64,000 bases of DNA from an uncultured Candidatus Saccharibacteria bacterium. Lineage in GTDB: Bacteria > Patescibacteriota > Doudnabacteria > UBA920. Shown here piece by piece: positions 1-64,000 of this stretch. The stretch is taken from NCBI GenBank assembly GCA_964384035.1, contig CAYLIB010000002.1, forward strand, positions 28,704 to 92,703, given 5' to 3'. The notes under the pieces are model-generated. The model did no database searches. It was not told the DNA's origin and saw only the letters and a program-made list of their open reading frames with translations. Position 1 is the first letter of the stretch. Each line of letters begins with the position of its first letter. The position numbers were made by a program, and so were the translations under genes.

Positions 1-459
1 AAAGTTAAAGATTCAGTTAATATTGTTGAGTTGATAAGAAAGCAGCTTACGAAGCAAAAGTCTCAAATCAATAAAAAGGATATTACATTAAGCATACCTG
101 AGTTAAGTGAGATGAAAGTAACAGGGGATCCAGTAGCCCTAGATATTCTTTTTGAAAACTTAATAGACAACGCAATTACCTATACGAACGACAAAGGTTA
201 TATAAAAATTTCAGTCGACCCACAAGGTGAAGGGGTAATTGTCTGCATAGAAGACAACGGAATAGGTATTACCAAAAAAGACCAGGGGAGTATTTTTAAC
301 CAGTTCTTCCGTGCTACTAATTCCATAGAAAAGAAAAACGTCGGCACCGGCTTGGGACTTTACATAAGTAGACTAATAATAGAAGGTCACAACGGAAAAA
401 TTTGGTTTGAGTCCGAACAAAACCAAGGCAGTAAATTCTATCTTTTGCTACCCAAATAA
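1..459 (+). CDS. sensor histidine kinase, C-terminal HATPase_c domain (5' partial; reading frame is open from position 1)
   Basis: Translation has the N-box/G-box features of a histidine-kinase ATPase (NLIDNAITYT...DNGIGI...GTGLGLYISRLIIEGHNGKIWFES). The frame is open to the window start, so the gene begins upstream. Confidence 0.8.
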   Translation, partial: KVKDSVNIVELIRKQLTKQKSQINKKDITLSIPELSEMKVTGDPVALDILFENLIDNAITYTNDKGYIKISVDPQGEGVIVCIEDNGIGITKKDQGSIFNQFFRATNSIEKKNVGTGLGLYISRLIIEGHNGKIWFESEQNQGSKFYLLLPK

Positions 460-494
460 TCCTTATATTTTTCAATTCACGCCAAAAGAAAAAA

Positions 495-518
495 CCGCCA
501 CAAGGCGGTCTTTTCTTT
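495..518 (+). terminator. intrinsic terminator after the histidine kinase gene
   Basis: Hairpin ccgcc-acaa-ggcgg followed by tcttttcttt. Confidence 0.6.
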
Positions 519-533
519 GGTCGGGGTGCTGGG
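517..533. repeat. 17-bp direct copy of the 3' end of tRNA-Pro (ttggtcggggtgctggg), also present at 608-624
   Basis: Exact 17-nt match to the CCA end, acceptor 3' strand and start of the T-stem of the minus-strand tRNA-Pro, about 75 bp from the intact gene. This is att-site-like. Confidence 0.6.
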
Positions 534-570
534 TTGGCTATGTAACGATTCCCTTAACGCGCCCGGCTAC

Positions 571-600
571 AAAAACAAATAAGCCAGCCAAAGGCTGACT
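571..600 (-). terminator. intrinsic terminator downstream of tRNA-Pro (minus strand)
   Basis: On the minus strand, stem agtcagcc / ggctggct (one G-U pair) with loop ttt, followed by tatttgttttt. Confidence 0.5.
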
Positions 601-608
601 TATCTGCT

Positions 609-682
609 TGGTCGGGGTGCTGGGAATCGAACCCAGTCTACTCGGTCCCAAACCGAGCGTACTACCGGTATACTACACCCCG
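609..682 (-). tRNA. tRNA-Pro(TGG)
   Basis: Minus-strand cloverleaf: acceptor CGGGGTG/CACCCCG, D-arm GTAT-ACCGGTA-GTAC, anticodon arm CTCGG-TTTGGGA-CCGAG (anticodon TGG, U33, G37), T-arm CTGGG-TTCGATT-CCCAG, discriminator A and encoded CCA. Length 74 nt. Confidence 0.9.
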
Positions 683-1090
683 AAAAAAATATTAAGTTTT
701 GGTTCGATTCCCTAGCGCCAAGGGCGCGAGAAGGGGAGGCTCCAAAAGGGCTTTGCCCGTTGGAGGGGACGACGTGAGTCCCTTATGAAGCATACCAGTC
801 TACTCGGTCCCAAACCGAGGGGACGTTCGGTATACTACACCCCGAAAAATATTTAGTTTTACTTACTTATGGTTCGATTCTAGCAGCAAGGCTGCGAGAA
901 GGGGAGTCTCGAAGTCAGCTTCGCTGATTCGAGGGGTGCTCTTGAAGGGATCAGGCTTCGCCTGTCCCTGCTCAATCCGGCGACGCTAGTCCCTCTATAG
1001 CAAAGGACTACCGGTATACTACACCCCGAAAGAATATTAAGTTGTTGATTCGATTCCCTAGCGCCAAGGGCGCGAGAAGGGAAGGTTCAA
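683..1090. repeat. three tandem units, each a tRNA-Pro 5'-portion fragment plus a conserved roughly 60-bp upstream block (putative tRNA promoter region)
   Basis: 796-844 copies tRNA positions 634-682 (anticodon arm through 5' acceptor) with a divergent D-arm. 1007-1028 copies 661-682 exactly. Conserved blocks occur at 683-740, 845-905 and 1029-1085 (ggttcgattcc...gcgcc-aag-ggcgc...gagaagggga). In the second copy the hairpin arms change to gcagc/gctgc, preserving pairing (covariation). Confidence 0.6.
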
Positions 1091-1262
1091 AGTTTTCTTC
1101 TCAACCCGTAAATATTAGCAAATACTCTAAAAAAAATAAAGGGATTCTTTACCGCGGCTAGTTTAATAGGAAAATAGTCAAATATCAAAAAATATTATGA
1201 AAATAATCAGTTGGATATCTGGTGTTAAAAGTCTTATACTTCATACAAAGGAGGTAAGTTTT

Positions 1263-1376
1263 ATGTATTTTTTAACGATTTACAGCCCATCAGCGCTAGC
1301 GATGCTGGCCGTTTGCATGTGTATGCTATACAGAACTTATCAAGAAAGTAAGTTAAGAATTAGTCAAAGCCAATAA
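1263..1376 (+). CDS. small hydrophobic ORF (37 aa, MYFLTIYSPSALAMLAVCMCMLYRTYQESKLRISQSQ)
   Basis: Perfect SD (aaaggagg) 7 nt upstream of the ATG. It is absent from the ORF track only because of its length, so it remains speculative. Confidence 0.25.
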   Translation: MYFLTIYSPSALAMLAVCMCMLYRTYQESKLRISQSQ

Positions 1377-1394
1377 CAAGGCTTTTTATTTTTC

Positions 1395-1428
1395 ATAAAA
1401 AAAGACCTCGACCAGATGTCGAAGTTTA
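1395..1428 (-). terminator. intrinsic terminator of the minus-strand TPM gene
   Basis: On the minus strand, cttcgac-atctg-gtcgagg followed by tcttttttt. Confidence 0.55.
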
Positions 1429-1429
1429 A

Positions 1430-2224
1430 TTAGTCATCGCTTGAGCTAGCGCCACCCCCTCCAGAACTGCCGCCACCAAAACCACCCCAGCCACTCCCGC
1501 TCGAAGAAGATGAAGAAGACCAGGAACTTCCTGAATCGTATGAGCTACCAGAGGAGCTGATGTCTATCCCTAAGCGGTTCAGTATCCATAGGATAATCAG
1601 AAGCACGACAATAATTATCAATATTGTTAGTATTGGGTGACGAGCGAACCACGAAGGCTCCACCTTTGGTTTCTGTCCCGGTGGGTAAGCATGCGTGTCG
1701 AGGTGGTTCTTCACCTCGTGAGCAATGAGCACGAGTGCTTGCGAAAGTGCCCCAGTCTCTCCGGCTTTATACCGGGCAATAAGTGGTTTCCGTTTACCAA
1801 GTATTCCACCATCGCCCGCTGCACCATCGGTTAGCGCGTACTCCAAGCCATAACCCACTTCAATCCGCCATTTTTTTTCTTTGGCGGTGTAGAGAATGAG
1901 TATGCCTCGATCGCGGTCTTCGTTTGAGTAAGTGGTACCTTTCGGTCCAATGCCCCACTTTCGAAACAGGTCATTGGCGAAGTCCTCAACAGAACCCCAA
2001 CCTTCAATGTTGGGCACAGTCACGACTGCGATCTGAATATTTTTCGCTTTGTCGTAATCTTCAAGTTCTTTTTCGAGCGACTCTACATCGCTCTTTTGCA
2101 TGAGGCCCGCGAAGTCATTCACCAATTGCGGAGGGTTAGAAACCTCCGGCAGCTTTGCTTTGTTCTCGGCCATCGCTGTCAGTGAAAGAGCGAACATCGC
2201 CACAAGCAACATTATTTTTTTCAT
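1430..2224 (-). CDS. TPM-domain protein (TLP18.3/Psb32/MOLO-1 phosphatase-like fold) with signal peptide, C-terminal TM segment and Gly/Ser-rich tail
   Basis: NDFAGLM...LEKELEDYDKAKNIQIAVVTVPNIEGWGSVEDFANDLFRKWGIG is the typical TPM/DUF477 core. The likely true start is MKKIM at 2224 (GGAGGG SD) rather than the track start at 2239. The tail is an SSGSSYDSGSS..GGGG low-complexity region. Confidence 0.75.
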   Translation of the reverse strand: MKKIMLLVAMFALSLTAMAENKAKLPEVSNPPQLVNDFAGLMQKSDVESLEKELEDYDKAKNIQIAVVTVPNIEGWGSVEDFANDLFRKWGIGPKGTTYSNEDRDRGILILYTAKEKKWRIEVGYGLEYALTDGAAGDGGILGKRKPLIARYKAGETGALSQALVLIAHEVKNHLDTHAYPPGQKPKVEPSWFARHPILTILIIIVVLLIILWILNRLGIDISSSGSSYDSGSSWSSSSSSSGSGWGGFGGGSSGGGGASSSDD

Positions 2225-2325
2225 TGAAAAACCCTCCAAAATTTGGTTTGTTCGAAAATTTTGCTGGTAAAACCGTTAATTATCGCACTTTTTGTCTATT
2301 TTGTCAATATTTTTATAAATACTAT

Positions 2326-2354
2326 TTGACATATTTTAAAAAAAATGCCATAAT
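2326..2354 (+). promoter_or_regulatory. sigma70-like promoter (TTGACA, 17 bp, CATAAT with upstream TG)
   Basis: ttgaca at 2326-2331 and cataat at 2349-2354, in the divergent intergenic region upstream of the 2403 TPM gene. Confidence 0.4.
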
Positions 2355-2402
2355 ATTATCTTATTTCAGTATCTTAACCACAACTTTACCTGGAGGTAGA
2401 TT

Positions 2403-3746
2403 ATGAATTTTCAGAAAATCATCGCACAAACAACTCTGTTTGTGTTGTTTGCAGTCCTTTCGGTGAATCTCGTTATCGCCCAAAGCCTTCCAAGACCCAA
2501 CGGTTATGTGAATGACTTCGCGGGGAAACTCACCGCCGAAGAGCGAGCTCATCTCGAAAACAAACTGGTGAATTTCGAAAAAAACACCAGCATTGAATTC
2601 GCTATTGCTGTGGTCCCTACCCTAGAAGGGCGAGCACCAAAAGACTTCACCGACAACCTGGCGAGAAGCTGGGGTTTGGGGAAGAAAGACAGGAACAATG
2701 GGATCCTGCTTGTTTGGGCGCCAGTCGAACGCCAAACCTACGCTACAGCAGGTGATGGTCTCCTGGAAGATATAAACAGTGAGGTCATAACAAGTCTGTT
2801 AAACGAGCAGATGAAGCCCTACTTCGTAAAAGGGTATTTCTTCGCCGGACTCGACGCGTTTACAAGCGCGGTTATTTCCCACCTCGGTGAATACCCATGG
2901 GAAAAACGCGCTGAAGTGCGGGGGTTGAATGCGCAGAAAGCGCGGGAAGAAGCCGAGAGGCAACATGAAAGTGACATCCTATTCATGAAAGTGGGTGGCA
3001 CCTTTCTGCTTATATGTGGAGTTTGTCTGTTACTCTACGCTCTCTATGACAACCGGCGTTCCGTTAATCAGCTCAAGGCTAGACTGGGTGTTATTGCCCA
3101 GAATCTAGATAAGGCTTTATCAGAACGGCAGTTAGTGAGGGGTTTAATAGCTTTGCTTAAGGAAGAAATCCCTAACCAAGATGTATCCGAACTCGAGTCA
3201 GAGTTCGAAAAACATCTTGGGAAAGTAGCTGAGTTGCGTTCTGAGCTCGAGTTATTGCTCGGTTCAAAGATCAAAAAAAACCACCGGGAGCAGATTAACG
3301 AGCTTGAGAAGAAGTCAGAAAAAGAGCGGGATCTGAAGAAGGCGATTGAACGCAAGATCGAAAAGATCAAGCACGCCAAAGCAGAAGTTGAAAAGCTGAT
3401 GGCTTCAATTGACCCGAAGATCTTCTCTACCGATGGTATGGAAATACACTCAGGAAGGGAAGAAGAAGTTGCCGAAATGCTCAGTACCGCGCGAGCGAAT
3501 TACGAACAAGGGGTCCAGCTCTTCGGGGTCTCCGGCCAAACGGTGGTGAATTTCCTCATCATCTACAGCCTGCTCTCTGACTCTGTCTCGGGCGCCGAGT
3601 CTGCAACAAACTACGCATCCGGCGCTTCCTCCTACTATTCAAGCAACAGTTCTTCCTACGGTGTCCAACCCTCCCAGCCCACCCAAACAATTAGTTTCGG
3701 CGGGGGAGGCGGCTTCGGCTCCGCAGGCGGAGGAATGAGCTACTAA
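2403..3746 (+). CDS. TPM-domain protein with signal peptide, TM segment, long coiled-coil region and Gly/Ser-rich C-terminus
   Basis: PNGYVNDFAGKLTAEERAHLENKLVNFEKNTSIEFAIAVVPTLEGRAPKDFTDNLARSWGLG is a TPM core. The central E/K/L-rich heptad-like segment and the SSYYSSNSSSYG...GGGGFGSAGGG tail follow. SD ggaggtaga. Confidence 0.75.
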   Translation: MNFQKIIAQTTLFVLFAVLSVNLVIAQSLPRPNGYVNDFAGKLTAEERAHLENKLVNFEKNTSIEFAIAVVPTLEGRAPKDFTDNLARSWGLGKKDRNNGILLVWAPVERQTYATAGDGLLEDINSEVITSLLNEQMKPYFVKGYFFAGLDAFTSAVISHLGEYPWEKRAEVRGLNAQKAREEAERQHESDILFMKVGGTFLLICGVCLLLYALYDNRRSVNQLKARLGVIAQNLDKALSERQLVRGLIALLKEEIPNQDVSELESEFEKHLGKVAELRSELELLLGSKIKKNHREQINELEKKSEKERDLKKAIERKIEKIKHAKAEVEKLMASIDPKIFSTDGMEIHSGREEEVAEMLSTARANYEQGVQLFGVSGQTVVNFLIIYSLLSDSVSGAESATNYASGASSYYSSNSSSYGVQPSQPTQTISFGGGGGFGSAGGGMSY

Positions 3747-3771
3747 ATCTTTGTCTACAGGAAAGGGAAAT

Positions 3772-4134
3772 ATGACAGTTCAAGTAGCAGATAAGTCAGC
3801 AATACTGTTTCGGTTTAGGCAACTGCTTTCACCTGGGCAATTCGTCGAGGACGCCCGAGTCGAGCGGGTCTGCGGAGCAAAGTTGCACCGCTTACTCAGG
3901 CCTTGGTTTTTTAGTAGTCGAGACTTTGCAGAGTCAGACTTGGTCAGCTTGCTCGTCAAATGCAAATTGGCCGAAAATGATGCGGAAGCAATGGAGATTA
4001 TTGAGCTTCTCTGCAACCGCTCAAATCGTATTGACTACCATAGGCTCTACGAATTCTACTTCATCCGGCAGACGGACAAAGCCGGAAAGGTAAATTACAG
4101 AATCGCCTACGATGATCCCAGTGAAGGGGATTGA
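3772..4134 (+). CDS. hypothetical protein (120 aa), GC-rich island gene
   Basis: ORF with SD (aggaaaggga) before the second ATG; no recognisable motif. The track ORF starts at 3751. Confidence 0.5.
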   Translation: MTVQVADKSAILFRFRQLLSPGQFVEDARVERVCGAKLHRLLRPWFFSSRDFAESDLVSLLVKCKLAENDAEAMEIIELLCNRSNRIDYHRLYEFYFIRQTDKAGKVNYRIAYDDPSEGD

Positions 4135-4139
4135 TTTTC

Positions 4140-4175
4140 AGCGCTAAATAGCCTCTATTTAGCGCTCTTTTTATA
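4140..4175 (+). terminator. intrinsic terminator
   Basis: agcgctaaata-gcctc-tatttagcgct followed by cttttt. Confidence 0.6.
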
Positions 4176-4184
4176 TTTTAAGTA

Positions 4185-4213
4185 TTGACAAAAACTCATT
4201 TTTAATTTATAAT
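4185..4213 (+). promoter_or_regulatory. near-consensus sigma70 promoter
   Basis: TTGACA at 4185-4190, 17-bp spacer, TATAAT at 4208-4213. Confidence 0.55.
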
Positions 4214-4302
4214 GTTTGGTTATCTCACGGCGTTAGCTAAGAAAATTCCAATTTTTGGTATCTGGCTTACGTGAATTTCTACAACAAAACGAGGGAATCA
4301 CA

Positions 4303-4983
4303 ATGAAATTGGCAAGATTATTTATTGACCTCGATGACTGCCTAATCAACACAGGCGCTATCATCGAAGCTCATAAGCAGATTTTGCTCCGCAATGGTGT
4401 TTCGCCAGAAGCGTTGGCCGAATACTTTGCGTCTCGGGGAAATGCACCGGACTATTACCGGTCACGCACGTTTTACCTTATGTCTAACGCGGAGGTTGTG
4501 AAAACTCTCTTCGGGCTGAATGAGGAGCAGGTAAAGCGAATCCTCGCCGAAACCACCGCTTTCATTTTCGACTTCAAGCGTTATATCTACGACGATGCTT
4601 GGTTCTTCCTCGAAACTTTCAAAGTCGACCCCAACACAGAAATAGTGCTTGTCACAGTCGGCGGAGAAGGCTGGCAGGGGATAAAGATAAGTGCTTCGGG
4701 TATCCAGCGTTACTTTACACGCGTTGCCATCACTGCCGGCGGTAAAAAACCAGACTCAATTGCGCAGATTCAGGCCGAAGAAGGTGATCAGGGGGTAATA
4801 ACTTACTTCCTCGACGACAAAGGAAGTGAGGTTGCGGGCGTCAAAAAAGCCTTCCCAGACATCACCTGCATTCACGTCAACCGAGGTGATGAAGCGCGCT
4901 ACGCGACCGATAAGTCTGAGAGTCATGACTACGTCGTGAAAGATCTGCGAGAGGCTGTAAACATTATCAAGACTCTGTCATAA
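4303..4983 (+). CDS. HAD-superfamily hydrolase (phosphatase-like)
   Basis: N-terminal FIDLDDCLINT is HAD motif I (DxDx[T/V]). The chosen start is MKLARLF at 4303 with a GAGGGA SD; the track ORF begins at 4255. Confidence 0.7.
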   Translation: MKLARLFIDLDDCLINTGAIIEAHKQILLRNGVSPEALAEYFASRGNAPDYYRSRTFYLMSNAEVVKTLFGLNEEQVKRILAETTAFIFDFKRYIYDDAWFFLETFKVDPNTEIVLVTVGGEGWQGIKISASGIQRYFTRVAITAGGKKPDSIAQIQAEEGDQGVITYFLDDKGSEVAGVKKAFPDITCIHVNRGDEARYATDKSESHDYVVKDLREAVNIIKTLS

Positions 4984-4999
4984 AAGACAGATTTTTTTA

Positions 5000-5029
5000 T
5001 TGACAAAAAAAACTTTTTATGATATAAAT
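5000..5029 (+). promoter_or_regulatory. sigma70-like promoter
   Basis: TTGACA at 5000-5005, 18-bp spacer, TATAAA at 5024-5029. Confidence 0.45.
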
Positions 5030-5083
5030 AAATTTAAATCCAAATAACTTTTGCAATGGTTAACCATAGGAGGAATTAGTTTT

Positions 5084-6256
5084 ATGACACCCACTTTTCA
5101 AATGGAGTCCATTCTGAGGCTAGTTATGAGCGAGCAGGTGGACAGAGCGGAAGCGATCGCGCGACTGAATAAAGAACTATCTAACTGGGGAAATGAGAGT
5201 CTTATTAGGCTCTACACCCAAGCTGTGGAAGACCAAAACTTCTATCTTTCCGCCGAACGTGTAGACGCGTTTCATATTCTCTGTAATTTGCTGGTGTCCC
5301 GAAGGTTAATTAGTATGCGGGAATTCCAAGCAAGAAAGAATATGACTGTCCTATACAATGTTGGTTTCAGTCAGAGCGGTCTTCCTCTGGATATGGAAAC
5401 TGGCGAAGACCTGACCGAAGTTCTGAAGATATACAGTCTTATGAAATTTGGCTCAGTAGCCGACATTGCGTGGTTCGCGAAGAAGGTTTCCGAACGAATC
5501 ATCCAGGGTCTGGTTTCTGGTCAGAGCATCTTGACTGTATTCGAGAAAGCACGCAGTCAAAACCAATACGTGGCTCTGCTCTCGCCGGGTTCCAGGAACG
5601 TCAGGCTTGCGCAAGACTTGGTCTACGTTCAAGTAGTTAAGAAAGTGAATGTTTGGCTAGCTTTAAACGGGTACCCAACCATTATGCTCGTAAGAGCACC
5701 CCGCTTTCAGTCCTCAAAGGCAAATTACGCCGAACTTAGCGTAGCCGAGAGGTTAAGAGAAATGCGAGAGGTCTTACCGGGCGACGACTTCTTCTCCCGT
5801 GGTGTGCACCTGCTTTTCTCCGACGATGTTCGCATTACTGGTGCATCGGCAGATTGGACAGAGATTAACTGTCTCAACAGAGGTGGTTTATCTTTCGGAT
5901 CCATTTTCTGCATGGCCGTAGATCCACTCTTGGTTCAAGACGATCCCGGGGTAGAACAACGCATTAACCACTTTCATGTAACCCCTAAGCTGGACTCAAC
6001 AACCGCATACATATTGAATCAGCCTGGATTCATTCCGGTCCAGCGCTTACTGAGACTCCTGCTGAATGTCTCAAATCGAGAAAGTCTCGCTGGTTTCCTT
6101 GGTGGGGTTTATGACCATGCGTTGGTTGAAGTCTATAGTGGTGCTATGTCGAATGACTACCTGGCCGACGATCGGTACGCTCCCTCGCTCGATATTTGGA
6201 AGAAAGAGTTGCATCGTCGAAATCTCGTAGACAGTAATGGATTGTTGCTGGGTTAG
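5084..6256 (+). CDS. phosphoribosyltransferase (PRTase)-like protein, paralogous to the C-terminal two-thirds of the next gene
   Basis: Contains a PRPP-binding-type motif LLFSDDVRITGAS (four hydrophobics, DD, xxTG) and SPGSRNV. Collinear similarity to the downstream protein (YSLMKFGSVADIAWFAKKV vs YSLMKFGGVHEVKWFASRV; LNQPGFIPVQRLLRLLL vs LNQPDFRPVQRMLRLIL). The start is ATG 5084 after AGGAGG. Confidence 0.6.
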   Translation: MTPTFQMESILRLVMSEQVDRAEAIARLNKELSNWGNESLIRLYTQAVEDQNFYLSAERVDAFHILCNLLVSRRLISMREFQARKNMTVLYNVGFSQSGLPLDMETGEDLTEVLKIYSLMKFGSVADIAWFAKKVSERIIQGLVSGQSILTVFEKARSQNQYVALLSPGSRNVRLAQDLVYVQVVKKVNVWLALNGYPTIMLVRAPRFQSSKANYAELSVAERLREMREVLPGDDFFSRGVHLLFSDDVRITGASADWTEINCLNRGGLSFGSIFCMAVDPLLVQDDPGVEQRINHFHVTPKLDSTTAYILNQPGFIPVQRLLRLLLNVSNRESLAGFLGGVYDHALVEVYSGAMSNDYLADDRYAPSLDIWKKELHRRNLVDSNGLLLG

Positions 6257-6271
6257 TAATATGTATTTACC

Positions 6272-6297
6272 TATGCTTGGAGCATAGGTTCTTTTTT
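6272..6297 (+). terminator. intrinsic terminator
   Basis: cctatgct-tgga-gcatagg followed by ttcttttttt. Confidence 0.6.
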
Positions 6298-6305
6298 TGT
6301 AAAAA

Positions 6306-6334
6306 TTGACAAAAACCCATTTTTAAAGTATAAT
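6306..6334 (+). promoter_or_regulatory. near-consensus sigma70 promoter
   Basis: TTGACA at 6306-6311, 17-bp spacer, TATAAT at 6329-6334. Confidence 0.55.
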
Positions 6335-6484
6335 CAGCCGTTTAAATTGTGTGTATTTATAATCGGCAGTGCTAATTTCCGCTGAATAAGCTGTTTGCAC
6401 GGCACTCTTTTTCAGTAGCTAAAGTTCTTTAGCTTCTGAAAATCGGTTTTTCTAAAAGAATACAAAATTTGGAGGAAAGGAAAA

Positions 6485-8332
6485 ATGGATTCAAGACAAA
6501 GATTCGCGAGTCTCGCCGTCCATACCATCAATCAGCCCAACGAATTAAGTCATCCGTTTCAACAGCGTTACAGCCGAATGAAGCACGGTGACCCTAAGGC
6601 CATTGTGGAATCGGCCGGCAAGCTGATTTACGCAATGAAGCAGGATCCGGTTATCGCCGAAGCAATCGAAAGAGGCGACGACATCATCCTGACATCATCT
6701 GCCTTCGGAAGTGTACCCACGGCGATCTATGCAGTAGTCTTAGCAATGGTTCCGCAACTCGCGGAAATCGGCGTTAAGGCTGAAGTTGTTAAAATCAATC
6801 GTTCAGGCAACTTCCGGGTAAACAACTACGGAAGTATGAACGCCACCGAAAGAGGCGCAAGTCTCAAAGAAAGAAAAATCAGTCTTTCCGAGGAGGACCT
6901 CAACAGGATCAGGGGCAAGCTCGTGGTGGTCGTGGACGATATTAAAGTCACGGGTAGTCACGAAATCGCTATTACCCAACTCCTTGAAAGCACGGAAGTC
7001 CGCTTGGTCAGGTTCTGCTACTTAGTAAGTTTTACAAAAGAACTAGCAGAAACCTTCCCACAAGCCGAAGACCTCTTCAATAGCGCTGTCGTGCGCACAC
7101 TCGCAGACCTGCTTCATTTCACCAACGATGAGTTTGTGGTTAACGCCCGGACCATCAAAATGATTTTGTCTACAAAGGAATACGTGGACAAAACCAAGGC
7201 TGAAATGCTCGCCGATCTCTACGAGTATCTGGCCCACGACGACGACCAAACAATTCTGAAGTTCTACCGCGCGGCCACTTCCGAAGATGGCTATTGCTAC
7301 TTCCCCGAGTACGTTGACGGCTTCCATGTGCTTGCAAACGTCGCGATAGCTCGGGGTCTCGTTTCACTCAAAGAGTTCCAGCAAGTTAAAAATGCTGTTG
7401 TGGTCAACAACCTCACGGTTGGCGGCCGTGGTACGTACTTGGATGTAGACTCAGGCGATAACCTGGGTGAGACAACGCGCATGTATAGCCTAATGAAGTT
7501 CGGTGGCGTGCATGAAGTTAAGTGGTTCGCCAGTCGTGTAGCCAAGCAGGTAATAGGCGAACTCAAAACGCCAGGCAGTGGCTTCAGGAAACTCTTCGAG
7601 CGAGCAAGGGACAACAACGAACATGTGGTTATGCTTACTCCGGGTTCAAGGAACGTTGTGTCTGCACAACATTCCATTTTTGAAACCGCGGTTAAGTCTA
7701 TAAACGCGTGGTTAGCACTTAACGGATACCCGACAATCATCTTCTGTAAGTTGACCCGATTTTCTTCAGGCGCAGCTAACTACTCTGAGCTGAGCGTGTC
7801 GGAGAGGGTTAAGGAACAGCGCAGTAAAGGTTTAGGAGTATCTGCACTACCTAGCGAAGCTTTTTTTGCTCCAGGGGTACATATCATTTTCGCAGATGAT
7901 GTTCGTATCTCAGGGGCTTCCGCGGATCATTTCGAGATTCATGCGTTACTGCATGGTGCCCTGTCATGCAGTTCCATCTACTGTCTGATGGTCGATCCTC
8001 GTATCGCCATCGCCAATCCGGCATTCGAAAACGAGCTGAATCAGGTCGTCATTAAGGGTGGTTTGGATGATCAAGTTGCCTACATCCTTAATCAGCCAGA
8101 TTTCAGACCCGTTCAAAGAATGCTCCGACTCATTCTTCAAGAATCGAACAGGGGAACGCTGGCTACTTTCTTAGAGAACCTCGCCTCTACCGAAGCAATC
8201 TCTCGTATCTACGTGGCTGCTTTAGAAAGCGAGTTCTATCAAGATAGTCGTTACAGAGATTCCGTTCCTTTACTTTCTGCCGAGCTACGGAAACGTGGGG
8301 TATTGGATGAAGACGGTTTGGTAATTTGCTAG
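6485..8332 (+). CDS. fusion protein with two PRTase-type domains (N-terminal PRTase plus a module homologous to the preceding gene)
   Basis: The N-terminal domain carries the classic PRPP loop KLVVVVDDIKVTGSH. The C-terminal module carries IIFADDVRISGAS and aligns with the 5084-6256 product. SD ggaggaaagg. Confidence 0.65.
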   Translation: MDSRQRFASLAVHTINQPNELSHPFQQRYSRMKHGDPKAIVESAGKLIYAMKQDPVIAEAIERGDDIILTSSAFGSVPTAIYAVVLAMVPQLAEIGVKAEVVKINRSGNFRVNNYGSMNATERGASLKERKISLSEEDLNRIRGKLVVVVDDIKVTGSHEIAITQLLESTEVRLVRFCYLVSFTKELAETFPQAEDLFNSAVVRTLADLLHFTNDEFVVNARTIKMILSTKEYVDKTKAEMLADLYEYLAHDDDQTILKFYRAATSEDGYCYFPEYVDGFHVLANVAIARGLVSLKEFQQVKNAVVVNNLTVGGRGTYLDVDSGDNLGETTRMYSLMKFGGVHEVKWFASRVAKQVIGELKTPGSGFRKLFERARDNNEHVVMLTPGSRNVVSAQHSIFETAVKSINAWLALNGYPTIIFCKLTRFSSGAANYSELSVSERVKEQRSKGLGVSALPSEAFFAPGVHIIFADDVRISGASADHFEIHALLHGALSCSSIYCLMVDPRIAIANPAFENELNQVVIKGGLDDQVAYILNQPDFRPVQRMLRLILQESNRGTLATFLENLASTEAISRIYVAALESEFYQDSRYRDSVPLLSAELRKRGVLDEDGLVIC

Positions 8333-8356
8333 ATCAAATTCATCCAGGGGTAAAGA

Positions 8357-9001
8357 ATGAAAACGATTCTTCAAGATTTCGACGGAGTGATCTTCGACTG
8401 TGTCAGGTATATTGCAGACTTCAAGTCAGCAATTGTAAGTCGTGGAGTCTCGCAAGAGGCGCTCTCTGCTTACTTCAAGGCGCCTAGTCAATTTCCCCAA
8501 TATGCCTCTAGAGCCTATTCACTAATTAAGCACCCTGAAATACGACGGGAATGGTTAGGGGAATTAGGGATAGAGGCCGTTGATTACGCCATAGAAACTG
8601 TGGTCAAAAGGGGTGTGGATTATGTCTTCCCAGACGCTTGGGATCTTCTCAAGGTCGCACATAAGTCAGGAAGGCAGATATTACTCACTCAAGGAGCCAG
8701 AGAGGCACAGGAGTTGAAAGTTGTAAACTCGGGAGTCTGTCAGTATTTTGATCATTTACTGATGGGCACAGCCTGTAAGGGCCAGGTTATTTCTGAGTTT
8801 CTAGGCGATCAAACACAGGCTGTCGAAGGCTGGTTTTTGGACGATCGTGGTAAAAATCTCACCGTAGTCAAACAAGTATGTCCTAACATTAGGACTATCC
8901 TCGTCTGGCGTGAAAACGGTGCATATAACCACGAAAACCCAACCGACTACGACCATAAGGTGGAAAACCTAGACGAAGCTAGGCGTTTAATCTATTCATA
9001 G
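8357..9001 (+). CDS. HAD-superfamily hydrolase (phosphatase-like)
   Basis: N-terminal ILQDFDGVIFDC is HAD motif I, and the size (214 aa) fits a HAD phosphatase. Confidence 0.65.
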   Translation: MKTILQDFDGVIFDCVRYIADFKSAIVSRGVSQEALSAYFKAPSQFPQYASRAYSLIKHPEIRREWLGELGIEAVDYAIETVVKRGVDYVFPDAWDLLKVAHKSGRQILLTQGAREAQELKVVNSGVCQYFDHLLMGTACKGQVISEFLGDQTQAVEGWFLDDRGKNLTVVKQVCPNIRTILVWRENGAYNHENPTDYDHKVENLDEARRLIYS

Positions 9002-9028
9002 GACTACCCAACGGTAGTCTTTTTTTAT
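9002..9028 (+). terminator. intrinsic terminator
   Basis: gactacc-caac-ggtagtc followed by ttttttt. Confidence 0.6.
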
Positions 9029-9031
9029 TGC

Positions 9032-9060
9032 TTGACAAAAATAACTAAAAAATGTATACT
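9032..9060 (+). promoter_or_regulatory. near-consensus sigma70 promoter
   Basis: TTGACA at 9032-9037, 17-bp spacer, TATACT at 9055-9060. Confidence 0.5.
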
Positions 9061-9208
9061 CGGATTTAATTTTTCTATGATTTTAGGGTTATGGACCAAA
9101 TTCGGTATTAAATACTGCTTTGGTTCATGGCCGTAAGTTGAAGCCTAAAAACTTCGTCTGCTTCGGTTGTCTAACAAAAGTTCGAAAATCCTTTAGGAGG
9201 TAGAACAA

Positions 9209-10381
9209 ATGAAATCCACGTTTCGTGTTGTGTTGAGTTTGCTCATCACAGTCCTTTTCTCAACTTTCGCTTTCGCTGGTGAGCCCGCTACAGGCTCCCT
9301 CCTGGACAATGCTCACCCGCACGCGCGGGCCTGGCTCATCGGTGTCTTCGCGGTCATCATCGTCGGCTTCCTGGTCTTCGACCTTGGCTTCATGAACAAA
9401 AAAGCCCACGGCGTTACCACCAAAGCCGCCACGCTTCAGACCCTCTTTTGGATCGCCGTTGCCTGCGGGTACGGTGGGCTTATCTACTACTTCGTCGGCC
9501 ACGAACCCGCTGCTCAGTTCTTCAGCGCGTACATCACCGAGAAAATGCTCTCCGCAGACAACCTCATGGTCATTATGATGCTCTTCATGTTCTTCGACGT
9601 GAAGGAGGCATTTCAGCACCGTGTGCTGTACTGGGGTATTCTCGGCGCCGTCGTTCTGCGCGGTTTGTTCATTGGCAGTGGTACGCTCATCGTTAGTCTG
9701 TTTCACCCCGTTCTTTACCTGTTCGGTGCGGTTCTCATTTGGTCCGGCATCAAACTCATGGCAAGCGGAGACGACGAGGAGGAGCAGGATTTCGAGAAGA
9801 ACAGAACTCTTATCTTTCTGAAGAAATGGCTCCCGCTCAGTAGCGGACCACACACAGGTCATTTTTTCACCATTGAAAACGGCAAGAAAGTCGGCACTAT
9901 TCTGTTGCTGACCTTGGCGATGGTTGAGGTTACCGATCTCATCTTCGCTGTGGACTCAATTCCCGCAGTCTTCGCCATCACGACCGATTTCTTCATCGCT
10001 TTCACCAGTAACATTTTCGCCGTTATGGGACTGCGGGCGCTATTCTTCATCGTTGAAAAAGTGCTCAAGCAATTCCCGCACTTGCAAAAAGGCATTGCCT
10101 TCGTGCTGGTATTCATCGGTGGCAAAATGTTCCTGGACCTCGTGGATCCCGCCGTCGGCTTCCTGAGTAAGACCTTTGGCTTCGCACATACCGAAGGGAG
10201 TTGGGAATATCATCTGTCATCAGTCCAGTCTTTCATGGTTATCATCGTTGCCCTTGGTCTCGCCATGGGTTACTCGGTGATCTCGGTGAGAATGGGTTGG
10301 ACTACGATTGATGATCCCGAAGCCGCCTTCGACGATTCCGATCTGAAACCCGCCACACCGGCAACAAACGAAAACAGCTAA
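9209..10381 (+). CDS. terC: TerC-family integral membrane protein
   Basis: Polytopic membrane protein with the TerC-family hallmarks, including Asp/Glu residues inside TM helices (MVEVTDLIFAVDSIPAVFAIT...) and about 390 aa. It directly precedes two TerD genes. Confidence 0.7.
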   Translation: MKSTFRVVLSLLITVLFSTFAFAGEPATGSLLDNAHPHARAWLIGVFAVIIVGFLVFDLGFMNKKAHGVTTKAATLQTLFWIAVACGYGGLIYYFVGHEPAAQFFSAYITEKMLSADNLMVIMMLFMFFDVKEAFQHRVLYWGILGAVVLRGLFIGSGTLIVSLFHPVLYLFGAVLIWSGIKLMASGDDEEEQDFEKNRTLIFLKKWLPLSSGPHTGHFFTIENGKKVGTILLLTLAMVEVTDLIFAVDSIPAVFAITTDFFIAFTSNIFAVMGLRALFFIVEKVLKQFPHLQKGIAFVLVFIGGKMFLDLVDPAVGFLSKTFGFAHTEGSWEYHLSSVQSFMVIIVALGLAMGYSVISVRMGWTTIDDPEAAFDDSDLKPATPATNENS

Positions 10382-10388
10382 ATACTAC

Positions 10389-10416
10389 CCGAGCCTAAAA
10401 ACTCGGCTTTTTTATT
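10389..10416 (+). terminator. intrinsic terminator
   Basis: ccgagcc-taaaaa-ctcggc followed by ttttttatt. Confidence 0.6.
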
Positions 10417-10419
10417 CCT

Positions 10420-10448
10420 TTGACAAAATCCCCAAAAACTTCTAAATT
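10420..10448 (+). promoter_or_regulatory. sigma70-like promoter
   Basis: TTGACA at 10420-10425, 17-bp spacer, TAAATT. Confidence 0.45.
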
Positions 10449-10539
10449 TGGGTCTTGTCTCAGAAGTTATCATCAAATACCAGCTTTAGGCTTTACCGCC
10501 TAAACAGGCAAAAACCAAATACAAGCCAAGGAGGAAATT

Positions 10540-11175
10540 ATGGCTTTCCTAATTCAAAAAGGCGGATCATTCCAAATCTCCAAGGGGATTTTCAATCTCG
10601 GAATTGGGTGCAAATGGGATCCGCAACTCAATCACTCGGAAGAAGAGTTCGACATTGACGTCCACGCCTTCGCTCTCAGGAATCACACAGGGTTCGATCG
10701 TAATGGGAGCCATGCGCTCACATACGCGAACGTCGCAAATTCCAGAAACCCGGACGGCTTGCTGGTCGAAAACAGCGACGGCTCGTTCCAGACGCGCGAC
10801 GGCTCCATGCATTCGCGTGGTGACAACAAGACGGGCGAGACCAAACCCGGCGAAGACGCCGAGTATCTCACGATCTTTACGCAGAAACTGCCAAAAGAGA
10901 TCGACGAGATCGCTCTCTATATAACCATTCACGATGCCGTGAAGCGCAAGCAGAATTTTGGACGCGTCAGGAATGCCAAAATCCACATTGACGACGCCGG
11001 CTCACACAGCGTGCTGGCCAAGTACGACCTGAGTACCGACTTCCCAGACGCAACCTGCGTCCATGTCGGTTCTTTCCTCCCAGACCCGAGCGGTGGAGGG
11101 TGGTCGTTCCAGGCCGCGGACTCGCCGTCCAACGCAAGTCTGTACCAGGTTCTTGAAGGTTACAAATTGGTCTAA
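10540..11175 (+). CDS. terD: TerD-domain protein (tellurium-resistance/stress family)
   Basis: MAFLIQKGGSFQISKG...NLGIGCKWDPQ...FDIDVHAFAL and DNKTGETKPGEDAEYLTIF...IDEIALYITIHDA are a TerD fold with the calcium-binding GDN-TGEG..E motifs. SD aaggagg. Confidence 0.8.
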   Translation: MAFLIQKGGSFQISKGIFNLGIGCKWDPQLNHSEEEFDIDVHAFALRNHTGFDRNGSHALTYANVANSRNPDGLLVENSDGSFQTRDGSMHSRGDNKTGETKPGEDAEYLTIFTQKLPKEIDEIALYITIHDAVKRKQNFGRVRNAKIHIDDAGSHSVLAKYDLSTDFPDATCVHVGSFLPDPSGGGWSFQAADSPSNASLYQVLEGYKLV

Positions 11176-11180
11176 TAAAA

Positions 11181-11215
11181 AACTCGTTCCAGTTTTGAAC
11201 GAGTATTTTTTATTA
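11181..11215 (+). terminator. intrinsic terminator
   Basis: actcgttc-cagttttg-gaacgagt followed by attttttatt. Confidence 0.6.
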
Positions 11216-11244
11216 ATTAGCTTATTTATAAGGAATTTAGTCTA

Positions 11245-11272
11245 TTGACAAATTCTGAAAAATCTTTATAAT
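11245..11272 (+). promoter_or_regulatory. near-consensus sigma70 promoter
   Basis: TTGACA at 11245-11250, 16-bp spacer, TATAAT at 11267-11272. Confidence 0.5.
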
Positions 11273-11452
11273 TACGAGTCTTAATAAAGAAATTTAAAGA
11301 CAAAGATCTGCACTTTAAAACTAGATCTCGAGAAAACTCGCAATCGCCCGAATTACTTTCGGCTCGAGGTTTAGCTTAGTGTGTAGGGTCTTGTGTCAAA
11401 AACGCAGGGCCAAGTAATCAACAACAAAATTCCATTCGGAGGAAAACAGATC

Positions 11453-12055
11453 ATGGAAATTTCCAAAGGCGAATCGTTTCCCGTCAAAGGTGGCGGCGCA
11501 GATTACAGCGGTAATTACTTCGGTGGCGGATGGGACGCCGGCGACGGTTATGACCTGGACATCCACGTCATCGGACTGAAGGGTGGCAAACCGGTCATGT
11601 CCCACGTCCTGAGCTGGTTCAACAGCCCGCAGTACAACGGCGCAGGCTTGCTGGACTACGATGCCGCAACGGGCACGTTCAAGACCAAGGACGGCTCGCT
11701 TGTTCACAACAAAGACAATCGCACCGGCGAGGGCGACGGCGACGACGAGAACGTCATTCTCCACCTGGACAAAGTCCCGACGGACATTGACGAATTGTTG
11801 TTCATCGTTGACATTTACGAGGCGAAGAAGAACGGCCAAGACTTCGGCAAGGTCAAAAATGCGTTCGTTCGCGTCGTGCAGGGCACCAATCCCGATGGCA
11901 AAGAAACGATTCGCTACAACCTGTCGAACGACTACGCCGGTAAGACCTGCGTGCAAGTCGGCTCACTGACTCGCGCCGCCGGAACCACCTGGACGTTTAC
12001 CGCCCAAGGCATCGGCTTCACGGGCACGATCCAACAGGTCATGGAGACGTTCTAA
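11453..12055 (+). CDS. terD: TerD-domain protein (second paralog)
   Basis: Canonical TerD Ca-binding motif DNRTGEGDGDDENVILHLDKVP...IDELLFIVDIYEA. The start is MEISKG at 11453 after GGAGGA; the track ORF at 11393 lacks an RBS. Confidence 0.8.
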   Translation: MEISKGESFPVKGGGADYSGNYFGGGWDAGDGYDLDIHVIGLKGGKPVMSHVLSWFNSPQYNGAGLLDYDAATGTFKTKDGSLVHNKDNRTGEGDGDDENVILHLDKVPTDIDELLFIVDIYEAKKNGQDFGKVKNAFVRVVQGTNPDGKETIRYNLSNDYAGKTCVQVGSLTRAAGTTWTFTAQGIGFTGTIQQVMETF

Positions 12056-12073
12056 TCTCCGACTAACCGAAAA

Positions 12074-12118
12074 GGGGTGTCAACCGGAAAACTCTCTCGG
12101 TTGCACCCCCTCTTTTTT
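12074..12118 (+). terminator. intrinsic terminator
   Basis: Long GC-rich stem ggggtgtcaaccg / cggttgcacccc followed by tctttttt. Confidence 0.6.
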
Positions 12119-12134
12119 ATTTCAAGGTGGTGAA

Positions 12135-13289
12135 ATGCCAGATCGCAAACCAACAATAATTCAGCTACCTGGGCGGGATACAAATGAGCTCCCGTCTCTG
12201 GCCGAAGAACGGAAGCCTACGGTCATCAACTTGAATCCAAATCAATGTGGTGAAACAGATGGGCCTAGAGTGCCGCATATTCTCCACCTTGAAGAACACG
12301 AAGATGTCCGTGACACCCAAAGACTACCTACAGTCATTATGGTCCCCAAAGTCGTGGAAGAGGTCCCGGCACCAGCCAGAACGCCTACAGTGGTAAAGTT
12401 CCTTTTCGAGGAAAAACCACTCGTGCCTTCTCCGGCTGTCGCCGCGACTATTCTGAAACTTCCCGGGGCAGAAATTCGGGCGAGATTGAAAGTAAGCGAT
12501 GGCGACCTCGCCGAGCTATTCCCAAATGTGCCTGATGCAATCCGGGAAAAAGCTAGGGTGGTAGTCGTAAGCACGAATGTTGATACGCTGTTTACCCAGA
12601 CCTGCGGGTCGTGGGGGCAGTTAAGTCAACAGCAAATGCTTTCACTCTCTGAAGAAATCGCCAAATTGAATTCGCATAATCTGCTGGCAGAAATGCGGGC
12701 AGAGATGCGCGCGATTTACGATTTCTTCATGACTTTCAAAGCAAGAGTCCAAGAAGAACCAAAAAGTATGCTAGATTTCCTTTCCAGCAAAACTCCCAAA
12801 ACTGCCAAACAGCGGTTCGACGAGCTTATGCTGGAATTAGAGAATAAAGCATCCAAGTTGGGTGCTCGTCTGCCGGAGATTCAAAAACTCCAATTGCAGA
12901 TCGCTGAAACTTCTGGTAAGCTCGCAAAGGTTCGTGAGTCCATGCAAGTGGACATGGTGGCTGGGCAGCTCGTCGAATTCAGAGGGATGTTAGGCGAAGT
13001 TAAAGCTGACAAAGAGTTTGTAAAGTCTGATCTTGAAATTCTAAACAGTCGAATCGAAAGCCTAAGGGCTTCGGTTAGTACTGTAGATATTTTGCGAGAC
13101 CAGCTCACTGCTCTCTATTTGGAAGTCGCAACTTTGCAGACAACTATCCAGAATACTCTATTGGTCGAAGTTCCAGAATGGCGGTTATCCGTCAGTCTTA
13201 CAGGCTTCGAACAGTCGGGTAGGGTTTCAAATAGTCAGGGTTGGTCTTTCGTGGACCAGCTCATTCAAAAACTGAAGTCAAAACCATAA
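12135..13289 (+). CDS. hypothetical Pro-rich / coiled-coil protein (possibly TelA-like; unproven)
   Basis: 384 aa. The N-terminal 120 aa are Pro/Val-rich with a repeated PTV(I/V) motif (KPTIIQLP, KPTVINL, LPTVIMVP, TPTVVKF), and the C-terminal 250 aa are predicted helical coiled coil. Size and position between TerD and the vWA gene recall TelA/KlaA-type proteins of ter operons. No motif is recognised with certainty. Confidence 0.5.
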   Translation: MPDRKPTIIQLPGRDTNELPSLAEERKPTVINLNPNQCGETDGPRVPHILHLEEHEDVRDTQRLPTVIMVPKVVEEVPAPARTPTVVKFLFEEKPLVPSPAVAATILKLPGAEIRARLKVSDGDLAELFPNVPDAIREKARVVVVSTNVDTLFTQTCGSWGQLSQQQMLSLSEEIAKLNSHNLLAEMRAEMRAIYDFFMTFKARVQEEPKSMLDFLSSKTPKTAKQRFDELMLELENKASKLGARLPEIQKLQLQIAETSGKLAKVRESMQVDMVAGQLVEFRGMLGEVKADKEFVKSDLEILNSRIESLRASVSTVDILRDQLTALYLEVATLQTTIQNTLLVEVPEWRLSVSLTGFEQSGRVSNSQGWSFVDQLIQKLKSKP

Positions 13290-13299
13290 CGAGGGAAAT

Positions 13300-14013
13300 A
13301 TGTTCGAAGTTACGAAAGAAGCGCAGAAAGTCAAAAACTTTCTCATTTCAAAGATGGTCAGAAACGTCAAAGCCGAAGTCATCGGTCTCGTTGATAAGAG
13401 CGGCTCCATGCAGGGTTTGTATAAGTGTGGTGCCGTCCAGGAAGCAATCCAGCGCGTTCTGCCAGTCGGCTTGAATTTCGACGACAACGGCAACGTGGAC
13501 GTGTTCACTTTCGCCGACGGCGAAGGTAGTGTCTTCGAAGCCGCAGGTCTCGACACGAACAACTTCGAAGGCTACGTCCAGCGGGAAATTCTCAACAAGA
13601 ACGGTCATTGGGGTGGCACCGACTATGCGCCGGCCATTACCGCGGTTCTGAAGTCGAAAGGGTTCGCCAAGAAATCTGGGGGTGGGTTTTTCGGTGGAGG
13701 AAGTCTGTCCCTGCAGGAGAACTCGACGTCCGGTTATCCGGCGCTTATCTACTTCTTCACGGATGGCGCGAATGACGACGAAAGCGCGACCGAGAAGCTT
13801 CTTGAGGCGATGCAGTATGCACGAGTGAATGCCTACGTCTTGTTCGTTGGCATTGGAGACAACCCGTTCCGCTTCTGTATTCGCGTTGCTGATAAATTCG
13901 ACAACACTGGATTCGTCCGCGTGTCAGACCTCGCCGGCGTCGCCAACAACGACAAGATTTACGAGATGCTGTTGCCAGACGAACTTTGCTGCTGGCTGCG
14001 CAACAAGAAATAA
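13300..14013 (+). CDS. von Willebrand factor A (vWA) domain protein, TerY-like
   Basis: MIDAS motif VDKSGSMQG (DxSxS), then TFADGEG... and FFTDGANDDE, which resemble further MIDAS loops. 237 aa, adjacent to TerD/TerC as in terY-type loci. Confidence 0.7.
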   Translation: MFEVTKEAQKVKNFLISKMVRNVKAEVIGLVDKSGSMQGLYKCGAVQEAIQRVLPVGLNFDDNGNVDVFTFADGEGSVFEAAGLDTNNFEGYVQREILNKNGHWGGTDYAPAITAVLKSKGFAKKSGGGFFGGGSLSLQENSTSGYPALIYFFTDGANDDESATEKLLEAMQYARVNAYVLFVGIGDNPFRFCIRVADKFDNTGFVRVSDLAGVANNDKIYEMLLPDELCCWLRNKK

Positions 14014-14033
14014 GCTTCTAACCAAGAAGCATC

Positions 14034-14061
14034 TACCGAGCTAACAACTCGGTCTTTTTTT
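14034..14061 (+). terminator. intrinsic terminator
   Basis: accgag-ctaacaa-ctcggt followed by cttttttta. Confidence 0.6.
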
Positions 14062-14062
14062 A

Positions 14063-14092
14063 TTGACTTTTTCTGGTTTTTTATGTATATTT
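14063..14092 (+). promoter_or_regulatory. sigma70-like promoter
   Basis: TTGACT at 14063-14068 and TATATT at 14087-14092, 18-bp spacer. Confidence 0.4.
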
Positions 14093-14169
14093 ATTTGTTT
14101 TTAGGAGTTTTGTCGTAAAACACGAAATTCTCGTATCGGTTAAATAAACCTAAATTAAGGAGAGGACAA

Positions 14170-15000
14170 ATGAACAATCCGGTAGTAATGGCCGAATCGC
14201 TAATTTTCGCTCTGGTTGTGTTGACTTACGCTTTCGCAGCCAAGCTATGTTGGGACAGGGTTAGCAAAATGCACGCTATTCTTCGTTACAACAACACAGC
14301 CTATGGTATCAGGACATTCTCCCTCATGACGGCAATTTCGATTGCGCTTTATGGGACCCTTAAAACGGTTAGTCAGCAGGAATTCGGTAATTATTTCTTG
14401 CAACTGGTAATTAATGGGTTAGTGGTAACAATCTTTGTTCTGATTGCCCAGTTTGTAAATGATGTTTTCATTATCACTGGGTTAAATAACAACGAAGCAG
14501 TCGCAAGAAAAAATAATGCAGTAGCAGTGACCGAAACAGGAAGTTCTATCGCTACGGCAGTAATAGCTTACGGAGCTTTCTCAGGTGGCTTAGGAAGTCG
14601 TTTTGTGCAGTCCGTAGTCTTCCTGATACTAGGTCAAGCCGTGCTAATTGCTGTTTTTCATCTGTTCGACTGGTTACACCCAGCTGATCTTCTCGGGAAT
14701 ATTCGCGCCGGAGAAGTACCGAGTGCAATTGTGAGTTCTGGAATGCTAATAGCTGTGAGTCTCATTCTGAAGAGTGCTATTCAGGGGCAGTTCTTTGGGT
14801 GGGGGAAAGGATTCGCTGAGTTCTTTTTTGCAGCGGCTATGGGTCTTGGTCTGCTTGTAACCGCTTACAATTTTCTTTGTCGGAGACTCCCGTGGGTCCC
14901 AAACATGGGAGAGGAAGTTAAGGAAAGCGAGAGCGCATTCGTTAGTACCGCAGGTTTGTTGATTTTTGCTTTCATGATTTCAGTCGCATTTCAAAACTAA
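14170..15000 (+). CDS. polytopic integral membrane protein, hypothetical (Gly-zipper-rich; internally repeated)
   Basis: 276 aa with about 8 hydrophobic helices and an apparent internal duplication of GxxxA/G helices. SD taaggagagg. Intermediate GC. Confidence 0.55.
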   Translation: MNNPVVMAESLIFALVVLTYAFAAKLCWDRVSKMHAILRYNNTAYGIRTFSLMTAISIALYGTLKTVSQQEFGNYFLQLVINGLVVTIFVLIAQFVNDVFIITGLNNNEAVARKNNAVAVTETGSSIATAVIAYGAFSGGLGSRFVQSVVFLILGQAVLIAVFHLFDWLHPADLLGNIRAGEVPSAIVSSGMLIAVSLILKSAIQGQFFGWGKGFAEFFFAAAMGLGLLVTAYNFLCRRLPWVPNMGEEVKESESAFVSTAGLLIFAFMISVAFQN

Positions 15001-15039
15001 ATACGGAATTTATATTCCGCTTTTTTTATACACTAGACT

Positions 15040-15075
15040 AATAAAACGCGTACGTACGCGTTTTATTAGTCAATA
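15040..15075. terminator. bidirectional terminator (perfect palindrome aaaacgcgtacgtacgcgtttt) between convergent genes
   Basis: taataaaacgcgtacgtacgcgttttatta has T-runs on both strands. Confidence 0.6.
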
Positions 15076-15092
15076 AAAAAACTAGCCATTCG

Positions 15093-15791
15093 CTAGTGTT
15101 TATTCCCGAAAGAAAATCTTGTACCAAATATTAATCCGAAAGTTCTTTCCGGTACCACCATATCCGGATTAATAAATATTTCGAAATCAGATTCCTTATT
15201 GGGTCTTAGTCTGAATTCCGCACCTATTCGACCCAAGTGATGGTGTCCAGTCTTGAGTGAGTCGGCATGGAAGTATAACCACTTACCCAATATTTGCTGG
15301 CTTATCCTTTGGTGAAAAGTTTTCTCGTAACCGTTCCCAAAAGTTATCTCCGGAAAAAATTCTGTCTCTCTGTGGCCTATGAGTAGTAGTTTTATACTCG
15401 TGCCAAGATAAGCTTGTCCTCGGGTTGTCGCCCCTGCAAATCCTGATACAGAAAATTTGTCTTCCGTACTTTTATAGCTTGGACCAACACCAAAACGACC
15501 ATCGTTTACCAGACCTTTCACGTAAAAATACTGTCCCGTATATGCAAAGCCAAGTTTATTGGTTGCTTTATGTGTGTGACAATCTAACTCACTTAAACCC
15601 TCCCATTCCGGTGGTTCCACTGCTCTGCTCGATCTTCCGGTTTCGATTGACACCCGGCAAGATGTATTGTATTTATGATGGTTAGATTTGTCTGTATTGT
15701 CAGTTATCTCTTGAGCGTTGGTTTTTCCAACAGATAACAAAATAATAAGCAGACAAAGGGGTGAGTGCTTGTGTAATAATCTTATAGACAT
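15093..15791 (-). CDS. secreted hypothetical protein (signal peptide, beta-rich)
   Basis: MSIRLL...LLSVGKTNAQE signal sequence; GGAGGA SD upstream on the minus strand. Confidence 0.55.
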   Translation of the reverse strand: MSIRLLHKHSPLCLLIILLSVGKTNAQEITDNTDKSNHHKYNTSCRVSIETGRSSRAVEPPEWEGLSELDCHTHKATNKLGFAYTGQYFYVKGLVNDGRFGVGPSYKSTEDKFSVSGFAGATTRGQAYLGTSIKLLLIGHRETEFFPEITFGNGYEKTFHQRISQQILGKWLYFHADSLKTGHHHLGRIGAEFRLRPNKESDFEIFINPDMVVPERTFGLIFGTRFSFGNKH

Positions 15792-15938
15792 CTGTCCTCC
15801 ATTGATTCGCTGAATGAAAATTCAGTCAAGCTAAAGAAAATTTTTACATATTTAGAGAAAAAAACAAGAAACCAAAAAACAGCTACCCTTGACAAGTCAT
15901 AGTTATTATGATCCAAGTCATCAACAAAAGTATAAACT

Positions 15939-16412
15939 ATGTATATTGAATTCATTTTCTGTACCAAATACTCTCTAGGCCTGTATAATCCATCTATGAA
16001 CACTGAACCATTTCAAAAATTCGTTCCCAAGCCTTGGGGTAGGGAAATTATTTTCACCGACCCTTCACTCCCATATTTCGGCAAAATTATGCAAGTAAAA
16101 GCAGGGACCCGATGGTCACTGCATTACCATGAAGAAAAACTAGAAACTCTCGCGTTGCTTTCTGGTGAAGCTGAGATTTGGTTGGAAGATGCTTCTGGGG
16201 AAATACAAAAAATTCCTATGGAATTAGAAAAAGGGTATAACATTTCTTTAAAACAGAAGCACCGTGTTGTTACAAAAACAGATTGTATAATTGTGGAAGC
16301 CTCCCTCCCGGAAACTGGTACCACAGTAAGAATCGAAGACGACTTCAGTAGAGGGAATGAAACCGAAGAATTAAGAAAATTAGACAACCGAGGATGGACA
16401 CCAACAATTTAA
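15939..16412 (+). CDS. cupin-domain protein (sugar-phosphate isomerase-like)
   Basis: Cupin motif 1 G(x5)HxH(x4)E(x6)G matches GTRWSLHYHEEKLETLALLSG. Motif-2-like segment PMELEKGYNISLKQKHRVV. An alternative start is MNTEPF at 15996. Confidence 0.6.
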   Translation: MYIEFIFCTKYSLGLYNPSMNTEPFQKFVPKPWGREIIFTDPSLPYFGKIMQVKAGTRWSLHYHEEKLETLALLSGEAEIWLEDASGEIQKIPMELEKGYNISLKQKHRVVTKTDCIIVEASLPETGTTVRIEDDFSRGNETEELRKLDNRGWTPTI

Positions 16413-18133
16413 GTCAATTAAAACAAATTCACTCAGAATTAGATAAGTTGAACAACGCTCCGATAGCGTATTTTTGTGCTGAGTTTGCACTTACAGATAT
16501 GCTTCCAATTTATTCTGGTGGTCTAGGGATACTTGCAGGAGACTATATTCGCGAAGCTGCAGATCAGGGTCTGTCAGTAGTAGGTGTTGGTCTGTTATAT
16601 AAACAAGGTTATTTCAAGCAGGTAATAACTCAAACGGGTATGCAGGATGAGCTGCCCGCTTACCACAATTCTGAGAGCTTGCCTATTACCAAGCTTCATG
16701 ATGCAGAATATAACCCCCTCCATATCTCAATTCGTTTGGAAGACCGTGATGTAAAAGTACAGCTTTGGCAATATGAGCAAAAAAACGTAAAGATTATTCT
16801 CCTTGATACAGATATTGAGGAAAATCCGGAGCTAGATAGAAGGCTCACACTAAGCTTGTATCCAACAGATAGTGATTGGCGTATACAACAGGAGATTATT
16901 TTAGGAATAGGTGGTGTTAAGGCGCTTAGTACTCTGGGTTATGAACCTAGTATCTACCACATGAACGAGGGTCATTCGGCTTTTGCTGTTTTGGAAATTG
17001 CGCACCAGCACATGAAAAAAAACAATTCTATCTTTGAAGAAGCCTTTAAAATAGCTTGCAAGAAAACCGTATTCACAAACCACACACTTATCCCTTCAGG
17101 AAACGATATTTTTCATAAAGATCAAGTAGAAAGGATTCTTGGGTCCTATGCAAAGCATTTAGGTCTCCCTATTTCTAGAGTATTAGAAATGGGTGTCGTC
17201 CCAGGAAGCGGTGACTTTTTTTCTATGACCCACTTAGCTTTGTCCGCAAGTAACGTTACAAGTGCGGTAAGTAGGTCGCATGCTCAGTTTGCCAAGGTTT
17301 CATGGCCAGAGTTTAATTTAAAACCTATAACAAACGGGGTCCATGCAGGAACCTGGCAAAATATTCATTTCCAAGAAATAGCAGAAAAGGTGGGTAGAGG
17401 CTATGAAGTAAGTGCAGGGAGTCTCTGGCGAGCTCATCAGGATGCTAAAGAAAAATTAATTGAGCTTGTAGTCCAAAATTCAGGTGTAGACTGGAACCCG
17501 GAGACACTTACACTCACTTGGGCACGTAGGATAGCCGCCTATAAGCAACCGCTACTCATATTTAGCGAGTTAGAGAGGCTAAATAAAATTGTAGCTAATA
17601 CAAAAAAACCAGTACAAATAATTTTAGCTGGTAAAGCACATCCAGGTGATACAAACGCAAAAGAGATGATATCGCAGATAATACGTTTTATAAATTCAGC
17701 CGAGCTAACAAGTTCTGTTGTCTTTTTGCCTAACTACAGTATGGAAATGGCAAAAATTCTGGTATCGGGTAGCGATGTTTGGATAAATACACCAGAAAAG
17801 GGCAAAGAAGCATGTGGTACAAGCGGCATGAAAGCTGGTCTTAACGGTGTACTCCAAGCCGCTATATCAGATGGTTGGACAGATGAAATAGATCTTGCAA
17901 GTGTAGGCTTTTTTATAAATCCTCACGATTCTGCAAAGAGTTTTTTTGATCAGTTGGAAAAAGAAATAATCCCACTGTATTACAACGAAAGAAATTTCTC
18001 CGGTGTGCCAGAAAATTGGGTAGAAAAAATGAAAGCTACTATAGGCGCCTGCCAAAACCGCTTTACCTCCGAAAGAATGTTGCTCGAATATGTAACAGAA
18101 CTCTATTTACCAGTCTTAATCTCTAAATCTTAA
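16394..18133 (+). CDS. glgP: alpha-glucan (glycogen/maltodextrin) phosphorylase, GT35, short form
   Basis: AYFCAEFALTDMLPIYSGGLGILAGDYIREAADQGL and HMNEGHSAFAVLE are GT35 hallmarks. 579 aa. Confidence 0.85.
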   Translation: MDTNNLSQLKQIHSELDKLNNAPIAYFCAEFALTDMLPIYSGGLGILAGDYIREAADQGLSVVGVGLLYKQGYFKQVITQTGMQDELPAYHNSESLPITKLHDAEYNPLHISIRLEDRDVKVQLWQYEQKNVKIILLDTDIEENPELDRRLTLSLYPTDSDWRIQQEIILGIGGVKALSTLGYEPSIYHMNEGHSAFAVLEIAHQHMKKNNSIFEEAFKIACKKTVFTNHTLIPSGNDIFHKDQVERILGSYAKHLGLPISRVLEMGVVPGSGDFFSMTHLALSASNVTSAVSRSHAQFAKVSWPEFNLKPITNGVHAGTWQNIHFQEIAEKVGRGYEVSAGSLWRAHQDAKEKLIELVVQNSGVDWNPETLTLTWARRIAAYKQPLLIFSELERLNKIVANTKKPVQIILAGKAHPGDTNAKEMISQIIRFINSAELTSSVVFLPNYSMEMAKILVSGSDVWINTPEKGKEACGTSGMKAGLNGVLQAAISDGWTDEIDLASVGFFINPHDSAKSFFDQLEKEIIPLYYNERNFSGVPENWVEKMKATIGACQNRFTSERMLLEYVTELYLPVLISKS

Positions 18134-18138
18134 TTGCT

Positions 18139-18972
18139 ATGCAAAAAAGGGAAAAGTTAGCGGGTTACTGTGGGCACGGAAATGTAAGAAATAATTGCGA
18201 ATCATGCAATAAAGAGCGCATAGACTTTTTAGGTCAATTAGAATTTCCTGCACGTGAAGAAGTAGAGTCTATGGATTTCAAATCGCTTCATGAGCTTTGG
18301 TCTAAAAACCACGAAATGTTCATGCGCGTCGTAAATTCTTTAGACCTGTCTAAGTTTCCACATTTGGCAGTTCATGGTAGTAGAGAAGGTGGTTTAGATT
18401 TTCTTCAAAGGAAAAACATTCCAGCTTATGTTTCTTTTAATAACAAAAAGCCATCAGACGAGGTAGAGGCTGCTGCTATCCTTTATCATCTTGCTTCTGT
18501 TGGCGTACAGTATACTAGGGTTGAGAGGGATTTTAAGCCCGGGAGTTTGGTTATTTGCAGTTTAGGGCAGGAAAAAGAGTCCTCTCGTAATCGTTTGCAG
18601 GAAAAGAAAGATAATAGAACCAGTGTTCGTTTTTTGAATCCTCAGCCGCTTTACCCTAAGCCTTTTAATCCAGGAGAAGAGTTAAATGAAAAAAATTGGA
18701 TAATGTCTCCTTGTGATACAGTTCCTGAGTCTAGGATTTTTTCCTACATAGAAATAATGGAAGAACACGGTGATATACAGGTGAATAAGATCGATGCAGA
18801 AAAATTATTCTCAAGTCCAGAATTAAATTTGGTAGTTAACCAAAATGAGCTGCCAGGTTACGAACATTTAAAATCCGAAAATAAAATTATAGATGGTTAT
18901 AGAGCCCAAGTTGCTTTAAGACTTGAAAGTCTCAAGGTAGCTATAAAAATTATCGAAAAATATCTGCTATGA
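18139..18972 (+). CDS. hypothetical protein with Cys-rich N-terminus (CGHGN..CESCN), inside the glycogen operon
   Basis: ORF bounded by glgP and glgA. Its stop overlaps the glgA start (ATGA). Confidence 0.55.
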   Translation: MQKREKLAGYCGHGNVRNNCESCNKERIDFLGQLEFPAREEVESMDFKSLHELWSKNHEMFMRVVNSLDLSKFPHLAVHGSREGGLDFLQRKNIPAYVSFNNKKPSDEVEAAAILYHLASVGVQYTRVERDFKPGSLVICSLGQEKESSRNRLQEKKDNRTSVRFLNPQPLYPKPFNPGEELNEKNWIMSPCDTVPESRIFSYIEIMEEHGDIQVNKIDAEKLFSSPELNLVVNQNELPGYEHLKSENKIIDGYRAQVALRLESLKVAIKIIEKYLL

Positions 18973-20444
18973 AAGTTCTAATTGTTTCTAGTGAAAATTC
19001 TCCGTACGCCCAAGTAGGTGGCTTAAGTCAGGCTATTTCCTTCCTCGCACGCGCTATTGCCAAACAAGGTGTAGATGTTCGCGTTTTTATGCCTAAGTAT
19101 GGAGTAATAGACGAAAAAAAATACGCGATGGATATGGACAACGAGGGCTTAAAAGTCCCAACAGGCGCGCCTAAAAAAGGTAAGCTGCCGAGCGAGCTTA
19201 TTTGTAACGTAAAATACAGAAGTTTAGACGAATTTTATGCACCTACATATTTTTTAGAGAACCGAGAATACTACGAACTCCGCGCGAATGTCTACGGTTA
19301 CAGCGACGAACACACTCGCTTCGCGCTACTTTCTTATGGCGCGCTAGAATGGATACTTCAAAGTAAAAAAGCAGGAAAATGGGTACCAGAAGTCATTCAT
19401 GCAAACGACTGGCACGCAGGGTACTTGGTTGAAGCGATTAAGCGAAACCCTAGGTATAAAAAAGAACTCGGTTCAGTAAAAGTAATCTATACCATACACA
19501 ATTTTAGACACCAAGGAAATATTAATTTCCGTTACGCAGATAAACAGGACGATGGTAAAAAAGAATTACTTCCCATGCTCGACCCAAAAATGCGTCTCCA
19601 GAATCCCATGTTAAGGGGGATTATAAACGCTGATCTTATTAACACTGTCTCTAAGAAGCATGCGCAGGAAGTGCAGACAAAAGAATATGGAGAGGGGTTA
19701 GATGAAGTACTCAGAAAGTATGCGTACAAACTAAGTGGTATTGCGAACGGTATAGATACTCTAGAGATGAACCCGGAAACAGATAAAAATATAGTCTCTC
19801 AGTTTAATATTAAGCAAATTCAGGCGAGAGCGGTAAATAAAACTGCTTTACAGAAATATTTTAAGCTCCCGGTCGCTAAAGATGTACCGATCTTTGGGTA
19901 CATAGGAAGACTAGCTCCACAGAAAGGGATAGAAATTATTTTACAGGTATTAGAACATATAGAGTCGCTACCTAAAAGTCAGTTTATCTTCCTCGGTAGT
20001 GGGGCAGAGAACTATTATGAAGAAATTAAAAAAATGTGCGAGCGGTATCCTACTAGGGTCGCAGCATTTCTACAAAGGGATTTTGTAATCCCCAGAAAAA
20101 TATTCGCCGGAGCAGACTTTTTACTAGTTCCTAGTCTTTTTGAGCCGGGTGGAATAGTTGCGATGGAGGCCCTGCGTTATGGTTGTATACCTGTAGTAGC
20201 TAATACCGGTGGTTTGAGCGAAACTGTTCAAGCATTCGATATTAACACTGGTGCTGGTAATGGTTTTCTTCATGAGCCTAAGGACACATGGAGTTTCTAT
20301 ACTAGTCTAATAGAAGCCTTAACCGTCTTCAGGCACAACGAATCCTGGCAGTCCCTAGTAAAAAATGCCCTCGCCTGCGACTTTTCATGGGACAAAACCG
20401 CCCAGAAATACATAGAACTTTATAAGCAAATGTTAACAAAATGA
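18969..20444 (+). CDS. glgA: glycogen/starch synthase (GT5)
   Basis: MKVLIVSSENSPYAQVGGLSQAISFLARAIAKQGVDVRVFMPKYG matches the GlgA N-terminal K-x-GGL motif. 491 aa. Confidence 0.85.
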   Translation: MKVLIVSSENSPYAQVGGLSQAISFLARAIAKQGVDVRVFMPKYGVIDEKKYAMDMDNEGLKVPTGAPKKGKLPSELICNVKYRSLDEFYAPTYFLENREYYELRANVYGYSDEHTRFALLSYGALEWILQSKKAGKWVPEVIHANDWHAGYLVEAIKRNPRYKKELGSVKVIYTIHNFRHQGNINFRYADKQDDGKKELLPMLDPKMRLQNPMLRGIINADLINTVSKKHAQEVQTKEYGEGLDEVLRKYAYKLSGIANGIDTLEMNPETDKNIVSQFNIKQIQARAVNKTALQKYFKLPVAKDVPIFGYIGRLAPQKGIEIILQVLEHIESLPKSQFIFLGSGAENYYEEIKKMCERYPTRVAAFLQRDFVIPRKIFAGADFLLVPSLFEPGGIVAMEALRYGCIPVVANTGGLSETVQAFDINTGAGNGFLHEPKDTWSFYTSLIEALTVFRHNESWQSLVKNALACDFSWDKTAQKYIELYKQMLTK

Positions 20445-21910
20445 TTTCAGGAGAATATAACAGCATAAACCCTGATGCTGCAAATATTGAAAGAAAAAAA
20501 GAAGAGCTTTTGGATGAGATGAAGAAGAGGTCGGATGAGCTTCATTCTATTCTTCAAAAAAGCGAGTCAGAACAAGACGAATTGTTGAGATATTTCGAAA
20601 AACATGCGGCTGATTTAGTAAAAGCATATGAATTTGAACCTGAGGTAGTCATACCTGTTCTAAAAAAGATGTGTTTAACAATTAGACCAAAAGAGGTAGA
20701 GTTTAGAGCTACAAAGTTTCACTATTATGGCTTAAATAAAATAGTTCAGCTACTCCCGAAGTTGCAGTCCGATATAAAAAACGGAAAGCCCATGCTAAGT
20801 CGTCTTGAAACGATATTTTATCTAACAGACTCAGAAGCGAGTAGTTTAGATTTTCAAAATAAAGGTGTCGAATCCTTATATGCTTTATTGCCTGAAATTT
20901 CTGCCAATTTTAATACTTACAATGGATTCGTCAACTATTCTCCGTTCATTGTACCAATCTTGAGGTATGGAGGGGTTATGCAGCGTGCAGCTGTCGAAAA
21001 GGTTATATGGGACTCCGCACAGTCTTATTCCGAGGAAGAGAGGTTTAGGGCGCTCTTTATTCTCTGTGTTAATGCAGACGATTACCCTGAGGTGTGTAAA
21101 AAATACTTCTGGCAAAAACTTGAATCTCTAAAACTTCCTGCAGCGGAAATATGTGAGGCCTGGGCAAAGGGTTCAAAAAAAGATGAGTTAAGGTACGCAC
21201 TCTCAGAGAATTTCAAGCTCATAAATTCGATTGAGGAAAAAAGACCAGGTATATGCGAAGTATTAAATAAAGAATTCGGAATAAAAAACTTTGCTCGTTA
21301 TCCTATCGATTTATTGGTCGACCAGTATGATCATCGTGACGATAAAGATGTGCAATACGGCATAATAGTCACTCCAGTAGAGGATTATAATGGGAGTCAA
21401 TATCGTAATCAGGGTATCTATAATAATATGCATAGAGCTCTAAAAAATAAAATTCACTTGCGGGTAGTGGAGTGTGAATCACGGGGGCATTTTGTAAGAA
21501 AATTAAATGAGTTAGACGGTAAGTATAACTCAGAGCCAGGGGTTAATAATGAGATTTCGCTATTATATTTTGGAGGTCATGGCTCCGAAGATTCTATTTG
21601 TCTAGGTGATTCGGGTGAGAAGCAAAAAATTAGAGTGAAGGATCTCAAAGGTTCAAGGTTAGGAAAAGTGAAAAGCTACTTTAAGAAAAAATGCATTGCC
21701 ATTTTGGCATCGTGTAGTACAGGTAAGGTCGGTGGTTTTGCAGAAACTCTAACTCAAGAATTAGATTTTGTAACTTACGCCTCTGACAAGGTAGGTTCTT
21801 TACATAGTCTCGATGTAAGATTTGATGAGCAGGAGAATCCTGTATTTGATCTTGAATATATATCTAAAAGAATCGGTATATTTAAGGGATTGGTCTATGG
21901 GGGTAAATAA
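20441..21910 (+). CDS. hypothetical protein with C-terminal caspase-like (CHAT-type) His-Cys domain
   Basis: LLYFGGHGSED...CIAILASCSTGKVGG fits the HG...C dyad spacing of caspase/CHAT peptidases. The N-terminal 300 aa are unknown. Translationally coupled to glgA (ATGA overlap). Confidence 0.45.
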   Translation: MISGEYNSINPDAANIERKKEELLDEMKKRSDELHSILQKSESEQDELLRYFEKHAADLVKAYEFEPEVVIPVLKKMCLTIRPKEVEFRATKFHYYGLNKIVQLLPKLQSDIKNGKPMLSRLETIFYLTDSEASSLDFQNKGVESLYALLPEISANFNTYNGFVNYSPFIVPILRYGGVMQRAAVEKVIWDSAQSYSEEERFRALFILCVNADDYPEVCKKYFWQKLESLKLPAAEICEAWAKGSKKDELRYALSENFKLINSIEEKRPGICEVLNKEFGIKNFARYPIDLLVDQYDHRDDKDVQYGIIVTPVEDYNGSQYRNQGIYNNMHRALKNKIHLRVVECESRGHFVRKLNELDGKYNSEPGVNNEISLLYFGGHGSEDSICLGDSGEKQKIRVKDLKGSRLGKVKSYFKKKCIAILASCSTGKVGGFAETLTQELDFVTYASDKVGSLHSLDVRFDEQENPVFDLEYISKRIGIFKGLVYGGK

Positions 21911-21990
21911 TTTGTGCTTGTCTGGATATTCCGGGTGAGATAGAGGGATGAGGTATTATGTTTTTTATTCCGAAAATAAAAAACCGAAAA

Positions 21991-22482
21991 TTATTCGGTA
22001 GCTATTTGTTTAATTTCAGGAACAATATTAGCTCTTTTTTGTTGGCTAAGTTTTGCTATAACCCACGCGGCAGTAATAATTACTGCGTTCTCAAGCAACC
22101 AAATCCCTATCCCAAGCCATGACCATCTTACGTCATCATGTGCGTTCAGCCATAGGTACATGCTTTGTTCGTCATGTAGTAGCGCCTCTCCAACACCATA
22201 AGCTAAGAACCAACCAAAGCGCTGACTGGCCTTCTGAATCCGAAATAACCCTTGAACTGCTATTACCTCCAAAATCATTATCCCAGCATTGAAATGGTGA
22301 AATCTTAAACCGTCGGTAATAATAATTCCAAACTCAGGGTGGTAGATGCTCAAGGCTCTGGTAATGAAAAGGGTAATAATAAAAGTCACCGATGACGTGA
22401 TAATTAGAGCCAGAGCTTGCTTAGTCAGGCTTTTTTCCATCGATCTAGCGACGAAAAAATATAACACTCTAAGTGGTTTCAT
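21991..22482 (-). CDS. small integral membrane protein, hypothetical
   Basis: 163 aa with 4 predicted TM helices. Confidence 0.5.
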   Translation of the reverse strand: MKPLRVLYFFVARSMEKSLTKQALALIITSSVTFIITLFITRALSIYHPEFGIIITDGLRFHHFNAGIMILEVIAVQGLFRIQKASQRFGWFLAYGVGEALLHDEQSMYLWLNAHDDVRWSWLGIGIWLLENAVIITAAWVIAKLSQQKRANIVPEIKQIATE

Positions 22483-22493
22483 TAGCTTCTCCT

Positions 22494-23225
22494 TTAGTTT
22501 CTGATGTCTAGATAGTCATGAGAGGCGGGTCTGCCTTTAAAAACTACACTTAAGTAATTCCAGGCATAACGAATTCCTATTTTCCATAGACCCTCATGAT
22601 TCATTCTCCGAGCCGAGGAATAGTTATAGAAGGACAAAGAAAATTTAATCTTTCCTACTTTCATGAGTCTTCTAGCCAAGTCAGCATCCTCACCATAAAA
22701 AGGTATTCTGGTATCGTAACCTTGAATGTCTTTAAGGGCTGATTTCCTAATTACAACATTACCTCCTTGTATCATTGAGGCTCTGCGTAATAAGAACCTG
22801 TTCACGAGGTAAGCAAAGTAACTGAAATAGTAGAAAATCCGAATCCAGAAATCCTGGGTTCCACTAGAGTCGTAACACCTATAAGGCCCGCTAAGTGCAA
22901 CCAATTCCTGATCCTCTGTAAATTCGCGGATCACTCTTTTTACTTGCCCTTGTCCCAGTCTACAGTCTGCGTCTATCTGGAATATTAAATCTCCAGAGGC
23001 TTTCTCAAGCCCTGTTTTTCTAGCCTGAGTTAGACCTTTCGTGGGCTCGTCTATTACTTGTGTATAACGAAACCCCATAGCCACACGTGCTGTTCTATCC
23101 GTGGATGCATTATTTACAACAATTATCTCATGTCCGCTACCTGTAATCTGTTCAATTATAGATGCGAGTGCATAAGAAATTAATTTTTCCTCATTAAAAG
23201 CAGGAATTACAAAGCTAATCTTCAT
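22494..23225 (-). CDS. family 2 glycosyltransferase
   Basis: MKISFVIPAFNEE...IIVVNNASTDRTARVA...QIDADC is a GT2 DxD-type fold. Confidence 0.8.
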   Translation of the reverse strand: MKISFVIPAFNEEKLISYALASIIEQITGSGHEIIVVNNASTDRTARVAMGFRYTQVIDEPTKGLTQARKTGLEKASGDLIFQIDADCRLGQGQVKRVIREFTEDQELVALSGPYRCYDSSGTQDFWIRIFYYFSYFAYLVNRFLLRRASMIQGGNVVIRKSALKDIQGYDTRIPFYGEDADLARRLMKVGKIKFSLSFYNYSSARRMNHEGLWKIGIRYAWNYLSVVFKGRPASHDYLDIRN

Positions 23226-24169
23226 ATAGACCTCCTTATCTCATTTCCGAGTCACTTATTATAGCAAACAGAGGCTATTTCTTTGTAAACTTATGCTTTT
23301 TATTAGTTTTCAAAATCGGTGGTTAGAGTATTTAAAAGGGGAGTGAGGAAGTTGACATAATGGGTCTATTTATGTATACTCAGCAATGTATTTAGTCCCG
23401 CCTCTTTATATGAATAGAACTGGAAGCAAAATCACTTTTTTAGTCAGAAAACCTAAATTCGCCTTTAAAGTTTAAGTATTTTTAAAGTTGAATTTGGGTT
23501 TTTTGTTTTTTACAAGCATTAAACCTAAAACACTTGTAACACTCAGAGGTTATAAGCGTCTCTAAATACGATGGGAGAAAACTATGAGCAAAAACTCATA
23601 TACCGAAACACAAAGAAACACAACAGCATTTAACAAACTTGTTACTTGCTACTTGTAATCTGTTACTAATGAGACTCATCGCTAAATCTTAGTTATTGAT
23701 CCCACGGCGTTTCGCAAGCAATTATAGTGTCGTATGCCTCTAGCCACTCCTGTTTAGGCGACTAGCGTCTGCATCTAAACTGGGGTCCTCAGATTTCTTG
23801 CTCACTTTTGTGTTTTAAAAAGATTTGTGGTCATGATGGTCTCGGGCTTTGCCCGGACCAAGCTCATGTAAAAGTCTTTTTAAAACCATAGAGAAAAGGA
23901 ATTTGGGGAGAGGAGTAATCACGGAGACTGCAGAAGCCAGATTTTCAATCTGGATTCGGAGGTCGCAGTGAATTACGACGAAGGTCGAACATATTGCGTA
24001 CAGTGTACGTCCTGTGGTTCTTCAATAATCTGTTAAATATGCAAGTCGTCTCGGTCCTCTAGAGCCTTGGCTTCGTGTTTATTGGCAGAAAATTAATTTT
24101 TTCATTGTGTGCTTGATTGTCTCAATTGAATAATCAAACATCTCTGAAAACGAAAGTATTTACCTAACA

Positions 24170-27100
24170 ATGAGTAATTCTCTCGCAAAGAAAGTCTTTG
24201 CTGTAGGTTCTGCTCTGGCTGTCGCCGTTTCTGCTTTCCCTGTTACTGCTCTCGCAGCAGCTCACAGTGCTGGCACAAACATCAAATCATCTGATGGAAC
24301 CATCTGGATGGTTATGCCTGACAATACCAGAAGAGCTTACACTTCCGCTGGCGCTTTCCTCAGCTACGGCTTTAACTCCTGGTCAGGAGTTGTAGACGCA
24401 AATGCTGATGATCTCGCTCTAACCGTAGGTTCCTTCATCCCTCCTCAGGACGGAAAAATCATCTGTTCTGACAGAGGTGCTGACAAAGGCACTTGCTATC
24501 TTATCACCGGTGGCCAAAAAGGTGGTTTCACTTCTGAAGCTGTCTTCAAAGGTCTTGGTTTCTCTTTCTCAAGAGCAACCTATGGTGACGTATCTTGGAT
24601 GTCTTCTACTTCCAACATCGACAACACCACTGCAGCCCACAGACCAGGTGTACTCGTTAACAATAACGGTACAGTCCAGTTAGTTGGCTCCGCTGGTTTA
24701 CTTGGTATCCCTGATCTTTCAACCTTCAACAGCTGGGGTTACAGCTTCAGCGATGTCGTAGCCGCAAATGCTTCTGACAAAGCTCTGTCCCAGACTGGTG
24801 TTATGGCTGCAAGAACAGCTGGACAGCTAAGTCCAACAGCAACCACAACTACCACGACTCCTCCTCCAGTATCTGGTTCTGTCACTGCTTCTTTAGCATC
24901 TGACACTCCAGCTACTTCAGTACTCGCTGGTGGTTCTTCCTACAACAACGTAACAAAGTTGTCTCTTACTAACGGTTCTTCTTCTGCAGCTAACTTGACT
25001 CAAATCACGTTAACTCGCGGTGGTATCGTTCAAGACAGCAGCGTTACTGGTGTAGCAGTTTTCGACGCTTCAGGTCGCCGCCATGGTAACTTCGGTACCT
25101 TCGGTACTGCAAAGTCCACCATTGGTTTTGCTTCTGATCCAATTGTAGTTCCAGCAAATGGTTCTACTACTCTTTGGGTTAAAGTTAATATCTCCAGTTC
25201 CGTTACAACCGGTACTGTAAACGTAGGTATTGCACAAGCTTCAGACCTCAAGTTTGATTCTGCAACTGTAGGTGGTTCTTTCCCACTTTGGGGTAACACC
25301 CATTCAATCGTAAGTGGCTCCAATGTTATTGGTTCTGCTACATTGAACTCTCAGACAGTTGGTGGTGGAACTTCTGGTTCCCCAGCTCAAATCGACCTCG
25401 GTCTTACCAACTTCACCGTTCAGAAATTCAGAATTTCTGAATCTAGCGGTCAAGAAGATATTAAGCTTTCTAGCTTAACTCTTTTCAACAACGGTACAGC
25501 AGCTGATGGCGATTACACCAACATCACTCTTAAGGATCAAGCAAACAACGTTCTTTCCACAATAGCTAAGTCTACTGGTGGTAAAGTACAGTTCGTTCTT
25601 ACTGCTCCTTATGTCATTCCTCGTGGCGCTACTCGCGACTTTAACATCGCAGTAGATGTACCAGGTATTTCTAACAGTGCATCTCGCACATTAGACTTCA
25701 CCATCCAGAATGACTACGATGTAGAACTTTATGGTTCCCAGACTGGTTCTGGTATATTACCAACCGCTTCCGGTGGTTCTACATTCCCAATCGGTGATGG
25801 TTCTGGTTCTGACGTAGGAAACTATGTTCAGTTCAAGAGCGGTTCTGTAACCGTTTCTAAAGCTTCTGACTCCCCATCTGCAAAGATGGCTCCAGGTGCT
25901 ACACAGCAAACTATTGCTTCCTTTGACGTAAAAGCTTTTGGCGAAGACGTCGAACTCCAGAAGTTAACCTTCGTTATTACCAAAGATGGTACCAACGAAC
26001 TTACAACTGGTATGAAGGCTTTCACAGGTACAGTTAAAGTTAACGATGAAGTTGGTTCAACTCTTTACAGTTCAACCGCTACCACCGCTTCTCTTTACTC
26101 TGCCGATGGTACCTTCACCATTAGCAACAGCTCTGTAACCAACACTGGTGCAGGTGCCGCTACTGGTACACAAGTCACTTTGAACACCTACAAGACCATA
26201 AAAGCTGGTACAACTGCAAAATTGAACTTTGTCACTGACATCTTCACTTCTGCAACTTCTACCGACCAATATGCAATTGCGATTCAGGGTTACTACGCAA
26301 GAAGAGTTTCTTCCAACAACTTTATTACCAATACTTCTACAGTAACTGGTAATACACGTCAGGTTGATACTTCTTCCCTAAGCACCTCTTCTAACTCTGC
26401 CTACAACCCAAGTAACTTGGTAAAAGGTGGTAGTGCTTTGAAGATTGGTTCTTTCAATATCCAGGCTGGTCCTGCTGAAAACATTACTTTGACCTCCCTT
26501 GGTCTAGTAATCTGTACAAACCACTCCGGTTCTACCGCAGCTATAGTTTGTACTTCTTCCGCTGTCCCAACTGGTGTATCCAACATCTTCTTAAAGACAA
26601 AGTCCGGCACAACTGAAACTGCCTTTGGTACCCCAATCTCTTCTACAACAGCTGGTACCACAGAAACTTTCAGCGGTAACGCTGTGATCAACGCTTCCTC
26701 TACATTGGAAGTTAATGTCTACGCAGATGTTTCCAATGCATTTGATTCATATGCATCTGGTTCCGATCTTCTCGGTGCCAAACTCACTGTAGTAGCTTCT
26801 GTAGGTCAGTCTTCTCAGACCAACATTACAGATTCTACTGGGGCAACTGGTCAAACTGTTACCATGACTGGTAATGGCGTTCTCCAGTTAACCGCAGACG
26901 CTGCTGGTACTCCAATTCAGCAGATCGTTCGCGCAAGTCAAACAGCTGTTCCTCTCTTGACCCTAAAGGTTGCAGAGTCTAGCAATGCTGAAGACTTAAC
27001 TATCAGAAAGCTTTACTTCAACGCCAGAAATGGTGCTGGTAACTACTCAAACCTTGCTTTGTATGATGGTGCTACTCAAGTTGGCTCCAGTGCAAGCATT

Positions 27101-28318
27101 GTAAACGGTGAAATCCGCTTCTCTGGTTTGTCTCTTTCTGTAACCAAAGGTGCTTCTGCTAAAGTTCTCACCCTAAAAGGTGATACTACAGCTAGTGGTA
27201 CCCAAACAGTTGGTTCTCAGACTAAGTTCTCTGCTACCTACTACGAATACCAAGGTGCCTCTTCTGGTACTACCGTGCGCGTAAGTGGTGGTACAACTGG
27301 TGCAACCGGTACCAACGACAACGCTGACACCGCAGCTACAGTTACTGTAGTTGATGGTTCTCAGTTCCAAGTTGGTGACAAAGTTGCTATCGACTTCAAC
27401 AATGATGGTGACTTAGGTGACACTGGAGAAACCAACAGTTCAGCTGGTTTCACAGTTGCTTCTGTAGCAGGCAATGTAGTCACATTAACTGCAGGTTCAA
27501 CTACCTTAGCAGACAATGTTGATATTACTGTTGCTGGTGGTAAAGTTGTCGCTTACGACAACGGTTCTACCGGTGCTTCTGTAAGTACTCGTCTAGACTT
27601 CTCGTCTCAGACTCTCATCAACCACAACGTTGAACCAGTTGTAGCAACCGATACTTCGGCTTCTACCGGTTCCAACGGCTCCTCTGGTCAGCCAATTGCT
27701 ACCTTCAACATTACTGCTGGTGGTACAAGAGACTTGATCATTTCAGCTTTGCAATTTAAGTTCTCCGGTTCTTTCGTAAGCGCTGGTGACGCTACTGCAA
27801 GCTGTAACAATGGTGCAGGTGGTGCTGATGACGGTGGTATCTACGATGTACAAGTATGGCAGAACGGTCAGGTCCAGACTGGTTCCCTCTTTGAAGGAAC
27901 TTCAGCTGCTGGAGCTACCGACTGTTTCGCTTCTGGCGACACAGCTTCCTTCTTGTTCACCAACCCAATCACCATTTCGGCTGGAACAACCGTTCCTTTC
28001 GTAATCAAGGCTAACACTTCTCAAACTCGTGCTGCTCTTACCACTTCTGGTACCATCTCTTACGGTGTGTACTTAGACGGTACAGCTGGCAAGGGTCAGA
28101 ACCTTGGTGGTGACGGTACAGGTGCTACAGACTTCAACACTGGTCTTACCCTCGGTGGCGTCTTCTGGGATTACACCGATGTTAACGGCAAGTACGGTGC
28201 TACTGGCACTACAGTTGCCGGTGTTGCTCCTACCTTCACGACAGCTAACGCTCTCGACACTGAAGTTATCGATGCAACCGACTACTACCCAGTCACTGGT
28301 CCAGTTATTAACTACTAA
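24170..28318 (+). CDS. giant secreted surface protein (1382 aa), Thr/Ser/Gly/Ala/Val-rich, repetitive beta-sandwich-like modules; S-layer/adhesin-like
   Basis: Signal peptide MSNSLAKKVFAVGSALAVAVSAFPVTALAAAHS, a poly-Thr linker (TATTTTTTPPP) and recurrent motifs (GxTxxxTVT.., LTxxGxxxxxxxV). No acidic or Cys content. Preceded by a roughly 940-bp leader. Confidence 0.75.
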   Translation: MSNSLAKKVFAVGSALAVAVSAFPVTALAAAHSAGTNIKSSDGTIWMVMPDNTRRAYTSAGAFLSYGFNSWSGVVDANADDLALTVGSFIPPQDGKIICSDRGADKGTCYLITGGQKGGFTSEAVFKGLGFSFSRATYGDVSWMSSTSNIDNTTAAHRPGVLVNNNGTVQLVGSAGLLGIPDLSTFNSWGYSFSDVVAANASDKALSQTGVMAARTAGQLSPTATTTTTTPPPVSGSVTASLASDTPATSVLAGGSSYNNVTKLSLTNGSSSAANLTQITLTRGGIVQDSSVTGVAVFDASGRRHGNFGTFGTAKSTIGFASDPIVVPANGSTTLWVKVNISSSVTTGTVNVGIAQASDLKFDSATVGGSFPLWGNTHSIVSGSNVIGSATLNSQTVGGGTSGSPAQIDLGLTNFTVQKFRISESSGQEDIKLSSLTLFNNGTAADGDYTNITLKDQANNVLSTIAKSTGGKVQFVLTAPYVIPRGATRDFNIAVDVPGISNSASRTLDFTIQNDYDVELYGSQTGSGILPTASGGSTFPIGDGSGSDVGNYVQFKSGSVTVSKASDSPSAKMAPGATQQTIASFDVKAFGEDVELQKLTFVITKDGTNELTTGMKAFTGTVKVNDEVGSTLYSSTATTASLYSADGTFTISNSSVTNTGAGAATGTQVTLNTYKTIKAGTTAKLNFVTDIFTSATSTDQYAIAIQGYYARRVSSNNFITNTSTVTGNTRQVDTSSLSTSSNSAYNPSNLVKGGSALKIGSFNIQAGPAENITLTSLGLVICTNHSGSTAAIVCTSSAVPTGVSNIFLKTKSGTTETAFGTPISSTTAGTTETFSGNAVINASSTLEVNVYADVSNAFDSYASGSDLLGAKLTVVASVGQSSQTNITDSTGATGQTVTMTGNGVLQLTADAAGTPIQQIVRASQTAVPLLTLKVAESSNAEDLTIRKLYFNARNGAGNYSNLALYDGATQVGSSASIVNGEIRFSGLSLSVTKGASAKVLTLKGDTTASGTQTVGSQTKFSATYYEYQGASSGTTVRVSGGTTGATGTNDNADTAATVTVVDGSQFQVGDKVAIDFNNDGDLGDTGETNSSAGFTVASVAGNVVTLTAGSTTLADNVDITVAGGKVVAYDNGSTGASVSTRLDFSSQTLINHNVEPVVATDTSASTGSNGSSGQPIATFNITAGGTRDLIISALQFKFSGSFVSAGDATASCNNGAGGADDGGIYDVQVWQNGQVQTGSLFEGTSAAGATDCFASGDTASFLFTNPITISAGTTVPFVIKANTSQTRAALTTSGTISYGVYLDGTAGKGQNLGGDGTGATDFNTGLTLGGVFWDYTDVNGKYGATGTTVAGVAPTFTTANALDTEVIDATDYYPVTGPVINY

Positions 28319-28398
28319 TCCAAGCGATTAGGGTTATAACCCAAACCTAGACTGAATAGTCAAAAACCCCCACCCGCAAGGGTGGGGGTTTTGTATTT

Positions 28399-29364
28399 AT
28401 GCTAAAATATAGACATAATTTATTCATCAAAATGGAGAAGCAAAAACAATCCAGTAACGATCAATCTACTTTTGGATCATACTTAACCCCTCTTGCTACT
28501 TACATAATTATCCTACTCTCAGTTTTTATAGCCGGGGGTTTATTCTTTAGAACTAAACAAGGTTTTAACCAAAGTGCAGCATACGACTCAATCTCAAATG
28601 GGAAATTGCAAGCTAAATTAACCCCGGGAAAACTTCCCCCCAGAGAAACGTCGCCTCTAGTCTTCCCTCCCGTAAATAGTTGTCCAGAAAATCAACAGAA
28701 CCCGGAAGTGATTATAAAATCACCCATTGCGGACCAGGAAATTTCTGGGACTACTAAACTGGTTGCTAGTCTTGCGGATGGTGTTAGGGCAAACAATGCA
28801 CTCTTCTTGGTTATGACAGGTACACGTTGCAGCATTCAACGTCCCGTGGGTCCGGTTACTCTTAAAGATGGAGTATTTACAGTAGATTTCAATACAGACG
28901 AAGGGTTAACTGAAGACGGAACATATAATGTTATTGCGATTGCTCTTTCGGATGACTTAACGCCTTTGTATTCCAATCAAACAGTTTTCTCTATTAATAA
29001 CCACAAGAACCCTTTTGAGAGTGTAAATATAAATAGTATTGAAGTATTACCCAAAAAAGCCACCTACAAAAAAGGAGAAAGTATAGAGATTTCTTGGGTA
29101 ATTTCAGGACCCATACCAGATGCTTGGGAAAAATATCGTACAAATCCAATTATAGATATAAGAATGATGGCAGGAACAAATAATTTGGGGGTTTTTGCTC
29201 CAAATATCCGTACAAGCACTTTTGCAGGAGGTAAGGTAAGAGTCACGATTCCAACAAATATAGGGGTTGGTGAAGGCTTTAAGATACGGGTAGAACCGAG
29301 GGGTAAAAATGGAATTTCAGATTTTGTTTTTGGTGATTCAGACAACTTCTCTGTAACTAAATAA
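28399..29364 (+). CDS. membrane-anchored secreted hypothetical protein
   Basis: N-terminal TM (ATYIIILLSVFIAGGLFF) followed by a beta-rich extracellular region. Terminator hairpin at 29370-29396. Confidence 0.55.
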   Translation: MLKYRHNLFIKMEKQKQSSNDQSTFGSYLTPLATYIIILLSVFIAGGLFFRTKQGFNQSAAYDSISNGKLQAKLTPGKLPPRETSPLVFPPVNSCPENQQNPEVIIKSPIADQEISGTTKLVASLADGVRANNALFLVMTGTRCSIQRPVGPVTLKDGVFTVDFNTDEGLTEDGTYNVIAIALSDDLTPLYSNQTVFSINNHKNPFESVNINSIEVLPKKATYKKGESIEISWVISGPIPDAWEKYRTNPIIDIRMMAGTNNLGVFAPNIRTSTFAGGKVRVTIPTNIGVGEGFKIRVEPRGKNGISDFVFGDSDNFSVTK

Positions 29365-29419
29365 AAATCAAAGGCCCATTTGAGGGGCCTTTTTTTAATT
29401 CTGTTATACTAGTCTAGCT

Positions 29420-31369
29420 ATGAAAAATATTATAAAATCGTCGTTTTTATTCTTATTTGCTGTTCTCCTTGTCCTACTATCTGCTACCGATATCGGAGAT
29501 CCGGATACTGTCCAATATATCGCAAATGGTAAGCATATTTTAAAAAGCGGTTTTAGTAAGCTATGTGTTTATTCTTACTCATCAAATAATTGCCAGATTC
29601 CATATTCAGAATGGTTAACTCATGTAATTACATACTTCATATATAGCTTGTTTTCCTGGAAAGGGTTAGTTGTAACACAAGTCTTGTTGGTATTATCAAT
29701 TTTCGGTGTTCTACTTAAGTATGTAATCAAAAATGGATATAATTTACCCTCCTCAGTATTTATTTTTAGCATAGCCGCTTTTTCTGCTTCTGACCGCTTT
29801 ATTTACAGGGCAGATCTGTTTGCTTTGCTTTTAGGAACGATTCTTTTTGTTTACCTAGAGCAAAACCACTCAACGGAAATCACTAATAAAAAGAGCTTTT
29901 TCAAATTCTTTACGCCAATAGGAATATTGCTATTACTATGGGCAAACATGCATGGCTCATTTCCTCTGGGTCTTGTAATCCTATCTTCTTATACTCTCGA
30001 GAAAATATGGAAGCTATATCAATCTAGAAATAATCGTAAAGAAATAGGGGTCAAAAAAAATAACCTTTACGTATGGTTAATTATATTGAGCTTAGCTCTA
30101 GTTGTTAGTCTTTTGAATCCATATGGTCTAGAAGCTTTCCTTTGGCCATTCAAGTTTTTCTTTGGTGATAAAGAGTTTTATAGTCAAGTGGAATTTTTAA
30201 GTCCTTTTTCTTTCAAAGAAATTCAACCCGTATATTTTTATGGTTATTTGCTCCTATTGTTGGTTACATTCACTACTTTATTTTTGAGAGCATTTAAACT
30301 CCAACTAAGGCATATTATTGTAGTAATTCCTTTTATTTACTTATCTTTCAAAGCTAATAGAAATATTCCATGGCTAGGGGTAGTTACGAGTGTTATTTTA
30401 CCTTTCTATTTAAATGAATTAAACGCTTTAAAGACTTGGAAATATTTTAAACATTTACAGTATATCGCTTTGGGTGCTTCTTTTTTATTCATTGGGCTAT
30501 TTATGAAAAGTCTATTTTCTGGTGATTATTACCAAAAGCAACTTAGTACCCAACGATTCGGTTTTTCACAAAATCCCGTTATTTTTTCTAGCGGGGGAGT
30601 AGATTTTATTAAAACAAGGAGCCTGAAGGGTAATATGTTTAACGACTATAGGGGAGGTACTTACATTAATTTTGCTCTATTCCCATCGCGTAAAAACTTT
30701 ATCGACGGTCATAGTTATACCTTAGAGAAACTCAATTATTATAAAGACGTTGTCAGTGGTAAGATAGATTTAAACGAAGTAGTACAAAAATATAATATTA
30801 ATTATTTCTTCCTCGAACACGGAGTGGAGGATACTGGTCTGCTTATAAGCAAATTATCTAAGGACCCAAACTGGGTATTAGTCTATTTCGATGAGGTGAG
30901 TTGTATCTTCGTGAAAAAATCGGATAACAACCAGGAAGTTATCTCTAAAGACGCTATAAATTTTAACCTTCTCTATAGGGAAGGAAAATTACCCCTACTA
31001 AGAAAAGATTATCATGAAAGATATGCTTCCCTGGCTAGAAGTTATAGAGGCGCATTCCTTTTTCGTATAGACCAATTAAATGCCAGTCGGCTTGAGCTTG
31101 AAAGCGCAGTAGAGCTAGACCCTAATAACTTTACGGCCCTAAATGTTTTAGGGCTTGTATATGGAAAGTTAAACTTACCAGAGAAAGCAGAGTTTAGTTT
31201 CAAAAATTCTTTAAACATTCAAGAAATGGCTCAAACTCATGGCAATTACGGAATATTATTAGAAAATTTAGGTAGAAAATCTGAAGCTATAAGCGAATAT
31301 AAAAAAGCCTTAACCTTAAATCCTGGGGTTCCCGCTGTGTCTTCGCGTTTGGAGAAATTAAATAAGTAA
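29420..31369 (+). CDS. GT-C-type membrane glycosyltransferase-like protein with C-terminal TPR repeats
   Basis: About 11 TM helices with an early acidic loop (TDIGDPD). The C-terminal 130 aa are TPR-like (LELESAVELDPNNFTALNVLGLVYGKLNLPEKAEFSFKNSL...). This architecture is typical of PMT/ArnT-like GT-C enzymes. Confidence 0.45.
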   Translation: MKNIIKSSFLFLFAVLLVLLSATDIGDPDTVQYIANGKHILKSGFSKLCVYSYSSNNCQIPYSEWLTHVITYFIYSLFSWKGLVVTQVLLVLSIFGVLLKYVIKNGYNLPSSVFIFSIAAFSASDRFIYRADLFALLLGTILFVYLEQNHSTEITNKKSFFKFFTPIGILLLLWANMHGSFPLGLVILSSYTLEKIWKLYQSRNNRKEIGVKKNNLYVWLIILSLALVVSLLNPYGLEAFLWPFKFFFGDKEFYSQVEFLSPFSFKEIQPVYFYGYLLLLLVTFTTLFLRAFKLQLRHIIVVIPFIYLSFKANRNIPWLGVVTSVILPFYLNELNALKTWKYFKHLQYIALGASFLFIGLFMKSLFSGDYYQKQLSTQRFGFSQNPVIFSSGGVDFIKTRSLKGNMFNDYRGGTYINFALFPSRKNFIDGHSYTLEKLNYYKDVVSGKIDLNEVVQKYNINYFFLEHGVEDTGLLISKLSKDPNWVLVYFDEVSCIFVKKSDNNQEVISKDAINFNLLYREGKLPLLRKDYHERYASLARSYRGAFLFRIDQLNASRLELESAVELDPNNFTALNVLGLVYGKLNLPEKAEFSFKNSLNIQEMAQTHGNYGILLENLGRKSEAISEYKKALTLNPGVPAVSSRLEKLNK

Positions 31370-31387
31370 AAGTGTTATAGTTGGATT

Positions 31388-32155
31388 ATGAACAGGCTCC
31401 GACAACTAAAAACCTATTTAATACCTTTGTTTATTTTATCCATTGGGTTAAATATCTTTCTTTTGTTGAAATTAAAATCTACTACAGAGGTTAAGGTAGT
31501 GCAAGAAACTCCTGCGCCTCATTTCGATGATGCTCAAAAAGTCTCAGATATTCAGCATTTTTTAGATTCTATATCTGTAGATTACATATCCGAGGTAAAA
31601 TCGCTCTCCGAAAAATACAAAATTCCTTCCTGGGGTTGTGGTCCCAGTAGTTTTGCGCTCGCAGAAATAATAAATAAAAAATTCTTCGAAAATAAGCTAA
31701 GAGTAGATGCGTCTTACGATAATCACCCTTACGAGATACTTATTAGGGGAGGTTTTGCTGCAGCCAATCCACAACACCTCGCAGATGTTAATTCCGTAGA
31801 TCATGCTTGGATAGAAATTTATTTCAAAGATCAGATGCTTTTCATAGATCCAACTATCGCACAGTTCGGTAAAATAGATAAAATAGCTTACGCCACCTTT
31901 AGAGTTGGTGATCCTAATATATCTACCGTACTGCATGACCAGTTTGGTATTTACGATGTTCGCCTAAGGCTTATGGTCAAAAAAGCAGTCGCCAGGGCTC
32001 CCGAAGGCGCTGAGCCATACCCGGGTCAGTCTATTAACCCTGATTACCTAGGGTACTACAGAAAAGCCGCCGAGGACCTAAACATGCTAGACGAGGGAAA
32101 AATCCCCGAAGAATGGCGGGATTGGATAAAGGCTTTAGAATCCAAGTTTATTTAG
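31388..32155 (+). CDS. membrane-anchored hypothetical protein (possible Cys/His hydrolase fold)
   Basis: N-terminal TM. WGCGPSSFALAEII ... DHAWIEIYF suggests a papain/transglutaminase-like Cys-His pair; weak. Confidence 0.5.
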   Translation: MNRLRQLKTYLIPLFILSIGLNIFLLLKLKSTTEVKVVQETPAPHFDDAQKVSDIQHFLDSISVDYISEVKSLSEKYKIPSWGCGPSSFALAEIINKKFFENKLRVDASYDNHPYEILIRGGFAAANPQHLADVNSVDHAWIEIYFKDQMLFIDPTIAQFGKIDKIAYATFRVGDPNISTVLHDQFGIYDVRLRLMVKKAVARAPEGAEPYPGQSINPDYLGYYRKAAEDLNMLDEGKIPEEWRDWIKALESKFI

Positions 32156-32194
32156 CTTCACTTTCAAGGGTATATCTGGTAAAATATCAGAACT

Positions 32195-32869
32195 ATGAAA
32201 AAATACATTATTTTAGGCGTAGTGGTGGTTATTATTTTCGCCGGCTATTTAGCTTACCGCCCACAAGTCCACTATTATCTTTATAAACAAACAGTAAAGT
32301 CTCAACCAAACTTTAAAGAGCAAGAAAAGGCTTTGGAAGAAGACTACTTAAAGGCTTTTAAGAATCCTAAAGACGCAACCGCTGTGTTGGATTTGGGCGC
32401 AAAGCAGTTTGGTCTAAAAGATTTCAAATCCGCCGCAGAAAACTTCAAAAAAGTACTTGAGACTCAGCCAGATAACATTACTGCACAAGAGAACCTTATC
32501 CGTACTTATGAGTACATGAAGGATTATAAGAATGCCGAAATCCAAGCAAAAAAATATTTAGAGAAATTCCCTCAGTATCCAGATGCATATGGACTTATGG
32601 CTGAGCTTTACGGTACTTACTACACCGAAAAACAGTCTGAGCTAGAAAATCTATATAAAACCGGTTTTGAGAAAACAGGTGATGATCAATTCTTGTTGTT
32701 GCTTGCAGGTTACTACGAGAGAAATAAAGATTATGACAAAGCAATTCCTTTGGTTGAACAATGGATAAACAGCCCAAAGCCAAAATCTGAGAATAGTAAG
32801 AATATTACCCTCGGGTATCTAAAAGAGTTAAGGGCTTTGCAAGAGAAAAAAGCTTCAGAAGTTAAATAG
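32195..32869 (+). CDS. TPR-repeat protein with N-terminal TM anchor
   Basis: TPR-like helices (AENFKKVLETQPDNITAQENLIRTYEYMKDYKNAEIQAKKYLE...). It sits immediately upstream of pilB. Confidence 0.55.
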   Translation: MKKYIILGVVVVIIFAGYLAYRPQVHYYLYKQTVKSQPNFKEQEKALEEDYLKAFKNPKDATAVLDLGAKQFGLKDFKSAAENFKKVLETQPDNITAQENLIRTYEYMKDYKNAEIQAKKYLEKFPQYPDAYGLMAELYGTYYTEKQSELENLYKTGFEKTGDDQFLLLLAGYYERNKDYDKAIPLVEQWINSPKPKSENSKNITLGYLKELRALQEKKASEVK

Positions 32870-32974
32870 GTTCTAAGCAAACTTATTGTAAAATAGCGGG
32901 TTAATCCCACACCAAAGCCTAATTTGGTGTGGGATTTATGTTATACTTAAGATGTAAATTACTCAAAAAATCTT

Positions 32975-34735
32975 TTGGAAACAAACCCTCTAACTACTTT
33001 ACTTAAAGAAAAGAAAATTATAACTCAGTCTCAGATTCTTGATGCTCAAAAAGAGCTAAAGTCAGCCAAGACCAACCAAGACTGGGAGAATTTTCTGTTG
33101 GATAAAAAAATAGTCACAGAAGATCAGTTGCTTGAAGCAAAATCCGAAATGCTTCATGTGCCAAGTATAGATTTAAGAAACGAAGAGATAAAGCAGGATG
33201 TGCTAGCTCTCGTTCCAGAACCTATTGCTCACAGACATAAGGTAATCTCTTTCGCCAAAACCAAGAGCGAATTGTCTTTAGGTATGGTAGATCCCACAGA
33301 TATTCAAACAAAAGAATTCATCCATAAGAAAACAGGTTTAGACATAAAAGCTTTCCTTATAGGGCCTAGTAGTCTTAAATTTGGCTTAGGAAAATATCAC
33401 AGTAACCTAGAGGGTGAAATGAAAACCCTAGTTAAAGAAGACTCCCTTGGTTTAACGGCTACTCCAGACAAGCAGACTGCAGCCCCAGACGAAAAAGGTT
33501 TAAAGAATCTAGCAGAAGAAATTCCTGTTATTAGGGTAGTAGATACTCTTCTTGAATATGCGGTATTTGAAAAAGCCTCCGATATTCATATTGAACCACA
33601 AGAGAATTCTGTTGCTGTACGTTATCGTATAGATGGTATATTGCACGACGTAATGACACTGCCAAAAGTTATTCAGGCGGCAATTGTTGCCCGTATAAAG
33701 GTATTGTCCAACTTGCAAATAGACGAGCATCGCTTACCACAAGATGGTCGTTTCAAAATAGAAAAAGATGGTTATAAGTTTAGTTTGCGTGTTTCCACTA
33801 TTCCGGTTTTCGACGGTGAAAAAGTCGTAATGCGTCTTCTCGATGAATCGACTAAGGCCATGACACTAGAGGCATTAGGCTTTTTGCCTAGCCAGTTAAA
33901 TGTAGTTCAAAGAAACATAAAGAAACCTCATGGAATGTTTTTGGTAACTGGTCCTACCGGAAGCGGTAAATCCACTACACTTTATGCGGTTCTAACTATT
34001 TTAAATAATAAGACAGTAAATATTTCCACCATAGAAGATCCGGTTGAATACCGTATACCCGGTGCAAACCAAATGCAAACCAACGCTAAAATTGGTTTAA
34101 CTTTTGCCATGGGCTTAAGGGCGCTCCTCAGGCAAGACCCAAATATTATTATGATTGGTGAGATTCGCGATAAAGAAACCGCGGAAGAGGCTGTTCACGC
34201 TGCCATGACAGGTCACATTGTGCTCTCTACGCTTCACACCAACTCAGCTGCTGCTGCACCTGCTAGGCTTTTGGATATTGGAATTGAACCGTATTTAATT
34301 ACTTCTACCACGAATGCTGTTATGGGGCAAAGGCTCGTGCGTGTTTTGTGTCCTGACTGCAAAGAAAAAGTAAAACTCGACGAAGTGGCTCTTGCTAATA
34401 TTGCCTCTAGTTTTAATCAAGAAAAAATAATTGAAGTTTTAACAAGAGAGAAGCTTATCTCAGGTGGTGCTAAGAAATTAGCAGACTTAGATTTTTTCCA
34501 CGGCAAAGGTTGTTCAAAGTGCAATAATACTGGTTACAAGAGTCGTATAGGTATTCATGAAATTATGGAAATAACAGAAGCAGTGGCAGATAGTATATTA
34601 AAACGAGACTCAGCGCAGGATACAGAAGCAATTGCCGAAAAAGAAGGCATGATCCTTATGTGGGAAGACGGCTTCATAAAAGCCGTCCAAGGAATAACCA
34701 CCGTAGACGAAGTCCTAAGAGTCTCAAAAGAATAA
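32975..34735 (+). CDS. pilB: type IV pilus assembly ATPase PilB (GspE family)
   Basis: Walker A GPTGSGKST, tetra-Cys motif CPDCKEK...CSKCNNTGY, and a GspE N-terminal domain. Confidence 0.9.
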   Translation: METNPLTTLLKEKKIITQSQILDAQKELKSAKTNQDWENFLLDKKIVTEDQLLEAKSEMLHVPSIDLRNEEIKQDVLALVPEPIAHRHKVISFAKTKSELSLGMVDPTDIQTKEFIHKKTGLDIKAFLIGPSSLKFGLGKYHSNLEGEMKTLVKEDSLGLTATPDKQTAAPDEKGLKNLAEEIPVIRVVDTLLEYAVFEKASDIHIEPQENSVAVRYRIDGILHDVMTLPKVIQAAIVARIKVLSNLQIDEHRLPQDGRFKIEKDGYKFSLRVSTIPVFDGEKVVMRLLDESTKAMTLEALGFLPSQLNVVQRNIKKPHGMFLVTGPTGSGKSTTLYAVLTILNNKTVNISTIEDPVEYRIPGANQMQTNAKIGLTFAMGLRALLRQDPNIIMIGEIRDKETAEEAVHAAMTGHIVLSTLHTNSAAAAPARLLDIGIEPYLITSTTNAVMGQRLVRVLCPDCKEKVKLDEVALANIASSFNQEKIIEVLTREKLISGGAKKLADLDFFHGKGCSKCNNTGYKSRIGIHEIMEITEAVADSILKRDSAQDTEAIAEKEGMILMWEDGFIKAVQGITTVDEVLRVSKE

Positions 34736-34855
34736 AACAAATATTTTAATTTCTATAGCATTTTACTGATCCGGGTTCCCCGGGCAGTAAAATTACATAG
34801 GAAGGATGATGTCATGAAGAAGGAAACCCCTTCTGGGTTTCCTTCTTCATAGATT

Positions 34856-36067
34856 ATGAAATTTACATACGAAGTACTAAATAATAATACAGGCAAGAAA
34901 GAGAAGGGGAGTATCGATGCTCCCGATATGGCTCAAGCCGGAAGAGAGCTGAGAGAAAAAGGATTGACCCCGACTAATATTATCCCTGAAGGTCGAGGTT
35001 CTTTCACTGAATCTTTGCGTGACTTAAAGTCTATATCGTTAAAAGAAAAAATCGTATTTATTGAAGACCTCGCGATAATGTTAAAAAGCGGTATTGGGGT
35101 AAGTAAAGGTCTTAACATTATTACAAGTCAAAATAAAAACGGAAAATTTCATAAAATTTTAAAAGACATTTCTGGGGCTGTAGAGTCCGGTACGCCGTTA
35201 AATGCCGCAATGGCTAAATATCCAAAAGTATTTTCAAATATATTTGTCAGCATGGTAAAAGTTGGTGAGGTTTCGGGTAATTTGGATAAATCTCTGAATT
35301 ACTTAGCGGTACAACTTGAGCGTGAAGCAGATCTAAAAAGCAAAACCAAGGGTGCAATGATGTACCCAGCCGTTATTCTTTCCGCTATGCTTATTATTGG
35401 TGTGCTGATGTCGGTTTTTGTACTCCCAAAGCTCACAGTTATTTTTAAGGAGTTTCAGGGGGGGCTGCCTCTTACTACAAGAATAATAGTTGGGTTCGCG
35501 GAATTTATGAGCGGTCATGCTATATTGGTAATAGGTGGTTTAATTCTTGCTATTATAGGTTTTATAGCATTTCTAAGAACAAAACCCGGACAAACTACTT
35601 TCGATTGGTTTCTTTTGCATTTTCCTGCAACCAAAGAGATTGTAAAAAAAATAAATATCGCACGTTTCTCTAGAATATTCTCGTCTTTACTCAAGAGTGG
35701 TATTAATGTTGTTGAAGGTCTCGCGGTAGCCGGAGAAGCGTTGGGTAATGTCTATTACCGAGATGTTCTGATAGAGGCTTCAAGTGAGGTAAAGCTCGGT
35801 AAACCAATAACAGCAGTGTTTGAACAGAACGAACATTTATTCCCAAATATCATTGTTGAAATGTTAAAAGTAGGTGAGGAAACAGGTAGTATGGAGTCTA
35901 TCCTCGAACAAATTGCCATACATTATGAAGAAGAAGTAGACACGACAATGAAGAATATTTCTTCTATCATTGAACCACTCCTTCTTTTAATCATTGGTGC
36001 TGTAGTTGGTTTCCTTGCGTTAGGTTTAATTTCCCCAATATATAATATTAGCCAAAGCATTCAGTAA
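34856..36067 (+). CDS. pilC: type IV pilus platform protein PilC (GspF family)
   Basis: Two T2SS-F repeats (LAIMLKSGIGVSKGL..., FSSLLKSGINVVEGL...) and 3 TM segments. 403 aa. Confidence 0.85.
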   Translation: MKFTYEVLNNNTGKKEKGSIDAPDMAQAGRELREKGLTPTNIIPEGRGSFTESLRDLKSISLKEKIVFIEDLAIMLKSGIGVSKGLNIITSQNKNGKFHKILKDISGAVESGTPLNAAMAKYPKVFSNIFVSMVKVGEVSGNLDKSLNYLAVQLEREADLKSKTKGAMMYPAVILSAMLIIGVLMSVFVLPKLTVIFKEFQGGLPLTTRIIVGFAEFMSGHAILVIGGLILAIIGFIAFLRTKPGQTTFDWFLLHFPATKEIVKKINIARFSRIFSSLLKSGINVVEGLAVAGEALGNVYYRDVLIEASSEVKLGKPITAVFEQNEHLFPNIIVEMLKVGEETGSMESILEQIAIHYEEEVDTTMKNISSIIEPLLLLIIGAVVGFLALGLISPIYNISQSIQ

Positions 36068-36167
36068 GTTCATAAAGTTAATAAATTTTGTAAAGATCAT
36101 CAAGTTATTGCGGTGGAAACACTTTACAAACTTTATGAACCTGATGAACTTTGTAAACTAAGTCCCC

Positions 36168-37217
36168 ATGGATTTTCATTTTAAAAATAAGTACCCAATC
36201 GGTGTAGATATCTCAACAAGTTCAGTAAAGGTTTTTCAGTTTGGTCCAAATAAAAAAGGTACGCTTGAAATTAAGGGTTATTCAGAAGTGGGTCTTCCCA
36301 AGGGTGTTGTGGTTGAAGAGGCTATCTTGGATACGCAAACTCTTTCATTTATTGTGAGGCAGGCTATTGATAAGCCAAAATACGGTGCTTTTTCTGGAAA
36401 TCGCATAGTTGCCGCGCTACCCGAAGCTAAATCTTTCGTTAGGGTTATACACCTACCGCATATGGGCGACTCAGAAGTAGACCAAGCTATTCCGTTCGAA
36501 GCAGAAAGTTATATTCCAGTCCCGATAGACCAAGTTTATTTAGATTGGCAAAAACTAGATGAAGTAAATGGGCGAATGGAGATTTTGCTAATAGCAACGC
36601 CAAAAGACACCGCAGACAAATACCTATCTGTGTTCGATAAAATGAAGTTCACGGTCCAGGCCCTAGAAGTGGAGTCTCAAAGTGTGCAAAGGGCTCTGCT
36701 AAAAAAAGGGGATACTGAGTCTTTTTTGGTAGCAGATATTAACGACCATAAAACAAATTTAGTCATGATCGAGCGTGGACGACTGTTATTTACTTCATCT
36801 ATTCCTATGGGTGGGAATCAATTTAGTGAAGTGCTTGCAAAAACTTTAGGAATTCCAGTCGAAAAAGCAGAAAAAATAAAAGTTGATTCTGGTCTAAACA
36901 ATACTCCTGAAAATCCAAACATCAAACTTTCGATGTTGCCTATTTTAAAAAATCTTTCAGCAGAAATAAAAAATGTGTTAAGTTTTCAAAAAGAACACTT
37001 TCAGGTCTCCATAGACAAAGTAATTCTATGCGGAGGTGGTGCGCGCCTTAAGGGTATTCAAGAGAATCTTCAACTTGAGTTCCAAGAGCTAAATATGAAA
37101 GTTGAACTTGCTAATCCTTTGGCGAGCACGGGTATTGAAGAAGTAAAAATGATTTCTCCCGAAGAGTCTCTCGACTTCACTACAGCAATTGGGCTTGCAT
37201 TAAGAACAGACTATTAG
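36168..37217 (+). CDS. pilM: type IV pilus assembly protein PilM (actin-like ATPase)
   Basis: IGVDISTSSVKVFQF N-terminus and CGGGARLKGI near the C-terminus are typical PilM. Confidence 0.8.
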   Translation: MDFHFKNKYPIGVDISTSSVKVFQFGPNKKGTLEIKGYSEVGLPKGVVVEEAILDTQTLSFIVRQAIDKPKYGAFSGNRIVAALPEAKSFVRVIHLPHMGDSEVDQAIPFEAESYIPVPIDQVYLDWQKLDEVNGRMEILLIATPKDTADKYLSVFDKMKFTVQALEVESQSVQRALLKKGDTESFLVADINDHKTNLVMIERGRLLFTSSIPMGGNQFSEVLAKTLGIPVEKAEKIKVDSGLNNTPENPNIKLSMLPILKNLSAEIKNVLSFQKEHFQVSIDKVILCGGGARLKGIQENLQLEFQELNMKVELANPLASTGIEEVKMISPEESLDFTTAIGLALRTDY

Positions 37218-37218
37218 T

Positions 37219-37779
37219 ATGGCTAAAGTATTAAATTTATTACCCAAAGATAGACAGAAAGAGCTTCACTTTGAAGATATTTTTAATCGTATATTAATCT
37301 TCTGTGGTTTAAGTGTTGTTACTCTAATTTTATCCACTGCTGCGCTAATCGGTGTTCGTTTCATCTTGCAGAGTGAAGCTGGCCAGTTAAAAGTGGACAT
37401 AGACCAGCTAAAGACCGCGGTGAATAAGCAAGAGAACTCTGAACTCAAAGCTCAAATAGCAAAAATAAACAATCAGATAGTGGACTTCAAGAATTTAAGC
37501 GACGCCACTCCTGCTTGGTCTAAGGTTATTCTCGCCTTTGGTAAACTCATTCCCCAAGACGTAGGTATTACTGGTTTCTCTGCAGATATCGACAAGAAGC
37601 AGGTAGAGATTTCGGGCTTCGCAAAAACTAGGGAAGCGGTTATAGAGCTTTACAATAATATAAATGCGGATAAAGATAACTTTGCGAATATTAATTACCC
37701 GTTTGAAAACGTTGCGAAGCCAAAAGACCTTTACTTCAGATTTACATTCTTCATTAAGCCTGAACTACTAAAACAATGA
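37219..37779 (+). CDS. pilN: type IV pilus assembly protein PilN
   Basis: LNLLPKDRQKE start, a single TM, then a coiled coil. 186 aa, directly after pilM. Confidence 0.65.
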   Translation: MAKVLNLLPKDRQKELHFEDIFNRILIFCGLSVVTLILSTAALIGVRFILQSEAGQLKVDIDQLKTAVNKQENSELKAQIAKINNQIVDFKNLSDATPAWSKVILAFGKLIPQDVGITGFSADIDKKQVEISGFAKTREAVIELYNNINADKDNFANINYPFENVAKPKDLYFRFTFFIKPELLKQ

Positions 37780-38324
37780 TGAAGCTTTCTTTTAAATATA
37801 AAATAGCAATTCTCGTCGGGGTATGGCTCTTGGTTTCTTTTATTCTAATTTTTTATGTCTTTGGGTGGATAAACCAAGCAAGTCAGAAAAAAATCGCAGA
37901 AATACTAGATCTTAAGAAAGAACAAATGGAACTTCAGGCTGAGCAAACTAGTTATCAGCTCGCCAAATCAGATCTTGAACTATTAGAGAAAAAAGACATA
38001 AAACCGGAAAACTTTTTCAGTAAAGATACGAGCCTCGTAAATGAACTGCGCACCATAGAAGCACTAGCAGAAAAGCATAATCTGGTTCTGACTCTAAGTA
38101 TTGCAGGTACAGCAAATACTCTCGGCAAGGCAAAGACCAGCGGCGAGTTATTACTTGTCCCTTATAGTATTAGTTTGGGAGGGGAGTATGTGGATATAGT
38201 TAATTTCCTAAAGTCTATGGAAAAATTAAGCTTCATAACTCACTTAAGAACTGTATCTTTTGGTGCCACAGGACAGGGTAAAGCGAGCTTAACCACTAGT
38301 GCGTTATTTTACATAAAGAAATGA
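37776..38324 (+). CDS. pilO: type IV pilus assembly protein PilO
   Basis: TM followed by coiled coil (LKKEQMELQAEQTSYQLAKSDLELLE). 182 aa, overlapping the pilN stop. Confidence 0.55.
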   Translation: MMKLSFKYKIAILVGVWLLVSFILIFYVFGWINQASQKKIAEILDLKKEQMELQAEQTSYQLAKSDLELLEKKDIKPENFFSKDTSLVNELRTIEALAEKHNLVLTLSIAGTANTLGKAKTSGELLLVPYSISLGGEYVDIVNFLKSMEKLSFITHLRTVSFGATGQGKASLTTSALFYIKK

Positions 38325-38602
38325 ACATTAGTATAAAAATTCCAAAATCTCTAAGCATAAAAACCATAAGCATACTCTGTTTAATAGCAGTAGTAGTTAT
38401 AGGTGTCTTTGAGGTATTAGCCGTGCTTTCCGCTTCTAAATCTGTTACCCAGGCCAAAACCGCTGTTCCAACAATAAAAAATGTTCCTGTGGTTAGAATT
38501 AACTTCAATCTTTATGAGGCAGTTATAAAGAAAATTACCACCCCAGAAACCCCCACCCCAGAAGACCCAACCATTCCCAACCCCTTCAAAACAGTGAAAT
38601 AG
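38321..38602 (+). CDS. small TM protein with Pro/Thr-rich C-terminus (PilP-like position), hypothetical
   Basis: 93 aa, overlaps the pilO stop. TM ISILCLIAVVVIGVF, then TPETPTPEDPTIPNP. Confidence 0.45.
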   Translation: MNISIKIPKSLSIKTISILCLIAVVVIGVFEVLAVLSASKSVTQAKTAVPTIKNVPVVRINFNLYEAVIKKITTPETPTPEDPTIPNPFKTVK

Positions 38603-38795
38603 TTCAAAAATCCCAAAAATCTCCTAAAAATAGGGGATTTTTTAATTCCTCTTAATTACGCCAAAAACTTGACAAGTCTCCAAATATTCTTTGACATAAA
38701 CAAAAATATATGTTATTATATTCCTTATTTCTGTCGCAATTCACGTAACTTCAAAAAACCAAAACCAATCTGAATCTGAAAAGGAGATCAAATCT

Positions 38796-39065
38796 ATGTT
38801 GAACGGACGTTTCATGCAAGGACTTCGCAACATCGGCAAAACCATCTTCGATACAATGGGTTTCGGCAACAATCAGACGCAATCCATCTTTGGCGGCAAT
38901 CAGTCCGCTTTCGCCTATGGCACCAGCACCGGTCAGTCATTCATCGGAAGCGGTCTGGGTGGCGACTTCGGTCGCCACGGTCGCAACACTTCATCCCGTC
39001 GCCTGAAGACCGCTCGCCGGGATCGCAAGCTGCACAACCAACCCGGCTCACGCCCGGCCATCTAA
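38796..39065 (+). CDS. small Gly-rich basic hypothetical protein, GC-rich
   Basis: 89 aa, SD aaaggaga. Hairpin plus T-run after the stop. Anomalously high GC for this genome. Confidence 0.4.
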   Translation: MLNGRFMQGLRNIGKTIFDTMGFGNNQTQSIFGGNQSAFAYGTSTGQSFIGSGLGGDFGRHGRNTSSRRLKTARRDRKLHNQPGSRPAI

Positions 39066-39210
39066 AGTTCAACCCGCGCCAAAAGCGCAAAAACCGAAGG
39101 CTGTAAGGATTCGCCCCGAATCCCTGCAGTCTTTTCTCTTTGTCTAAAAAACTCTATAATCTAAAATCCCTCAGTAAGAAAGTCTAGTTTCAGAATAAGG
39201 AGTGAAAATC

Positions 39211-39456
39211 ATGAAGTATTCCAAAGTGGCCAGGAGCCTGGCTACTGTGTTTATTGTTATGGTGCTAATGTTCCCAGGCTTTGCCAGCACAACCAAAAAG
39301 TCCGAATCCAAAGCCCGGCACGTGGGTGCTAAGGTAAGAAGTAAGGTTATCATTACCCCGGCAAGATTCATTGGTGGTCTATTTGCTGGCCATGGCAAAC
39401 ACCGCACCAAAAAGCCCGCCGCCAAAACGGTAAAAGTCCAAAAATCCAACCTCTAA
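39211..39456 (+). CDS. small secreted basic hypothetical protein
   Basis: AAGGAG SD with 8-nt spacing to the ATG. Signal-like N-terminus. Two tandem intrinsic terminators downstream at 39462-39512. Confidence 0.5.
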   Translation: MKYSKVARSLATVFIVMVLMFPGFASTTKKSESKARHVGAKVRSKVIITPARFIGGLFAGHGKHRTKKPAAKTVKVQKSNL

Positions 39457-39723
39457 CCCGAGGTCTTTTTTATACCCAAAAACAAAAACACCCACATGGG
39501 TGTTTTTTGTAAACCCGGGGTCCCCAAATTACTTGACCACACTCCGTAATAAAAAGATTTGAAAAGTCTTTTTATTACATAGAATTAAGTTGTTTGGGAT
39601 TGGGTTAATCCCTGCCGGATTCACTCCGGGAGGGTGCTAATCTCCGAAAAGCGGGAGCAACGCGAACATGTGCCTGAATGGGATATCTATCCCAGGCAGG
39701 CACGCGTGAGCGTTGCTCACGCG

Positions 39724-39799
39724 TGGTGGACCGGGTGGGATTCGAACCCACGACAAAAGGATTAAGAGTCCTCTGCTCTACCAACTGAGCTACCGATCC
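39724..39799 (-). tRNA. tRNA-Lys(CTT)
   Basis: Minus-strand cloverleaf: acceptor GGATCGG/CCGGTCC (one G-U), D-arm GCTC-AGTTGGTA-GAGC, anticodon arm GAGGA-CTCTTAA-TCCTT (anticodon CTT), T-arm GTGGG-TTCGAAT-CCCAC, encoded CCA. 76 nt. Confidence 0.9.
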
Positions 39800-40165
39800 C
39801 CGTCGTACTTTTCTCCGACCTCCGCCACTGATGCAGTGGCTGCAGTCTCCGTAAAGTACTCCTTCTTCCCAAAATGCTTTTCTCTATGTTATTCATTTTT
39901 ACCCTCTTCGGATAAAAATGAAACTAACTCATAGGTGAACAAGTATTTCGGGAGCCCTGAAACAGGAACTTAGACATTTTAACTTTTTTTACCCACCCTT
40001 TCAAGAGCCTGCCCCCATCTCACGAGCGAAGCAATGTGAGTGGTAAATGGGGTACCCCGGCGACCCCGTCGTTGGGGAAGAGGGGGAACATGGTGAACGT
40101 AGTGGAATAGTTAAGGAGCAAAGCGGAATAACTATGCAACGGAGTGGGCCATGATTAACCCGAGG

Positions 40166-40242
40166 TGGTGCACCCGGAGGGATTCGAACCCCCAGCCGAC
40201 CGGTTCGAAGCCGGTTACTCTATCCAGTTGAGCTACGGGTGC
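40166..40242 (-). tRNA. tRNA-Arg(TCG)
   Basis: Minus-strand cloverleaf: acceptor GCACCCG/CGGGTGC, D-arm GCTC-AACTGGATA-GAGT, anticodon arm ACCGG-CTTCGAA-CCGGT (anticodon TCG), T-arm GGGGG-TTCGAAT-CCCTC, encoded CCA. 77 nt. Confidence 0.9.
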
Positions 40243-40347
40243 GCGTCTAACTTTACTCCGACCTGATTTTATACAAAAATCCTCATAAATATACAATAAA
40301 CTTAGCGTTTATTCAATAGTACTGGGCTATGTTACTATTATATTCCA

Positions 40348-41301
40348 ATGTTATACATATTTAGTGGTACAGATACCTATACTAAAAACCAGCATATTCA
40401 AGGACTTCTAGCTAAATTCGGAGTTACTCCTACGAATATTCCTTTCGAGGAATTTCAAAAAAACCAAGCCTCTCACCTGAGTGGCGACTTATTCGCGTCT
40501 CTAAAAGTATTCCTGTTTAAGGGTTCTTCGCCTGAAGAAATTACCGAAGCAGATCTAGATGCTCTTAAGTCATCTAAAAATCATTTTATTTTTTTACCAG
40601 CTAAACTTGACCAAAGAAAAACAGTAGTAAAAAAGCTCCAGGCAGACAAAGGTATTACTTTTAAAAATTTTGATTTACCCCCAGTCTCTTCTCTACAGAA
40701 TTGGGTAAAGCAATACCTAAAAAGCAAAAACGCCCACATAGACGAAGCAGTTATTACTTATTTTTTAGAGCGACTCGGGTTAAAAGATTCTGGTGGGTAT
40801 ATTGAACCAGAGTACGAATTATGGACTATTGCTAACGAGTTGGACAAGTTAATAAGCTACTCTCCAGATAAAATTACTACCGATGTAGTTAAGGATTTGG
40901 TAACAGAGAATTTGGAAATAGAAATATTTTCTCTCATTAGTGCGATTGCAGAAAGAAATAAAACCGGCGCTTATTCCTATTTAGATAAGTTCTATGAGAG
41001 TGGGGGAGATGCAGATGATAAAGCTAAAACAATTCAACTCACTGCGCTACTTTCTGACCAGCTTCGAAGTATTCTTCTCGTAAAAAGTGCAATTGATTCA
41101 AGAATCCCGGATTCAAGTCTTTTGGGGGAAACAGGTTGGAAGCCTGGCAGGCTGAATATTCTAAAAAAACTTTCTTATAATTTCGAGATATCTAAATTAA
41201 AACAAACCCTAAATAGGTTAGAGCACTTAGACCTCGAATCCAAAACCACTAATACACCGGGTAGGGTATTGTTTAGTATGGTTATATCCCAGTTAATTTA
41301 A
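40348..41301 (+). CDS. holA: putative DNA polymerase III delta subunit
   Basis: Size (317 aa) and motif pattern (LYIFSG.D.Y start; LWTIANELDKLISYS...ITTDVVKDLV) resemble HolA. Not definitive. Confidence 0.4.
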   Translation: MLYIFSGTDTYTKNQHIQGLLAKFGVTPTNIPFEEFQKNQASHLSGDLFASLKVFLFKGSSPEEITEADLDALKSSKNHFIFLPAKLDQRKTVVKKLQADKGITFKNFDLPPVSSLQNWVKQYLKSKNAHIDEAVITYFLERLGLKDSGGYIEPEYELWTIANELDKLISYSPDKITTDVVKDLVTENLEIEIFSLISAIAERNKTGAYSYLDKFYESGGDADDKAKTIQLTALLSDQLRSILLVKSAIDSRIPDSSLLGETGWKPGRLNILKKLSYNFEISKLKQTLNRLEHLDLESKTTNTPGRVLFSMVISQLI

Positions 41302-41378
41302 TTGAATCATTGAATGTCGTGGTATAATAGAATTGTAAAAAGTAATTATGGGGTTTACCCCCAACAAAACGAAACAAA

Positions 41379-42167
41379 ATGAAGTATTTAAGCAAAATAT
41401 TAGCGGTTTCCGCTATAGCATCGAGTCTACTTGCTCCATCGCTCGCATTTGGAGAAGACTCAACCACAACTACTACTCCTGCGAAGCGAGCACCAATAAA
41501 AGTAAACCAGGAAGAATACAAAGCAAAACGTGAGGCGGCTCAAGAAGAAGCCAAAGCAAAACGTGAAGCGGCTCAAGAAGAAGCCAAAGCCAAGCGCGAT
41601 GCTGCAAAAGAGGAAGCTAAGGCCAAGCGCGAAGCGGCACAGGTTGAAGCAAAAGCTAAAAGAGAAGAAGCAAAAAAGAAAGCTGAAGAAAGAAGAGAGC
41701 TACAAAAAAAGTGTGTAGAGGGCACTCAAACTGCAAATAAAGCCTATACAGAAGCTCTTAAAACCAATAACACTAAATCTACAGAAGACTTAAAAGCAGC
41801 TAGAAAAACTCAGTCGGAAGCTCTAAAAGCAGCTCAAAGCGCTTATACCGAAACTCTAAAGACTATCGCAGATACCCTAAAAGCTGATCTAACAGTAGCA
41901 GGAGAAGATGCAGAAAAAATCGCAGCGGCTAAAAAGAAAGCACAAGATGCTAGAAAAGTCGCCAGAGAAACCAGAAAAACCGCAATAGATGCGGCAAACA
42001 AAACATTTAAAGAAGCAAGAGAAAAAATCGCGACTACTAGAAAAGACGCCAACAAATCCGCTCTAGATACTAGAAAAACTGCTGTAGAATCTTCAAAAAC
42101 CCCTTGCAAAACTGCTACCACAACTACCACTACAACTACTACGACCAACACTACAACAGCTCAGTAA
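41379..42167 (+). CDS. secreted Lys/Ala/Glu-rich tandem-repeat protein with poly-Thr tracts
   Basis: Signal peptide, then TTTTT, then four 11-aa repeats (KAKREAAQEEA), a helical K/A/E-rich body and a C-terminal TTTTTTTTTTTNTTTAQ. Confidence 0.6.
   Translation: MKYLSKILAVSAIASSLLAPSLAFGEDSTTTTTPAKRAPIKVNQEEYKAKREAAQEEAKAKREAAQEEAKAKRDAAKEEAKAKREAAQVEAKAKREEAKKKAEERRELQKKCVEGTQTANKAYTEALKTNNTKSTEDLKAARKTQSEALKAAQSAYTETLKTIADTLKADLTVAGEDAEKIAAAKKKAQDARKVARETRKTAIDAANKTFKEAREKIATTRKDANKSALDTRKTAVESSKTPCKTATTTTTTTTTTNTTTAQ
41523..41654 (+). repeat. four tandem 33-bp repeats inside the coding sequence
   Basis: gcaaaacgtgaggcggctcaagaagaagccaaa repeated twice, followed by two divergent copies. Confidence 0.7.
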
Positions 42168-42197
42168 ATATAAAACCCGCCATATGGCGGGTTTTGT

Positions 42198-44036
42198 TTA
42201 TCTGGCAGCTCTTTTTCTATCGTTTGCGTTTAGAAGTTTCTTTCTCATTCTTACATTGAGAGGAGTAACTTCTACAAGTTCGTCAGGCCCTATGTATTCT
42301 AGAGCAAAGTCTAAGGTTATTGGTTTTGGCGGGGTTAGAATAATTGCATCGTCCGCACCACTGCTTCTCATGTTTGTAAGTTTTTTAGTTTTACAAACAT
42401 TTAGCTCAAGGTCACTATCTAGTGCATTTTGACCAACAATCATACCTTCATAAACTTCCACTGCTGGTCCTATGAAGAGTACTCCACGTTCTTGGGCATT
42501 GTTTAATCCATATGCATTAGAAGTACCAGATTCAGAAGCTATTAAAGATCCATGTTCATTACCCTTGGTATCTATATCGTGCACTGGCTTATAACTGTCG
42601 AACAAATTGTTGATAATTACTGTTCCGCGGGTTCTTGTAAGTAGTAAGTTCTTAAGGCCAATAAGCCCTCTGGTAGGAATTAAATATTCCGCGTGAATTT
42701 CCCCACTCGGTGAAGAGTCCAGTGTAAGCATTTCGCCACCGCGTTTCCCAAGTTCTTCTATAACCGCACCTTGGTATTCACTCGGTACATCTATGGTAAC
42801 TTGTTCGTATGGCTCTTTCTTCACACCATCTTCCTCGTGGAAGATAACCTGAGGTTGGCTAACTTGTAGTTCAAAGCCTTCGCGTCTCATGGTTTCTATT
42901 AATACCCCAAGGTGAAGTTCACCGCGACCCGAAACCAAGAAGCTTTCAGCTCCTTCTTCGGAAGGTTCTACTTTAAGCGCAACATTGGTTTCAAGTTCTT
43001 TTTCCAAACGGTCTCGAAGATTTCTAGAAGTAACGAATTTACCCTCACGCCCAGCAAATGGGGAAGTGTTAACACCAAAAGTCATCTTAATGGTCGGTGG
43101 TTCTATTTCTACAGGCGGTAACTGCTTCGGGTTTGCGCTGTCTGCCAAGGTTTCACCAATCTGTATATCGTCAAAACCTGCAATTGCGACTATGTCTCCA
43201 GCTTCTGCTATTTCCACATCAACTGGTTTTAGGCCTTCATACATTTGAAGAGCTGTAGCTTTTCCAGTCTGCTTGGTGCCATCTGTAAGGATTCTAGTAA
43301 TGTTTTGTGCTTTTTTTACACTACCAGATGTAATCTTTCCAATCCCCAATTTGCCTTTATAGTTATCTGAGCGTAAAGCTAAAACCAGCATAGCAAAAGG
43401 GTCTTCTAGGTTTACTTCTGGTGCATCAAAATTTTCTATTATTGCTTCAAATAGGGGAGTAATGTCAGCAGGGGTGTTTGGGTCAGCAATTTGTGCTTTT
43501 AACTTATCTGCATCGCTACTAGCTAATCCACGAATACCGGAAGCATAAATAACTGGAAAATCTAACTGCTCGTCTGTCGCATGGAGTCTGACAAATAAAT
43601 CGAAAGTCTTGTTTACAGTTTCGTCTACATTCGCACCTTCTTTGTCTATCTTATTTACAACAACAATTGCTCTTAGCCCAAGTTCAAGAGCCTTTTTAAG
43701 TACGAACTTTGTTTGAGGCATTGGGCCTTCTTTAGCGTCTACCAAAAGCAAAACACCGTCAGCCATTCTAAGTGTACGCTCTACCTCTCCGCCAAAGTCA
43801 GCGTGTCCTGGAGTATCTACTATGTTTATCTTTGTTCCCTTATAAACCAAAGAAGCATTTTTCGCGCGAATGGTAATACCGCGCTCACGCTCTAGGTCCA
43901 TTGAGTCCATTATTAAATCTGCACCCTCTTCTGTTTTAACAGTCTGAGTCTGCTTAAGCATCGCGTCCACCAAAGTAGTCTTACCGTGGTCAACGTGAGC
44001 GATAATCGCAACATTTCTAAGATTTTCTCGTTTCAT
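42198..44036 (-). CDS. typA: translational GTPase TypA/BipA
   Basis: [18 protein letters not shown]1 motif, DTPGHADF G3 motif, and EF-G-like domains. 612 aa. Confidence 0.9.
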
Positions 44037-44039
44037 CTT

Positions 44040-44885
44040 TTTTCATTCCTTCACAAGAAGGAATCCATTCAATTATTTAAATATATAAAAAACGCCCGAA
44101 GGCAAATAAATTTTGCCACACCTGGCAGGAAAAGTCAACCAAAAGGAAAAGCGGATGAGAGGCTCAGGGAGTCTCGTCATCCGCTTATTAGTAGTTATTG
44201 TTCGCTCATAGGCTGGGGTTAGCTATCGCCTTACCCCTTTGGAGGAACGTGCATGCACGTATGGGCTTACGTTACCATGCCCGTGGAAAAGTGTTCGGGA
44301 GCATTGCTCGCACGAAGGTTCCCGGGTCTTATAGGTGTTTGTCGTGTGCCCTAATTTCCTCCTATTTCAATTGAACATCGTTCAGTTTTTTTGCTGGGAG
44401 TCTTTTTTGCTCGCAGGTTTGTTAACTGCGAGCAACTCGTTGGATTAGGTCCTATTCGGACCTGCTCCACCAAGAGACCCTAGGACCGGCATGTTCGTCA
44501 TGCGATACCTTTCTGGCCTCGGCGCCGGTTGTGTTGTTCGCGATTGAAGTATAGTGGGGCTTATTCCCCAAGCCCATCGTATAAGGCTACTATCTTCGGT
44601 AAAAAATCGAAATTCAATTTCAAACCGAAAATAACTCATTATTATACTCTAATTATTCCATTTTGTCAATAGTAATCTACGTGAACCCCGAAACCTCCAG
44701 ATAAAGCGAAGGTTTTCGTGTGACGAGTAGGCGGAGCCCTTAAAAAGCGCAAAGAGTGCATCCTGCGAGTACTTTTTGAGGTGCCGAAGCGGCAGGATCC
44801 GAAAACTTTTCATTAATTTAGAAGTTCGGGGTTAACGTTAACCTAAATTCAATATTTTAAAGCTTTTCTCTGCTATACTAGAAAT
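44040..44885. other. 845-bp divergent intergenic region with elevated GC and extensive self-complementarity; candidate structured RNA locus (identity unresolved)
   Basis: No ORF of 60 aa or more with an RBS. GC-rich blocks at 44150-44600. Contains stem-loops such as aggtc-ctattcg-gacct followed by gctccacca (44447-44471) and catcctgc...gcaggatc (44760-44800). Confidence 0.3.
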
Positions 44886-45923
44886 ATGGAACAAAACCCT
44901 CAAAAAATAAGGCTTCAAACCTATACTTTTCTTGCTATCATGCTCGCAATGTTCGTGGTGGTTGCTCTTATGTTTAAACCTCTGCTAAATACACTTCTCT
45001 TAAGCGCTATTCTCGCTATTATCTTTAGGCCTCTTTATAAGCATCTCCTAAAAAAGTTCAAGTCAGAGACTATTTCGGCTTCTTTTACAGTATTTATAGT
45101 ACTCTTTGTATTATTTATATTTTTCTGGATATTTGGCCAGCTCCTTTATGGAGAAATTCACAATCTCTACGAAGGTTTTAAATCTGGACAATTTGTTTTT
45201 AATAGAGCAGATCTAATAGAAAAACTTCCCGCTATAGCAAGAGAACCTGTGACCACATTAACCAGCGACTTAAATAGCTTATTAACCAAAGCTGCAACAG
45301 GTGCTTTCCAGAGTTTTTCTAGTTTAATTTCTAATCTTGCAGAATTTTTCTTTAACCTTTTCCTAGTTTTCTTTGCTTTCTATTATTTGCTTAAAGATGG
45401 GAGTGGTCTAAAAAAAATCATTTTGGCGGTATCACCTATTTCCAATAACCAAGAAAATATTTTATTAGAGAAAGTAATCCTCTCTGTAAACGGAGTAATT
45501 AAAGGAACTTTTTTTGTAGCCGTTATTCAGTCTCTAGTAGCATTGCTCGGTTTCCTTATTTTTGGAATTCCGAATCCTTTACTCTGGGCGCTATGTACAT
45601 TCCTTGCCGCCTTTGTTCCTAATATAGGTACAACCCTCATTACCGTTCCGGCAATTATTTATTTACTCCTCACGGGGCATACTGGCTCAGCAATTGGTAT
45701 GGCGATTTGGGGAAGTTTGGCTGTAGGGTTAATAGACAATTTATTGAGTCCAAAGCTTGTTGGGCACAGTGCCCAGCTCCACCCTCTTCTCGTTTTGCTC
45801 TCAGTAGTTGGTGGTCTAGCGCTATTTGGTTTCCTCGGTATTTTACTCGGGCCAATTATTATGGCGGTTTTTTCGGCTCTTGTAAGTATGTATATCACCA
45901 ATTTTAAAGAATATTTGGAGTAA
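44886..45923 (+). CDS. AI-2E family (UPF0118/PerM-like) transporter
   Basis: 8-TM topology with the family-typical LLSPKLVGHSAQLHPLLVLLSVVGGLALFGFLGILLGP segment. Confidence 0.65.
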   Translation: MEQNPQKIRLQTYTFLAIMLAMFVVVALMFKPLLNTLLLSAILAIIFRPLYKHLLKKFKSETISASFTVFIVLFVLFIFFWIFGQLLYGEIHNLYEGFKSGQFVFNRADLIEKLPAIAREPVTTLTSDLNSLLTKAATGAFQSFSSLISNLAEFFFNLFLVFFAFYYLLKDGSGLKKIILAVSPISNNQENILLEKVILSVNGVIKGTFFVAVIQSLVALLGFLIFGIPNPLLWALCTFLAAFVPNIGTTLITVPAIIYLLLTGHTGSAIGMAIWGSLAVGLIDNLLSPKLVGHSAQLHPLLVLLSVVGGLALFGFLGILLGPIIMAVFSALVSMYITNFKEYLE

Positions 45924-45926
45924 CTT

Positions 45927-47411
45927 ATGGAAGCGAAAACAAAAGACTTAGTTCACAAACTGGAGAGTTCGATTCCGCCAACCATATTAACCATCTTCGG
46001 AGCAACTGGGGATCTTTCTCTATCGTATTTATTCCCAGCACTTATTCACTTGCACAAGAGTAATTTACTCCCAACTGACTTCAGGTTGGTTTGTGTTGGT
46101 AGGCGCGAATATACGCAAGATGAATTCAGGGAATTTATTAAAACTGAAGAAAAGAAAAGATCAAAAATAGAAGTCACGCCAGATTTTCTAAACTTATTAA
46201 CATATTTTAAAACAGATTTCGATACAGGCGCAGGGTTATCCGGGCTAAGTACTGTTTTAGCAGATCATGCTACTAGTAATAAAGATTTGTGTTTCAATAG
46301 GCTTTATTATTTTGCAACTCTACCATCCTACTTTGAACCGCTATCTAAAAGTCTAAAAAAAGCAGGTCTGCTTACTGGTTGTCGGGACCACAAACGAACA
46401 ATTCGGGTTTTAATAGAAAAACCTTTTGGGGAAGACTATAAGAGTGCTAAGTCTTTAAATAAAACCTTGTTATCTTTCTTTAAGGAAGAGCAGATTTATC
46501 GAATAGACCACTACCTAGGAAAAGAAACCGTTCAAAATATATTTACTGTTAGGTTTGCTAACGACCTATTTGAACCCGTTTGGAACAATAAATACATAGA
46601 CCACATAGAAATATCTGCGCTTGAATCCGACGGGGTAGGGGGGCGTATTAACTTCTACGAAAAAACCGGGGCATTAAAAGATTTTGTACAAAACCATTTA
46701 CTGAATATATTAGCCTTAGTTGTAATGGATAGACCGGAAAGTTTAAATCCAGAAGCCATACGAGACAAAAAAGTTTCCGTACTAAAAAGTCTTGTTCCAT
46801 TTACTAAAGCAACCATAAAAAAAGATCTTGTAAGGGCTCAGTACTCAGCTGGTATGAACACTGAGGGGTATCTGTCTGAGGTTGGTAAAAATTCCAACAC
46901 AGAAACCTATGTAGCTTTTAAAACTTTTCTAAAATTACCAAAGTGGAAAGGTGTTCCTGTTTATTTAAGAAACGGCAAACGTCTTGAAAATAAAGTCTCC
47001 GAGGTTTCGGTGCATTTTAAAAAAGCTAAACATGAACTTTTTATTCCCACAGGAAGAGAGTCGAACGTGTTAACTTTTAGGTTGCAACCCATGGAGTCAG
47101 TTTCTATTTCTGTGAATAATAAAATTCCTGGTTTTGGTATGCGACTACATCCAGGAAAGCTTAATTTTGGCTATGAGCAATTTCATTCAGAAATACCGGG
47201 TGCCTATGAACGTTTGCTTTTAGATTTCTGCCAAGGGGATCAACGGCTTTTCATACGGAGCGACGAAATAGAAGCCGCGTGGAAATTTATAGAATCCATA
47301 AGTAAAAACCTCCACCTCACCCCAATGGGGAATTACATGCCTTTCTCCGAAGGTCCCAAGTCTGCAGAAAACCTGATGAAAAAAGACAAGCGCACGTGGT
47401 GGACAAAGTAA
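45927..47411 (+). CDS. zwf: glucose-6-phosphate 1-dehydrogenase
   Basis: IFGATGDLSLSYLFPAL dinucleotide motif and RIDHYLGKE active-site motif. 494 aa. Confidence 0.9.
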   Translation: MEAKTKDLVHKLESSIPPTILTIFGATGDLSLSYLFPALIHLHKSNLLPTDFRLVCVGRREYTQDEFREFIKTEEKKRSKIEVTPDFLNLLTYFKTDFDTGAGLSGLSTVLADHATSNKDLCFNRLYYFATLPSYFEPLSKSLKKAGLLTGCRDHKRTIRVLIEKPFGEDYKSAKSLNKTLLSFFKEEQIYRIDHYLGKETVQNIFTVRFANDLFEPVWNNKYIDHIEISALESDGVGGRINFYEKTGALKDFVQNHLLNILALVVMDRPESLNPEAIRDKKVSVLKSLVPFTKATIKKDLVRAQYSAGMNTEGYLSEVGKNSNTETYVAFKTFLKLPKWKGVPVYLRNGKRLENKVSEVSVHFKKAKHELFIPTGRESNVLTFRLQPMESVSISVNNKIPGFGMRLHPGKLNFGYEQFHSEIPGAYERLLLDFCQGDQRLFIRSDEIEAAWKFIESISKNLHLTPMGNYMPFSEGPKSAENLMKKDKRTWWTK

Positions 47412-47504
47412 GTTTATGGTAGGAGAGTAAGTATTAGTTATCTTGACCTAAAGCTTTAATTATGTTATAAAACCTCTTATTACATTCTAAATTAGGGGGC
47501 ATTT

Positions 47505-47756
47505 ATGTTAACAGAAGTTCGAAGTGTTGCTGCTTGTAGTGCCATCTATAAACAGTTGATGGCAGCTAAGTATTCGGGGTTTCCCGACAACGAGCTCGCC
47601 CAGTCTTTGAGTATCGGTCTCGGAAAGAGCTCAATAATCCTTGGTGTAATTTTAGGTGCAGTAGGTGACTGGGAAGCAGTCAAACGGAATTCCCCATACT
47701 CACCCGAGGATACACGAGCATGCCTCGAACAGATTGCGCTTGAGTTTGATTTCTAA
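47505..47756 (+). CDS. small hypothetical protein (83 aa)
   Basis: ORF with RBS (agggggcattt ATG), followed by a terminator at 47757-47788. Confidence 0.45.
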   Translation: MLTEVRSVAACSAIYKQLMAAKYSGFPDNELAQSLSIGLGKSSIILGVILGAVGDWEAVKRNSPYSPEDTRACLEQIALEFDF

Positions 47757-47788
47757 CCCAATTATTGGGTTATTTTTTTATTTTATAA
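47757..47788 (+). terminator. intrinsic terminator
   Basis: aacccaat-tatt-gggtt followed by atttttttatttt. Confidence 0.6.
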
Positions 47789-47815
47789 TTATTTTCATTC
47801 AGATAATAACTACTT

Positions 47816-47844
47816 TTGACAATTTAGTTAAAAGCTGTTATAAT
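47816..47844 (+). promoter_or_regulatory. near-consensus sigma70 promoter
   Basis: TTGACA at 47816-47821, 17-bp spacer, TATAAT at 47839-47844. Confidence 0.5.
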
Positions 47845-47894
47845 TGCTGATTGTTTTTTTATATTTTCAAATTTATAAAAGGAGGATAAAGCCA

Positions 47895-48488
47895 ATGCAG
47901 GAAATAAAGAAAATGATCTCGGGTTGGTCATCCAAGCATTTTGGATCGAAGGGTTATATGGTTCAAGAAGCATTGATCGCCACACTCAAGATTATGGACA
48001 GTAGAAATGACAAACTGCGAAAATCAGTTGAAGTCCTCCAATTATTCACGCCCCCGGATAATGGAGGTAAGCTTTGGTTCAGAAAAAATGGCTTCGGATA
48101 TACTGTTGTACCGACTGCCGAGGATTTACTTTCTTCCATACAAAATGGGGAGTTGGAATTTATAGAATGTATACCCAAAAATAAACGGGTTAAGTTCATA
48201 AAAAAATGGTTAAAAGCAAGGCAGGATGACGTGCCTACTGTAAGGGATATGTGTATATCAGGGACATGTCCTCCCCCAAGTCCTGAAATTTCTAAGTATC
48301 TTAGGGAGTCAAGGGTGACTGCGTTCTCTGAGTCTCTCGAAGAGTATGAGTCTCTTACGAATAATGATGCACTTATTCCAATCCCTATTTTTGAGTTGAG
48401 GTCTAGTTTTTGGCCTACACAACCTACGCTTTTAGAAAAGGTTTTTGGAGGCTTAAGAAGAAGTTTGGGTTTTTTAATACGGAATTAG
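47895..48488 (+). CDS. hypothetical protein (197 aa)
   Basis: Start at MQEIKK after AAAGGAGGA; the track ORF starts earlier without an RBS. Confidence 0.5.
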   Translation: MQEIKKMISGWSSKHFGSKGYMVQEALIATLKIMDSRNDKLRKSVEVLQLFTPPDNGGKLWFRKNGFGYTVVPTAEDLLSSIQNGELEFIECIPKNKRVKFIKKWLKARQDDVPTVRDMCISGTCPPPSPEISKYLRESRVTAFSESLEEYESLTNNDALIPIPIFELRSSFWPTQPTLLEKVFGGLRRSLGFLIRN

Positions 48489-48688
48489 TTTCCGTCTTTT
48501 TTTTGTCCGAACTATTTTTTCTTGCTATAGTATTTAGGTGAAAAATATACAAGCAAATGTAATTTTCTGGTATTGCACCGCCCGCGGTCACCGTCGAGCG
48601 AGTGTTTAGGTATTTAAAAACTACTTAAGACCGTCCGAGGTAACCACCTTGGGCGGTTTTTTCTTTAATTCAAAAAATGGAGGAAAAC

Positions 48689-48916
48689 ATGCAGATTCAA
48701 ATCTATTTTGAGCAAAATGCAGGTGAGGCAATTATTCTCTCTGCCCTAAATGCACTAAAAATTGTCGATGCAAAGAGGGTTTATGACTCAAGCAGGAGAA
48801 CTATCTCTCTGACTGTTAAAGATTTCAATGAGGTTGGCCTTAAAGCCGTGTTCCCTCAAATAGAAAAAATTGAAGTCGTCGAGCCGGTACTCCTTGGTGG
48901 TTGGGCCTTGGACTAG
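48689..48916 (+). CDS. small hypothetical protein (75 aa)
   Basis: TGGAGGA SD, 5-nt spacer, ATG. Followed by a hairpin (48896-48925). Confidence 0.45.
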   Translation: MQIQIYFEQNAGEAIILSALNALKIVDAKRVYDSSRRTISLTVKDFNEVGLKAVFPQIEKIEVVEPVLLGGWALD

Positions 48917-48987
48917 TCTCCATGGCTCTTTTTTTGTTAAGATAAACTTAGTTTGAAAACATTATTCTTCATATTAATTTCACATTT

Positions 48988-49893
48988 ATGCAATTAGCAA
49001 TATTCGGTCTAGGTAGGATGGGTTCTCAGATAGCAAAGCGTTTACATCAAAATAAATTTGAAGTTATGGCCTGGAATAGATCTCCTGAGCCAAGGGAAGA
49101 TTTTGAGTCTTTTGGAGGAAAAGCTTTTGCTACTGTTGAAGAAGCAGTAAATGCTATTACGGACGACAAGAGAATTTTCTGGGTAATGCTACCAAACGAT
49201 ACTGTCGAAAGTTTTATCTTCGAAACTCTTATGCCACTACTAAGACCGGGGGATATAGTTATAGACGGTGGAAATTCTTTTTACAAAGATAGTATAAGAA
49301 GAGGTGAGCAGCTCTCTAGTAAAGGAATACTATTTTACGACTGCGGTACAAGCGGGGGAGTATGGGGTCTTGAGCGTGGTTTCGCGCTTATGGTAGGCGG
49401 ACCTAATGAACACTGGACTACTGTTGAACCTATTTTCAAAACGCTTTCCAGTGGAGACAACTACGCATTGCTTGGTAAGAACGGTGCCGGACATTTTGTA
49501 AAAATGGTCCACAACGGAATTGAATACGGAATGATGGAAGCAATAGGTGAGGGCTATGCAGTTATGAAAGCCAGTGATTTTAATTTGAATTTTAAAGACG
49601 TTACTCGTGTTTACCAAAAAGGTTCTGTTATAACTTCATGGTTAATAGATTTAACAAGAAATATTTTTGAAAGCGAAGACATAGAAGCAACTAGCGGAAA
49701 GATAGATTCTACCGGAGAAGGTGAATGGACAATAAATACAGCCAAAGAATTTGGTGTAGATGTAAGGGTTATAGAGGATTCATTTAAGATACGACAAGAG
49801 TCAAAAGACCCAGCTAATCAAAACAAATTTAGTAACAAAATAGTGGCCCTCCTAAGAAAACAATTCGGCGGTCATAAGACCCATGTTAACTAG
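48988..49893 (+). CDS. gnd: 6-phosphogluconate dehydrogenase (decarboxylating), short YqeC/Gnd-like form
   Basis: MQLAIFGLGRMGSQIAKRL Rossmann N-terminus and the 6PGDH-family core (GNSFYKDS...DCGTSGG...HFVKMVHNGIEYGMM). 301 aa. Confidence 0.75.
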   Translation: MQLAIFGLGRMGSQIAKRLHQNKFEVMAWNRSPEPREDFESFGGKAFATVEEAVNAITDDKRIFWVMLPNDTVESFIFETLMPLLRPGDIVIDGGNSFYKDSIRRGEQLSSKGILFYDCGTSGGVWGLERGFALMVGGPNEHWTTVEPIFKTLSSGDNYALLGKNGAGHFVKMVHNGIEYGMMEAIGEGYAVMKASDFNLNFKDVTRVYQKGSVITSWLIDLTRNIFESEDIEATSGKIDSTGEGEWTINTAKEFGVDVRVIEDSFKIRQESKDPANQNKFSNKIVALLRKQFGGHKTHVN

Positions 49894-50518
49894 CGCCCAA
49901 AAGTCTCTATATAAAAAGTTAAACAAGCCATGGAAGATTCAAGATTTTTTGAACACTCTTCAGATTAATTTCGAGGAGAAGGGTGAAACCCATTATTCGC
50001 CAAGAGAAGTTATAGAAAAAGGTAAGGCGCAATGTATAGAAGGAGCGTGTCTCTCTGCTTCTATTCTTCGTTTTCATGGTTTTGAACCTCTAATTTTGGA
50101 CCTCAGAACAGCGGGGGATGACGTAGATCATGTTGTGGCTGTATATGAGTGGAAAGGCTATTATGGAGCGCTAAGCAAAACTAACCACGCTGTTTTAAGA
50201 TATAGGGATCCGATCTATAAAACCCTCCGCGAGTTGGCTCTTTCGTATTTCCATGAATATTTTATGGATAGCGGAATCAAAACGCTAAGAGAATATTCTA
50301 AGCCATTTAATTTAAGTAGGTACGACAATTTAAATTGGGAAATAACAGAAAAACATCTCTGGCAGATCCCGGAAGACTTAGATAACTCCCCACATTTTAG
50401 TTTAATGAGCAAAGCGCAAGAAAAGCTTCTAAGAACAGCAGACCCTCTTGAGATAGGTGTGGGTAAATTTACTGAGTGGAAATTATTAAAAAATAAAGTT
50501 AAGAAGTCAAAAGTATAA
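49883..50518 (+). CDS. transglutaminase-like cysteine peptidase-fold protein
   Basis: GKAQCIEGACLSASILRFHGFEPLIL matches the Transglut_core pattern (C-x-E-x-A...ILR..G), with a downstream DHVVAVY. Overlaps the gnd stop. Confidence 0.45.
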   Translation: MLTSAQKSLYKKLNKPWKIQDFLNTLQINFEEKGETHYSPREVIEKGKAQCIEGACLSASILRFHGFEPLILDLRTAGDDVDHVVAVYEWKGYYGALSKTNHAVLRYRDPIYKTLRELALSYFHEYFMDSGIKTLREYSKPFNLSRYDNLNWEITEKHLWQIPEDLDNSPHFSLMSKAQEKLLRTADPLEIGVGKFTEWKLLKNKVKKSKV

Positions 50519-50521
50519 TAC

Positions 50522-51712
50522 ATGCAATACCTATTACCACTTACCTTATTTCTTTTGCCAACCTACTTAATCCGGTTTAGTATAGGTGGCTTTAATCTGA
50601 ACCTTTTGATGCTCTGGATTCCTGCGCTTTTTATTTATATTTTCACAATTGCATACAAAGAGGGTGCTATCCGCGGCTTCGTTAGATCATTAAATAAAAC
50701 AGAACTAATTTTTAAGATACCTCTGTTTTTATTTTTTTTGTCCGGAATTATTTCACTACTGGTTGGGGGTTTTACCACAGAAAAGCTAGGACAATTTATA
50801 GTTCTATTTATAGAACCATTTCTCTTATTTCTAATTGCGAGATATTTATTTTTCAGGAACGAGAGTAATTCATTTGTTCTAGAGAAATCAATTTTTATAT
50901 TTTTAGGCCTTACTGGCTTATATGCGGTGTTTCAGTATATAACTCTGTTTGGTCTGCCTCCTGAATATTTAGGTAATTCAATAGAGCCAAAACGCGCATT
51001 ATCATTTTTCGAGTACCCTAATGCGTACGCACTATTTGTTGCTCCCTTATTGGTTTTTACGTTTCCAAAGTTGTTAAGTCTTTTTAAGGGTTTAAGTATA
51101 GATAACATTCAGTTTAGGTTATATCCAATACTTTGCTGGGCACTAGGGGGTATTGGTTTAGGGGTATCTCTTAGTCGTGGTGGGTGGTTGGCATTGTTTA
51201 TCCCGAGCGCTTTATTTGTTTTATTAAAAGCAGATAAAAAAATAAAACAGATTGCCCTTGTAGTATTTCTCGCTTCGATGTTAATTATTTTTTCAATCCC
51301 TGTTCTAAGATACCGAGTAATTTTACCTTTTATGGGCGAAAAGTCTTCGGTCTCAAGGTTGAGTCTTTCTAATACTGCTTTAAAAATGTTAAATGATAGT
51401 CCTATTCTTGGAAAAGGGTTATTGGGCTTTAGTGAAAACTTTGAAAAATATAACACCGACCCAGGTCTTTCTCATTATAAATACCCACACAATTTAATTC
51501 TTGCTTTATGGCTTGAAACAGGAATATTGGGTCTACTGAGTTTCGTTTGGATATTGTTTTTAGTATTTTATAAATCATGGAAAATTAAATCCAAACTTCA
51601 TTATGGTTTAGCTCTATTTATATTCGCCGTATGTATTCACGGTCTAGTGGATATCCCATATTTTAAAAACGATCTTGCCGGGTTATTTTGGTTGTTAATT
51701 GCATTATTATAA
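50522..51712 (+). CDS. O-antigen ligase/polymerase-like polytopic membrane protein
   Basis: About 11 TM helices with a large periplasmic loop. Wzy_C-like organisation (GGIGLGVSLSRGGWLALF). Tentative. Confidence 0.4.
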   Translation: MQYLLPLTLFLLPTYLIRFSIGGFNLNLLMLWIPALFIYIFTIAYKEGAIRGFVRSLNKTELIFKIPLFLFFLSGIISLLVGGFTTEKLGQFIVLFIEPFLLFLIARYLFFRNESNSFVLEKSIFIFLGLTGLYAVFQYITLFGLPPEYLGNSIEPKRALSFFEYPNAYALFVAPLLVFTFPKLLSLFKGLSIDNIQFRLYPILCWALGGIGLGVSLSRGGWLALFIPSALFVLLKADKKIKQIALVVFLASMLIIFSIPVLRYRVILPFMGEKSSVSRLSLSNTALKMLNDSPILGKGLLGFSENFEKYNTDPGLSHYKYPHNLILALWLETGILGLLSFVWILFLVFYKSWKIKSKLHYGLALFIFAVCIHGLVDIPYFKNDLAGLFWLLIALL

Positions 51713-51763
51713 AATTAGGTTAAATAAAAAAACACTTTAGTTGATAAGTGTTTTTTTTCTTTT

Positions 51764-53506
51764 TTACTTTTCCGCGGTTTGTTGTCGCCACATAGCAGCA
51801 TATAGTCCACCATTTCCCAGAAGTTCACTATGAGGTCCGGATTCGGCAATTTTACCTTTCTCTAGTACATAAATTCTATCCGCATGAATTATTGTAGAAA
51901 GCCTATGTGCTATTAGAACGACAAGTAAATTTTTATCAGCAAACTTTATACTCTTTATTGTCTCTGTAATCTCTTCCTCTGTAAGAGAGTCAAGACTGCT
52001 AGTGGCTTCATCAAAAATTATTAAGTCAGGTTTTCTTAATAATGCCCGAGCTATAGCGAGTCGTTGTTTTTCGCCACCGCTTAGTTTCAAGCCCCCTTCG
52101 CCAATTTTTGTATTCAAACCTTCACTGCTTCTGTTTAGGATACTTTCAGCCGCAGCCGATTTCATTGAGTTAATCATTTCTTCGTCTGTTGCATTTGGTT
52201 TTACGAACTGTAGATTTTCCCTTATGGTCCCAGAGAAAAGTTGAGTGTCCTGGCTTACAAAGCCTATTCTATTTCTTAAGTGGGCCAAATTCATTTCCCT
52301 CACACTAGTTCCGTTATATAGTACATCACCACCTGTAGTTTTATATAAACCAACTAGAAGCTTAATAATAGTCGTTTTTCCGGCGCCTGATGGTCCTGCA
52401 AAAGCTATTGTCTCACCAGCTTTTGCTGTTATGTTTAAATCCTGTACTGCATTTTTATCCAACCCAGCATAAGCAAAGCTTACATTTTCAAATTTAATTT
52501 CTTGAATGTCAGAAATTTCTACAGGATTCTCTGGTTCTTTTTCTGGTTCGGTTTTCAAAACCTCTTCCACTCTTTCCATACTGGCAGAAGCTTCTTGATA
52601 GCTTGTTGCTACGTTTCCCATTTCATTTAAAGGGTTGAAGACTAAGAAAGAGTAAAACAATAGAGTAAAGAATTCACCGAGTGTAATTATTTGAGTACCT
52701 ACTAAATACAGCATAAGTAACATAATTGCGGAACGAAGGGTATTTATTAGAGTCCCTTGCAGGAAGCTAAGGGTTCTAACCAGTTTTACTTTTTTCAGTT
52801 CAAGTTTAAGAATAGCTTCATTTACACTATTTAGTCTCGAAATTTCCTGCTGTTCCAAACCTAAAGACTTTACAAGTTCTACATTTCTTAATGTCTCAGT
52901 CGTGCTTCCGGCTAGACTTGCTGTCTCTTTGACTATCATTGTTTGTGCTACTTTTATTCTTTTGGAGATAGTAAAAGTCACAAAACCCAATGTGGGAATT
53001 GTAAGTACAAACACTAGTCCGATACTCCAATGAACGTAAAATGCATAACCGATGGCAATTACCACACCAACTACAGATACGAACAATAGGTTCACTGCAT
53101 TTTGTATTAAACCCTGAACATCTGTTCTGGCTTTTTGCAGTTTAGAAAGTAGCTCCCCAGATCTTTGGTCCTCAAATGCGACAAAAGGAAGTTTAAAAGA
53201 ATGATCCACACTTCTCGCGTACATATCCGTACCCACCCTTTGTGTAATTACATTTACAAAATAATCCTGAAAGTTTTTCGCGATTCTGGAAACTAAAGCA
53301 GCGGCCATGGTAAGTAAGAGTAGTGTGAGTGTGCCTTTAACAAATTGACTGGCTGGGATGGTGCCTGCTTTGCTGGCATATTTATCTATAATAATTCTAA
53401 ACACCTGAGGATCCAGTAAAGAGAAGATTTGATTCACCGTTGCTAGGGTGAGAGCAAGAAACAATAATCGCTTGTATTTTTTAACAAATGTCCAAAGTAA
53501 TTTCAT
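51764..53506 (-). CDS. ABC exporter, fused permease/ATPase (MsbA-like)
   Basis: 6 TM helices plus a nucleotide-binding domain with Walker A GPSGAGKTT, signature LSGGEKQRLAIARALL and Walker B LIIFDEATS. Confidence 0.9.
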   Translation of the reverse strand: MKLLWTFVKKYKRLLFLALTLATVNQIFSLLDPQVFRIIIDKYASKAGTIPASQFVKGTLTLLLLTMAAALVSRIAKNFQDYFVNVITQRVGTDMYARSVDHSFKLPFVAFEDQRSGELLSKLQKARTDVQGLIQNAVNLLFVSVVGVVIAIGYAFYVHWSIGLVFVLTIPTLGFVTFTISKRIKVAQTMIVKETASLAGSTTETLRNVELVKSLGLEQQEISRLNSVNEAILKLELKKVKLVRTLSFLQGTLINTLRSAIMLLMLYLVGTQIITLGEFFTLLFYSFLVFNPLNEMGNVATSYQEASASMERVEEVLKTEPEKEPENPVEISDIQEIKFENVSFAYAGLDKNAVQDLNITAKAGETIAFAGPSGAGKTTIIKLLVGLYKTTGGDVLYNGTSVREMNLAHLRNRIGFVSQDTQLFSGTIRENLQFVKPNATDEEMINSMKSAAAESILNRSSEGLNTKIGEGGLKLSGGEKQRLAIARALLRKPDLIIFDEATSSLDSLTEEEITETIKSIKFADKNLLVVLIAHRLSTIIHADRIYVLEKGKIAESGPHSELLGNGGLYAAMWRQQTAEK

Positions 53507-53532
53507 GGTGTAAAGAATGTTGAATATTTAAT

Positions 53533-54648
53533 CTAAAGAGTATTATATAGTTTTGAATATTTTTCCACTATTTCGCCACTATTATAGGCCTTGGAGGAAA
53601 CTAAGGCTCGTTCGCTCATTTGTTTATACAAATCTTTATCGTCCCGAAGTTTTAATATGTGTTTAGATGCTTGTTTATAATCTCCTAACTTAAACAACAA
53701 GCCATTCCATTTATCTGTAATCTGTTCTGGTATACCAGCTACATTCGTACTTACTACGGGAAGTCCATAGCTCATACATTCCAAAATAGAAAGTCCAAAG
53801 CTTTCGCTTTCCGAAGTAAAAACTCCTAAATTGCACGCTTGGATAACATTAGCAATGTCCTTAACATCTCGTAATACTTTTAACTTATGTTCTACCCGCA
53901 TCTTTTTTGCGAGTTTCCAGTAATCAGAAAAATCTGCACCCGATGCTATTATTAACTTAATTTTCTTCTCTTCTTTCAAAAGTTTCATAATAGAAAGTAG
54001 ATCCGGGATTCTTTTCACTGGCCTAAGATTTGATAGATGAATTAAGAGAAAATCGTTAGCGGGTAATTTTAGATCCCATCGTAGTTTCTGTTTGTCTTTT
54101 TTCGAAGGGGTTGGGTCATAAAAATTATAAATAACTTCAATTTTTTTCTTGGGACAAAGCTTCTCTTTGGTAGTTAGCGCTAACCATTCTGAGACAGCTG
54201 TGACTGCGTCAGATTTTTCTATTGAGTAACGTATTATGGGTTTTAAACTCGGGTCATCCCCAAGTAAAGAAATGTCTGTACCATGAAGGGTAGTCACGAC
54301 TTTAGGAGAACTATGTAAGCAGTTAGCACAAATATCCTTAGCTAAAAGAGCTGCAGTAGCGTGGGGGATGGCATAATGCGCATGAACAATATCCAGGTTG
54401 TATTTATGGTGAATGTCGCTGATCGTTACAGCTAGAGGTAGGGTATAATCCGGATATTTAAAAAGCGAATACTCATTTACCGGTACTTTATGAAAGAATA
54501 CGTTTTTATTGTCTGCTCGTAGTCTGAATGGTTTTTCGTAACTAATAAAGTGAATTTCGTGACCTTTTTGGGCTAGTTTAAGTCCAAGTTCGGTCGCGAT
54601 AATACCGCTTCCACCTATTGTTGGATGACACACAATTGCTATTTTCAT
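53533..54648 (-). CDS. GT4 glycosyltransferase (BshA/MshA-like retaining GT-B)
   Basis: MKIAIVCHPTIGGSGIIATELGLKLAQKGHEIHFIS closely resembles the N-terminus of BshA-type N-acetylglucosaminyltransferases. C-terminal E-x7-E region present. Confidence 0.7.
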   Translation of the reverse strand: MKIAIVCHPTIGGSGIIATELGLKLAQKGHEIHFISYEKPFRLRADNKNVFFHKVPVNEYSLFKYPDYTLPLAVTISDIHHKYNLDIVHAHYAIPHATAALLAKDICANCLHSSPKVVTTLHGTDISLLGDDPSLKPIIRYSIEKSDAVTAVSEWLALTTKEKLCPKKKIEVIYNFYDPTPSKKDKQKLRWDLKLPANDFLLIHLSNLRPVKRIPDLLSIMKLLKEEKKIKLIIASGADFSDYWKLAKKMRVEHKLKVLRDVKDIANVIQACNLGVFTSESESFGLSILECMSYGLPVVSTNVAGIPEQITDKWNGLLFKLGDYKQASKHILKLRDDKDLYKQMSERALVSSKAYNSGEIVEKYSKLYNTL

Positions 54649-54713
54649 TCTTTTATTCTATTCCTAATTCGCTCGGTGAACAATCCTTAGTTAAAAATCC
54701 CTGTTTGCTTGAA

Positions 54714-56033
54714 CTAATTAATAATCAAACCCGCTACGGTTTTGTATATGTTTTTTGTTTGTGTATGAAATATAGGCGTTCCATGGGTTAGAACATGATA
54801 GACTGTTGGAATTTTTTCACCATAATAGAACCAAACCGAAGGACCTGCTTTGCTGCTCGGTCCTGAATAAATACTCTCGTTTCTGTTTCTGAGGAATGCG
54901 GCAATTTTTTTGTTGTCTTCAAGATAGGCTTCCTTTGTCCACTTATATATCTTGTATTCATTATAACTAAGACCTGTATAAATAAATGTGACACATGCAA
55001 TACACCAACTAAATAAGACTAATTTTGTTTTTTTGGCAGTTTTAAAAATCTCATAAAGACTCAATCCTATTATGGATGTTAGTAACGGGTAAATAATCGT
55101 TATATAAGAATAACCCTTGGTTTTGCTTAATGAAAAAAATACAAATACGAAAAGAAGATTTAAAAATAAAAAGCGGAACCATCTCTGTTTTAATTTGTAA
55201 ATACAAACCAGTATAGAAATAGAGGTTAAGAGTAACAATATATTGTTCTCCTTAAATATATCTAAATAGAACCAATACCCACCTCCATTATTTTCGAGTA
55301 CCGTAAAACCTCTTTTTATTACATGGTATAAAAAATAGCTATTCCAGAAGGTCTTCCCATACAGTATTGTTTGATGCAAATGCCAAGGTATAATCGTGAA
55401 TAAAAATATAATAATACCGCCCTTAAAGTACTTTTCGCGAAATAGAAACCCCCTCTCATTAATTAGTAAGTCACTAAAAATGAAAACAATAGGGAATAGG
55501 CCTAATACACTTTTTGTCATAAAAGCAAGGCCAGTGGCTAACCAAAATAGATACCAGTACTTTTTGTTGTTTTTTGTTTTAAGATAGGAAAATAAGGCTA
55601 ACGCTATAAAAAAAGTAAGGGTTATATCGATGTCTAGAAAAAAACTATTTAGTATAAATTGGTAGCATATAAAAAAAGCCGAAGCGGAAAGTGCCGCGGG
55701 GCCTTCCTCTTTATGGACCTCCTTTACTAAAAGATAAGTAATAAAAATAGTTCCACCCGCAAATACAGGAATAAAAAACCTAATCCCTAGTTCAGTCGAG
55801 CCAACAGTAATTACAGACAATTGTGTCATCCATATGAACAATGGGGGTTTTTCATGCCAAGGATTGCCAAAGTATTTAAGATCCAAAGGTGAAGCCAGAG
55901 ACTCAATAGCAACCCTGGCATAAATTGCCTCATCGTAATTAAGTAGCGCATGCTCACCTAAGCTTATAAAAGAAATAATGCAAAATATGAAAGAAATAAT
56001 TAGTCCTAATAAGTTATTGTAAAAAAAACGCAT
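54714..56033 (-). CDS. GT-C family membrane glycosyltransferase (ArnT/PMT_2-like)
   Basis: First loop NYDEAIYARVAIE...WHEKPPLFIWM shows the DE acidic motif and PPL pattern of GT83/GT39-type enzymes. About 12 TM helices. Confidence 0.6.
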   Translation of the reverse strand: MRFFYNNLLGLIISFIFCIISFISLGEHALLNYDEAIYARVAIESLASPLDLKYFGNPWHEKPPLFIWMTQLSVITVGSTELGIRFFIPVFAGGTIFITYLLVKEVHKEEGPAALSASAFFICYQFILNSFFLDIDITLTFFIALALFSYLKTKNNKKYWYLFWLATGLAFMTKSVLGLFPIVFIFSDLLINERGFLFREKYFKGGIIIFLFTIIPWHLHQTILYGKTFWNSYFLYHVIKRGFTVLENNGGGYWFYLDIFKENNILLLLTSISILVCIYKLKQRWFRFLFLNLLFVFVFFSLSKTKGYSYITIIYPLLTSIIGLSLYEIFKTAKKTKLVLFSWCIACVTFIYTGLSYNEYKIYKWTKEAYLEDNKKIAAFLRNRNESIYSGPSSKAGPSVWFYYGEKIPTVYHVLTHGTPIFHTQTKNIYKTVAGLIIN

Positions 56034-56081
56034 CTCTGGTAAATTATTTTATTATTTTGAAATTTATCTACGGAGGTAATA

Positions 56082-56747
56082 ATGAACGAGAAAAAGTTAG
56101 CAATGATAGAATTTTTAGGATTCTTCTTCTTATGCGCCTGGTTGCTGTTTAATCAGCCAAGTGCCGGTGGTTTAAATGGTAGGTATGCTTATCTGGTAGT
56201 CTGGTTTGCCCTTACGATAGGGCTAAGGTTGTTAGGCCGATTCTTCAAGATTGAAGCTTATAAGTCTAGCATGCCGGAGAGGGGTTTAACCAAAATAAAA
56301 GAAGGTTGGTTATACTTTTTACCAAGCCTTGCAATCTCTCTCCTTATGATTCTTTTGGCATATTGCTTTGAGACTCTCGACTCCACTCCTCAAATTCCAC
56401 CGCTAGCATACGTCTTCTTGGTAATATTGCAGCAATCGGGAATGATTTACGCTATAAGAAGATTGGCTGTAATGTTCGAACTAAAAACCGCCCTTCTTAT
56501 AGCCCCGTTCCTTTTTGGTGGCTTCCATTGGCCAAATTATTATATGGTTGTTGTTACCTTTATTGGCGGCTTCTGGTTTTCCTGGTTATACTTTCGTTTC
56601 AGAAATTTCTATCTTATCTGTGCTAGTCACTTCGTGCTTGGCTTGGCACTCTCGTGTAGTTTTTACTGGGAGCTCGGCAACATGTTGGTGGGTAATGCTT
56701 ATACCCACAGAGAGAACACCATACTCCATTTAAGACATCTTCGCTAA
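56082..56747 (+). CDS. polytopic membrane protein, possibly CPBP-family intramembrane protease
   Basis: FGGFHWPN and ICASHFVLG resemble CPBP motifs 2 and 3. Weak. Confidence 0.35.
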   Translation: MNEKKLAMIEFLGFFFLCAWLLFNQPSAGGLNGRYAYLVVWFALTIGLRLLGRFFKIEAYKSSMPERGLTKIKEGWLYFLPSLAISLLMILLAYCFETLDSTPQIPPLAYVFLVILQQSGMIYAIRRLAVMFELKTALLIAPFLFGGFHWPNYYMVVVTFIGGFWFSWLYFRFRNFYLICASHFVLGLALSCSFYWELGNMLVGNAYTHRENTILHLRHLR

Positions 56748-56760
56748 TGTAGCGATTTTT

Positions 56761-57975
56761 TTATACCAATATTTTCCTAATATTTTCTACTCCCCAAGAT
56801 TTTTCAAAATTAACTAAATTTTCATTGAAGATTGGGGAGTTAGTGATCTCAGGATTCGTAGACTTAATTTCCTCCCATAGTTCCTTCATTAAGTCTCTTG
56901 CCTGCACACAAGTTCTTGCAACACCAATTAAGCTTCCCGCTCGAGAAAAGTATTTTGGAACTTTATCCCAAAATTCCTGTTCTGGTTTCTTCATCTGGTT
57001 CTTTACCTGTGGTGGTAAAGTGTCGTGCATCTGACATTTTAATATATAAAAACCTTGTATTAGCGCGACAAGTTCTTTTGTTGCCTGTATGTCTGCTGGG
57101 TGATTGCCAACAATTTCCCAGTGCTTTCCAGATTCATATGATGAATAAACTTTTTGGTTAACGTCGAACCATGCGTTTTTTTCCTGTAAAAAAGACGAAT
57201 GTAGTTCATCCAAATATGCTTGTTGTCTTTGAAGTCTAAAAATATCTAGCGCGGGGTTAAATTCTCGTTTTAATAGTTTTGAGTAAATCTCCGCGTCCTC
57301 AGAGAAAGCATCTATTGTGTTTAATCTATCTTTGCCCTCACCATATAGTGCGGTAACTCTACCATTTCTGTATGCCGACTTCATGGCAATTTTTTTATCT
57401 CTGCCGATTAAATAATCTGAAACAGATCTCATATAATGACGGGCTTCATGAATGGCAGAGGTAGTAGGGTCAACACTATCTCGCTGTCTTTTATCAGGAT
57501 TCGTATCTATGCAGGCCAAACCTAAAAATGCTTCATTGGGATTACTAACGGCATATTTATGAGAAGCTCTACCTTCATCGCTTTTATCATAAGCATAATT
57601 TTTCAAAGCTTCCGGAACGCCTCTTCTGGAGTCGTAAGTAACAATTATTAATCCCGCTACTACTTGTTTATCTAAACATAGTGGATCACTTCCTAATTCA
57701 GAATAAAATTTTGAAACCCTCTCTTTATGTTTATCTCTAAATTCATTTAGAAGTTCACCAAAATTATCTTGATACTCTCTTACAAAAGGGTCTTCTATCT
57801 CTCCTAGATTCGGTTTCTCATATTTCAGTTTTCCTGTTTGGTCGTCTACTCGTAAGTGTCCTGCAAATTCATCCAGCCTTTGTAGATATTCAGCCGATAC
57901 AGAAAACCTCCTGTTAAGTTCCTTATAATCAGGATTTTTTTCTTGTTCACCAGCATTTACAATTCTTTCAGGCAT
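56761..57975 (-). CDS. hypothetical protein with HExxH motif (possible zinc metallopeptidase)
   Basis: 404 aa with AIHEARHYM. No other family signature recognised. Confidence 0.45.
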   Translation of the reverse strand: MPERIVNAGEQEKNPDYKELNRRFSVSAEYLQRLDEFAGHLRVDDQTGKLKYEKPNLGEIEDPFVREYQDNFGELLNEFRDKHKERVSKFYSELGSDPLCLDKQVVAGLIIVTYDSRRGVPEALKNYAYDKSDEGRASHKYAVSNPNEAFLGLACIDTNPDKRQRDSVDPTTSAIHEARHYMRSVSDYLIGRDKKIAMKSAYRNGRVTALYGEGKDRLNTIDAFSEDAEIYSKLLKREFNPALDIFRLQRQQAYLDELHSSFLQEKNAWFDVNQKVYSSYESGKHWEIVGNHPADIQATKELVALIQGFYILKCQMHDTLPPQVKNQMKKPEQEFWDKVPKYFSRAGSLIGVARTCVQARDLMKELWEEIKSTNPEITNSPIFNENLVNFEKSWGVENIRKILV

Positions 57976-58673
57976 TAAAAAGTAGTGAGCGATTTTTCTA
58001 TAACCCCAAGGTTATTTAGAAGTAGGGGGTTTGTTTTGTATAAACCCCATGCATATTCGGTGCCATATGTAAGTCCAAAGTGTCTCGCCATTGCGAGTAG
58101 TAAGTCTGAGTATTTTCTGGTTTGCATCTGGGTTTCGTGAATCGCCATAAGTTTTTTCCAATCCTCAACTTGCTCGGTAATATCTATAAGTATGTCTGGT
58201 CTAGAGTTTAAGTTTGGGGTACTAGGATACATGAACAAATTTTTCACAAAATGCACTGGCTCGTTTTTCATTTCCTCAATTCCTCCGTACCGAGCAAACC
58301 TGCAAGCATCACGACCCATGCGTGCCATAGCAGTGTGGTCTGGGTGTTGGTCTTCAGTAGTTTGTGGTATCAAAATTACATCCGGTTTCGCTTTTCTAAT
58401 TTCCAAAACCAGTTTAAAAGCGTTTTGTCTATTGTATTCAATATGGCAGTCTCCACCAAAGTCAAAAAAGTCTACACTCGCGCCCAACATTTCACCGGCT
58501 TTTCTAGCTTCTGCCTCTCTTTCCTCAGGCGTTCCATTAGTAGCCGCCTCACCCTTAGAAGCAATAACCAATTGTATTTCGGAACCGATTGCTTTTTCTT
58601 TTAATAAAATTGCTCCAACTCCAAATTCTATGTCGTCCGGGTGTGTACCAATTACCAATATTTTTGTGCTCAT
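57975..58673 (-). CDS. PIG-L/LmbE-family N-acetylglucosaminyl deacetylase (BshB/MshB-like)
   Basis: ILVIGTHPDDIEFGVGAIL is the PIG-L HPDDE zinc-binding motif. 232 aa. Confidence 0.8.
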   Translation of the reverse strand: MSTKILVIGTHPDDIEFGVGAILLKEKAIGSEIQLVIASKGEAATNGTPEEREAEARKAGEMLGASVDFFDFGGDCHIEYNRQNAFKLVLEIRKAKPDVILIPQTTEDQHPDHTAMARMGRDACRFARYGGIEEMKNEPVHFVKNLFMYPSTPNLNSRPDILIDITEQVEDWKKLMAIHETQMQTRKYSDLLLAMARHFGLTYGTEYAWGLYKTNPLLLNNLGVIEKSLTTF

Positions 58674-58686
58674 AATATTTTCAAAA

Positions 58687-59469
58687 TTAAATAATAGTTT
58701 CTTTAAAATTTATATATGCATCATTAGGGTTGGCTATATCTTCCCTTAGAACAAAATTCACTCCCTCTACGTTTTGTGTATTTAGATATTCTTTCTCAGA
58801 AGCACCCAGCACGTAGTGAGTACAATTAATTACTGACTGCATCCATCCGAATCTCGTGTCTCTAGCCGGTGAAATTTTTTCTTTATCAAAAGCGGGTAGG
58901 GGAAGCTTTATTATTTTATTACCACCCTCATGCAGTTCAAGTCGATTTTCTCTAAACCTGCCTCTCACTATTTCTCCTTCATATTCAGTGTCAACAAAAA
59001 AATCTTCCACCTCAATAGCGCTTCGTCTAACAGCGGGGTCGCTAGATCTAATAATATCGACCCCCTCTAGAATTCCAAGTTTTTGGTACATTCGAATACA
59101 AAACCCAGCCGCTGTATCGGATTTAACGTCCTTAAATATTTGTACGAGTTCTTTATTTACATATTGGGGAAGTTTTCTCGATATTTCCTCCTGCCAACCC
59201 ATCGGTATTCTTTTACAGTAAAGAGGGCTAAATTTTTTTTGGATTTTATTTTCTTGAACAAAATTCAAATTTGCTCGCACACCACTCTGTCTGTCTATTA
59301 AAGTTGTAACTGTTTCTCTGTAGTCACTGTCGGAGTCGTGACAAAACCAAACTATGCTTCCACCTATTTCTTTCTGTAATTTTTTAGCAGTTTCTATCTT
59401 TGAAACAAAGAATCTTTTTGGAAAAAAACCATTCGGTTGCTGACCTATGCAAATAATTGGTTCGCGCAT
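58687..59469 (-). CDS. hypothetical protein (260 aa), co-directional with the PIG-L deacetylase
   Basis: ORF with a 13-bp gap to the downstream gene. No recognised motif. Confidence 0.5.
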   Translation of the reverse strand: MREPIICIGQQPNGFFPKRFFVSKIETAKKLQKEIGGSIVWFCHDSDSDYRETVTTLIDRQSGVRANLNFVQENKIQKKFSPLYCKRIPMGWQEEISRKLPQYVNKELVQIFKDVKSDTAAGFCIRMYQKLGILEGVDIIRSSDPAVRRSAIEVEDFFVDTEYEGEIVRGRFRENRLELHEGGNKIIKLPLPAFDKEKISPARDTRFGWMQSVINCTHYVLGASEKEYLNTQNVEGVNFVLREDIANPNDAYINFKETII

Positions 59470-59582
59470 ATTTTGTTATTGGAAGTACCTTAATGTAGTC
59501 ATTGTAGCGAATAGAGTCAAAGCGGTAAAATTATGTTACAATGGTAAAAATACATAAATAATCCATGTATTTTTAGTTAATT

Positions 59583-60080
59583 ATGAATGAAAATTCTAAA
59601 AAGAGTATTATCTTCGTTTTACTTTTTGCGATTATAATATCTCTAGGTGTAATGGTCTATTTTAAAACTCAAAAAGGTAGTGTTTCTAAGTCTAACGTTT
59701 CAGGCGATCCTCAAACTATTAGCCCACAAAATACTCCGGATCAGACTCCTCCAAAAGATGTTGTTCCAGAGGCTAAGCCCGAAGAAGTTAAGCCTGTTAG
59801 TGGAAAATTACCTTACGAACAGGCATTGGAAAATTATAAGAGTAGTGGCTATAGGATTCAGCTTTCAAATTGTTCAGGAATTCCTGGCAAAATGAATATC
59901 AAGCAAGGTACTAAGTTTATGGTGGATAATAGGGATTCAGTAAAGCACATCGTAAAGTTAGCGAGTGTGTCTAGGTCTGTTGCTTCTTACGACTACGAGG
60001 TGTTTGTAGCACCAAAATATGGAACATACCATCTCACTTGCGACGGTAAAGGTTCGGCTGAATTAAATGTATACCCTTAA
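59583..60080 (+). CDS. secreted hypothetical protein (N-terminal TM/signal, Pro-rich linker)
   Basis: IIFVLLFAIIISLGVMVYF anchor. 165 aa. Confidence 0.5.
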   Translation: MNENSKKSIIFVLLFAIIISLGVMVYFKTQKGSVSKSNVSGDPQTISPQNTPDQTPPKDVVPEAKPEEVKPVSGKLPYEQALENYKSSGYRIQLSNCSGIPGKMNIKQGTKFMVDNRDSVKHIVKLASVSRSVASYDYEVFVAPKYGTYHLTCDGKGSAELNVYP

Positions 60081-60085
60081 GTGCA

Positions 60086-60118
60086 TAAAAAACAGAAGTT
60101 AAAACTTCTGTTTTTTTT
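60086..60118. terminator. bidirectional intrinsic terminator between convergent genes
   Basis: aacagaagtt-aaaa-cttctgtt flanked by A-run and T-run. Confidence 0.6.
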
Positions 60119-60120
60119 AA

Positions 60121-61083
60121 TTAACGAGTCCTAAAGAATTCACTTAGTCTAGCCTTAAGAGGTTTATTGCATACTTTATTAAGCTCCTCAAGGTCTGAGC
60201 TTGTAGCTAATGCATTTTTTGACTGATTCAGTCTATACATTATGGAGTCCTTATCGTCTACATGTTCTAGGCCAAGTGAATGTCCTAGCTCGTGTGCTAA
60301 AACTCTTTCTAGTTGAGATCTTGTATCGAATTGGTAAATCTCTATTCGTTCTCCCGAAATATCACTTTTGTATACGCCTTCTTGAAACTCCTCACCTTGG
60401 TTACTGCCAATGGTATTGTATAAATTCACATTTAGGTTTAATTCATATGCAATTCTATTGAGTTGTCCGGCTAAAGCATTTAGGTCAGCAGCGAGATCAT
60501 TTATTTCTGCTCTTAGGACATTGAGATCTGAAATCTGTTCATTAAGCTTTTTCTGTTCACTTTGTAGTTTCTCGTATTCATTTTTTGGTGCACCACCCTT
60601 TGTGTTCCAATATTGTACATTCTTTTCAAACTGGCTTTTGCGTATATTAAACTCTGATTCCTGAGTTTGATAATTGGCTAGTTTTTGTTTGTATAGATTC
60701 TCTTTCTGAGAATATATAGCTTTAAGATTATCGTAAGTAGCTTTGCTTGAGTCAATACTTAAACCTAATTTTTTTAATCGCTCGGTTGCTTCTTGCCTAC
60801 TATCGAATACAAGACTTATTTTTAAGCTCCCATTTTCTGAGTATTCAAATAAATTTTTAGACGTAGGTGATTCCCATACTTTTTCAGTTTTATCAAGAAT
60901 TTGAATTAAATCTTGTTTTGAGATATTAAACCTAGGATCGATTTTTTCTATCTGATAAGTAATAGGGGAGGAGCAGGTGCTGAATTTCGCTAGTAATTTA
61001 TTGAAGGTGCTTTTGCTGTTTAAATAATATATGCCGGTGACTATTAAGCTAACTAAGCTAATTATTATGAATAATTTCTTCAT
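60121..61083 (-). CDS. membrane-anchored zinc metallopeptidase of the metzincin type (matrixin-like) with coiled-coil region
   Basis: HELGHSLGLEHVDDKDSIMY is HExxHxxGxxH plus a Met-turn. N-terminal TM. Confidence 0.7.
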   Translation of the reverse strand: MKKLFIIISLVSLIVTGIYYLNSKSTFNKLLAKFSTCSSPITYQIEKIDPRFNISKQDLIQILDKTEKVWESPTSKNLFEYSENGSLKISLVFDSRQEATERLKKLGLSIDSSKATYDNLKAIYSQKENLYKQKLANYQTQESEFNIRKSQFEKNVQYWNTKGGAPKNEYEKLQSEQKKLNEQISDLNVLRAEINDLAADLNALAGQLNRIAYELNLNVNLYNTIGSNQGEEFQEGVYKSDISGERIEIYQFDTRSQLERVLAHELGHSLGLEHVDDKDSIMYRLNQSKNALATSSDLEELNKVCNKPLKARLSEFFRTR

Positions 61084-61090
61084 AATAGAA

Positions 61091-62098
61091 TTATAGACTA
61101 TTAGAGGTAAAATTCTTTATAACTTTAATTGCATCATCAGTATTATTAGTGTTGTAAAGTTTTTCTCTCAGTTCTGCGCACCCTGAAAAGTCCGCTACGT
61201 AAGATTTAAAGTGTTTTTTCATAAGTGCAAACGGTTTTTCCTTGCCAAAAAGTTTGCCAAAAATTTCTATATGTTCGGTTAGTACGTTAAGTTTGGTTTC
61301 CAGGTTTACCTTTTTGTTTTCAATAGAGAATAAGAAAGGATTACCAAAAATACCACGTCCTATCATAACTCCGTCGCATCCGGTTTGGTTTACTTTCTCC
61401 TTGGCTTCATCTGGGGATTGTACGTCACCATTTCCTAAAATGAGCGGTCTTTTAGAACTATTGGTTTCTTTTTCAACAAATCTTATTATGTCAGGCATTA
61501 TCTCCCAGTGTGCAGGAACTTTGGACATTTCTTTTCTAGTTCTTAAATGTATTGTAATTGCCGCTGGTTCAACCTCAAGTAAATTGTATATCCAGTTTTC
61601 CCAATCTATTTTAGCGTCGCCAATTCTTATTTTTACAGATACAGGAAGATTGGGTGCACCAGACTTTGTTTTTCTTACTATATCTTGAGCAAGTTTTTGG
61701 TTATTGAATAATGCTGCGCACGACCCTTGTTTCATTACCGCTTTATCCGGGCATCCCATATTTATGTCTATACCATCGAATCTCATATCTTGAAGCAGTC
61801 TTGCGGTGCCTTCGTATTTTTCCGGATGGGCCCCAAAAATCTGAGCAACAATTGGTCTTTCTTCCTCGCTATATAATAGATGGTGTTTGAGTTTCTCAAG
61901 GCCAGCGCTCATTAATCCGTCCGTGGAGACAAACTCTGTCCACATGACATCGGGTTTACCATACTTGGCAATTACACGCCGAAAAGCTTCATCCGTAACA
62001 TCATACATCGGAGCGAGAGCTAAAATAGGTTTATTTAGTTTTTCCCAAAAATTAATCATAGATAGAAGGATACTAGCATCTATGAAAAATATTGACAA
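61091..62098 (-). CDS. dus: tRNA-dihydrouridine synthase
   Basis: ILALAPMYDVTDEAFRRVI, DINMGCP and IHLRT are Dus-family TIM-barrel motifs. 335 aa. Confidence 0.85.
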   Translation of the reverse strand: MSIFFIDASILLSMINFWEKLNKPILALAPMYDVTDEAFRRVIAKYGKPDVMWTEFVSTDGLMSAGLEKLKHHLLYSEEERPIVAQIFGAHPEKYEGTARLLQDMRFDGIDINMGCPDKAVMKQGSCAALFNNQKLAQDIVRKTKSGAPNLPVSVKIRIGDAKIDWENWIYNLLEVEPAAITIHLRTRKEMSKVPAHWEIMPDIIRFVEKETNSSKRPLILGNGDVQSPDEAKEKVNQTGCDGVMIGRGIFGNPFLFSIENKKVNLETKLNVLTEHIEIFGKLFGKEKPFALMKKHFKSYVADFSGCAELREKLYNTNNTDDAIKVIKNFTSNSL

Positions 62099-62120
62099 TT
62101 ATACGCAAAAACAGTATAAT
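62093..62120 (+). promoter_or_regulatory. near-consensus sigma70 promoter
   Basis: TTGACA at 62093-62098, 16-bp spacer, TATAAT at 62115-62120. Confidence 0.5.
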
Positions 62121-62164
62121 TTGGCATTACTGCTCAAATTTCCAAAACAAGAAAGAGGAAAAAT

Positions 62165-63181
62165 ATGACTCGTGAAATTGTCGATAGACGTATTGTCGCG
62201 CCCTATGGCGGCAGCAACACACTAATGCAGGTCAATGGTTTGTCGTGTGTCTTGCACACACCCAAAGCCTGGACCAGCGCGCAGCCCGGGCTTCCCGAAT
62301 GCGCCCCGCGCCCCGCCTTCGCAGTAGACGAATATGTAAACTGTCCCGAAAGCTGGGTTCGTGGATCAGCCGACACCTCCAGTTATTTCGTGGCTGTGAA
62401 TAACGGCCAGGGTTTGTGGCTGGACTTCAACCAAAACCAGCACCATACCCATCACGTCGCTGTGTTGGTCTCGGTCCAAAAGGTTAACCCGATCACCACT
62501 ATGGTGGTCGAGGACAACCGAATCGAACAATACACCGACACCTGCCCCATTCACTCGGTGAAGTTCGGGCAAGATCGTTTCTGCTCGAAATGCGGTTGGA
62601 AATGGGACAAGCAAAACTACCTCTCTTCCGCTGGCACTCCGATCGGAAGCTTCTGGCTCGACGGATTCAAGACCGTGAACGGCGAAGTCAGGCAATATGT
62701 CCTAACGCTTGACACGGAGCGGGGAGTCGCGGCGCAAGTTGTGGGGGATGATAGAGTCTACGCGATCGGTATCGCGTTTTACCTTTCCAAAAACCCCAAA
62801 CCAGCGCCAGTGGTAGACCATTATCGTCGTCGCATGACACTCGGTGGTGGAGCTGTCGCCAAAGTTGGTCATGATAATCTTGAGACGCTTGTTTACCGTG
62901 GGTCATCTCGTGGTGGAACCCTGTCCATACCCTCACGCAGTCTCGATCGAGGTTTCGAAGCCGACACTTTCGAAATCGCTGCGGGTGAGCAGATCAAGCA
63001 AATCATCTACCCCGACCCGCTTGCGATCACCGACTACCAAGAAACCCCAGCTGGGATCATTTGCATTAACTACGTTTCGGAAGATTTCGCCCTCGATATC
63101 ATTCGTGGCGGAAAGGTTGACCGGGACGGTGGTGGTCTGGGATCCCTCAAAGGTCTGAAGGTCGGCAATAACCCCTTTTAG
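62165..63181 (+). CDS. GC-rich hypothetical protein (338 aa), compositionally foreign
   Basis: SD gaggaaaaat ATG. GC is well above the local background. Terminator-like hairpin plus T-run at 63187-63210. Confidence 0.55.
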   Translation: MTREIVDRRIVAPYGGSNTLMQVNGLSCVLHTPKAWTSAQPGLPECAPRPAFAVDEYVNCPESWVRGSADTSSYFVAVNNGQGLWLDFNQNQHHTHHVAVLVSVQKVNPITTMVVEDNRIEQYTDTCPIHSVKFGQDRFCSKCGWKWDKQNYLSSAGTPIGSFWLDGFKTVNGEVRQYVLTLDTERGVAAQVVGDDRVYAIGIAFYLSKNPKPAPVVDHYRRRMTLGGGAVAKVGHDNLETLVYRGSSRGGTLSIPSRSLDRGFEADTFEIAAGEQIKQIIYPDPLAITDYQETPAGIICINYVSEDFALDIIRGGKVDRDGGGLGSLKGLKVGNNPF

Positions 63182-63262
63182 CACAAAGCAGTCTATGCTT
63201 TGTTTTTTTATACTCATAGACTAATAATTCGCGCGCCCATGCGATTTACTAGTCTCCTAGAT

Positions 63263-63290
63263 TGACAAAATAAAATTTTTATATTATAAT
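63263..63290 (+). promoter_or_regulatory. near-consensus sigma70 promoter
   Basis: TTGACA at 63263-63268, 16-bp spacer, TATAAT at 63285-63290. Confidence 0.5.
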
Positions 63291-63298
63291 TTAGGCCT

Positions 63299-64000
63299 AT
63301 GTTAAAAACAGGAACGACCGAGAGTGGTTTTAATGGTTTAGGTATTGCTCCAAAACTACTCGCTATCCTGGATAGTAATGCGTTTACCGTACCAACGCCT
63401 ATTCAAGAACAATCGATACCCACTGCCCTAGAAGGCAAAGATATTATAGGAATCGCCCAAACCGGCACGGGCAAGACGCTTGCGTTCGGCATTCCGATGA
63501 TCCAAAGACTCGCAACCCAAAAAGGACTCGGACTTGTAGTCCTTCCAACTCGAGAATTGGCTCTTCAGGTAGAAGAGTCACTAGTTAGAGTAGGAAAACC
63601 CCTAGGTCTTAAAACCGCCGTATTAATTGGTGGTGAATCTATGGGAAAGCAATTGGGGCAACTTAGGCGAAATCCTCATGTTGTTATAGCTACTCCTGGT
63701 AGACTTATAGATCATATAGAGCAAAAAACTGTCGACCTCACCAAGACTACAATTTTAGTATTGGACGAAGCAGATAGAATGCTCGATATGGGTTTTGCTC
63801 CCCAGTTAAAGCGTATTTTAGTTACTGTTCCAAAAGAACGCCAAACTATGCTTTTCTCAGCCACAATGCCAGCAGAAATTACCAAAATTGCTTCCGGCTA
63901 TATGAAGCTACCAGTTAGAGTCGAAGTTGCTCCTCCGGGAACAACTGCGAAAAAAGTTACCCAAGAGCTTTTCTTTGTACCGAAAAATTCTAAGCCAGAA
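63299..64000 (+). CDS. DEAD-box ATP-dependent RNA helicase (3' partial, runs off the window)
   Basis: Q-motif (FTVPTPIQEQSIP), motif I AQTGTGKT, motif Ia PTRELA, motif II LVLDEADRMLDMGF. No stop before position 64000. Confidence 0.85.
   Translation, partial: MLKTGTTESGFNGLGIAPKLLAILDSNAFTVPTPIQEQSIPTALEGKDIIGIAQTGTGKTLAFGIPMIQRLATQKGLGLVVLPTRELALQVEESLVRVGKPLGLKTAVLIGGESMGKQLGQLRRNPHVVIATPGRLIDHIEQKTVDLTKTTILVLDEADRMLDMGFAPQLKRILVTVPKERQTMLFSATMPAEITKIASGYMKLPVRVEVAPPGTTAKKVTQELFFVPKNSKPE

Follow-up and report, generated by a model that had tools for sequence, protein, structure and literature searches.

The Pfam families PRTase_3 (PF15610) and vWA-TerF-like (PF10138) reportedly stem from Anantharaman, Iyer and Aravind (Mol Biosyst 2012). 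PMC11994780 restates the 2012 prediction as a Ter biosynthetic module with a two-enzyme form (PRTase and HAD) and a five-enzyme form, and reports TerB as a nearly constant companion of such a module. As far as such secondary accounts describe it, the two-enzyme system places PRTase_3 and HAD genes beside TerD, TerC, TelA-like and TerF-type vWA genes, lacks an ATP-grasp or TIM-barrel enzyme and is scattered across phyla.

We analyzed a 64-kb window (the whole stretch of DNA under study) in which positions 1430-15000 form a 13.5-kb block of foreign composition. Its cluster belongs to the two-enzyme (PRTase + HAD) Ter type as given in those secondary accounts, from which it differs by three PRTase modules, two HAD paralogs, the lack of a TerB detectable in the block by profile searches, an added TPM pair, DUF350 gene and orphan gene, a CPR host and a TelA-like protein too divergent for a direct Pfam match. 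Profile searches of the block likewise found no ATP-grasp and no TIM-barrel (CitE-like) enzyme. The first-pass annotation had noted their absence correctly but had considered it unusual; since a two-enzyme form is already described (PMC11994780), the missing genes are unremarkable. For the same reason, and given three PRTase modules and two HADs, its description of the cassette as unusually compact and minimal does not hold.

The classical terZABCDEF/terWXY locus (IncHI2 plasmid R478, E. coli O157:H7, Klebsiella pK2044), which carries the five-enzyme module, resembles the block in its horizontal mobility and in combining TerC, TerD paralogs and vWA proteins with PRTase and HAD enzymes for which a nucleoside-like product is predicted. 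Its PRTases belong to other families, PRTase_1/PRTase_2. None of these was found in the block, nor were its TerB, TerA/Z/E/F, TerY-type vWA, ATP-grasp or CitE-like TIM-barrel proteins, and only the classical locus has known phenotypes towards tellurite, phage and colicin. The Bacillus yceCDEFGH operon (three TerD, TerC, YceG and the TelA-like YceH) is also a stress operon of TerD paralogs, TerC and a TelA-family protein; B. subtilis-type yce operons, unlike the block, have no PRTase/HAD and no vWA, and that of B. altitudinis 3W19 adds a PRTase, a HAD, a CitE-like enzyme and StiP. Jumbo-phage cassettes (e.g. Acinetobacter phage vB_AbaM_ME3; PMC7824862) are compact mobile sets of PRTase, HAD and TerD/TerC/TerF/TelA, whereas the block contains no phage genes and its double PRTase has no relative in 2.9 million viral contigs. 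PspA-type envelope-stress operons (PMC11237479) share a TPM (YdjH) domain followed by a coiled coil or low-complexity tail and a DUF350 (YjfL) protein, both membrane-associated accessories, but the block has no PspA/IM30, band-7 or polyamine genes.

Composition and borders of the block

The block comprises 13 genes, all on one strand except the first TPM gene, with the content and order given by the first-pass annotation (profile searches, gene calls). An identical metagenome contig has its own gene calls, which move four starts inward (4303, 5084, 11453 and 3772) and give TPM protein 1 a length of 264 residues.

1430-2239, minus: TPM-domain membrane protein 1, likely start 2224 (PF04536, 2e-24)
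2403-3746, plus: TPM-domain membrane protein 2 (PF04536, 8e-30)
3751-4134, plus: orphan protein of 120-127 residues, start 3772 or 3751 (gene call)
4255-4983, plus: HADa, HAD-superfamily hydrolase, likely start 4303 (TIGR02253, 6.6e-5, a weak profile match)
5051-6256, plus: single-module PRTase_3, likely start 5084 (PF15610, 3e-9)
6485-8332, plus: double PRTase_3, two modules (PF15610, 1.9e-31, two stretches)
8357-9001, plus: HADb, HAD-superfamily hydrolase (PF00702, 1e-5)
9209-10381, plus: TerC-family integral membrane protein with N-terminal signal sequence (PF03741, 4e-48)
10540-11175, plus: TerD paralog 1 (PF02342, 3e-27)
11393-12055, plus: TerD paralog 2, likely start 11453 (PF02342, 2e-35)
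12135-13289, plus: divergent TelA-like coiled-coil protein (via relatives matching TelA)
13300-14013, plus: vWA protein, TerF-C-terminal type (vWA-TerF-like PF10138, 3e-30)
14170-15000, plus: DUF350 (YjfL-family) membrane protein (PF03994, 3.5e-26)

The profile searches, named beforehand as the test that could refute the annotation, returned the TerC, TerD, PRTase, HAD and TPM assignments. As also claimed, the block is richer in GC than its surroundings: GC3 averages 0.558 (range 0.43-0.73) in its 13 genes versus 0.337 in the 38 other genes (Mann-Whitney p=1.8e-7), and 1-kb windows hold 44-50% GC versus ~35-41% elsewhere in the window. The gene for TPM protein 1 has a GC3 of 0.50 and the DUF350 gene, at 0.43, is intermediate between block and background. 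Raised GC is also seen at 24-29 kb, 39-40 kb (tRNAs) and 62-63 kb of the window.

At 31-459, the histidine-kinase gene has a GC3 (0.385) within the background, which puts the left border inside the window, between tRNA-Pro and position 1430.

609-682, minus: tRNA-Pro(UGG), left-edge marker of the GC-rich block (ARAGORN; Rfam tRNA, 62 bits)
683-1130, no strand: about three tandem units of ~170 nt each (repeat search, D1, D2, D4 and D19; blastn-short)

The tandem units contain partial copies of the tRNA-Pro 5' part (795-849, 1007-1081); a GC-rich hairpin unit recurs in them at 712-768, 880-936 and 1058-1114, and positions 517-533 duplicate 17 nt from the 3' end of the tRNA. At the right end, the repeat search and blastn-short detected neither a tRNA-Pro copy nor a direct repeat, and the block has no integrase.

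The GC-rich signal could instead result from codon-usage selection in highly expressed Ter genes, the cluster being an old resident of the lineage that was never transferred. Third positions of the TerC, TerD, TerD and vWA genes are 45% C and only 24% G, A-ending Val, Leu and Ile codons are almost missing while Lys and Glu codons still prefer A, and TerD and vWA genes exceed the adjacent PRTase/TelA genes in GC3 in loci L095, L094 and L092. Part of this extra GC3 looks like a preference for C-ending codons that individual genes of these families also show in other genomes, so it may have arisen without transfer and carries less weight for the horizontal acquisition suggested in the first-pass annotation; the foreign composition of the block as a whole stands. 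Near-consensus promoters and closest PRTase relatives that are likewise CPR also suit a resident cluster. We nevertheless consider this explanation unlikely, as the shift extends to all 12-13 contiguous genes, among them the TPM, orphan and PRTase/HAD genes, in which both components rise (G3/C3 from 0.15/0.18 to 0.23/0.29); only 2 of the 38 other genes are outliers; the orthologous cluster in locus L091 has a GC3 near the background of its own host; and the border coincides with a tRNA bearing duplication scars.

PRTase_3 and HAD enzymes and their Ter partners

The cluster encodes three PRTase modules, one single and two fused, and two HADs, with catalytic motifs intact in all five. The single PRTase_3 (PRPP loop HLLFSDDVRITGASAD) and the C-terminal module of the double PRTase_3 are homologs (41% identity); the double protein retains both PRPP-binding loops intact (VVVVDDIKVTGSHE; HIIFADDVRISGASAD) and invariant DD/TG columns in the alignment. 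HADb is the conserved partner directly downstream of the double PRTase, with orthologs in loci L091, L092 and L003. HADa, its clear paralog (28% identity, 2e-16), carries DxD and DD motifs (DLDD..., ...LDDKG) and shares 36% identity with the HAD adjoining the double PRTase in L003 and L092.

The AF2 model of the double PRTase_3 (pLDDT 88.3) folds as two type-I PRTase domains joined and capped by helical domains, and its best Foldseek matches are 6-oxopurine/adenine PRTases and PyrR (E 5e-5, TM 0.4-0.5). This proximity to purine salvage enzymes would fit two unrelated functions lying side by side, with Ter genes for metal (Mn/Ca) or envelope stress and PRTase/HAD genes for nucleotide salvage, useful to a CPR bacterium unable to make nucleotides de novo. 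TerC proteins do act in Mn export and metalation (PMC12096827, PMC10197570), and the promoter/terminator pattern indicates separate transcription. We find such a coincidence improbable: sequence similarity to salvage PRTases is confined to the PRPP loop (E ~0.05), the block PRTases score far under the cut-offs of the NCBIfam apt models, salvage enzymes do not resemble this multi-module architecture with its helical domains, and many unrelated genomes link PRTase_3 to TerD, vWA or TelA.

The Pfam name 'PRTase ComF-like' and the PilB/PilC/PilM genes at 33-37 kb of the window raise another reading, that PRTase_3 proteins are competence factors working with type IV pilus/DNA-uptake genes, with no metabolite synthesis. 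With the NCBIfam ComF model the score is 18 bits where the cut-off is 233, the pilus genes lie 20 kb away from PRTase_3 genes that sit inside the foreign block, and the conserved neighbors of PRTase_3 are HAD, TerD, TelA and vWA, with no com genes, making this reading hardly credible.

On the Ter side, TerD paralog 2 has a canonical Ca-binding stretch (DNRTGEGDGDDE) and aligns with Klebsiella TerD (PDB 2KXT, 6e-27) with an identical Ca-binding motif; this stretch is divergent in paralog 1 (GDNKTGETKPGEDAE). The protein previously annotated as coiled-coil does contain a coiled coil but is more exactly a divergent TelA relative: a profile search of 1.84e9 representatives retrieved 55 relatives, 26 of 53 relatives match TelA (PF05816, best 9e-23), and its L091 ortholog (50% identity) carries a recorded TelA match. 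Its N-terminus bears four to five short [RK]xPT[IV][IV] repeats. The vWA protein, formerly called TerY-like, is of the TerF-C-terminal type and has the MIDAS DKSGS.

The order PRTase–double PRTase–HAD–TerC–TerD–TerD–TelA-like–vWA is repeated in the metagenomic contig L091, from a second organism, with most proteins at 50-59% identity and the HAD and single PRTase at 35-41% (HADb 38%, single PRTase 35%); L092 holds a rearranged version of this core. Of 21 scattered species-representative genomes, 16 have TerD and/or vWA genes no more than 10 kb from PRTase_3 (TerD 13, vWA 6, TerC 2). Further PRTase_3 loci with TerB/TerD/vWA/TelA/HAD were found, and linkage to TerD, vWA, TelA and TerC recurs across phyla. 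Since such linkage in scattered genomes is the signature of Ter-dependent systems, it supports the assignment to the systems of Anantharaman et al. (2012), as far as secondary accounts of that work define them, which the first-pass annotation had proposed along with this neighborhood comparison.

Membrane genes and transcription units

TPM protein 1 consists of a signal peptide, TPM, TM and Gly/Ser tail. TPM protein 2 is YdjH-like (signal peptide, TPM, TM, long coiled coil, low-complexity Gly/Ser tail), an architecture described for PspA partners (PMC11237479). TPM and DUF350 families are known from other envelope-stress operons. The TPM, DUF350 and orphan genes showed no linkage to PRTase_3 in any other locus compared, and TPM/DUF350 adjoin Ter genes only in this window among those loci. 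The DUF350 gene is peripheral to the block, and the TPM pair and DUF350 are probably accessory membrane-assembly factors outside the core. The orphan protein has no match in Pfam, NCBIfam or PADLOC and no tblastn match in any fetched locus, and its AF2 single-sequence model is unusable (pLDDT 52.7).

Most intergenic gaps hold a terminator and a near-consensus promoter (promoter/terminator scan); these units recur as repeat families D3, D5, D6 and D7, in gaps of 15-38% GC.

4140-4213, plus: terminator hairpin and 12/12 sigma-70 promoter, TTGACA-17-TATAAT (scan; one of the unit family)
2326-2354, 6306-6334, 9032-9060, 10420-10448, 11245-11272 and 14063-14091, plus: further predicted promoters (scan)
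2307-2279, minus: predicted promoter (scan)
4998-5027, plus: predicted promoter, seen only in repeat family D3 (absent from the scan output)
9061-9208, plus: structured TerC leader, ~150 nt (MFE z=-3.6)
11273-11452, plus: structured TerD2 leader, 180 nt, two hairpins then SD (MFE z=-4.7)

By this pattern the block splits into at least eight separate transcription units, at odds with the earlier description of two fused modules. The L091 counterparts of the TerC and TerD2 leaders reach z=-2.8 and z=-5.3, and the first stem of the TerD2 leader can be aligned with two compensatory changes. Neither leader has an Rfam match, which rules out a yybP-ykoY riboswitch for TerC. A strong promoter and a terminator for each unit, together with the two leaders, suggests separate, possibly post-transcriptional, control.

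Proposed role in a CPR bacterium

The host is an uncultivated, small-celled, AT-rich Patescibacteria/CPR bacterium, in agreement with the AT-rich, small-genome setting first described; its nearest named relatives are Candidatus Doudnabacteria, and a search for close relatives of the genome found none. A CPR genome is a notable setting for a Ter cluster.

Our proposed mechanism follows the 2012 model as restated in PMC7824862. The PRTase modules would couple a base-like nucleophile to PRPP, and the HAD phosphatases would then strip the 5'-phosphate to yield a diffusible nucleoside-like compound; in line with the first-pass annotation, the literature searched gave no biochemical identification of the product of Ter-linked PRTase/HAD enzymes. 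Ca2+-binding TerD proteins would serve as sensors or adaptors, and TerC (of a metal-transport/metalation family), the TelA-like protein and the vWA protein may form a sub-membrane complex that changes membrane or ion state under phage, toxin, metal or oxidant stress.

A narrower version of the same system, tentative in our view, would make the role specifically anti-phage (or anti-plasmid/colicin): infection would trigger the nucleoside-like signal, and the TerC/TerD/TelA/vWA complex would block entry or abort infection. Classical ter loci inhibit phages and make cells resistant to colicins (PMC7824862; PMC8115787), the Aravind group reads the Ter system as counter-invader (PMC7824862), and foreign composition beside a tRNA is common to many defence islands. 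PADLOC defence-system models, however, matched only as coiled-coil or PRPP-loop noise, no other defence genes adjoin the block, and relatives are absent from the viral contigs searched.

We retain the broader reading, at a probability of roughly 0.6, that the block belongs to the PRTase_3 + HAD class of Ter-type membrane-associated stress/defence systems, here in a CPR genome, most likely brought in by horizontal transfer beside tRNA-Pro. The cluster is a clean further example of the system type predicted by computer in 2012, and not a new type.

Gene content and relation to known Ter systems

An ORF listing combined with profile searches bore out the series of genes that the first-pass annotation had named in the 13.5-kb GC-rich run at 1430-15000 (hereafter the block). 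All lie on one strand, as it had described, apart from the first TPM gene, which alone is on the minus strand. The expected TerC, TerD, vWA, PRTase, HAD and TPM families were all recovered, with marginal support for the HADs.

Genes of the block, with profile matches
1430-2239, minus strand: TPM (PF04536, 2e-24)
2403-3746, plus strand: TPM, then a TM segment, a long coiled coil and a Gly/Ser tail (PF04536, 8e-30)
3751-4134, plus strand: unknown, 120-aa orphan (no library match)
4255-4983, plus strand: HAD, here HADa (TIGR02253, 6.6e-5, weak)
5051-6256, plus strand: single PRTase_3, here PRT1 (PF15610, 3e-9)
6485-8332, plus strand: two PRTase_3 modules, here PRT2x (PF15610, 1.9e-31)
8357-9001, plus strand: HAD, here HADb (PF00702, 1e-5)
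9209-10381, plus strand: TerC (PF03741, 4e-48)
10540-11175, plus strand: TerD, here TerD1 (PF02342, 3e-27)
11393-12055, plus strand: TerD, here TerD2 (PF02342, 2e-35)
12135-13289, plus strand: coiled-coil protein, here TelA-like (no Pfam match)
13300-14013, plus strand: vWA, TerF-like (PF10138, 3e-30)
14170-15000, plus strand: DUF350 (PF03994, 3.5e-26)

On L001, a metagenome contig identical to the window, gene starts lie further in, at 3772, 4303, 5084 and 11453; those at 4303 and 11453 agree with Shine-Dalgarno sequences in folded leaders. The structure prediction for the orphan was too poor for use. Elsewhere, the window carries glycogen genes, type IV pilus genes, G6PD and glycosyltransferases.

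The families and their recurring linkage uphold the proposed match to the Ter-dependent stress systems predicted by Anantharaman, Iyer and Aravind (2012). As outlined in a later summary, the Ter biosynthetic module comprises two or five enzymes, with a PRTase and a HAD in every case; in the five-enzyme form these are joined by another PRTase, an ATP-grasp and a TIM barrel, and the predicted product is a (pyrimidine-derived) ribonucleoside (PMC11994780). In the model sketched in PMC7824862, the PRTase and HAD generate a signal, TerB and TerD act as sensors, TerC acts within the membrane, and sub-membrane structures are built from TelA and the TerF vWA. The block shares with the PRTase+HAD class TerD, TerC, a PRTase with an intact PRPP loop, an adjacent HAD, a putative TelA-family protein and a TerF-type vWA, and the linkage of enzyme and Ter genes across distant genomes that marks this class holds for the block's families as well. 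It differs in TerB (PF05099), which is usual in the class but matched none of the 13 block proteins, although a related locus, L094, has it; TerB is said to accompany biosynthetic modules almost always, being frequent rather than obligatory (PMC11994780).

The classical ter locus, with its five-enzyme module, carries an ATP-grasp ligase and a CitE-like TIM barrel beside the PRTases, whereas neither was found in the 13 block proteins, in agreement with the annotation, or in 33 other window proteins, a set that excludes about eight ORFs of at least 150 aa outside the block. The cassette is nonetheless not unusually compact, as had been suggested: it belongs to the two-enzyme class already described, in which no ATP-grasp or CitE is expected. 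The block is thus a further example of a Ter kind described in silico in 2012 and, for that reason, not a new system. A literature search found no paper identifying the product of the Ter-linked PRTase/HAD enzymes, consistent with the earlier remark that this chemistry is biochemically undefined, and no paper on Ter systems in Patescibacteria.

The vWA protein, first taken for TerY-like, is of the TerF C-terminal type and contains the MIDAS motif DKSGS. TerD2 aligns with Klebsiella TerD (PDB 2KXT) at 6e-27 and is identical to it in the DNRTGEGDGDDE stretch, at which TerD1 diverges and which we take to be the Ca2+-binding stretch of the 2KXT work. The protein annotated as coiled-coil does contain a coiled coil, and a further identity can now be added. 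Its 384 residues gave no direct Pfam match, even at E<=10, and the indexed search returned just two non-identical relatives, one of which, the ortholog in the closest related cluster (L091), has a recorded TelA match. A profile built from these three sequences retrieved 55 proteins from 1.84e9 representatives; because 26 of the 53 relatives scanned match Pfam TelA (PF05816; best 9e-23), we read the protein as a probable divergent TelA relative. Its N-terminus (12135-12420) bears four to five short [RK]xPT[IV][IV] repeats (RKPTIIQL, RKPTVINL, RLPTVIMV, RTPTVVKF), retained in 50%-identical and 20%-identical relatives (L091 and L092), which may constitute a docking motif.

PspA-type envelope-stress operons are known to include, as partners, DUF350 proteins and TPM proteins whose tail is a coiled coil or of low complexity (PMC11237479). 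Recent accounts, where they treat the TerC family, tie it to Mn export and the metalation of secreted enzymes.

The PRTase and HAD enzymes and their linkage to Ter genes

PRTase_3 (PF15610) is present as three modules in two genes, and PRT1 corresponds to the C-terminal module of PRT2x (41% identity). The PRPP-loop signature, a hydrophobic run, DD and then TG/SG, is invariant across homologs in both module types. The AF2 model of the double PRTase (pLDDT 88.3) adopts a type-I PRTase fold, the closest solved folds being 6-oxopurine PRTases, adenine PRTases and PyrR (E 5e-5, TM 0.4-0.5), and a PRTase profile searched against PDB sequences restricted the likeness to solved PRTases to the PRPP loop. 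Identification of the PRTase_3 proteins as ComF/ComFC competence proteins is poorly supported, as TIGR00201 matched the PRPP loop only, scoring 18 bits where its cut-off is 233.55.

The HADs are matched marginally by profiles: HADb reaches 26.5 bits against the PF00702 cut-off of 26.4, and HADa is detected by NCBIfam alone. HADa is nevertheless a clear paralog of HADb (28% identity, 2e-16), and both contain DxD and DD motifs. HAD orthologs directly follow the double PRTase in three other loci (L003, L091 and L092).

Close relatives of the double PRTase are few, with 19 found by a word-indexed search of 5.8e9 proteins. A scan of 185,579 species-representative genomes, a collection that does not include the host species, with a six-sequence alignment as query yielded 21 loci, with identities of at most 40%. 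Relatives with one, two or three modules measure 390-421, 615-658 and 927-952 aa, respectively; the triple-module fusions are P0003, P0004, P0009-P0012, P0014 and P0015 in A1, our alignment of double-PRTase relatives. Another locus, L096, has three PRTase_3 genes side by side (336, 684 and 421 aa). Proteins thus far seen contain 1 to 3 modules each, and a locus may hold as many as 4.

Within 10 kb of PRTase_3, 16 of the 21 genome loci encode TerD and/or a TerF-type vWA (TerD in 13, the vWA in 6), and TerC occurs in 2; five of six further metagenomic loci likewise carry TerD and/or vWA within this distance, and three of these six add TerB, TelA, vWA, TerD and HAD. Among the hosts of the 21 genome loci are Moraniibacteriota, Collierbacteria, Saccharimonadia, Bacteroidia, Pseudomonadales, Betaproteobacteria and several Actinomycetes. 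In L091, from a different sample, LigA is followed by PRTase, a double PRTase (55% identical to that of the window), HAD, TerC::TerD, TerD, TerD, TelA-like and vWA. Identities to the window are 51% for TerC, 59% for TerD1, 50% for TerD2, 50% for TelA-like, 55% for vWA, 38% for HADb and 35% for the single PRTase. L092 has the order double PRTase, HAD, a 415-aa protein, TerD, TelA-like, vWA and TerC. The conserved core spans 5051-14013. TPM, DUF350 and the 120-aa gene were found beside PRTase_3 in none of the other loci compared; they are accessories of the window copy.

Some features of the related loci deserve separate mention. In L091, TerC is joined to a TerD domain in a single 599-aa protein (6435-8234), which directly supports physical cooperation between TerC and TerD. 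Two unrelated loci (L092, 10344-12958; L094, 15932-16495) have a gene for PgpA (phosphatidylglycerophosphatase A) as a direct neighbour of their Ter/vWA genes, and the L092 cluster also abuts BipA.

Composition, borders and probable acquisition of the block

The block had been noticed as more GC-rich than the remaining window, and both measures used here agree: GC in 1-kb windows is 44-50% over 1-14 kb versus mostly 35-41% elsewhere, and mean GC3 is 0.558 (range 0.43-0.73) for the 13 block genes versus 0.337 for 38 other genes (Mann-Whitney p=1.8e-7). The gaps between block genes are AT-rich (mostly 15-38% GC), with the 79-nt TerD2/TelA-like gap (48%) as the sole exception. Because the histidine-kinase gene at 31-459 has background GC3 (0.385) and DUF350 an intermediate value (0.43), the block extends from somewhere in 683-1430 to ~14-15 kb, which places its left border within the window. 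Among the 38 non-block genes, the only other strong compositional outlier is a 338-aa ORF on the plus strand (62165-63181; GC 0.54, GC3 0.60) with no Pfam match. A 1382-aa plus-strand ORF (24170-28318), with no Pfam match even at E<=10, has raised GC (0.46), which stems from its amino-acid composition since its GC3 (0.36) is at background.

Features at the left border of the block
609-682, minus strand: tRNA-Pro(UGG)
683-1130, right of tRNA-Pro: ~3 tandem units of ~170 nt, with partial copies of the tRNA 5' part and a GC-rich hairpin unit

The tandem units contain copies of the 5' part of tRNA-Pro at 795-849 (91% identity) and 1007-1081 (95% identity), and the tRNA 3' end is duplicated as a 17-nt copy at 517-533. 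These surroundings look like scars of past or repeated rearrangement or integration. A genomic island integrated at a tRNA gene would be expected to combine deviant composition, a tRNA at one border, an integrase, direct (att) repeats at both ends and absence from close relatives. The composition of the block deviates, and tRNA-Pro with its partial duplicates lies at the left border; profile searches detected no integrase among the block proteins, and a search of the right end found no tRNA fragments or matching repeat, all tRNA copies lying within 500 nt of tRNA-Pro. The block is without bounding att-like repeats. A phage origin was set aside, as no PRTase relative was found among viral contigs. 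PADLOC returned coiled-coil and PRPP-loop noise and nothing else.

The description of the host as an AT-rich, small-genome bacterium fits the BipA/TypA of the window, which has relatives at 82-85% identity; among its best 120 relatives, every named one (77-81%) is 'Candidatus Doudnabacteria' or 'Patescibacteria group'. A scan of metagenome contigs with the flanking GlgP, aimed at relatives without the block, gave matches too distant to be informative: they reach at most 50% identity, nearly all full-length ones being 33-38%, and none has Ter genes nearby.

The annotation had suggested that the island may be horizontally acquired. Third positions gain G as well as C in the genes for TPM, HAD, PRTase and the TelA-like protein (G3/C3 from 0.15/0.18 to 0.23/0.29), which is what foreign origin would give, and the block as a whole was probably acquired. 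In TerC, both TerDs and vWA, C3 is 0.45 and G3 0.24, and Val, Leu and Ile codons ending in A are almost gone while Lys and Glu still prefer A, a pattern that looks more like selected codon usage. Several unrelated AT-rich genomes show TerD, TerF-type vWA and TerC with far higher, C-ending GC3 than the adjacent PRTase/TelA genes and flanks: in L095 (16182-19724), TerD has 0.83 and vWA 0.73 versus 0.31 and 0.29 for the neighbouring PRTase and TelA, and the same gene-by-gene contrast is seen in L094 (6074-9572, 13083-15871), L092 (5078-10187) and the window (9209-14013). This mosaic is unexplained by en-bloc transfer. We interpret the extra bias of TerC/TerD/vWA as having a separate cause, possibly high expression; ribosomal and EF-Tu genes are absent from the window.

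Transcription units, leaders and possible function

In most intergenic gaps, a terminator made of a hairpin and a T-run precedes a near-consensus sigma-70 promoter. These promoter sites also surface as repeat families, which add 4998-5027, a site not returned by the scan.

Sigma-70 promoters from the promoter scan
4185, 6306, 11245: 12/12 match
2326 (plus strand), 2307 (minus strand), 9032: 11/12 match
10420, 14063: 10/12 match

From this layout, a minimum of eight or nine transcription units is predicted: TPM1; TPM2-orphan; HADa; PRT1; PRT2x-HADb; TerC; TerD1; TerD2-TelA-like-vWA; and DUF350. The leaders of TerD2 (11273-11452, 180 nt) and TerC (9061-9208, ~150 nt) have far more stable folds than shuffled sequences (z -4.7 and -3.6), as do orthologous leaders in L091 at 9064-9334, 8235-8439 and 6264-6434 (z -5.3, -4.6 and -2.8). 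The first hairpin of the TerD2 leader aligns with that of L091 and shows two compensatory changes. A riboswitch search of 4100-15100 with Rfam gave no match at E<=0.5, hence no yybP-ykoY element upstream of TerC, and a covariance model trained on two sequences of this TerD2 leader recovered only those two from 27 sources searched.

Beyond the families, motifs, fold, conserved linkage and foreign composition established for the block, a mechanism can be proposed. The PRTase modules would ribosyl-phosphorylate a base-like acceptor with PRPP, and the HADs would dephosphorylate the product. The resulting compound, together with Ca-binding TerD proteins, would act on a TerC/TelA-like/vWA membrane complex that may answer phage, toxin, metal or oxidant stress. 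A much bolder reading, to which we give roughly one chance in twelve, is that the cluster forms a self-contained signalling circuit, in which the three PRTase_3 modules and two HADs would make an unusual nucleoside-like messenger. The conserved structured leaders of TerD2 and TerC would then be cis-regulatory RNAs of a new class, sensing either this messenger or Ca/Mn and thereby controlling how much of the membrane complex is present; in a CPR episymbiont this might serve phage defence or dealings with the host cell.

The cluster leaves the existing picture of the Ter system unchanged. For the chemistry of the Ter-linked PRTases and HADs, a question that dates from 2012, the cluster and its relatives offer a rare, clean sub-type, with one, two or three fused PRTase_3 modules and a HAD but without ATP-grasp or TIM barrel, which should be easier to reconstitute. 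Cultured actinomycete carriers open to genetics, as brought up by the census, are Isoptericola luteus NEAU-Y5, Flexivirga endophytica, Leekyejoonella antrihumi and Sediminihabitans luteus DSM 25478. For a CPR bacterium, from a group known to have small genomes, giving 13.5 kb to stress or defence is a big investment.

Follow-up and report, generated by a model that had tools for sequence, protein, structure and literature searches.

A predicted phosphoribosyltransferase and HAD phosphatase module with multiplied PRTase_3 units beside Ter genes in Patescibacteria

Genes and signals at the locus

We examined positions 4303 to 9001 of the window (the whole stretch of 64,000 nucleotides that was analyzed) together with the genes that follow. 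The region opens with a 226-aa HAD-superfamily phosphatase (HAD1; 4303..4983), in which the cap is a helical insertion between motifs I and II, and closes with a second HAD-superfamily phosphatase of 214 aa (HAD2; 8357..9001). Between them lie genes for two phosphoribosyltransferase (PRTase)-type proteins of 390 aa (5084..6256) and 615 aa (6485..8332), all on the forward strand. These open reading frame (ORF) coordinates were confirmed and match those called by JGI on the identical contig. The ATG codons at 4303, 5084, and 6485 each have a GGAGG-type ribosome-binding site upstream; the 390-aa product corresponds to the start at 5084, and an alternative start at 5051 gives a 401-aa form.

The two phosphatases are homologous to each other (28% identity; E value, 7e-20). 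In an alignment with homologs from the related loci L031, L004, and L009, both keep HAD motifs I to IV (DxD, T, K, and DD), which read DLDD, VTVGG, KK, and LDDKG in HAD1 and DFDG, LTQGA, CK, and LDDRG in HAD2. The initial annotation was thus right to describe the PRTase genes as bracketed by HAD phosphatases. HAD2 passes the Pfam Hydrolase cutoff (26.5 bits against 26.4); HAD1 has a weak match to TIGR02253 and none in Pfam. HAD1 shares 36% identity with the HAD encoded after the two-unit PRTase of L004, and HAD2 shares 38% with the HAD encoded after the 625-aa homolog of L031.

Directly downstream (9209 to 14013), and also on the forward strand, lie genes for a TerC-family integral membrane protein (9209..10381; Pfam PF03741; E value, 4e-48), two TerD-domain proteins (10540..11175 and 11393..12055; both PF02342; E values, 2.6e-27 and 1.7e-35), a 384-aa helical protein with no family assigned (12135..13289), and a vWA-TerF-like protein (13300..14013; PF10138; E value, 2.9e-30). 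JGI calls the second TerD-domain protein at 200 aa, which puts its start at ∼11453. The interpretation hinges on the TerC, TerD, and vWA-TerF genes, which the initial annotation overlooked. The 384-aa protein occupies the position of TelA in related clusters, and its homologs hold the same position in L004 and L009. Pfam gave nothing above threshold for it, and a BLASTP comparison with the bona fide TelA of L006 was negative; its positional counterpart in L031 (386 aa) has a faint TelA match. The locus is chromosomal and has housekeeping genes around it (BipA, G6PD, and glycogen genes, for example), and the type IV pilus genes T2SSE and T2SSF are also present in the window.

A terminator-like hairpin (4140-4166) precedes a sigma-70-type promoter upstream of HAD1 (4185..4213, forward strand) that matches TTGACA-17-TATAAT perfectly. 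Upstream of the 615-aa gene, the forward strand has the same arrangement, with a terminator-like hairpin at 6269-6289 followed by a perfect promoter match at 6306-6334. The spacers of the two promoters are nearly identical, and their 21-nt core, TTGACAAAAACYCATTTTTAA, occurs nowhere else in the window. A recent segmental duplication of promoter-gene units was rejected because the upstream similarity is confined to ∼35 bp of promoter. A recent origin of the 390-aa gene was likewise rejected: in a tree of the units, the duplication is older than the split from the L031 lineage. An Rfam scan of the long leaders found no riboswitch or other known RNA, and a comparison of the TerC leader with those of relatives found no conservation.

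Unit structure and catalytic residues of the PRTases

Both PRTase-type proteins belong to the Pfam family PF15610 (PRTase_3, "PRTase ComF-like"), for which the gathering cutoff is a whole-protein score of 28.7 bits. The 390/401-aa protein scores 37 bits (E value, 3e-9), with profile positions 22 to 262 of 264 falling on residues 127 to 381 of the 401-aa form. The 615-aa protein scores 109.8 bits over two stretches, the first at residues 10 to 231 (profile positions 5 to 223) and the second in the C-terminal unit. A PRTase_3 unit comprises ∼300 aa and consists of a PRTase core followed by a helical tail. The N-type unit of the 615-aa protein (6485..7384, forward strand; residues 1 to 300) ends in its tail, and the C-type unit (7385..8332, forward strand; residues 301 to 615) has a tail that carries PVQRxxRL. 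The two units align with each other at a probability of 99.8% (hhalign; E value, 3e-29; 261 columns), and their tails are homologous as well (hhalign; E value, 1.6e-16). Judged from sequence, these comparisons show two paralogous PRTase_3 units of ancient divergence, one N-type and one C-type, arranged in tandem in the 615-aa protein.

The 390-aa protein aligns with residues 224 to 614 of the 615-aa protein (BLASTP; 41% identity; 391 columns; E value, 3e-108), in agreement with the collinearity that had been proposed for the two products. It is shown to be a further C-type unit (5339..6256, forward strand; core and helical tail) that carries ∼85 residues of an upstream unit's helical tail (5084..5338, forward strand; approximately residues 1 to 85). 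The AlphaFold2 (AF2) model places helices at residues 3 to 84, and since these N-terminal helices are homologous to the tail of the N-type unit, we read them as the leftover of an upstream unit that was lost. In the unit tree, the 390-aa unit groups with the C-unit of the 615-aa protein in one paralog clade. The collinear C-terminal 400 aa of the 615-aa protein thus span all of unit 2 together with the helical tail that belongs to unit 1. Similarly, the C-terminal extension is shared, as had been noted, but it is not an addition to the domain: it lies inside the PRTase_3 profile, and a diverged copy also follows the N-terminal core.

The AF2 models (pLDDT, 88.2 for the model that covers the N-type unit and likewise 88 for the 390-aa protein; pTM, 0.85 for the two-unit model) have the five-stranded parallel beta-sheet core of type I PRTases. 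Foldseek matched the N-type unit of the 615-aa protein to HGPRT, APRT, and PyrR at a probability of 1.0, and ComFC was both the best structural neighbor and the closest solved structure. Identity to HGPRT, APRT, OPRT, and UPRT is ∼10 to 20% in structural alignments, and the hood and tail regions differ. In contrast to ComFC (Helicobacter pylori structure 7p0h), PRTase_3 units have an extra helical tail of ∼100 aa and lack the N-terminal 4-Cys zinc finger, no CxxC pairs being found at the N termini of the two proteins; the genomic context is also different, being Ter here and competence for ComFC. Sequence searches of the PDB with the family profile returned only generic PRPP-loop matches (E values of at least 0.04), and a search with the 390-aa protein alone returned no match; for one unit type the best PDB sequence match, though weak, was PyrR. 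Other PRTase models stayed below their cutoffs: PF00156 (Pribosyltran) reached 19.4 bits against 26.3 at the N-type PRPP loop only and did not match the 390-aa protein, TIGR00201 (comF) reached 18 bits against 233.55, and the curated apt model reached 18.8 bits against 185.85.

We defined a type I PRPP loop as a hydrophobic strand followed by two acidic residues, xx(x), and T/S-G-x-T/S. All three units have this motif (VVVVDDIKVTGSH, IIFADDVRISGAS, and LLFSDDVRITGAS), and the claim of three PRTase-type domains in two genes is thus borne out. On the forward strand, the loops lie at nt 6920-6961 in the N-type unit (LVVVVDDIKVTGSH; residues 146 to 159), at nt 7883-7921 in the C-type unit of the 615-aa protein (IIFADDVRISGAS; residues 467 to 479), and at nt 5810-5848 in the 390-aa protein (LLFSDDVRITGAS; residues 243 to 255). 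In the family alignment, the DD pair and the G of the loop are invariant within each aligned unit type. In a wider set of units, counted by an automatic HMM-based procedure that merged adjacent units and was used for loop retention only, 119 of 123 N-like and all 60 C-like units (179 of 183 overall) retain the acidic pair and T/S-G. Conservation therefore lends no support to the suggestion that some of the modules act as pseudo-enzyme partners, and the catalytic acidic pair of the PRPP loop is retained in all three domains.

In the PPi-loop region, the two unit types differ systematically. In the 615-aa protein, the N-type unit carries YSRMKHGDP and an SSAFGSVPTA loop, and the C-type unit carries YSLMKFG and a PGSRNV loop. 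The putative position of the PPi loop, after strand 1, has conserved SSAxG in N-type units and GSRNV in C-type units. At the putative position of the flexible loop, after strand 2, there is a conserved R...Y...ER segment of low pLDDT. Each unit type has its own invariant residues at both positions. An arginine after strand 2 is typical of ComFC-like PRTases (PMC5512222), and it is invariant among the C-type units and occurs in 13 of 15 N-type ones.

Relatives, Ter context, and known systems

Ter clusters confer resistance to tellurite, colicins, and phage. Ter genes (TerD, vWA-TerF-like, TelA, TerC/DUF475, or TerB) lie beside PRTase_3 in all six contigs that were looked up by exact protein. 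They also do so in most of the 22 genome loci examined, where the queries were derived from the window and the loci lacking a Ter match were mostly short contigs or distant single-unit loci. The species-representative genome collection did not include the genome of the window itself.

The PF15610 family itself is rare, with 939 matches among 1.84 billion representative proteins. We took architecture classes from protein lengths and profile coordinates. Among the matches listed, Patescibacteria nearly always carry two to four diverged PRTase_3 units, fused or in neighboring genes, and Bacteroidota carry one. The closest relative of our locus, L031, has a 404-aa and a 625-aa PRTase (three units) with a single HAD, and L004 and L009 each pair one HAD with two units. 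Of the 25 distinct related loci screened, 13 have a HAD gene directly next to PRTase_3, in Patescibacteria as well as in Bacteroidota, and so does L031, which was checked separately. There is usually one HAD for several PRTase units, in keeping with a single phosphatase step supplied by a single enzyme complex.

A PRTase reaction followed by HAD dephosphorylation to a nucleoside, as the initial annotation proposed, matches a pathway already put forward for Ter systems by Anantharaman, Iyer, and Aravind in 2012, as related by later papers (PMC11994780; PMC7824862). According to these papers, the PRTase and HAD are always present in Ter biosynthetic modules, and the predicted product is a ribonucleoside. 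The novelty suggested by the initial annotation was therefore overstated, as the family is in Pfam and the logic of PRTase plus HAD is published. A literature search for PRTase_3, PF15610, or ComF-like PRTases found nothing relevant, and searches for experimental studies of Ter PRTases were likewise negative. We found no description of a multi-unit PRTase_3 architecture, the 2012 prediction being represented here by the papers that cite it.

The locus resembles the two-enzyme Ter module, as outlined in those papers, in its PRTase_3 family, its HAD partner, its TerC, TerD, and vWA-TerF-like neighbors, and its proposed chemistry (PRPP and a base giving a nucleoside monophosphate [NMP] that is dephosphorylated to a nucleoside). 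It differs in that its PRTase_3 units number three instead of one and belong to two diverged paralog types, arranged as one solo gene with a truncated linker and one tandem fusion; it also has two HADs of a subfamily barely recognized by Pfam, no TerB match, and a host that its BipA places among the Patescibacteria. The five-enzyme Ter module, which is known from Bacillus, Enterobacteria, and Acinetobacter, comprises two PRTases of other families, an ATP-grasp amidoligase, a TIM-barrel C-C lyase, and a HAD (PMC11994780). Linkage to TerD and TerC, more than one PRTase along with a HAD, and a predicted nucleoside-like product are common to both. In contrast to that module, the window gave no match to an ATP-grasp protein, an HpcH/citrate-lyase-like TIM barrel, or a StiP/TRSP-type PRTase, and its multiple PRTases are paralogs of one family instead of members of two.

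A predicted nucleoside pathway and its alternatives

We conclude that positions 4303 to 9001 probably form the biosynthetic part of a Ter-type cluster on the chromosome, a multiplied version of the two-enzyme form (PRTase_3 and HAD) with a predicted nucleoside-like product. The several diverged units in Patescibacteria suggest a hetero-oligomeric enzyme, to which the fused N-C pair would contribute a ready-made pseudo-heterodimer. We infer this assembly from the fusion patterns and from the pTM of the two-unit model, type I PRTases normally being dimers, as are most PRT-family proteins (PMC9005727). In this enzyme, a nucleobase-like acceptor would displace pyrophosphate from PRPP to give a ribonucleoside 5′-monophosphate, from which the capped HAD phosphatases would strip the 5′-phosphate. 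The resulting free nucleoside-like metabolite may act with, or be sensed by, the membrane-associated TerD/TerC apparatus during chemical stress or phage attack.

It is important to note what counts against this reading. The three-unit fusions in L003, L007, and L010 had no HAD detected nearby. TerB, which is said to accompany Ter biosynthetic modules almost always (PMC11994780) and is present in the relative L003, had no match among the scanned window genes. Moreover, Pfam scans that included the genes at 1 to 22 kb found no ATP-grasp amidoligase, TIM-barrel lyase, or base-synthesis gene in the window, so that nothing there supplies the acceptor.

The region also resembles two transcription units, each with a terminator, a perfect promoter, one PRTase, and one HAD, and it might hold two parallel pathways (HAD1 with the 390-aa PRTase and the 615-aa PRTase with HAD2) that use different acceptors and make their own nucleoside-like products. 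The systematic differences between N- and C-type units in the PPi-loop region and the low identity of HAD1 and HAD2 would fit such a division. We nevertheless consider it unlikely, because L031 combines an equivalent PRTase pair with a single HAD, and L004 and L009 have one HAD for two units. Further, the placement of the 390-aa unit in the clade of the 615-aa C-unit does not imply a different acceptor, and the near-identical promoters suggest coregulation.

Alternatively, the PRTase_3 units could be noncatalytic sensors of PRPP or nucleotides, comparable to PyrR, PurR, and possibly ComFC, that couple the nucleotide pool, including its changes upon phage infection, to the TerD/TerC apparatus. 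The PRT domain of ComFC, the best structural neighbor, binds PRPP and NMPs without demonstrated transferase activity (PMC9005727), PyrR gives one unit type its best, if weak, match among PDB sequences, and multiplied ligand-binding units are common among sensors. We judge this improbable, as a small-molecule HAD phosphatase partner conserved across three phyla would be hard to explain, the flexible-loop residues are strongly conserved, and the lengths and profile stretches of the 150 relatives listed indicate no fused DNA-, RNA-, or signaling-output domain.

It is very unlikely that the PRTase units serve as defense effectors by depleting or modifying nucleotides or PRPP once they are triggered, in the manner of the ShosT toxin of Shosta: the match to ShosT spans the generic PRPP loop only, PADLOC recognized no defense system, an antitoxin-like partner is absent, the chromosomal locus sits amid the housekeeping genes named above, and a HAD partner is better suited to biosynthesis. 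Patescibacteria rely on salvage and DNA uptake, and the window contains T2SSE and T2SSF, but PRTases for routine purine or pyrimidine salvage in a nucleotide-auxotrophic cell, or ComF proper in DNA uptake, are scarcely credible for an extremely rare family that adjoins Ter genes in most loci examined, scores far under the apt and comF cutoffs, lacks the 4-Cys zinc finger, and neighbors a phosphatase that would reverse salvage.

For this window, the finding is mainly the re-identification of a predicted PRTase and HAD module in an unusual copy-number arrangement. The PRTase_3 and HAD version is the simplest form of the Ter pathway and, as it dispenses with ATP-grasp and lyase reactions, offers the most tractable way to identify the Ter metabolite; moreover, the natural PRTase_3 fusion proteins suit structural work. 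A bolder and rather doubtful extension of the proposed pathway is that PRTase_3 in Patescibacteria is an obligate assembly of two to four diverged units (the N-type, the C-type, and one further type), linked or docked to one another by way of their helical tails, that carries out successive or combinatorial phosphoribosyl transfers. If so, the product might be a doubly ribosylated or otherwise elaborated signal rather than a simple nucleoside, the second HAD in the window would remove the second phosphate, and organisms of otherwise minimal metabolism would have a lineage-specific small-molecule signal. For the biosynthetic pathway that we favor, it is a very reduced metabolism that keeps a dedicated, predicted PRPP-consuming route tied to a membrane stress or defense apparatus.

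Anatomy of the PRTase_3 unit

All three PRTase-type domains belong to one existing Pfam family, PF15610 (PRTase_3, "PRTase ComF-like"). The 390-aa product of 5084-6256 (401 aa if translation starts at 5051) scored 37 bits against this family, and the 615-aa product of 6485-8332 scored 109.8 bits over two stretches, both above the gathering score. The classical PRTase model, PF00156, matched below threshold, and its match was confined to the PRPP loop of the N-terminal domain. AlphaFold2 models built from alignments of 15 to 17 homologues were confident for both the 615-aa protein (pLDDT, 88.2; pTM, 0.85) and the 390-aa protein (pLDDT, 88.5; pTM, 0.88), and Foldseek matched the 615-aa model to HGPRT, APRT, and PyrR at a probability of 1.0.

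The ORF coordinates of the initial annotation were correct: products of 226, 390, 615, and 214 aa were also called on an identical JGI metagenome contig, and GGAGG-type ribosome-binding sites lie 5' of the ATG codons at 4303, 5084, and 6485. The three PRPP-loop motifs that it quoted were all found, and the collinearity that it described was recovered as 41% identity over 391 columns (E = 3e-108) between the 390/401-aa product and residues 224 to 614 of the 615-aa product. The two HAD phosphatase genes that it placed on either side of the PRTase genes, HAD1 (4303-4983) and HAD2 (8357-9001), encode homologous proteins (28% identity, E = 7e-20), each with four HAD catalytic motifs in the alignment.

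A profile-profile comparison was made between residues 1 to 300 (N-type) and 301 to 615 (C-type) of the 615-aa protein, with 15 sequences in the sub-alignment of each half. The halves matched with a probability of 99.8% (E = 3e-29, 261 columns), and the helical regions behind the two PRTase cores matched separately (E = 1.6e-16). Because both the halves and the helical regions match, the repeating unit of PRTase_3 is ∼300 aa long, with a PRTase core of ∼190 aa and a helical tail of ∼100 aa. The C-terminal extension (PVQRxxRL...) noticed earlier in both proteins is indeed shared, but rather than an add-on it is the helical tail of the unit and lies within the PF15610 profile; its counterpart after the N-terminal core is diverged (NARTIKxIL...). 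Similarly, what had been described as the C-terminal 400 aa of the 615-aa protein consists of the tail of unit 1 and the entire unit 2. The 390-aa protein is a C-type unit behind ∼85 residues homologous to the N-type tail, with the N-type core absent, and we read it as derived from a two-unit gene copy by truncation. Proteins of this "tail-remnant + C-unit" form (390 to 421 aa) are found in at least eight 50%-identity clusters (P0016, P0017, P0033, P0041, P0044, P0055, P0056, and P0058).

Within each unit type of the 15-sequence alignment, the PRPP loop has an invariant DD pair and an invariant G, and the PRPP-loop pattern was kept in 179 of 183 units in a wider set. Type-specific invariant residues were found where the unit begins (YSxMKxG), in the loop following strand 1 at the PPi-loop position (N-type, SSAxG; C-type, GSRNV), and in a low-confidence segment following strand 2 at the flexible-loop position (R...Y...ER). 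A conserved arginine after strand 2 is typical of ComFC-like PRTases (PMC5512222), and the aligned units have it as well, all of the C-type and 13 of 15 of the N-type. Pseudo-enzymes had been raised as an alternative; the loop residues are conserved across units and, as far as the sequences indicate, give no sign of decay. The systematic difference at the PPi-loop position suggests divergent roles for the two unit types.

Relatives, copy number, and paralogy

A word-seeded search of 5.8 billion proteins returned only 19 relatives, and an exhaustive HMMER profile search of 1.84 billion representatives returned 939 at E ≤ 1e-3, 678 at ≤ 1e-10, and 173 at ≤ 1e-30; the family is small. Based on lengths and profile coordinates, its members have one unit (∼280 to 330 aa), two units (∼520 to 690 aa), or three units (∼920 to 950 aa), and a class of ∼1,150 to 1,190 aa appears to have four.

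Neighborhoods were collected by exact-protein look-up and a scan of species-representative genomes. At most related loci, PRTase_3 is adjoined by genes of the tellurite-resistance-type (Ter) stress/defence cluster, namely, TerD, vWA-TerF-like, TelA, TerC/DUF475, or TerB, and the loci where window-derived queries gave no Ter match were for the most part short contigs or distant loci with a single unit. Of the 25 distinct related loci screened across Patescibacteria and Bacteroidota, 13 have a HAD gene immediately next to PRTase_3, as was also found for L031 in a separate check. No HAD was detected near the three-unit PRTase fusion of L003. In the unrelated Patescibacteria contigs L003 (15932-16495) and L004 (10344-10904), the Ter/PRTase_3 cluster has a gene for PgpA (phosphatidylglycerophosphatase A) at its edge.

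Patescibacteria (Moranii-, Collier-, and Saccharibacteria), including several MAGs with obviously automatic names, carry two to four units in fused or adjacent genes, with one exception among the loci examined (L017), and Bacteroidota (Hymenobacter, Cytophagales, and Cyclobacteriaceae) carry a single unit. A rough neighbor-joining tree of the units separated the N-type and C-type clades and also contained a third paralog type from other three- and four-unit systems, two Saccharibacteria paralog clades, and one Bacteroidota single-unit clade. Four MAGs with Patescibacteria-type clusters (L010, L013, L014, and L016) have titles reading "uncultured Pseudomonadales" or "Bacteroidia", probably through automatic mislabeling, as their units group with Patescibacteria versions in this tree.

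The closest relative is L031, whose two-unit protein is 55% identical. The 390-aa unit is sister to a 404-aa protein of L031 within the C-type clade, so the extra C-type copy is older than the split of the two lineages, and a recent duplication was rejected as the origin of the 390-aa gene. L031 has the same solo and fusion PRTase pair as the window but only one HAD. The upstream HAD1 was either added or retained in the lineage of the window.

The Ter cluster and its predicted transcription

The initial annotation overlooked the Ter genes beside the PRTase/HAD module. Directly downstream are TerC (9209-10381), two TerD genes (10540-11175 and 11393-12055), a 384-aa helical protein (12135-13289), a vWA-TerF-like protein (13300-14013), and, as the last gene of the cluster, a DUF350 membrane protein (14170-15000) with its own promoter and terminator; the latter protein was found on identical contigs and was not seen among other relatives. 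The 384-aa protein has homologues at the equal position in L004 and L009, and the L031 protein at that position (386 aa) matches TelA only faintly. Neither Pfam nor BLASTP revealed TelA similarity in the window's protein, which may be either a TelA that has diverged strongly or a TelA replacement. L031 encodes TerC fused to a TerD domain as a single 599-aa protein (6435-8234), and this fusion supports a physical association of TerC and TerD.

Upstream of HAD1 are two TPM-domain (TPM_phosphatase/Psb32-like) membrane proteins (1430-2239, minus strand; 2403-3746, plus strand) and, directly before it, a 127-aa orphan (3751-4134, plus strand). At the Cytophagales locus L026, a TPM-domain protein (13916-14659) lies ∼3 kb from the PRTase_3 gene. 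Elsewhere, the window consists of chromosomal housekeeping genes (BipA, G6PD, glycogen genes, type IV pilus genes, and tRNAs). Its BipA is 77 to 81% identical to proteins bearing the names Candidatus Doudnabacteria or Patescibacteria group, and the host belongs to the Patescibacteria (CPR).

Because most intergenic gaps from 4135 to 14170 hold pattern matches to a terminator-like hairpin and, after it, a TTGACA/TATAAT-type promoter, the Ter-region genes look to be transcribed individually or pairwise and not as one operon. The 64-kb window contains six perfect 12-of-12 sigma-70 consensus promoters (4185, 6306, 44669 on the minus strand, 47816, 62092, and 63262) against 0.01 expected from shuffles; therefore, the consensus is meaningful in the host genome. 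The promoters at 4185-4213 and 6306-6334 are both TTGACA-17-TATAAT with almost identical spacers (TTGACAAAAAC[T/C]CATTTTTAA..TATAAT). Their common 21-nt core has no other site in the window, and the likeness of the two regions, ∼35 bp, ends at the promoter. The spacers may represent a shared operator and are compatible with co-regulation of two PRTase/HAD transcription units. The long 5' leaders of TerC (9067-9208) and the second TerD (11279-11392) had folding z-scores of -3.57 and -3.79, far better than those of shuffled sequences. An Rfam scan of both gave no match, including no yybP-ykoY-type riboswitch before TerC, and the TerC leader was not conserved in L031, L004, or L009.

A proposed two-enzyme route to a Ter metabolite

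According to the 2012 analysis of Anantharaman, Iyer, and Aravind, as represented in PMC11994780, PMC7824862, and PMC5512222, Ter biosynthetic modules comprise two or five enzymes, always including a PRTase and a HAD enzyme, with a ribonucleoside or nucleoside-like signal as their predicted product. The window matches the two-enzyme form, as neither an ATP-grasp nor a TIM-barrel lyase was found among the window genes scanned. Given this prediction and this form, we adopted a model in which a PRTase_3 assembly would convert PRPP and a base-like acceptor to an NMP, the HADs would convert the NMP to a nucleoside, and the nucleoside would act with or on the TerD/TerC apparatus. Family, fold, conserved motifs, and gene linkage are shown by the analysis, and catalysis, the acceptor, the sequence of steps, the connection to TerD/TerC, and hetero-oligomerization are inferred. 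The assembly may be a hetero-oligomer, because PRT proteins are generally dimers, because Patescibacteria keep at least two diverged units, often fused, save at one locus examined, and because several units usually accompany one HAD.

The apparent transcription units, HAD1 with the 390-aa gene and the 615-aa gene with HAD2, each preceded by a terminator and a perfect promoter, suggest two parallel PRTase-to-HAD pathways, against which stand the relatives with a single HAD. The units could instead be non-catalytic PRPP or nucleotide sensors, as their nearest structure, ComFC, has no demonstrated catalysis, but conservation of the HAD partner speaks against this. A nucleotide-depleting defence effector would find its sole support in a resemblance to ShosT at the level of the PRPP loop. 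An ordinary salvage PRTase or ComF proper was excluded by curated cutoffs, the absent zinc finger, the rarity of the family, and the Ter linkage.

The proposal of a nucleoside made by a PRTase and a HAD, put forward in the initial annotation, agrees with the published prediction and is as such a rediscovery; the family, fold class, Ter linkage, HAD partner, and proposed chemistry were already known as predictions. What is added beyond the descriptions found is the ∼300-aa unit structure, the N-type/C-type paralogy with a third type, the almost constant presence of several units in Patescibacteria, the "tail-remnant + C-unit" solo form, and the doubled HAD in the window's lineage. With its simplicity, the two-enzyme form offers a good starting point for identifying the Ter metabolite.
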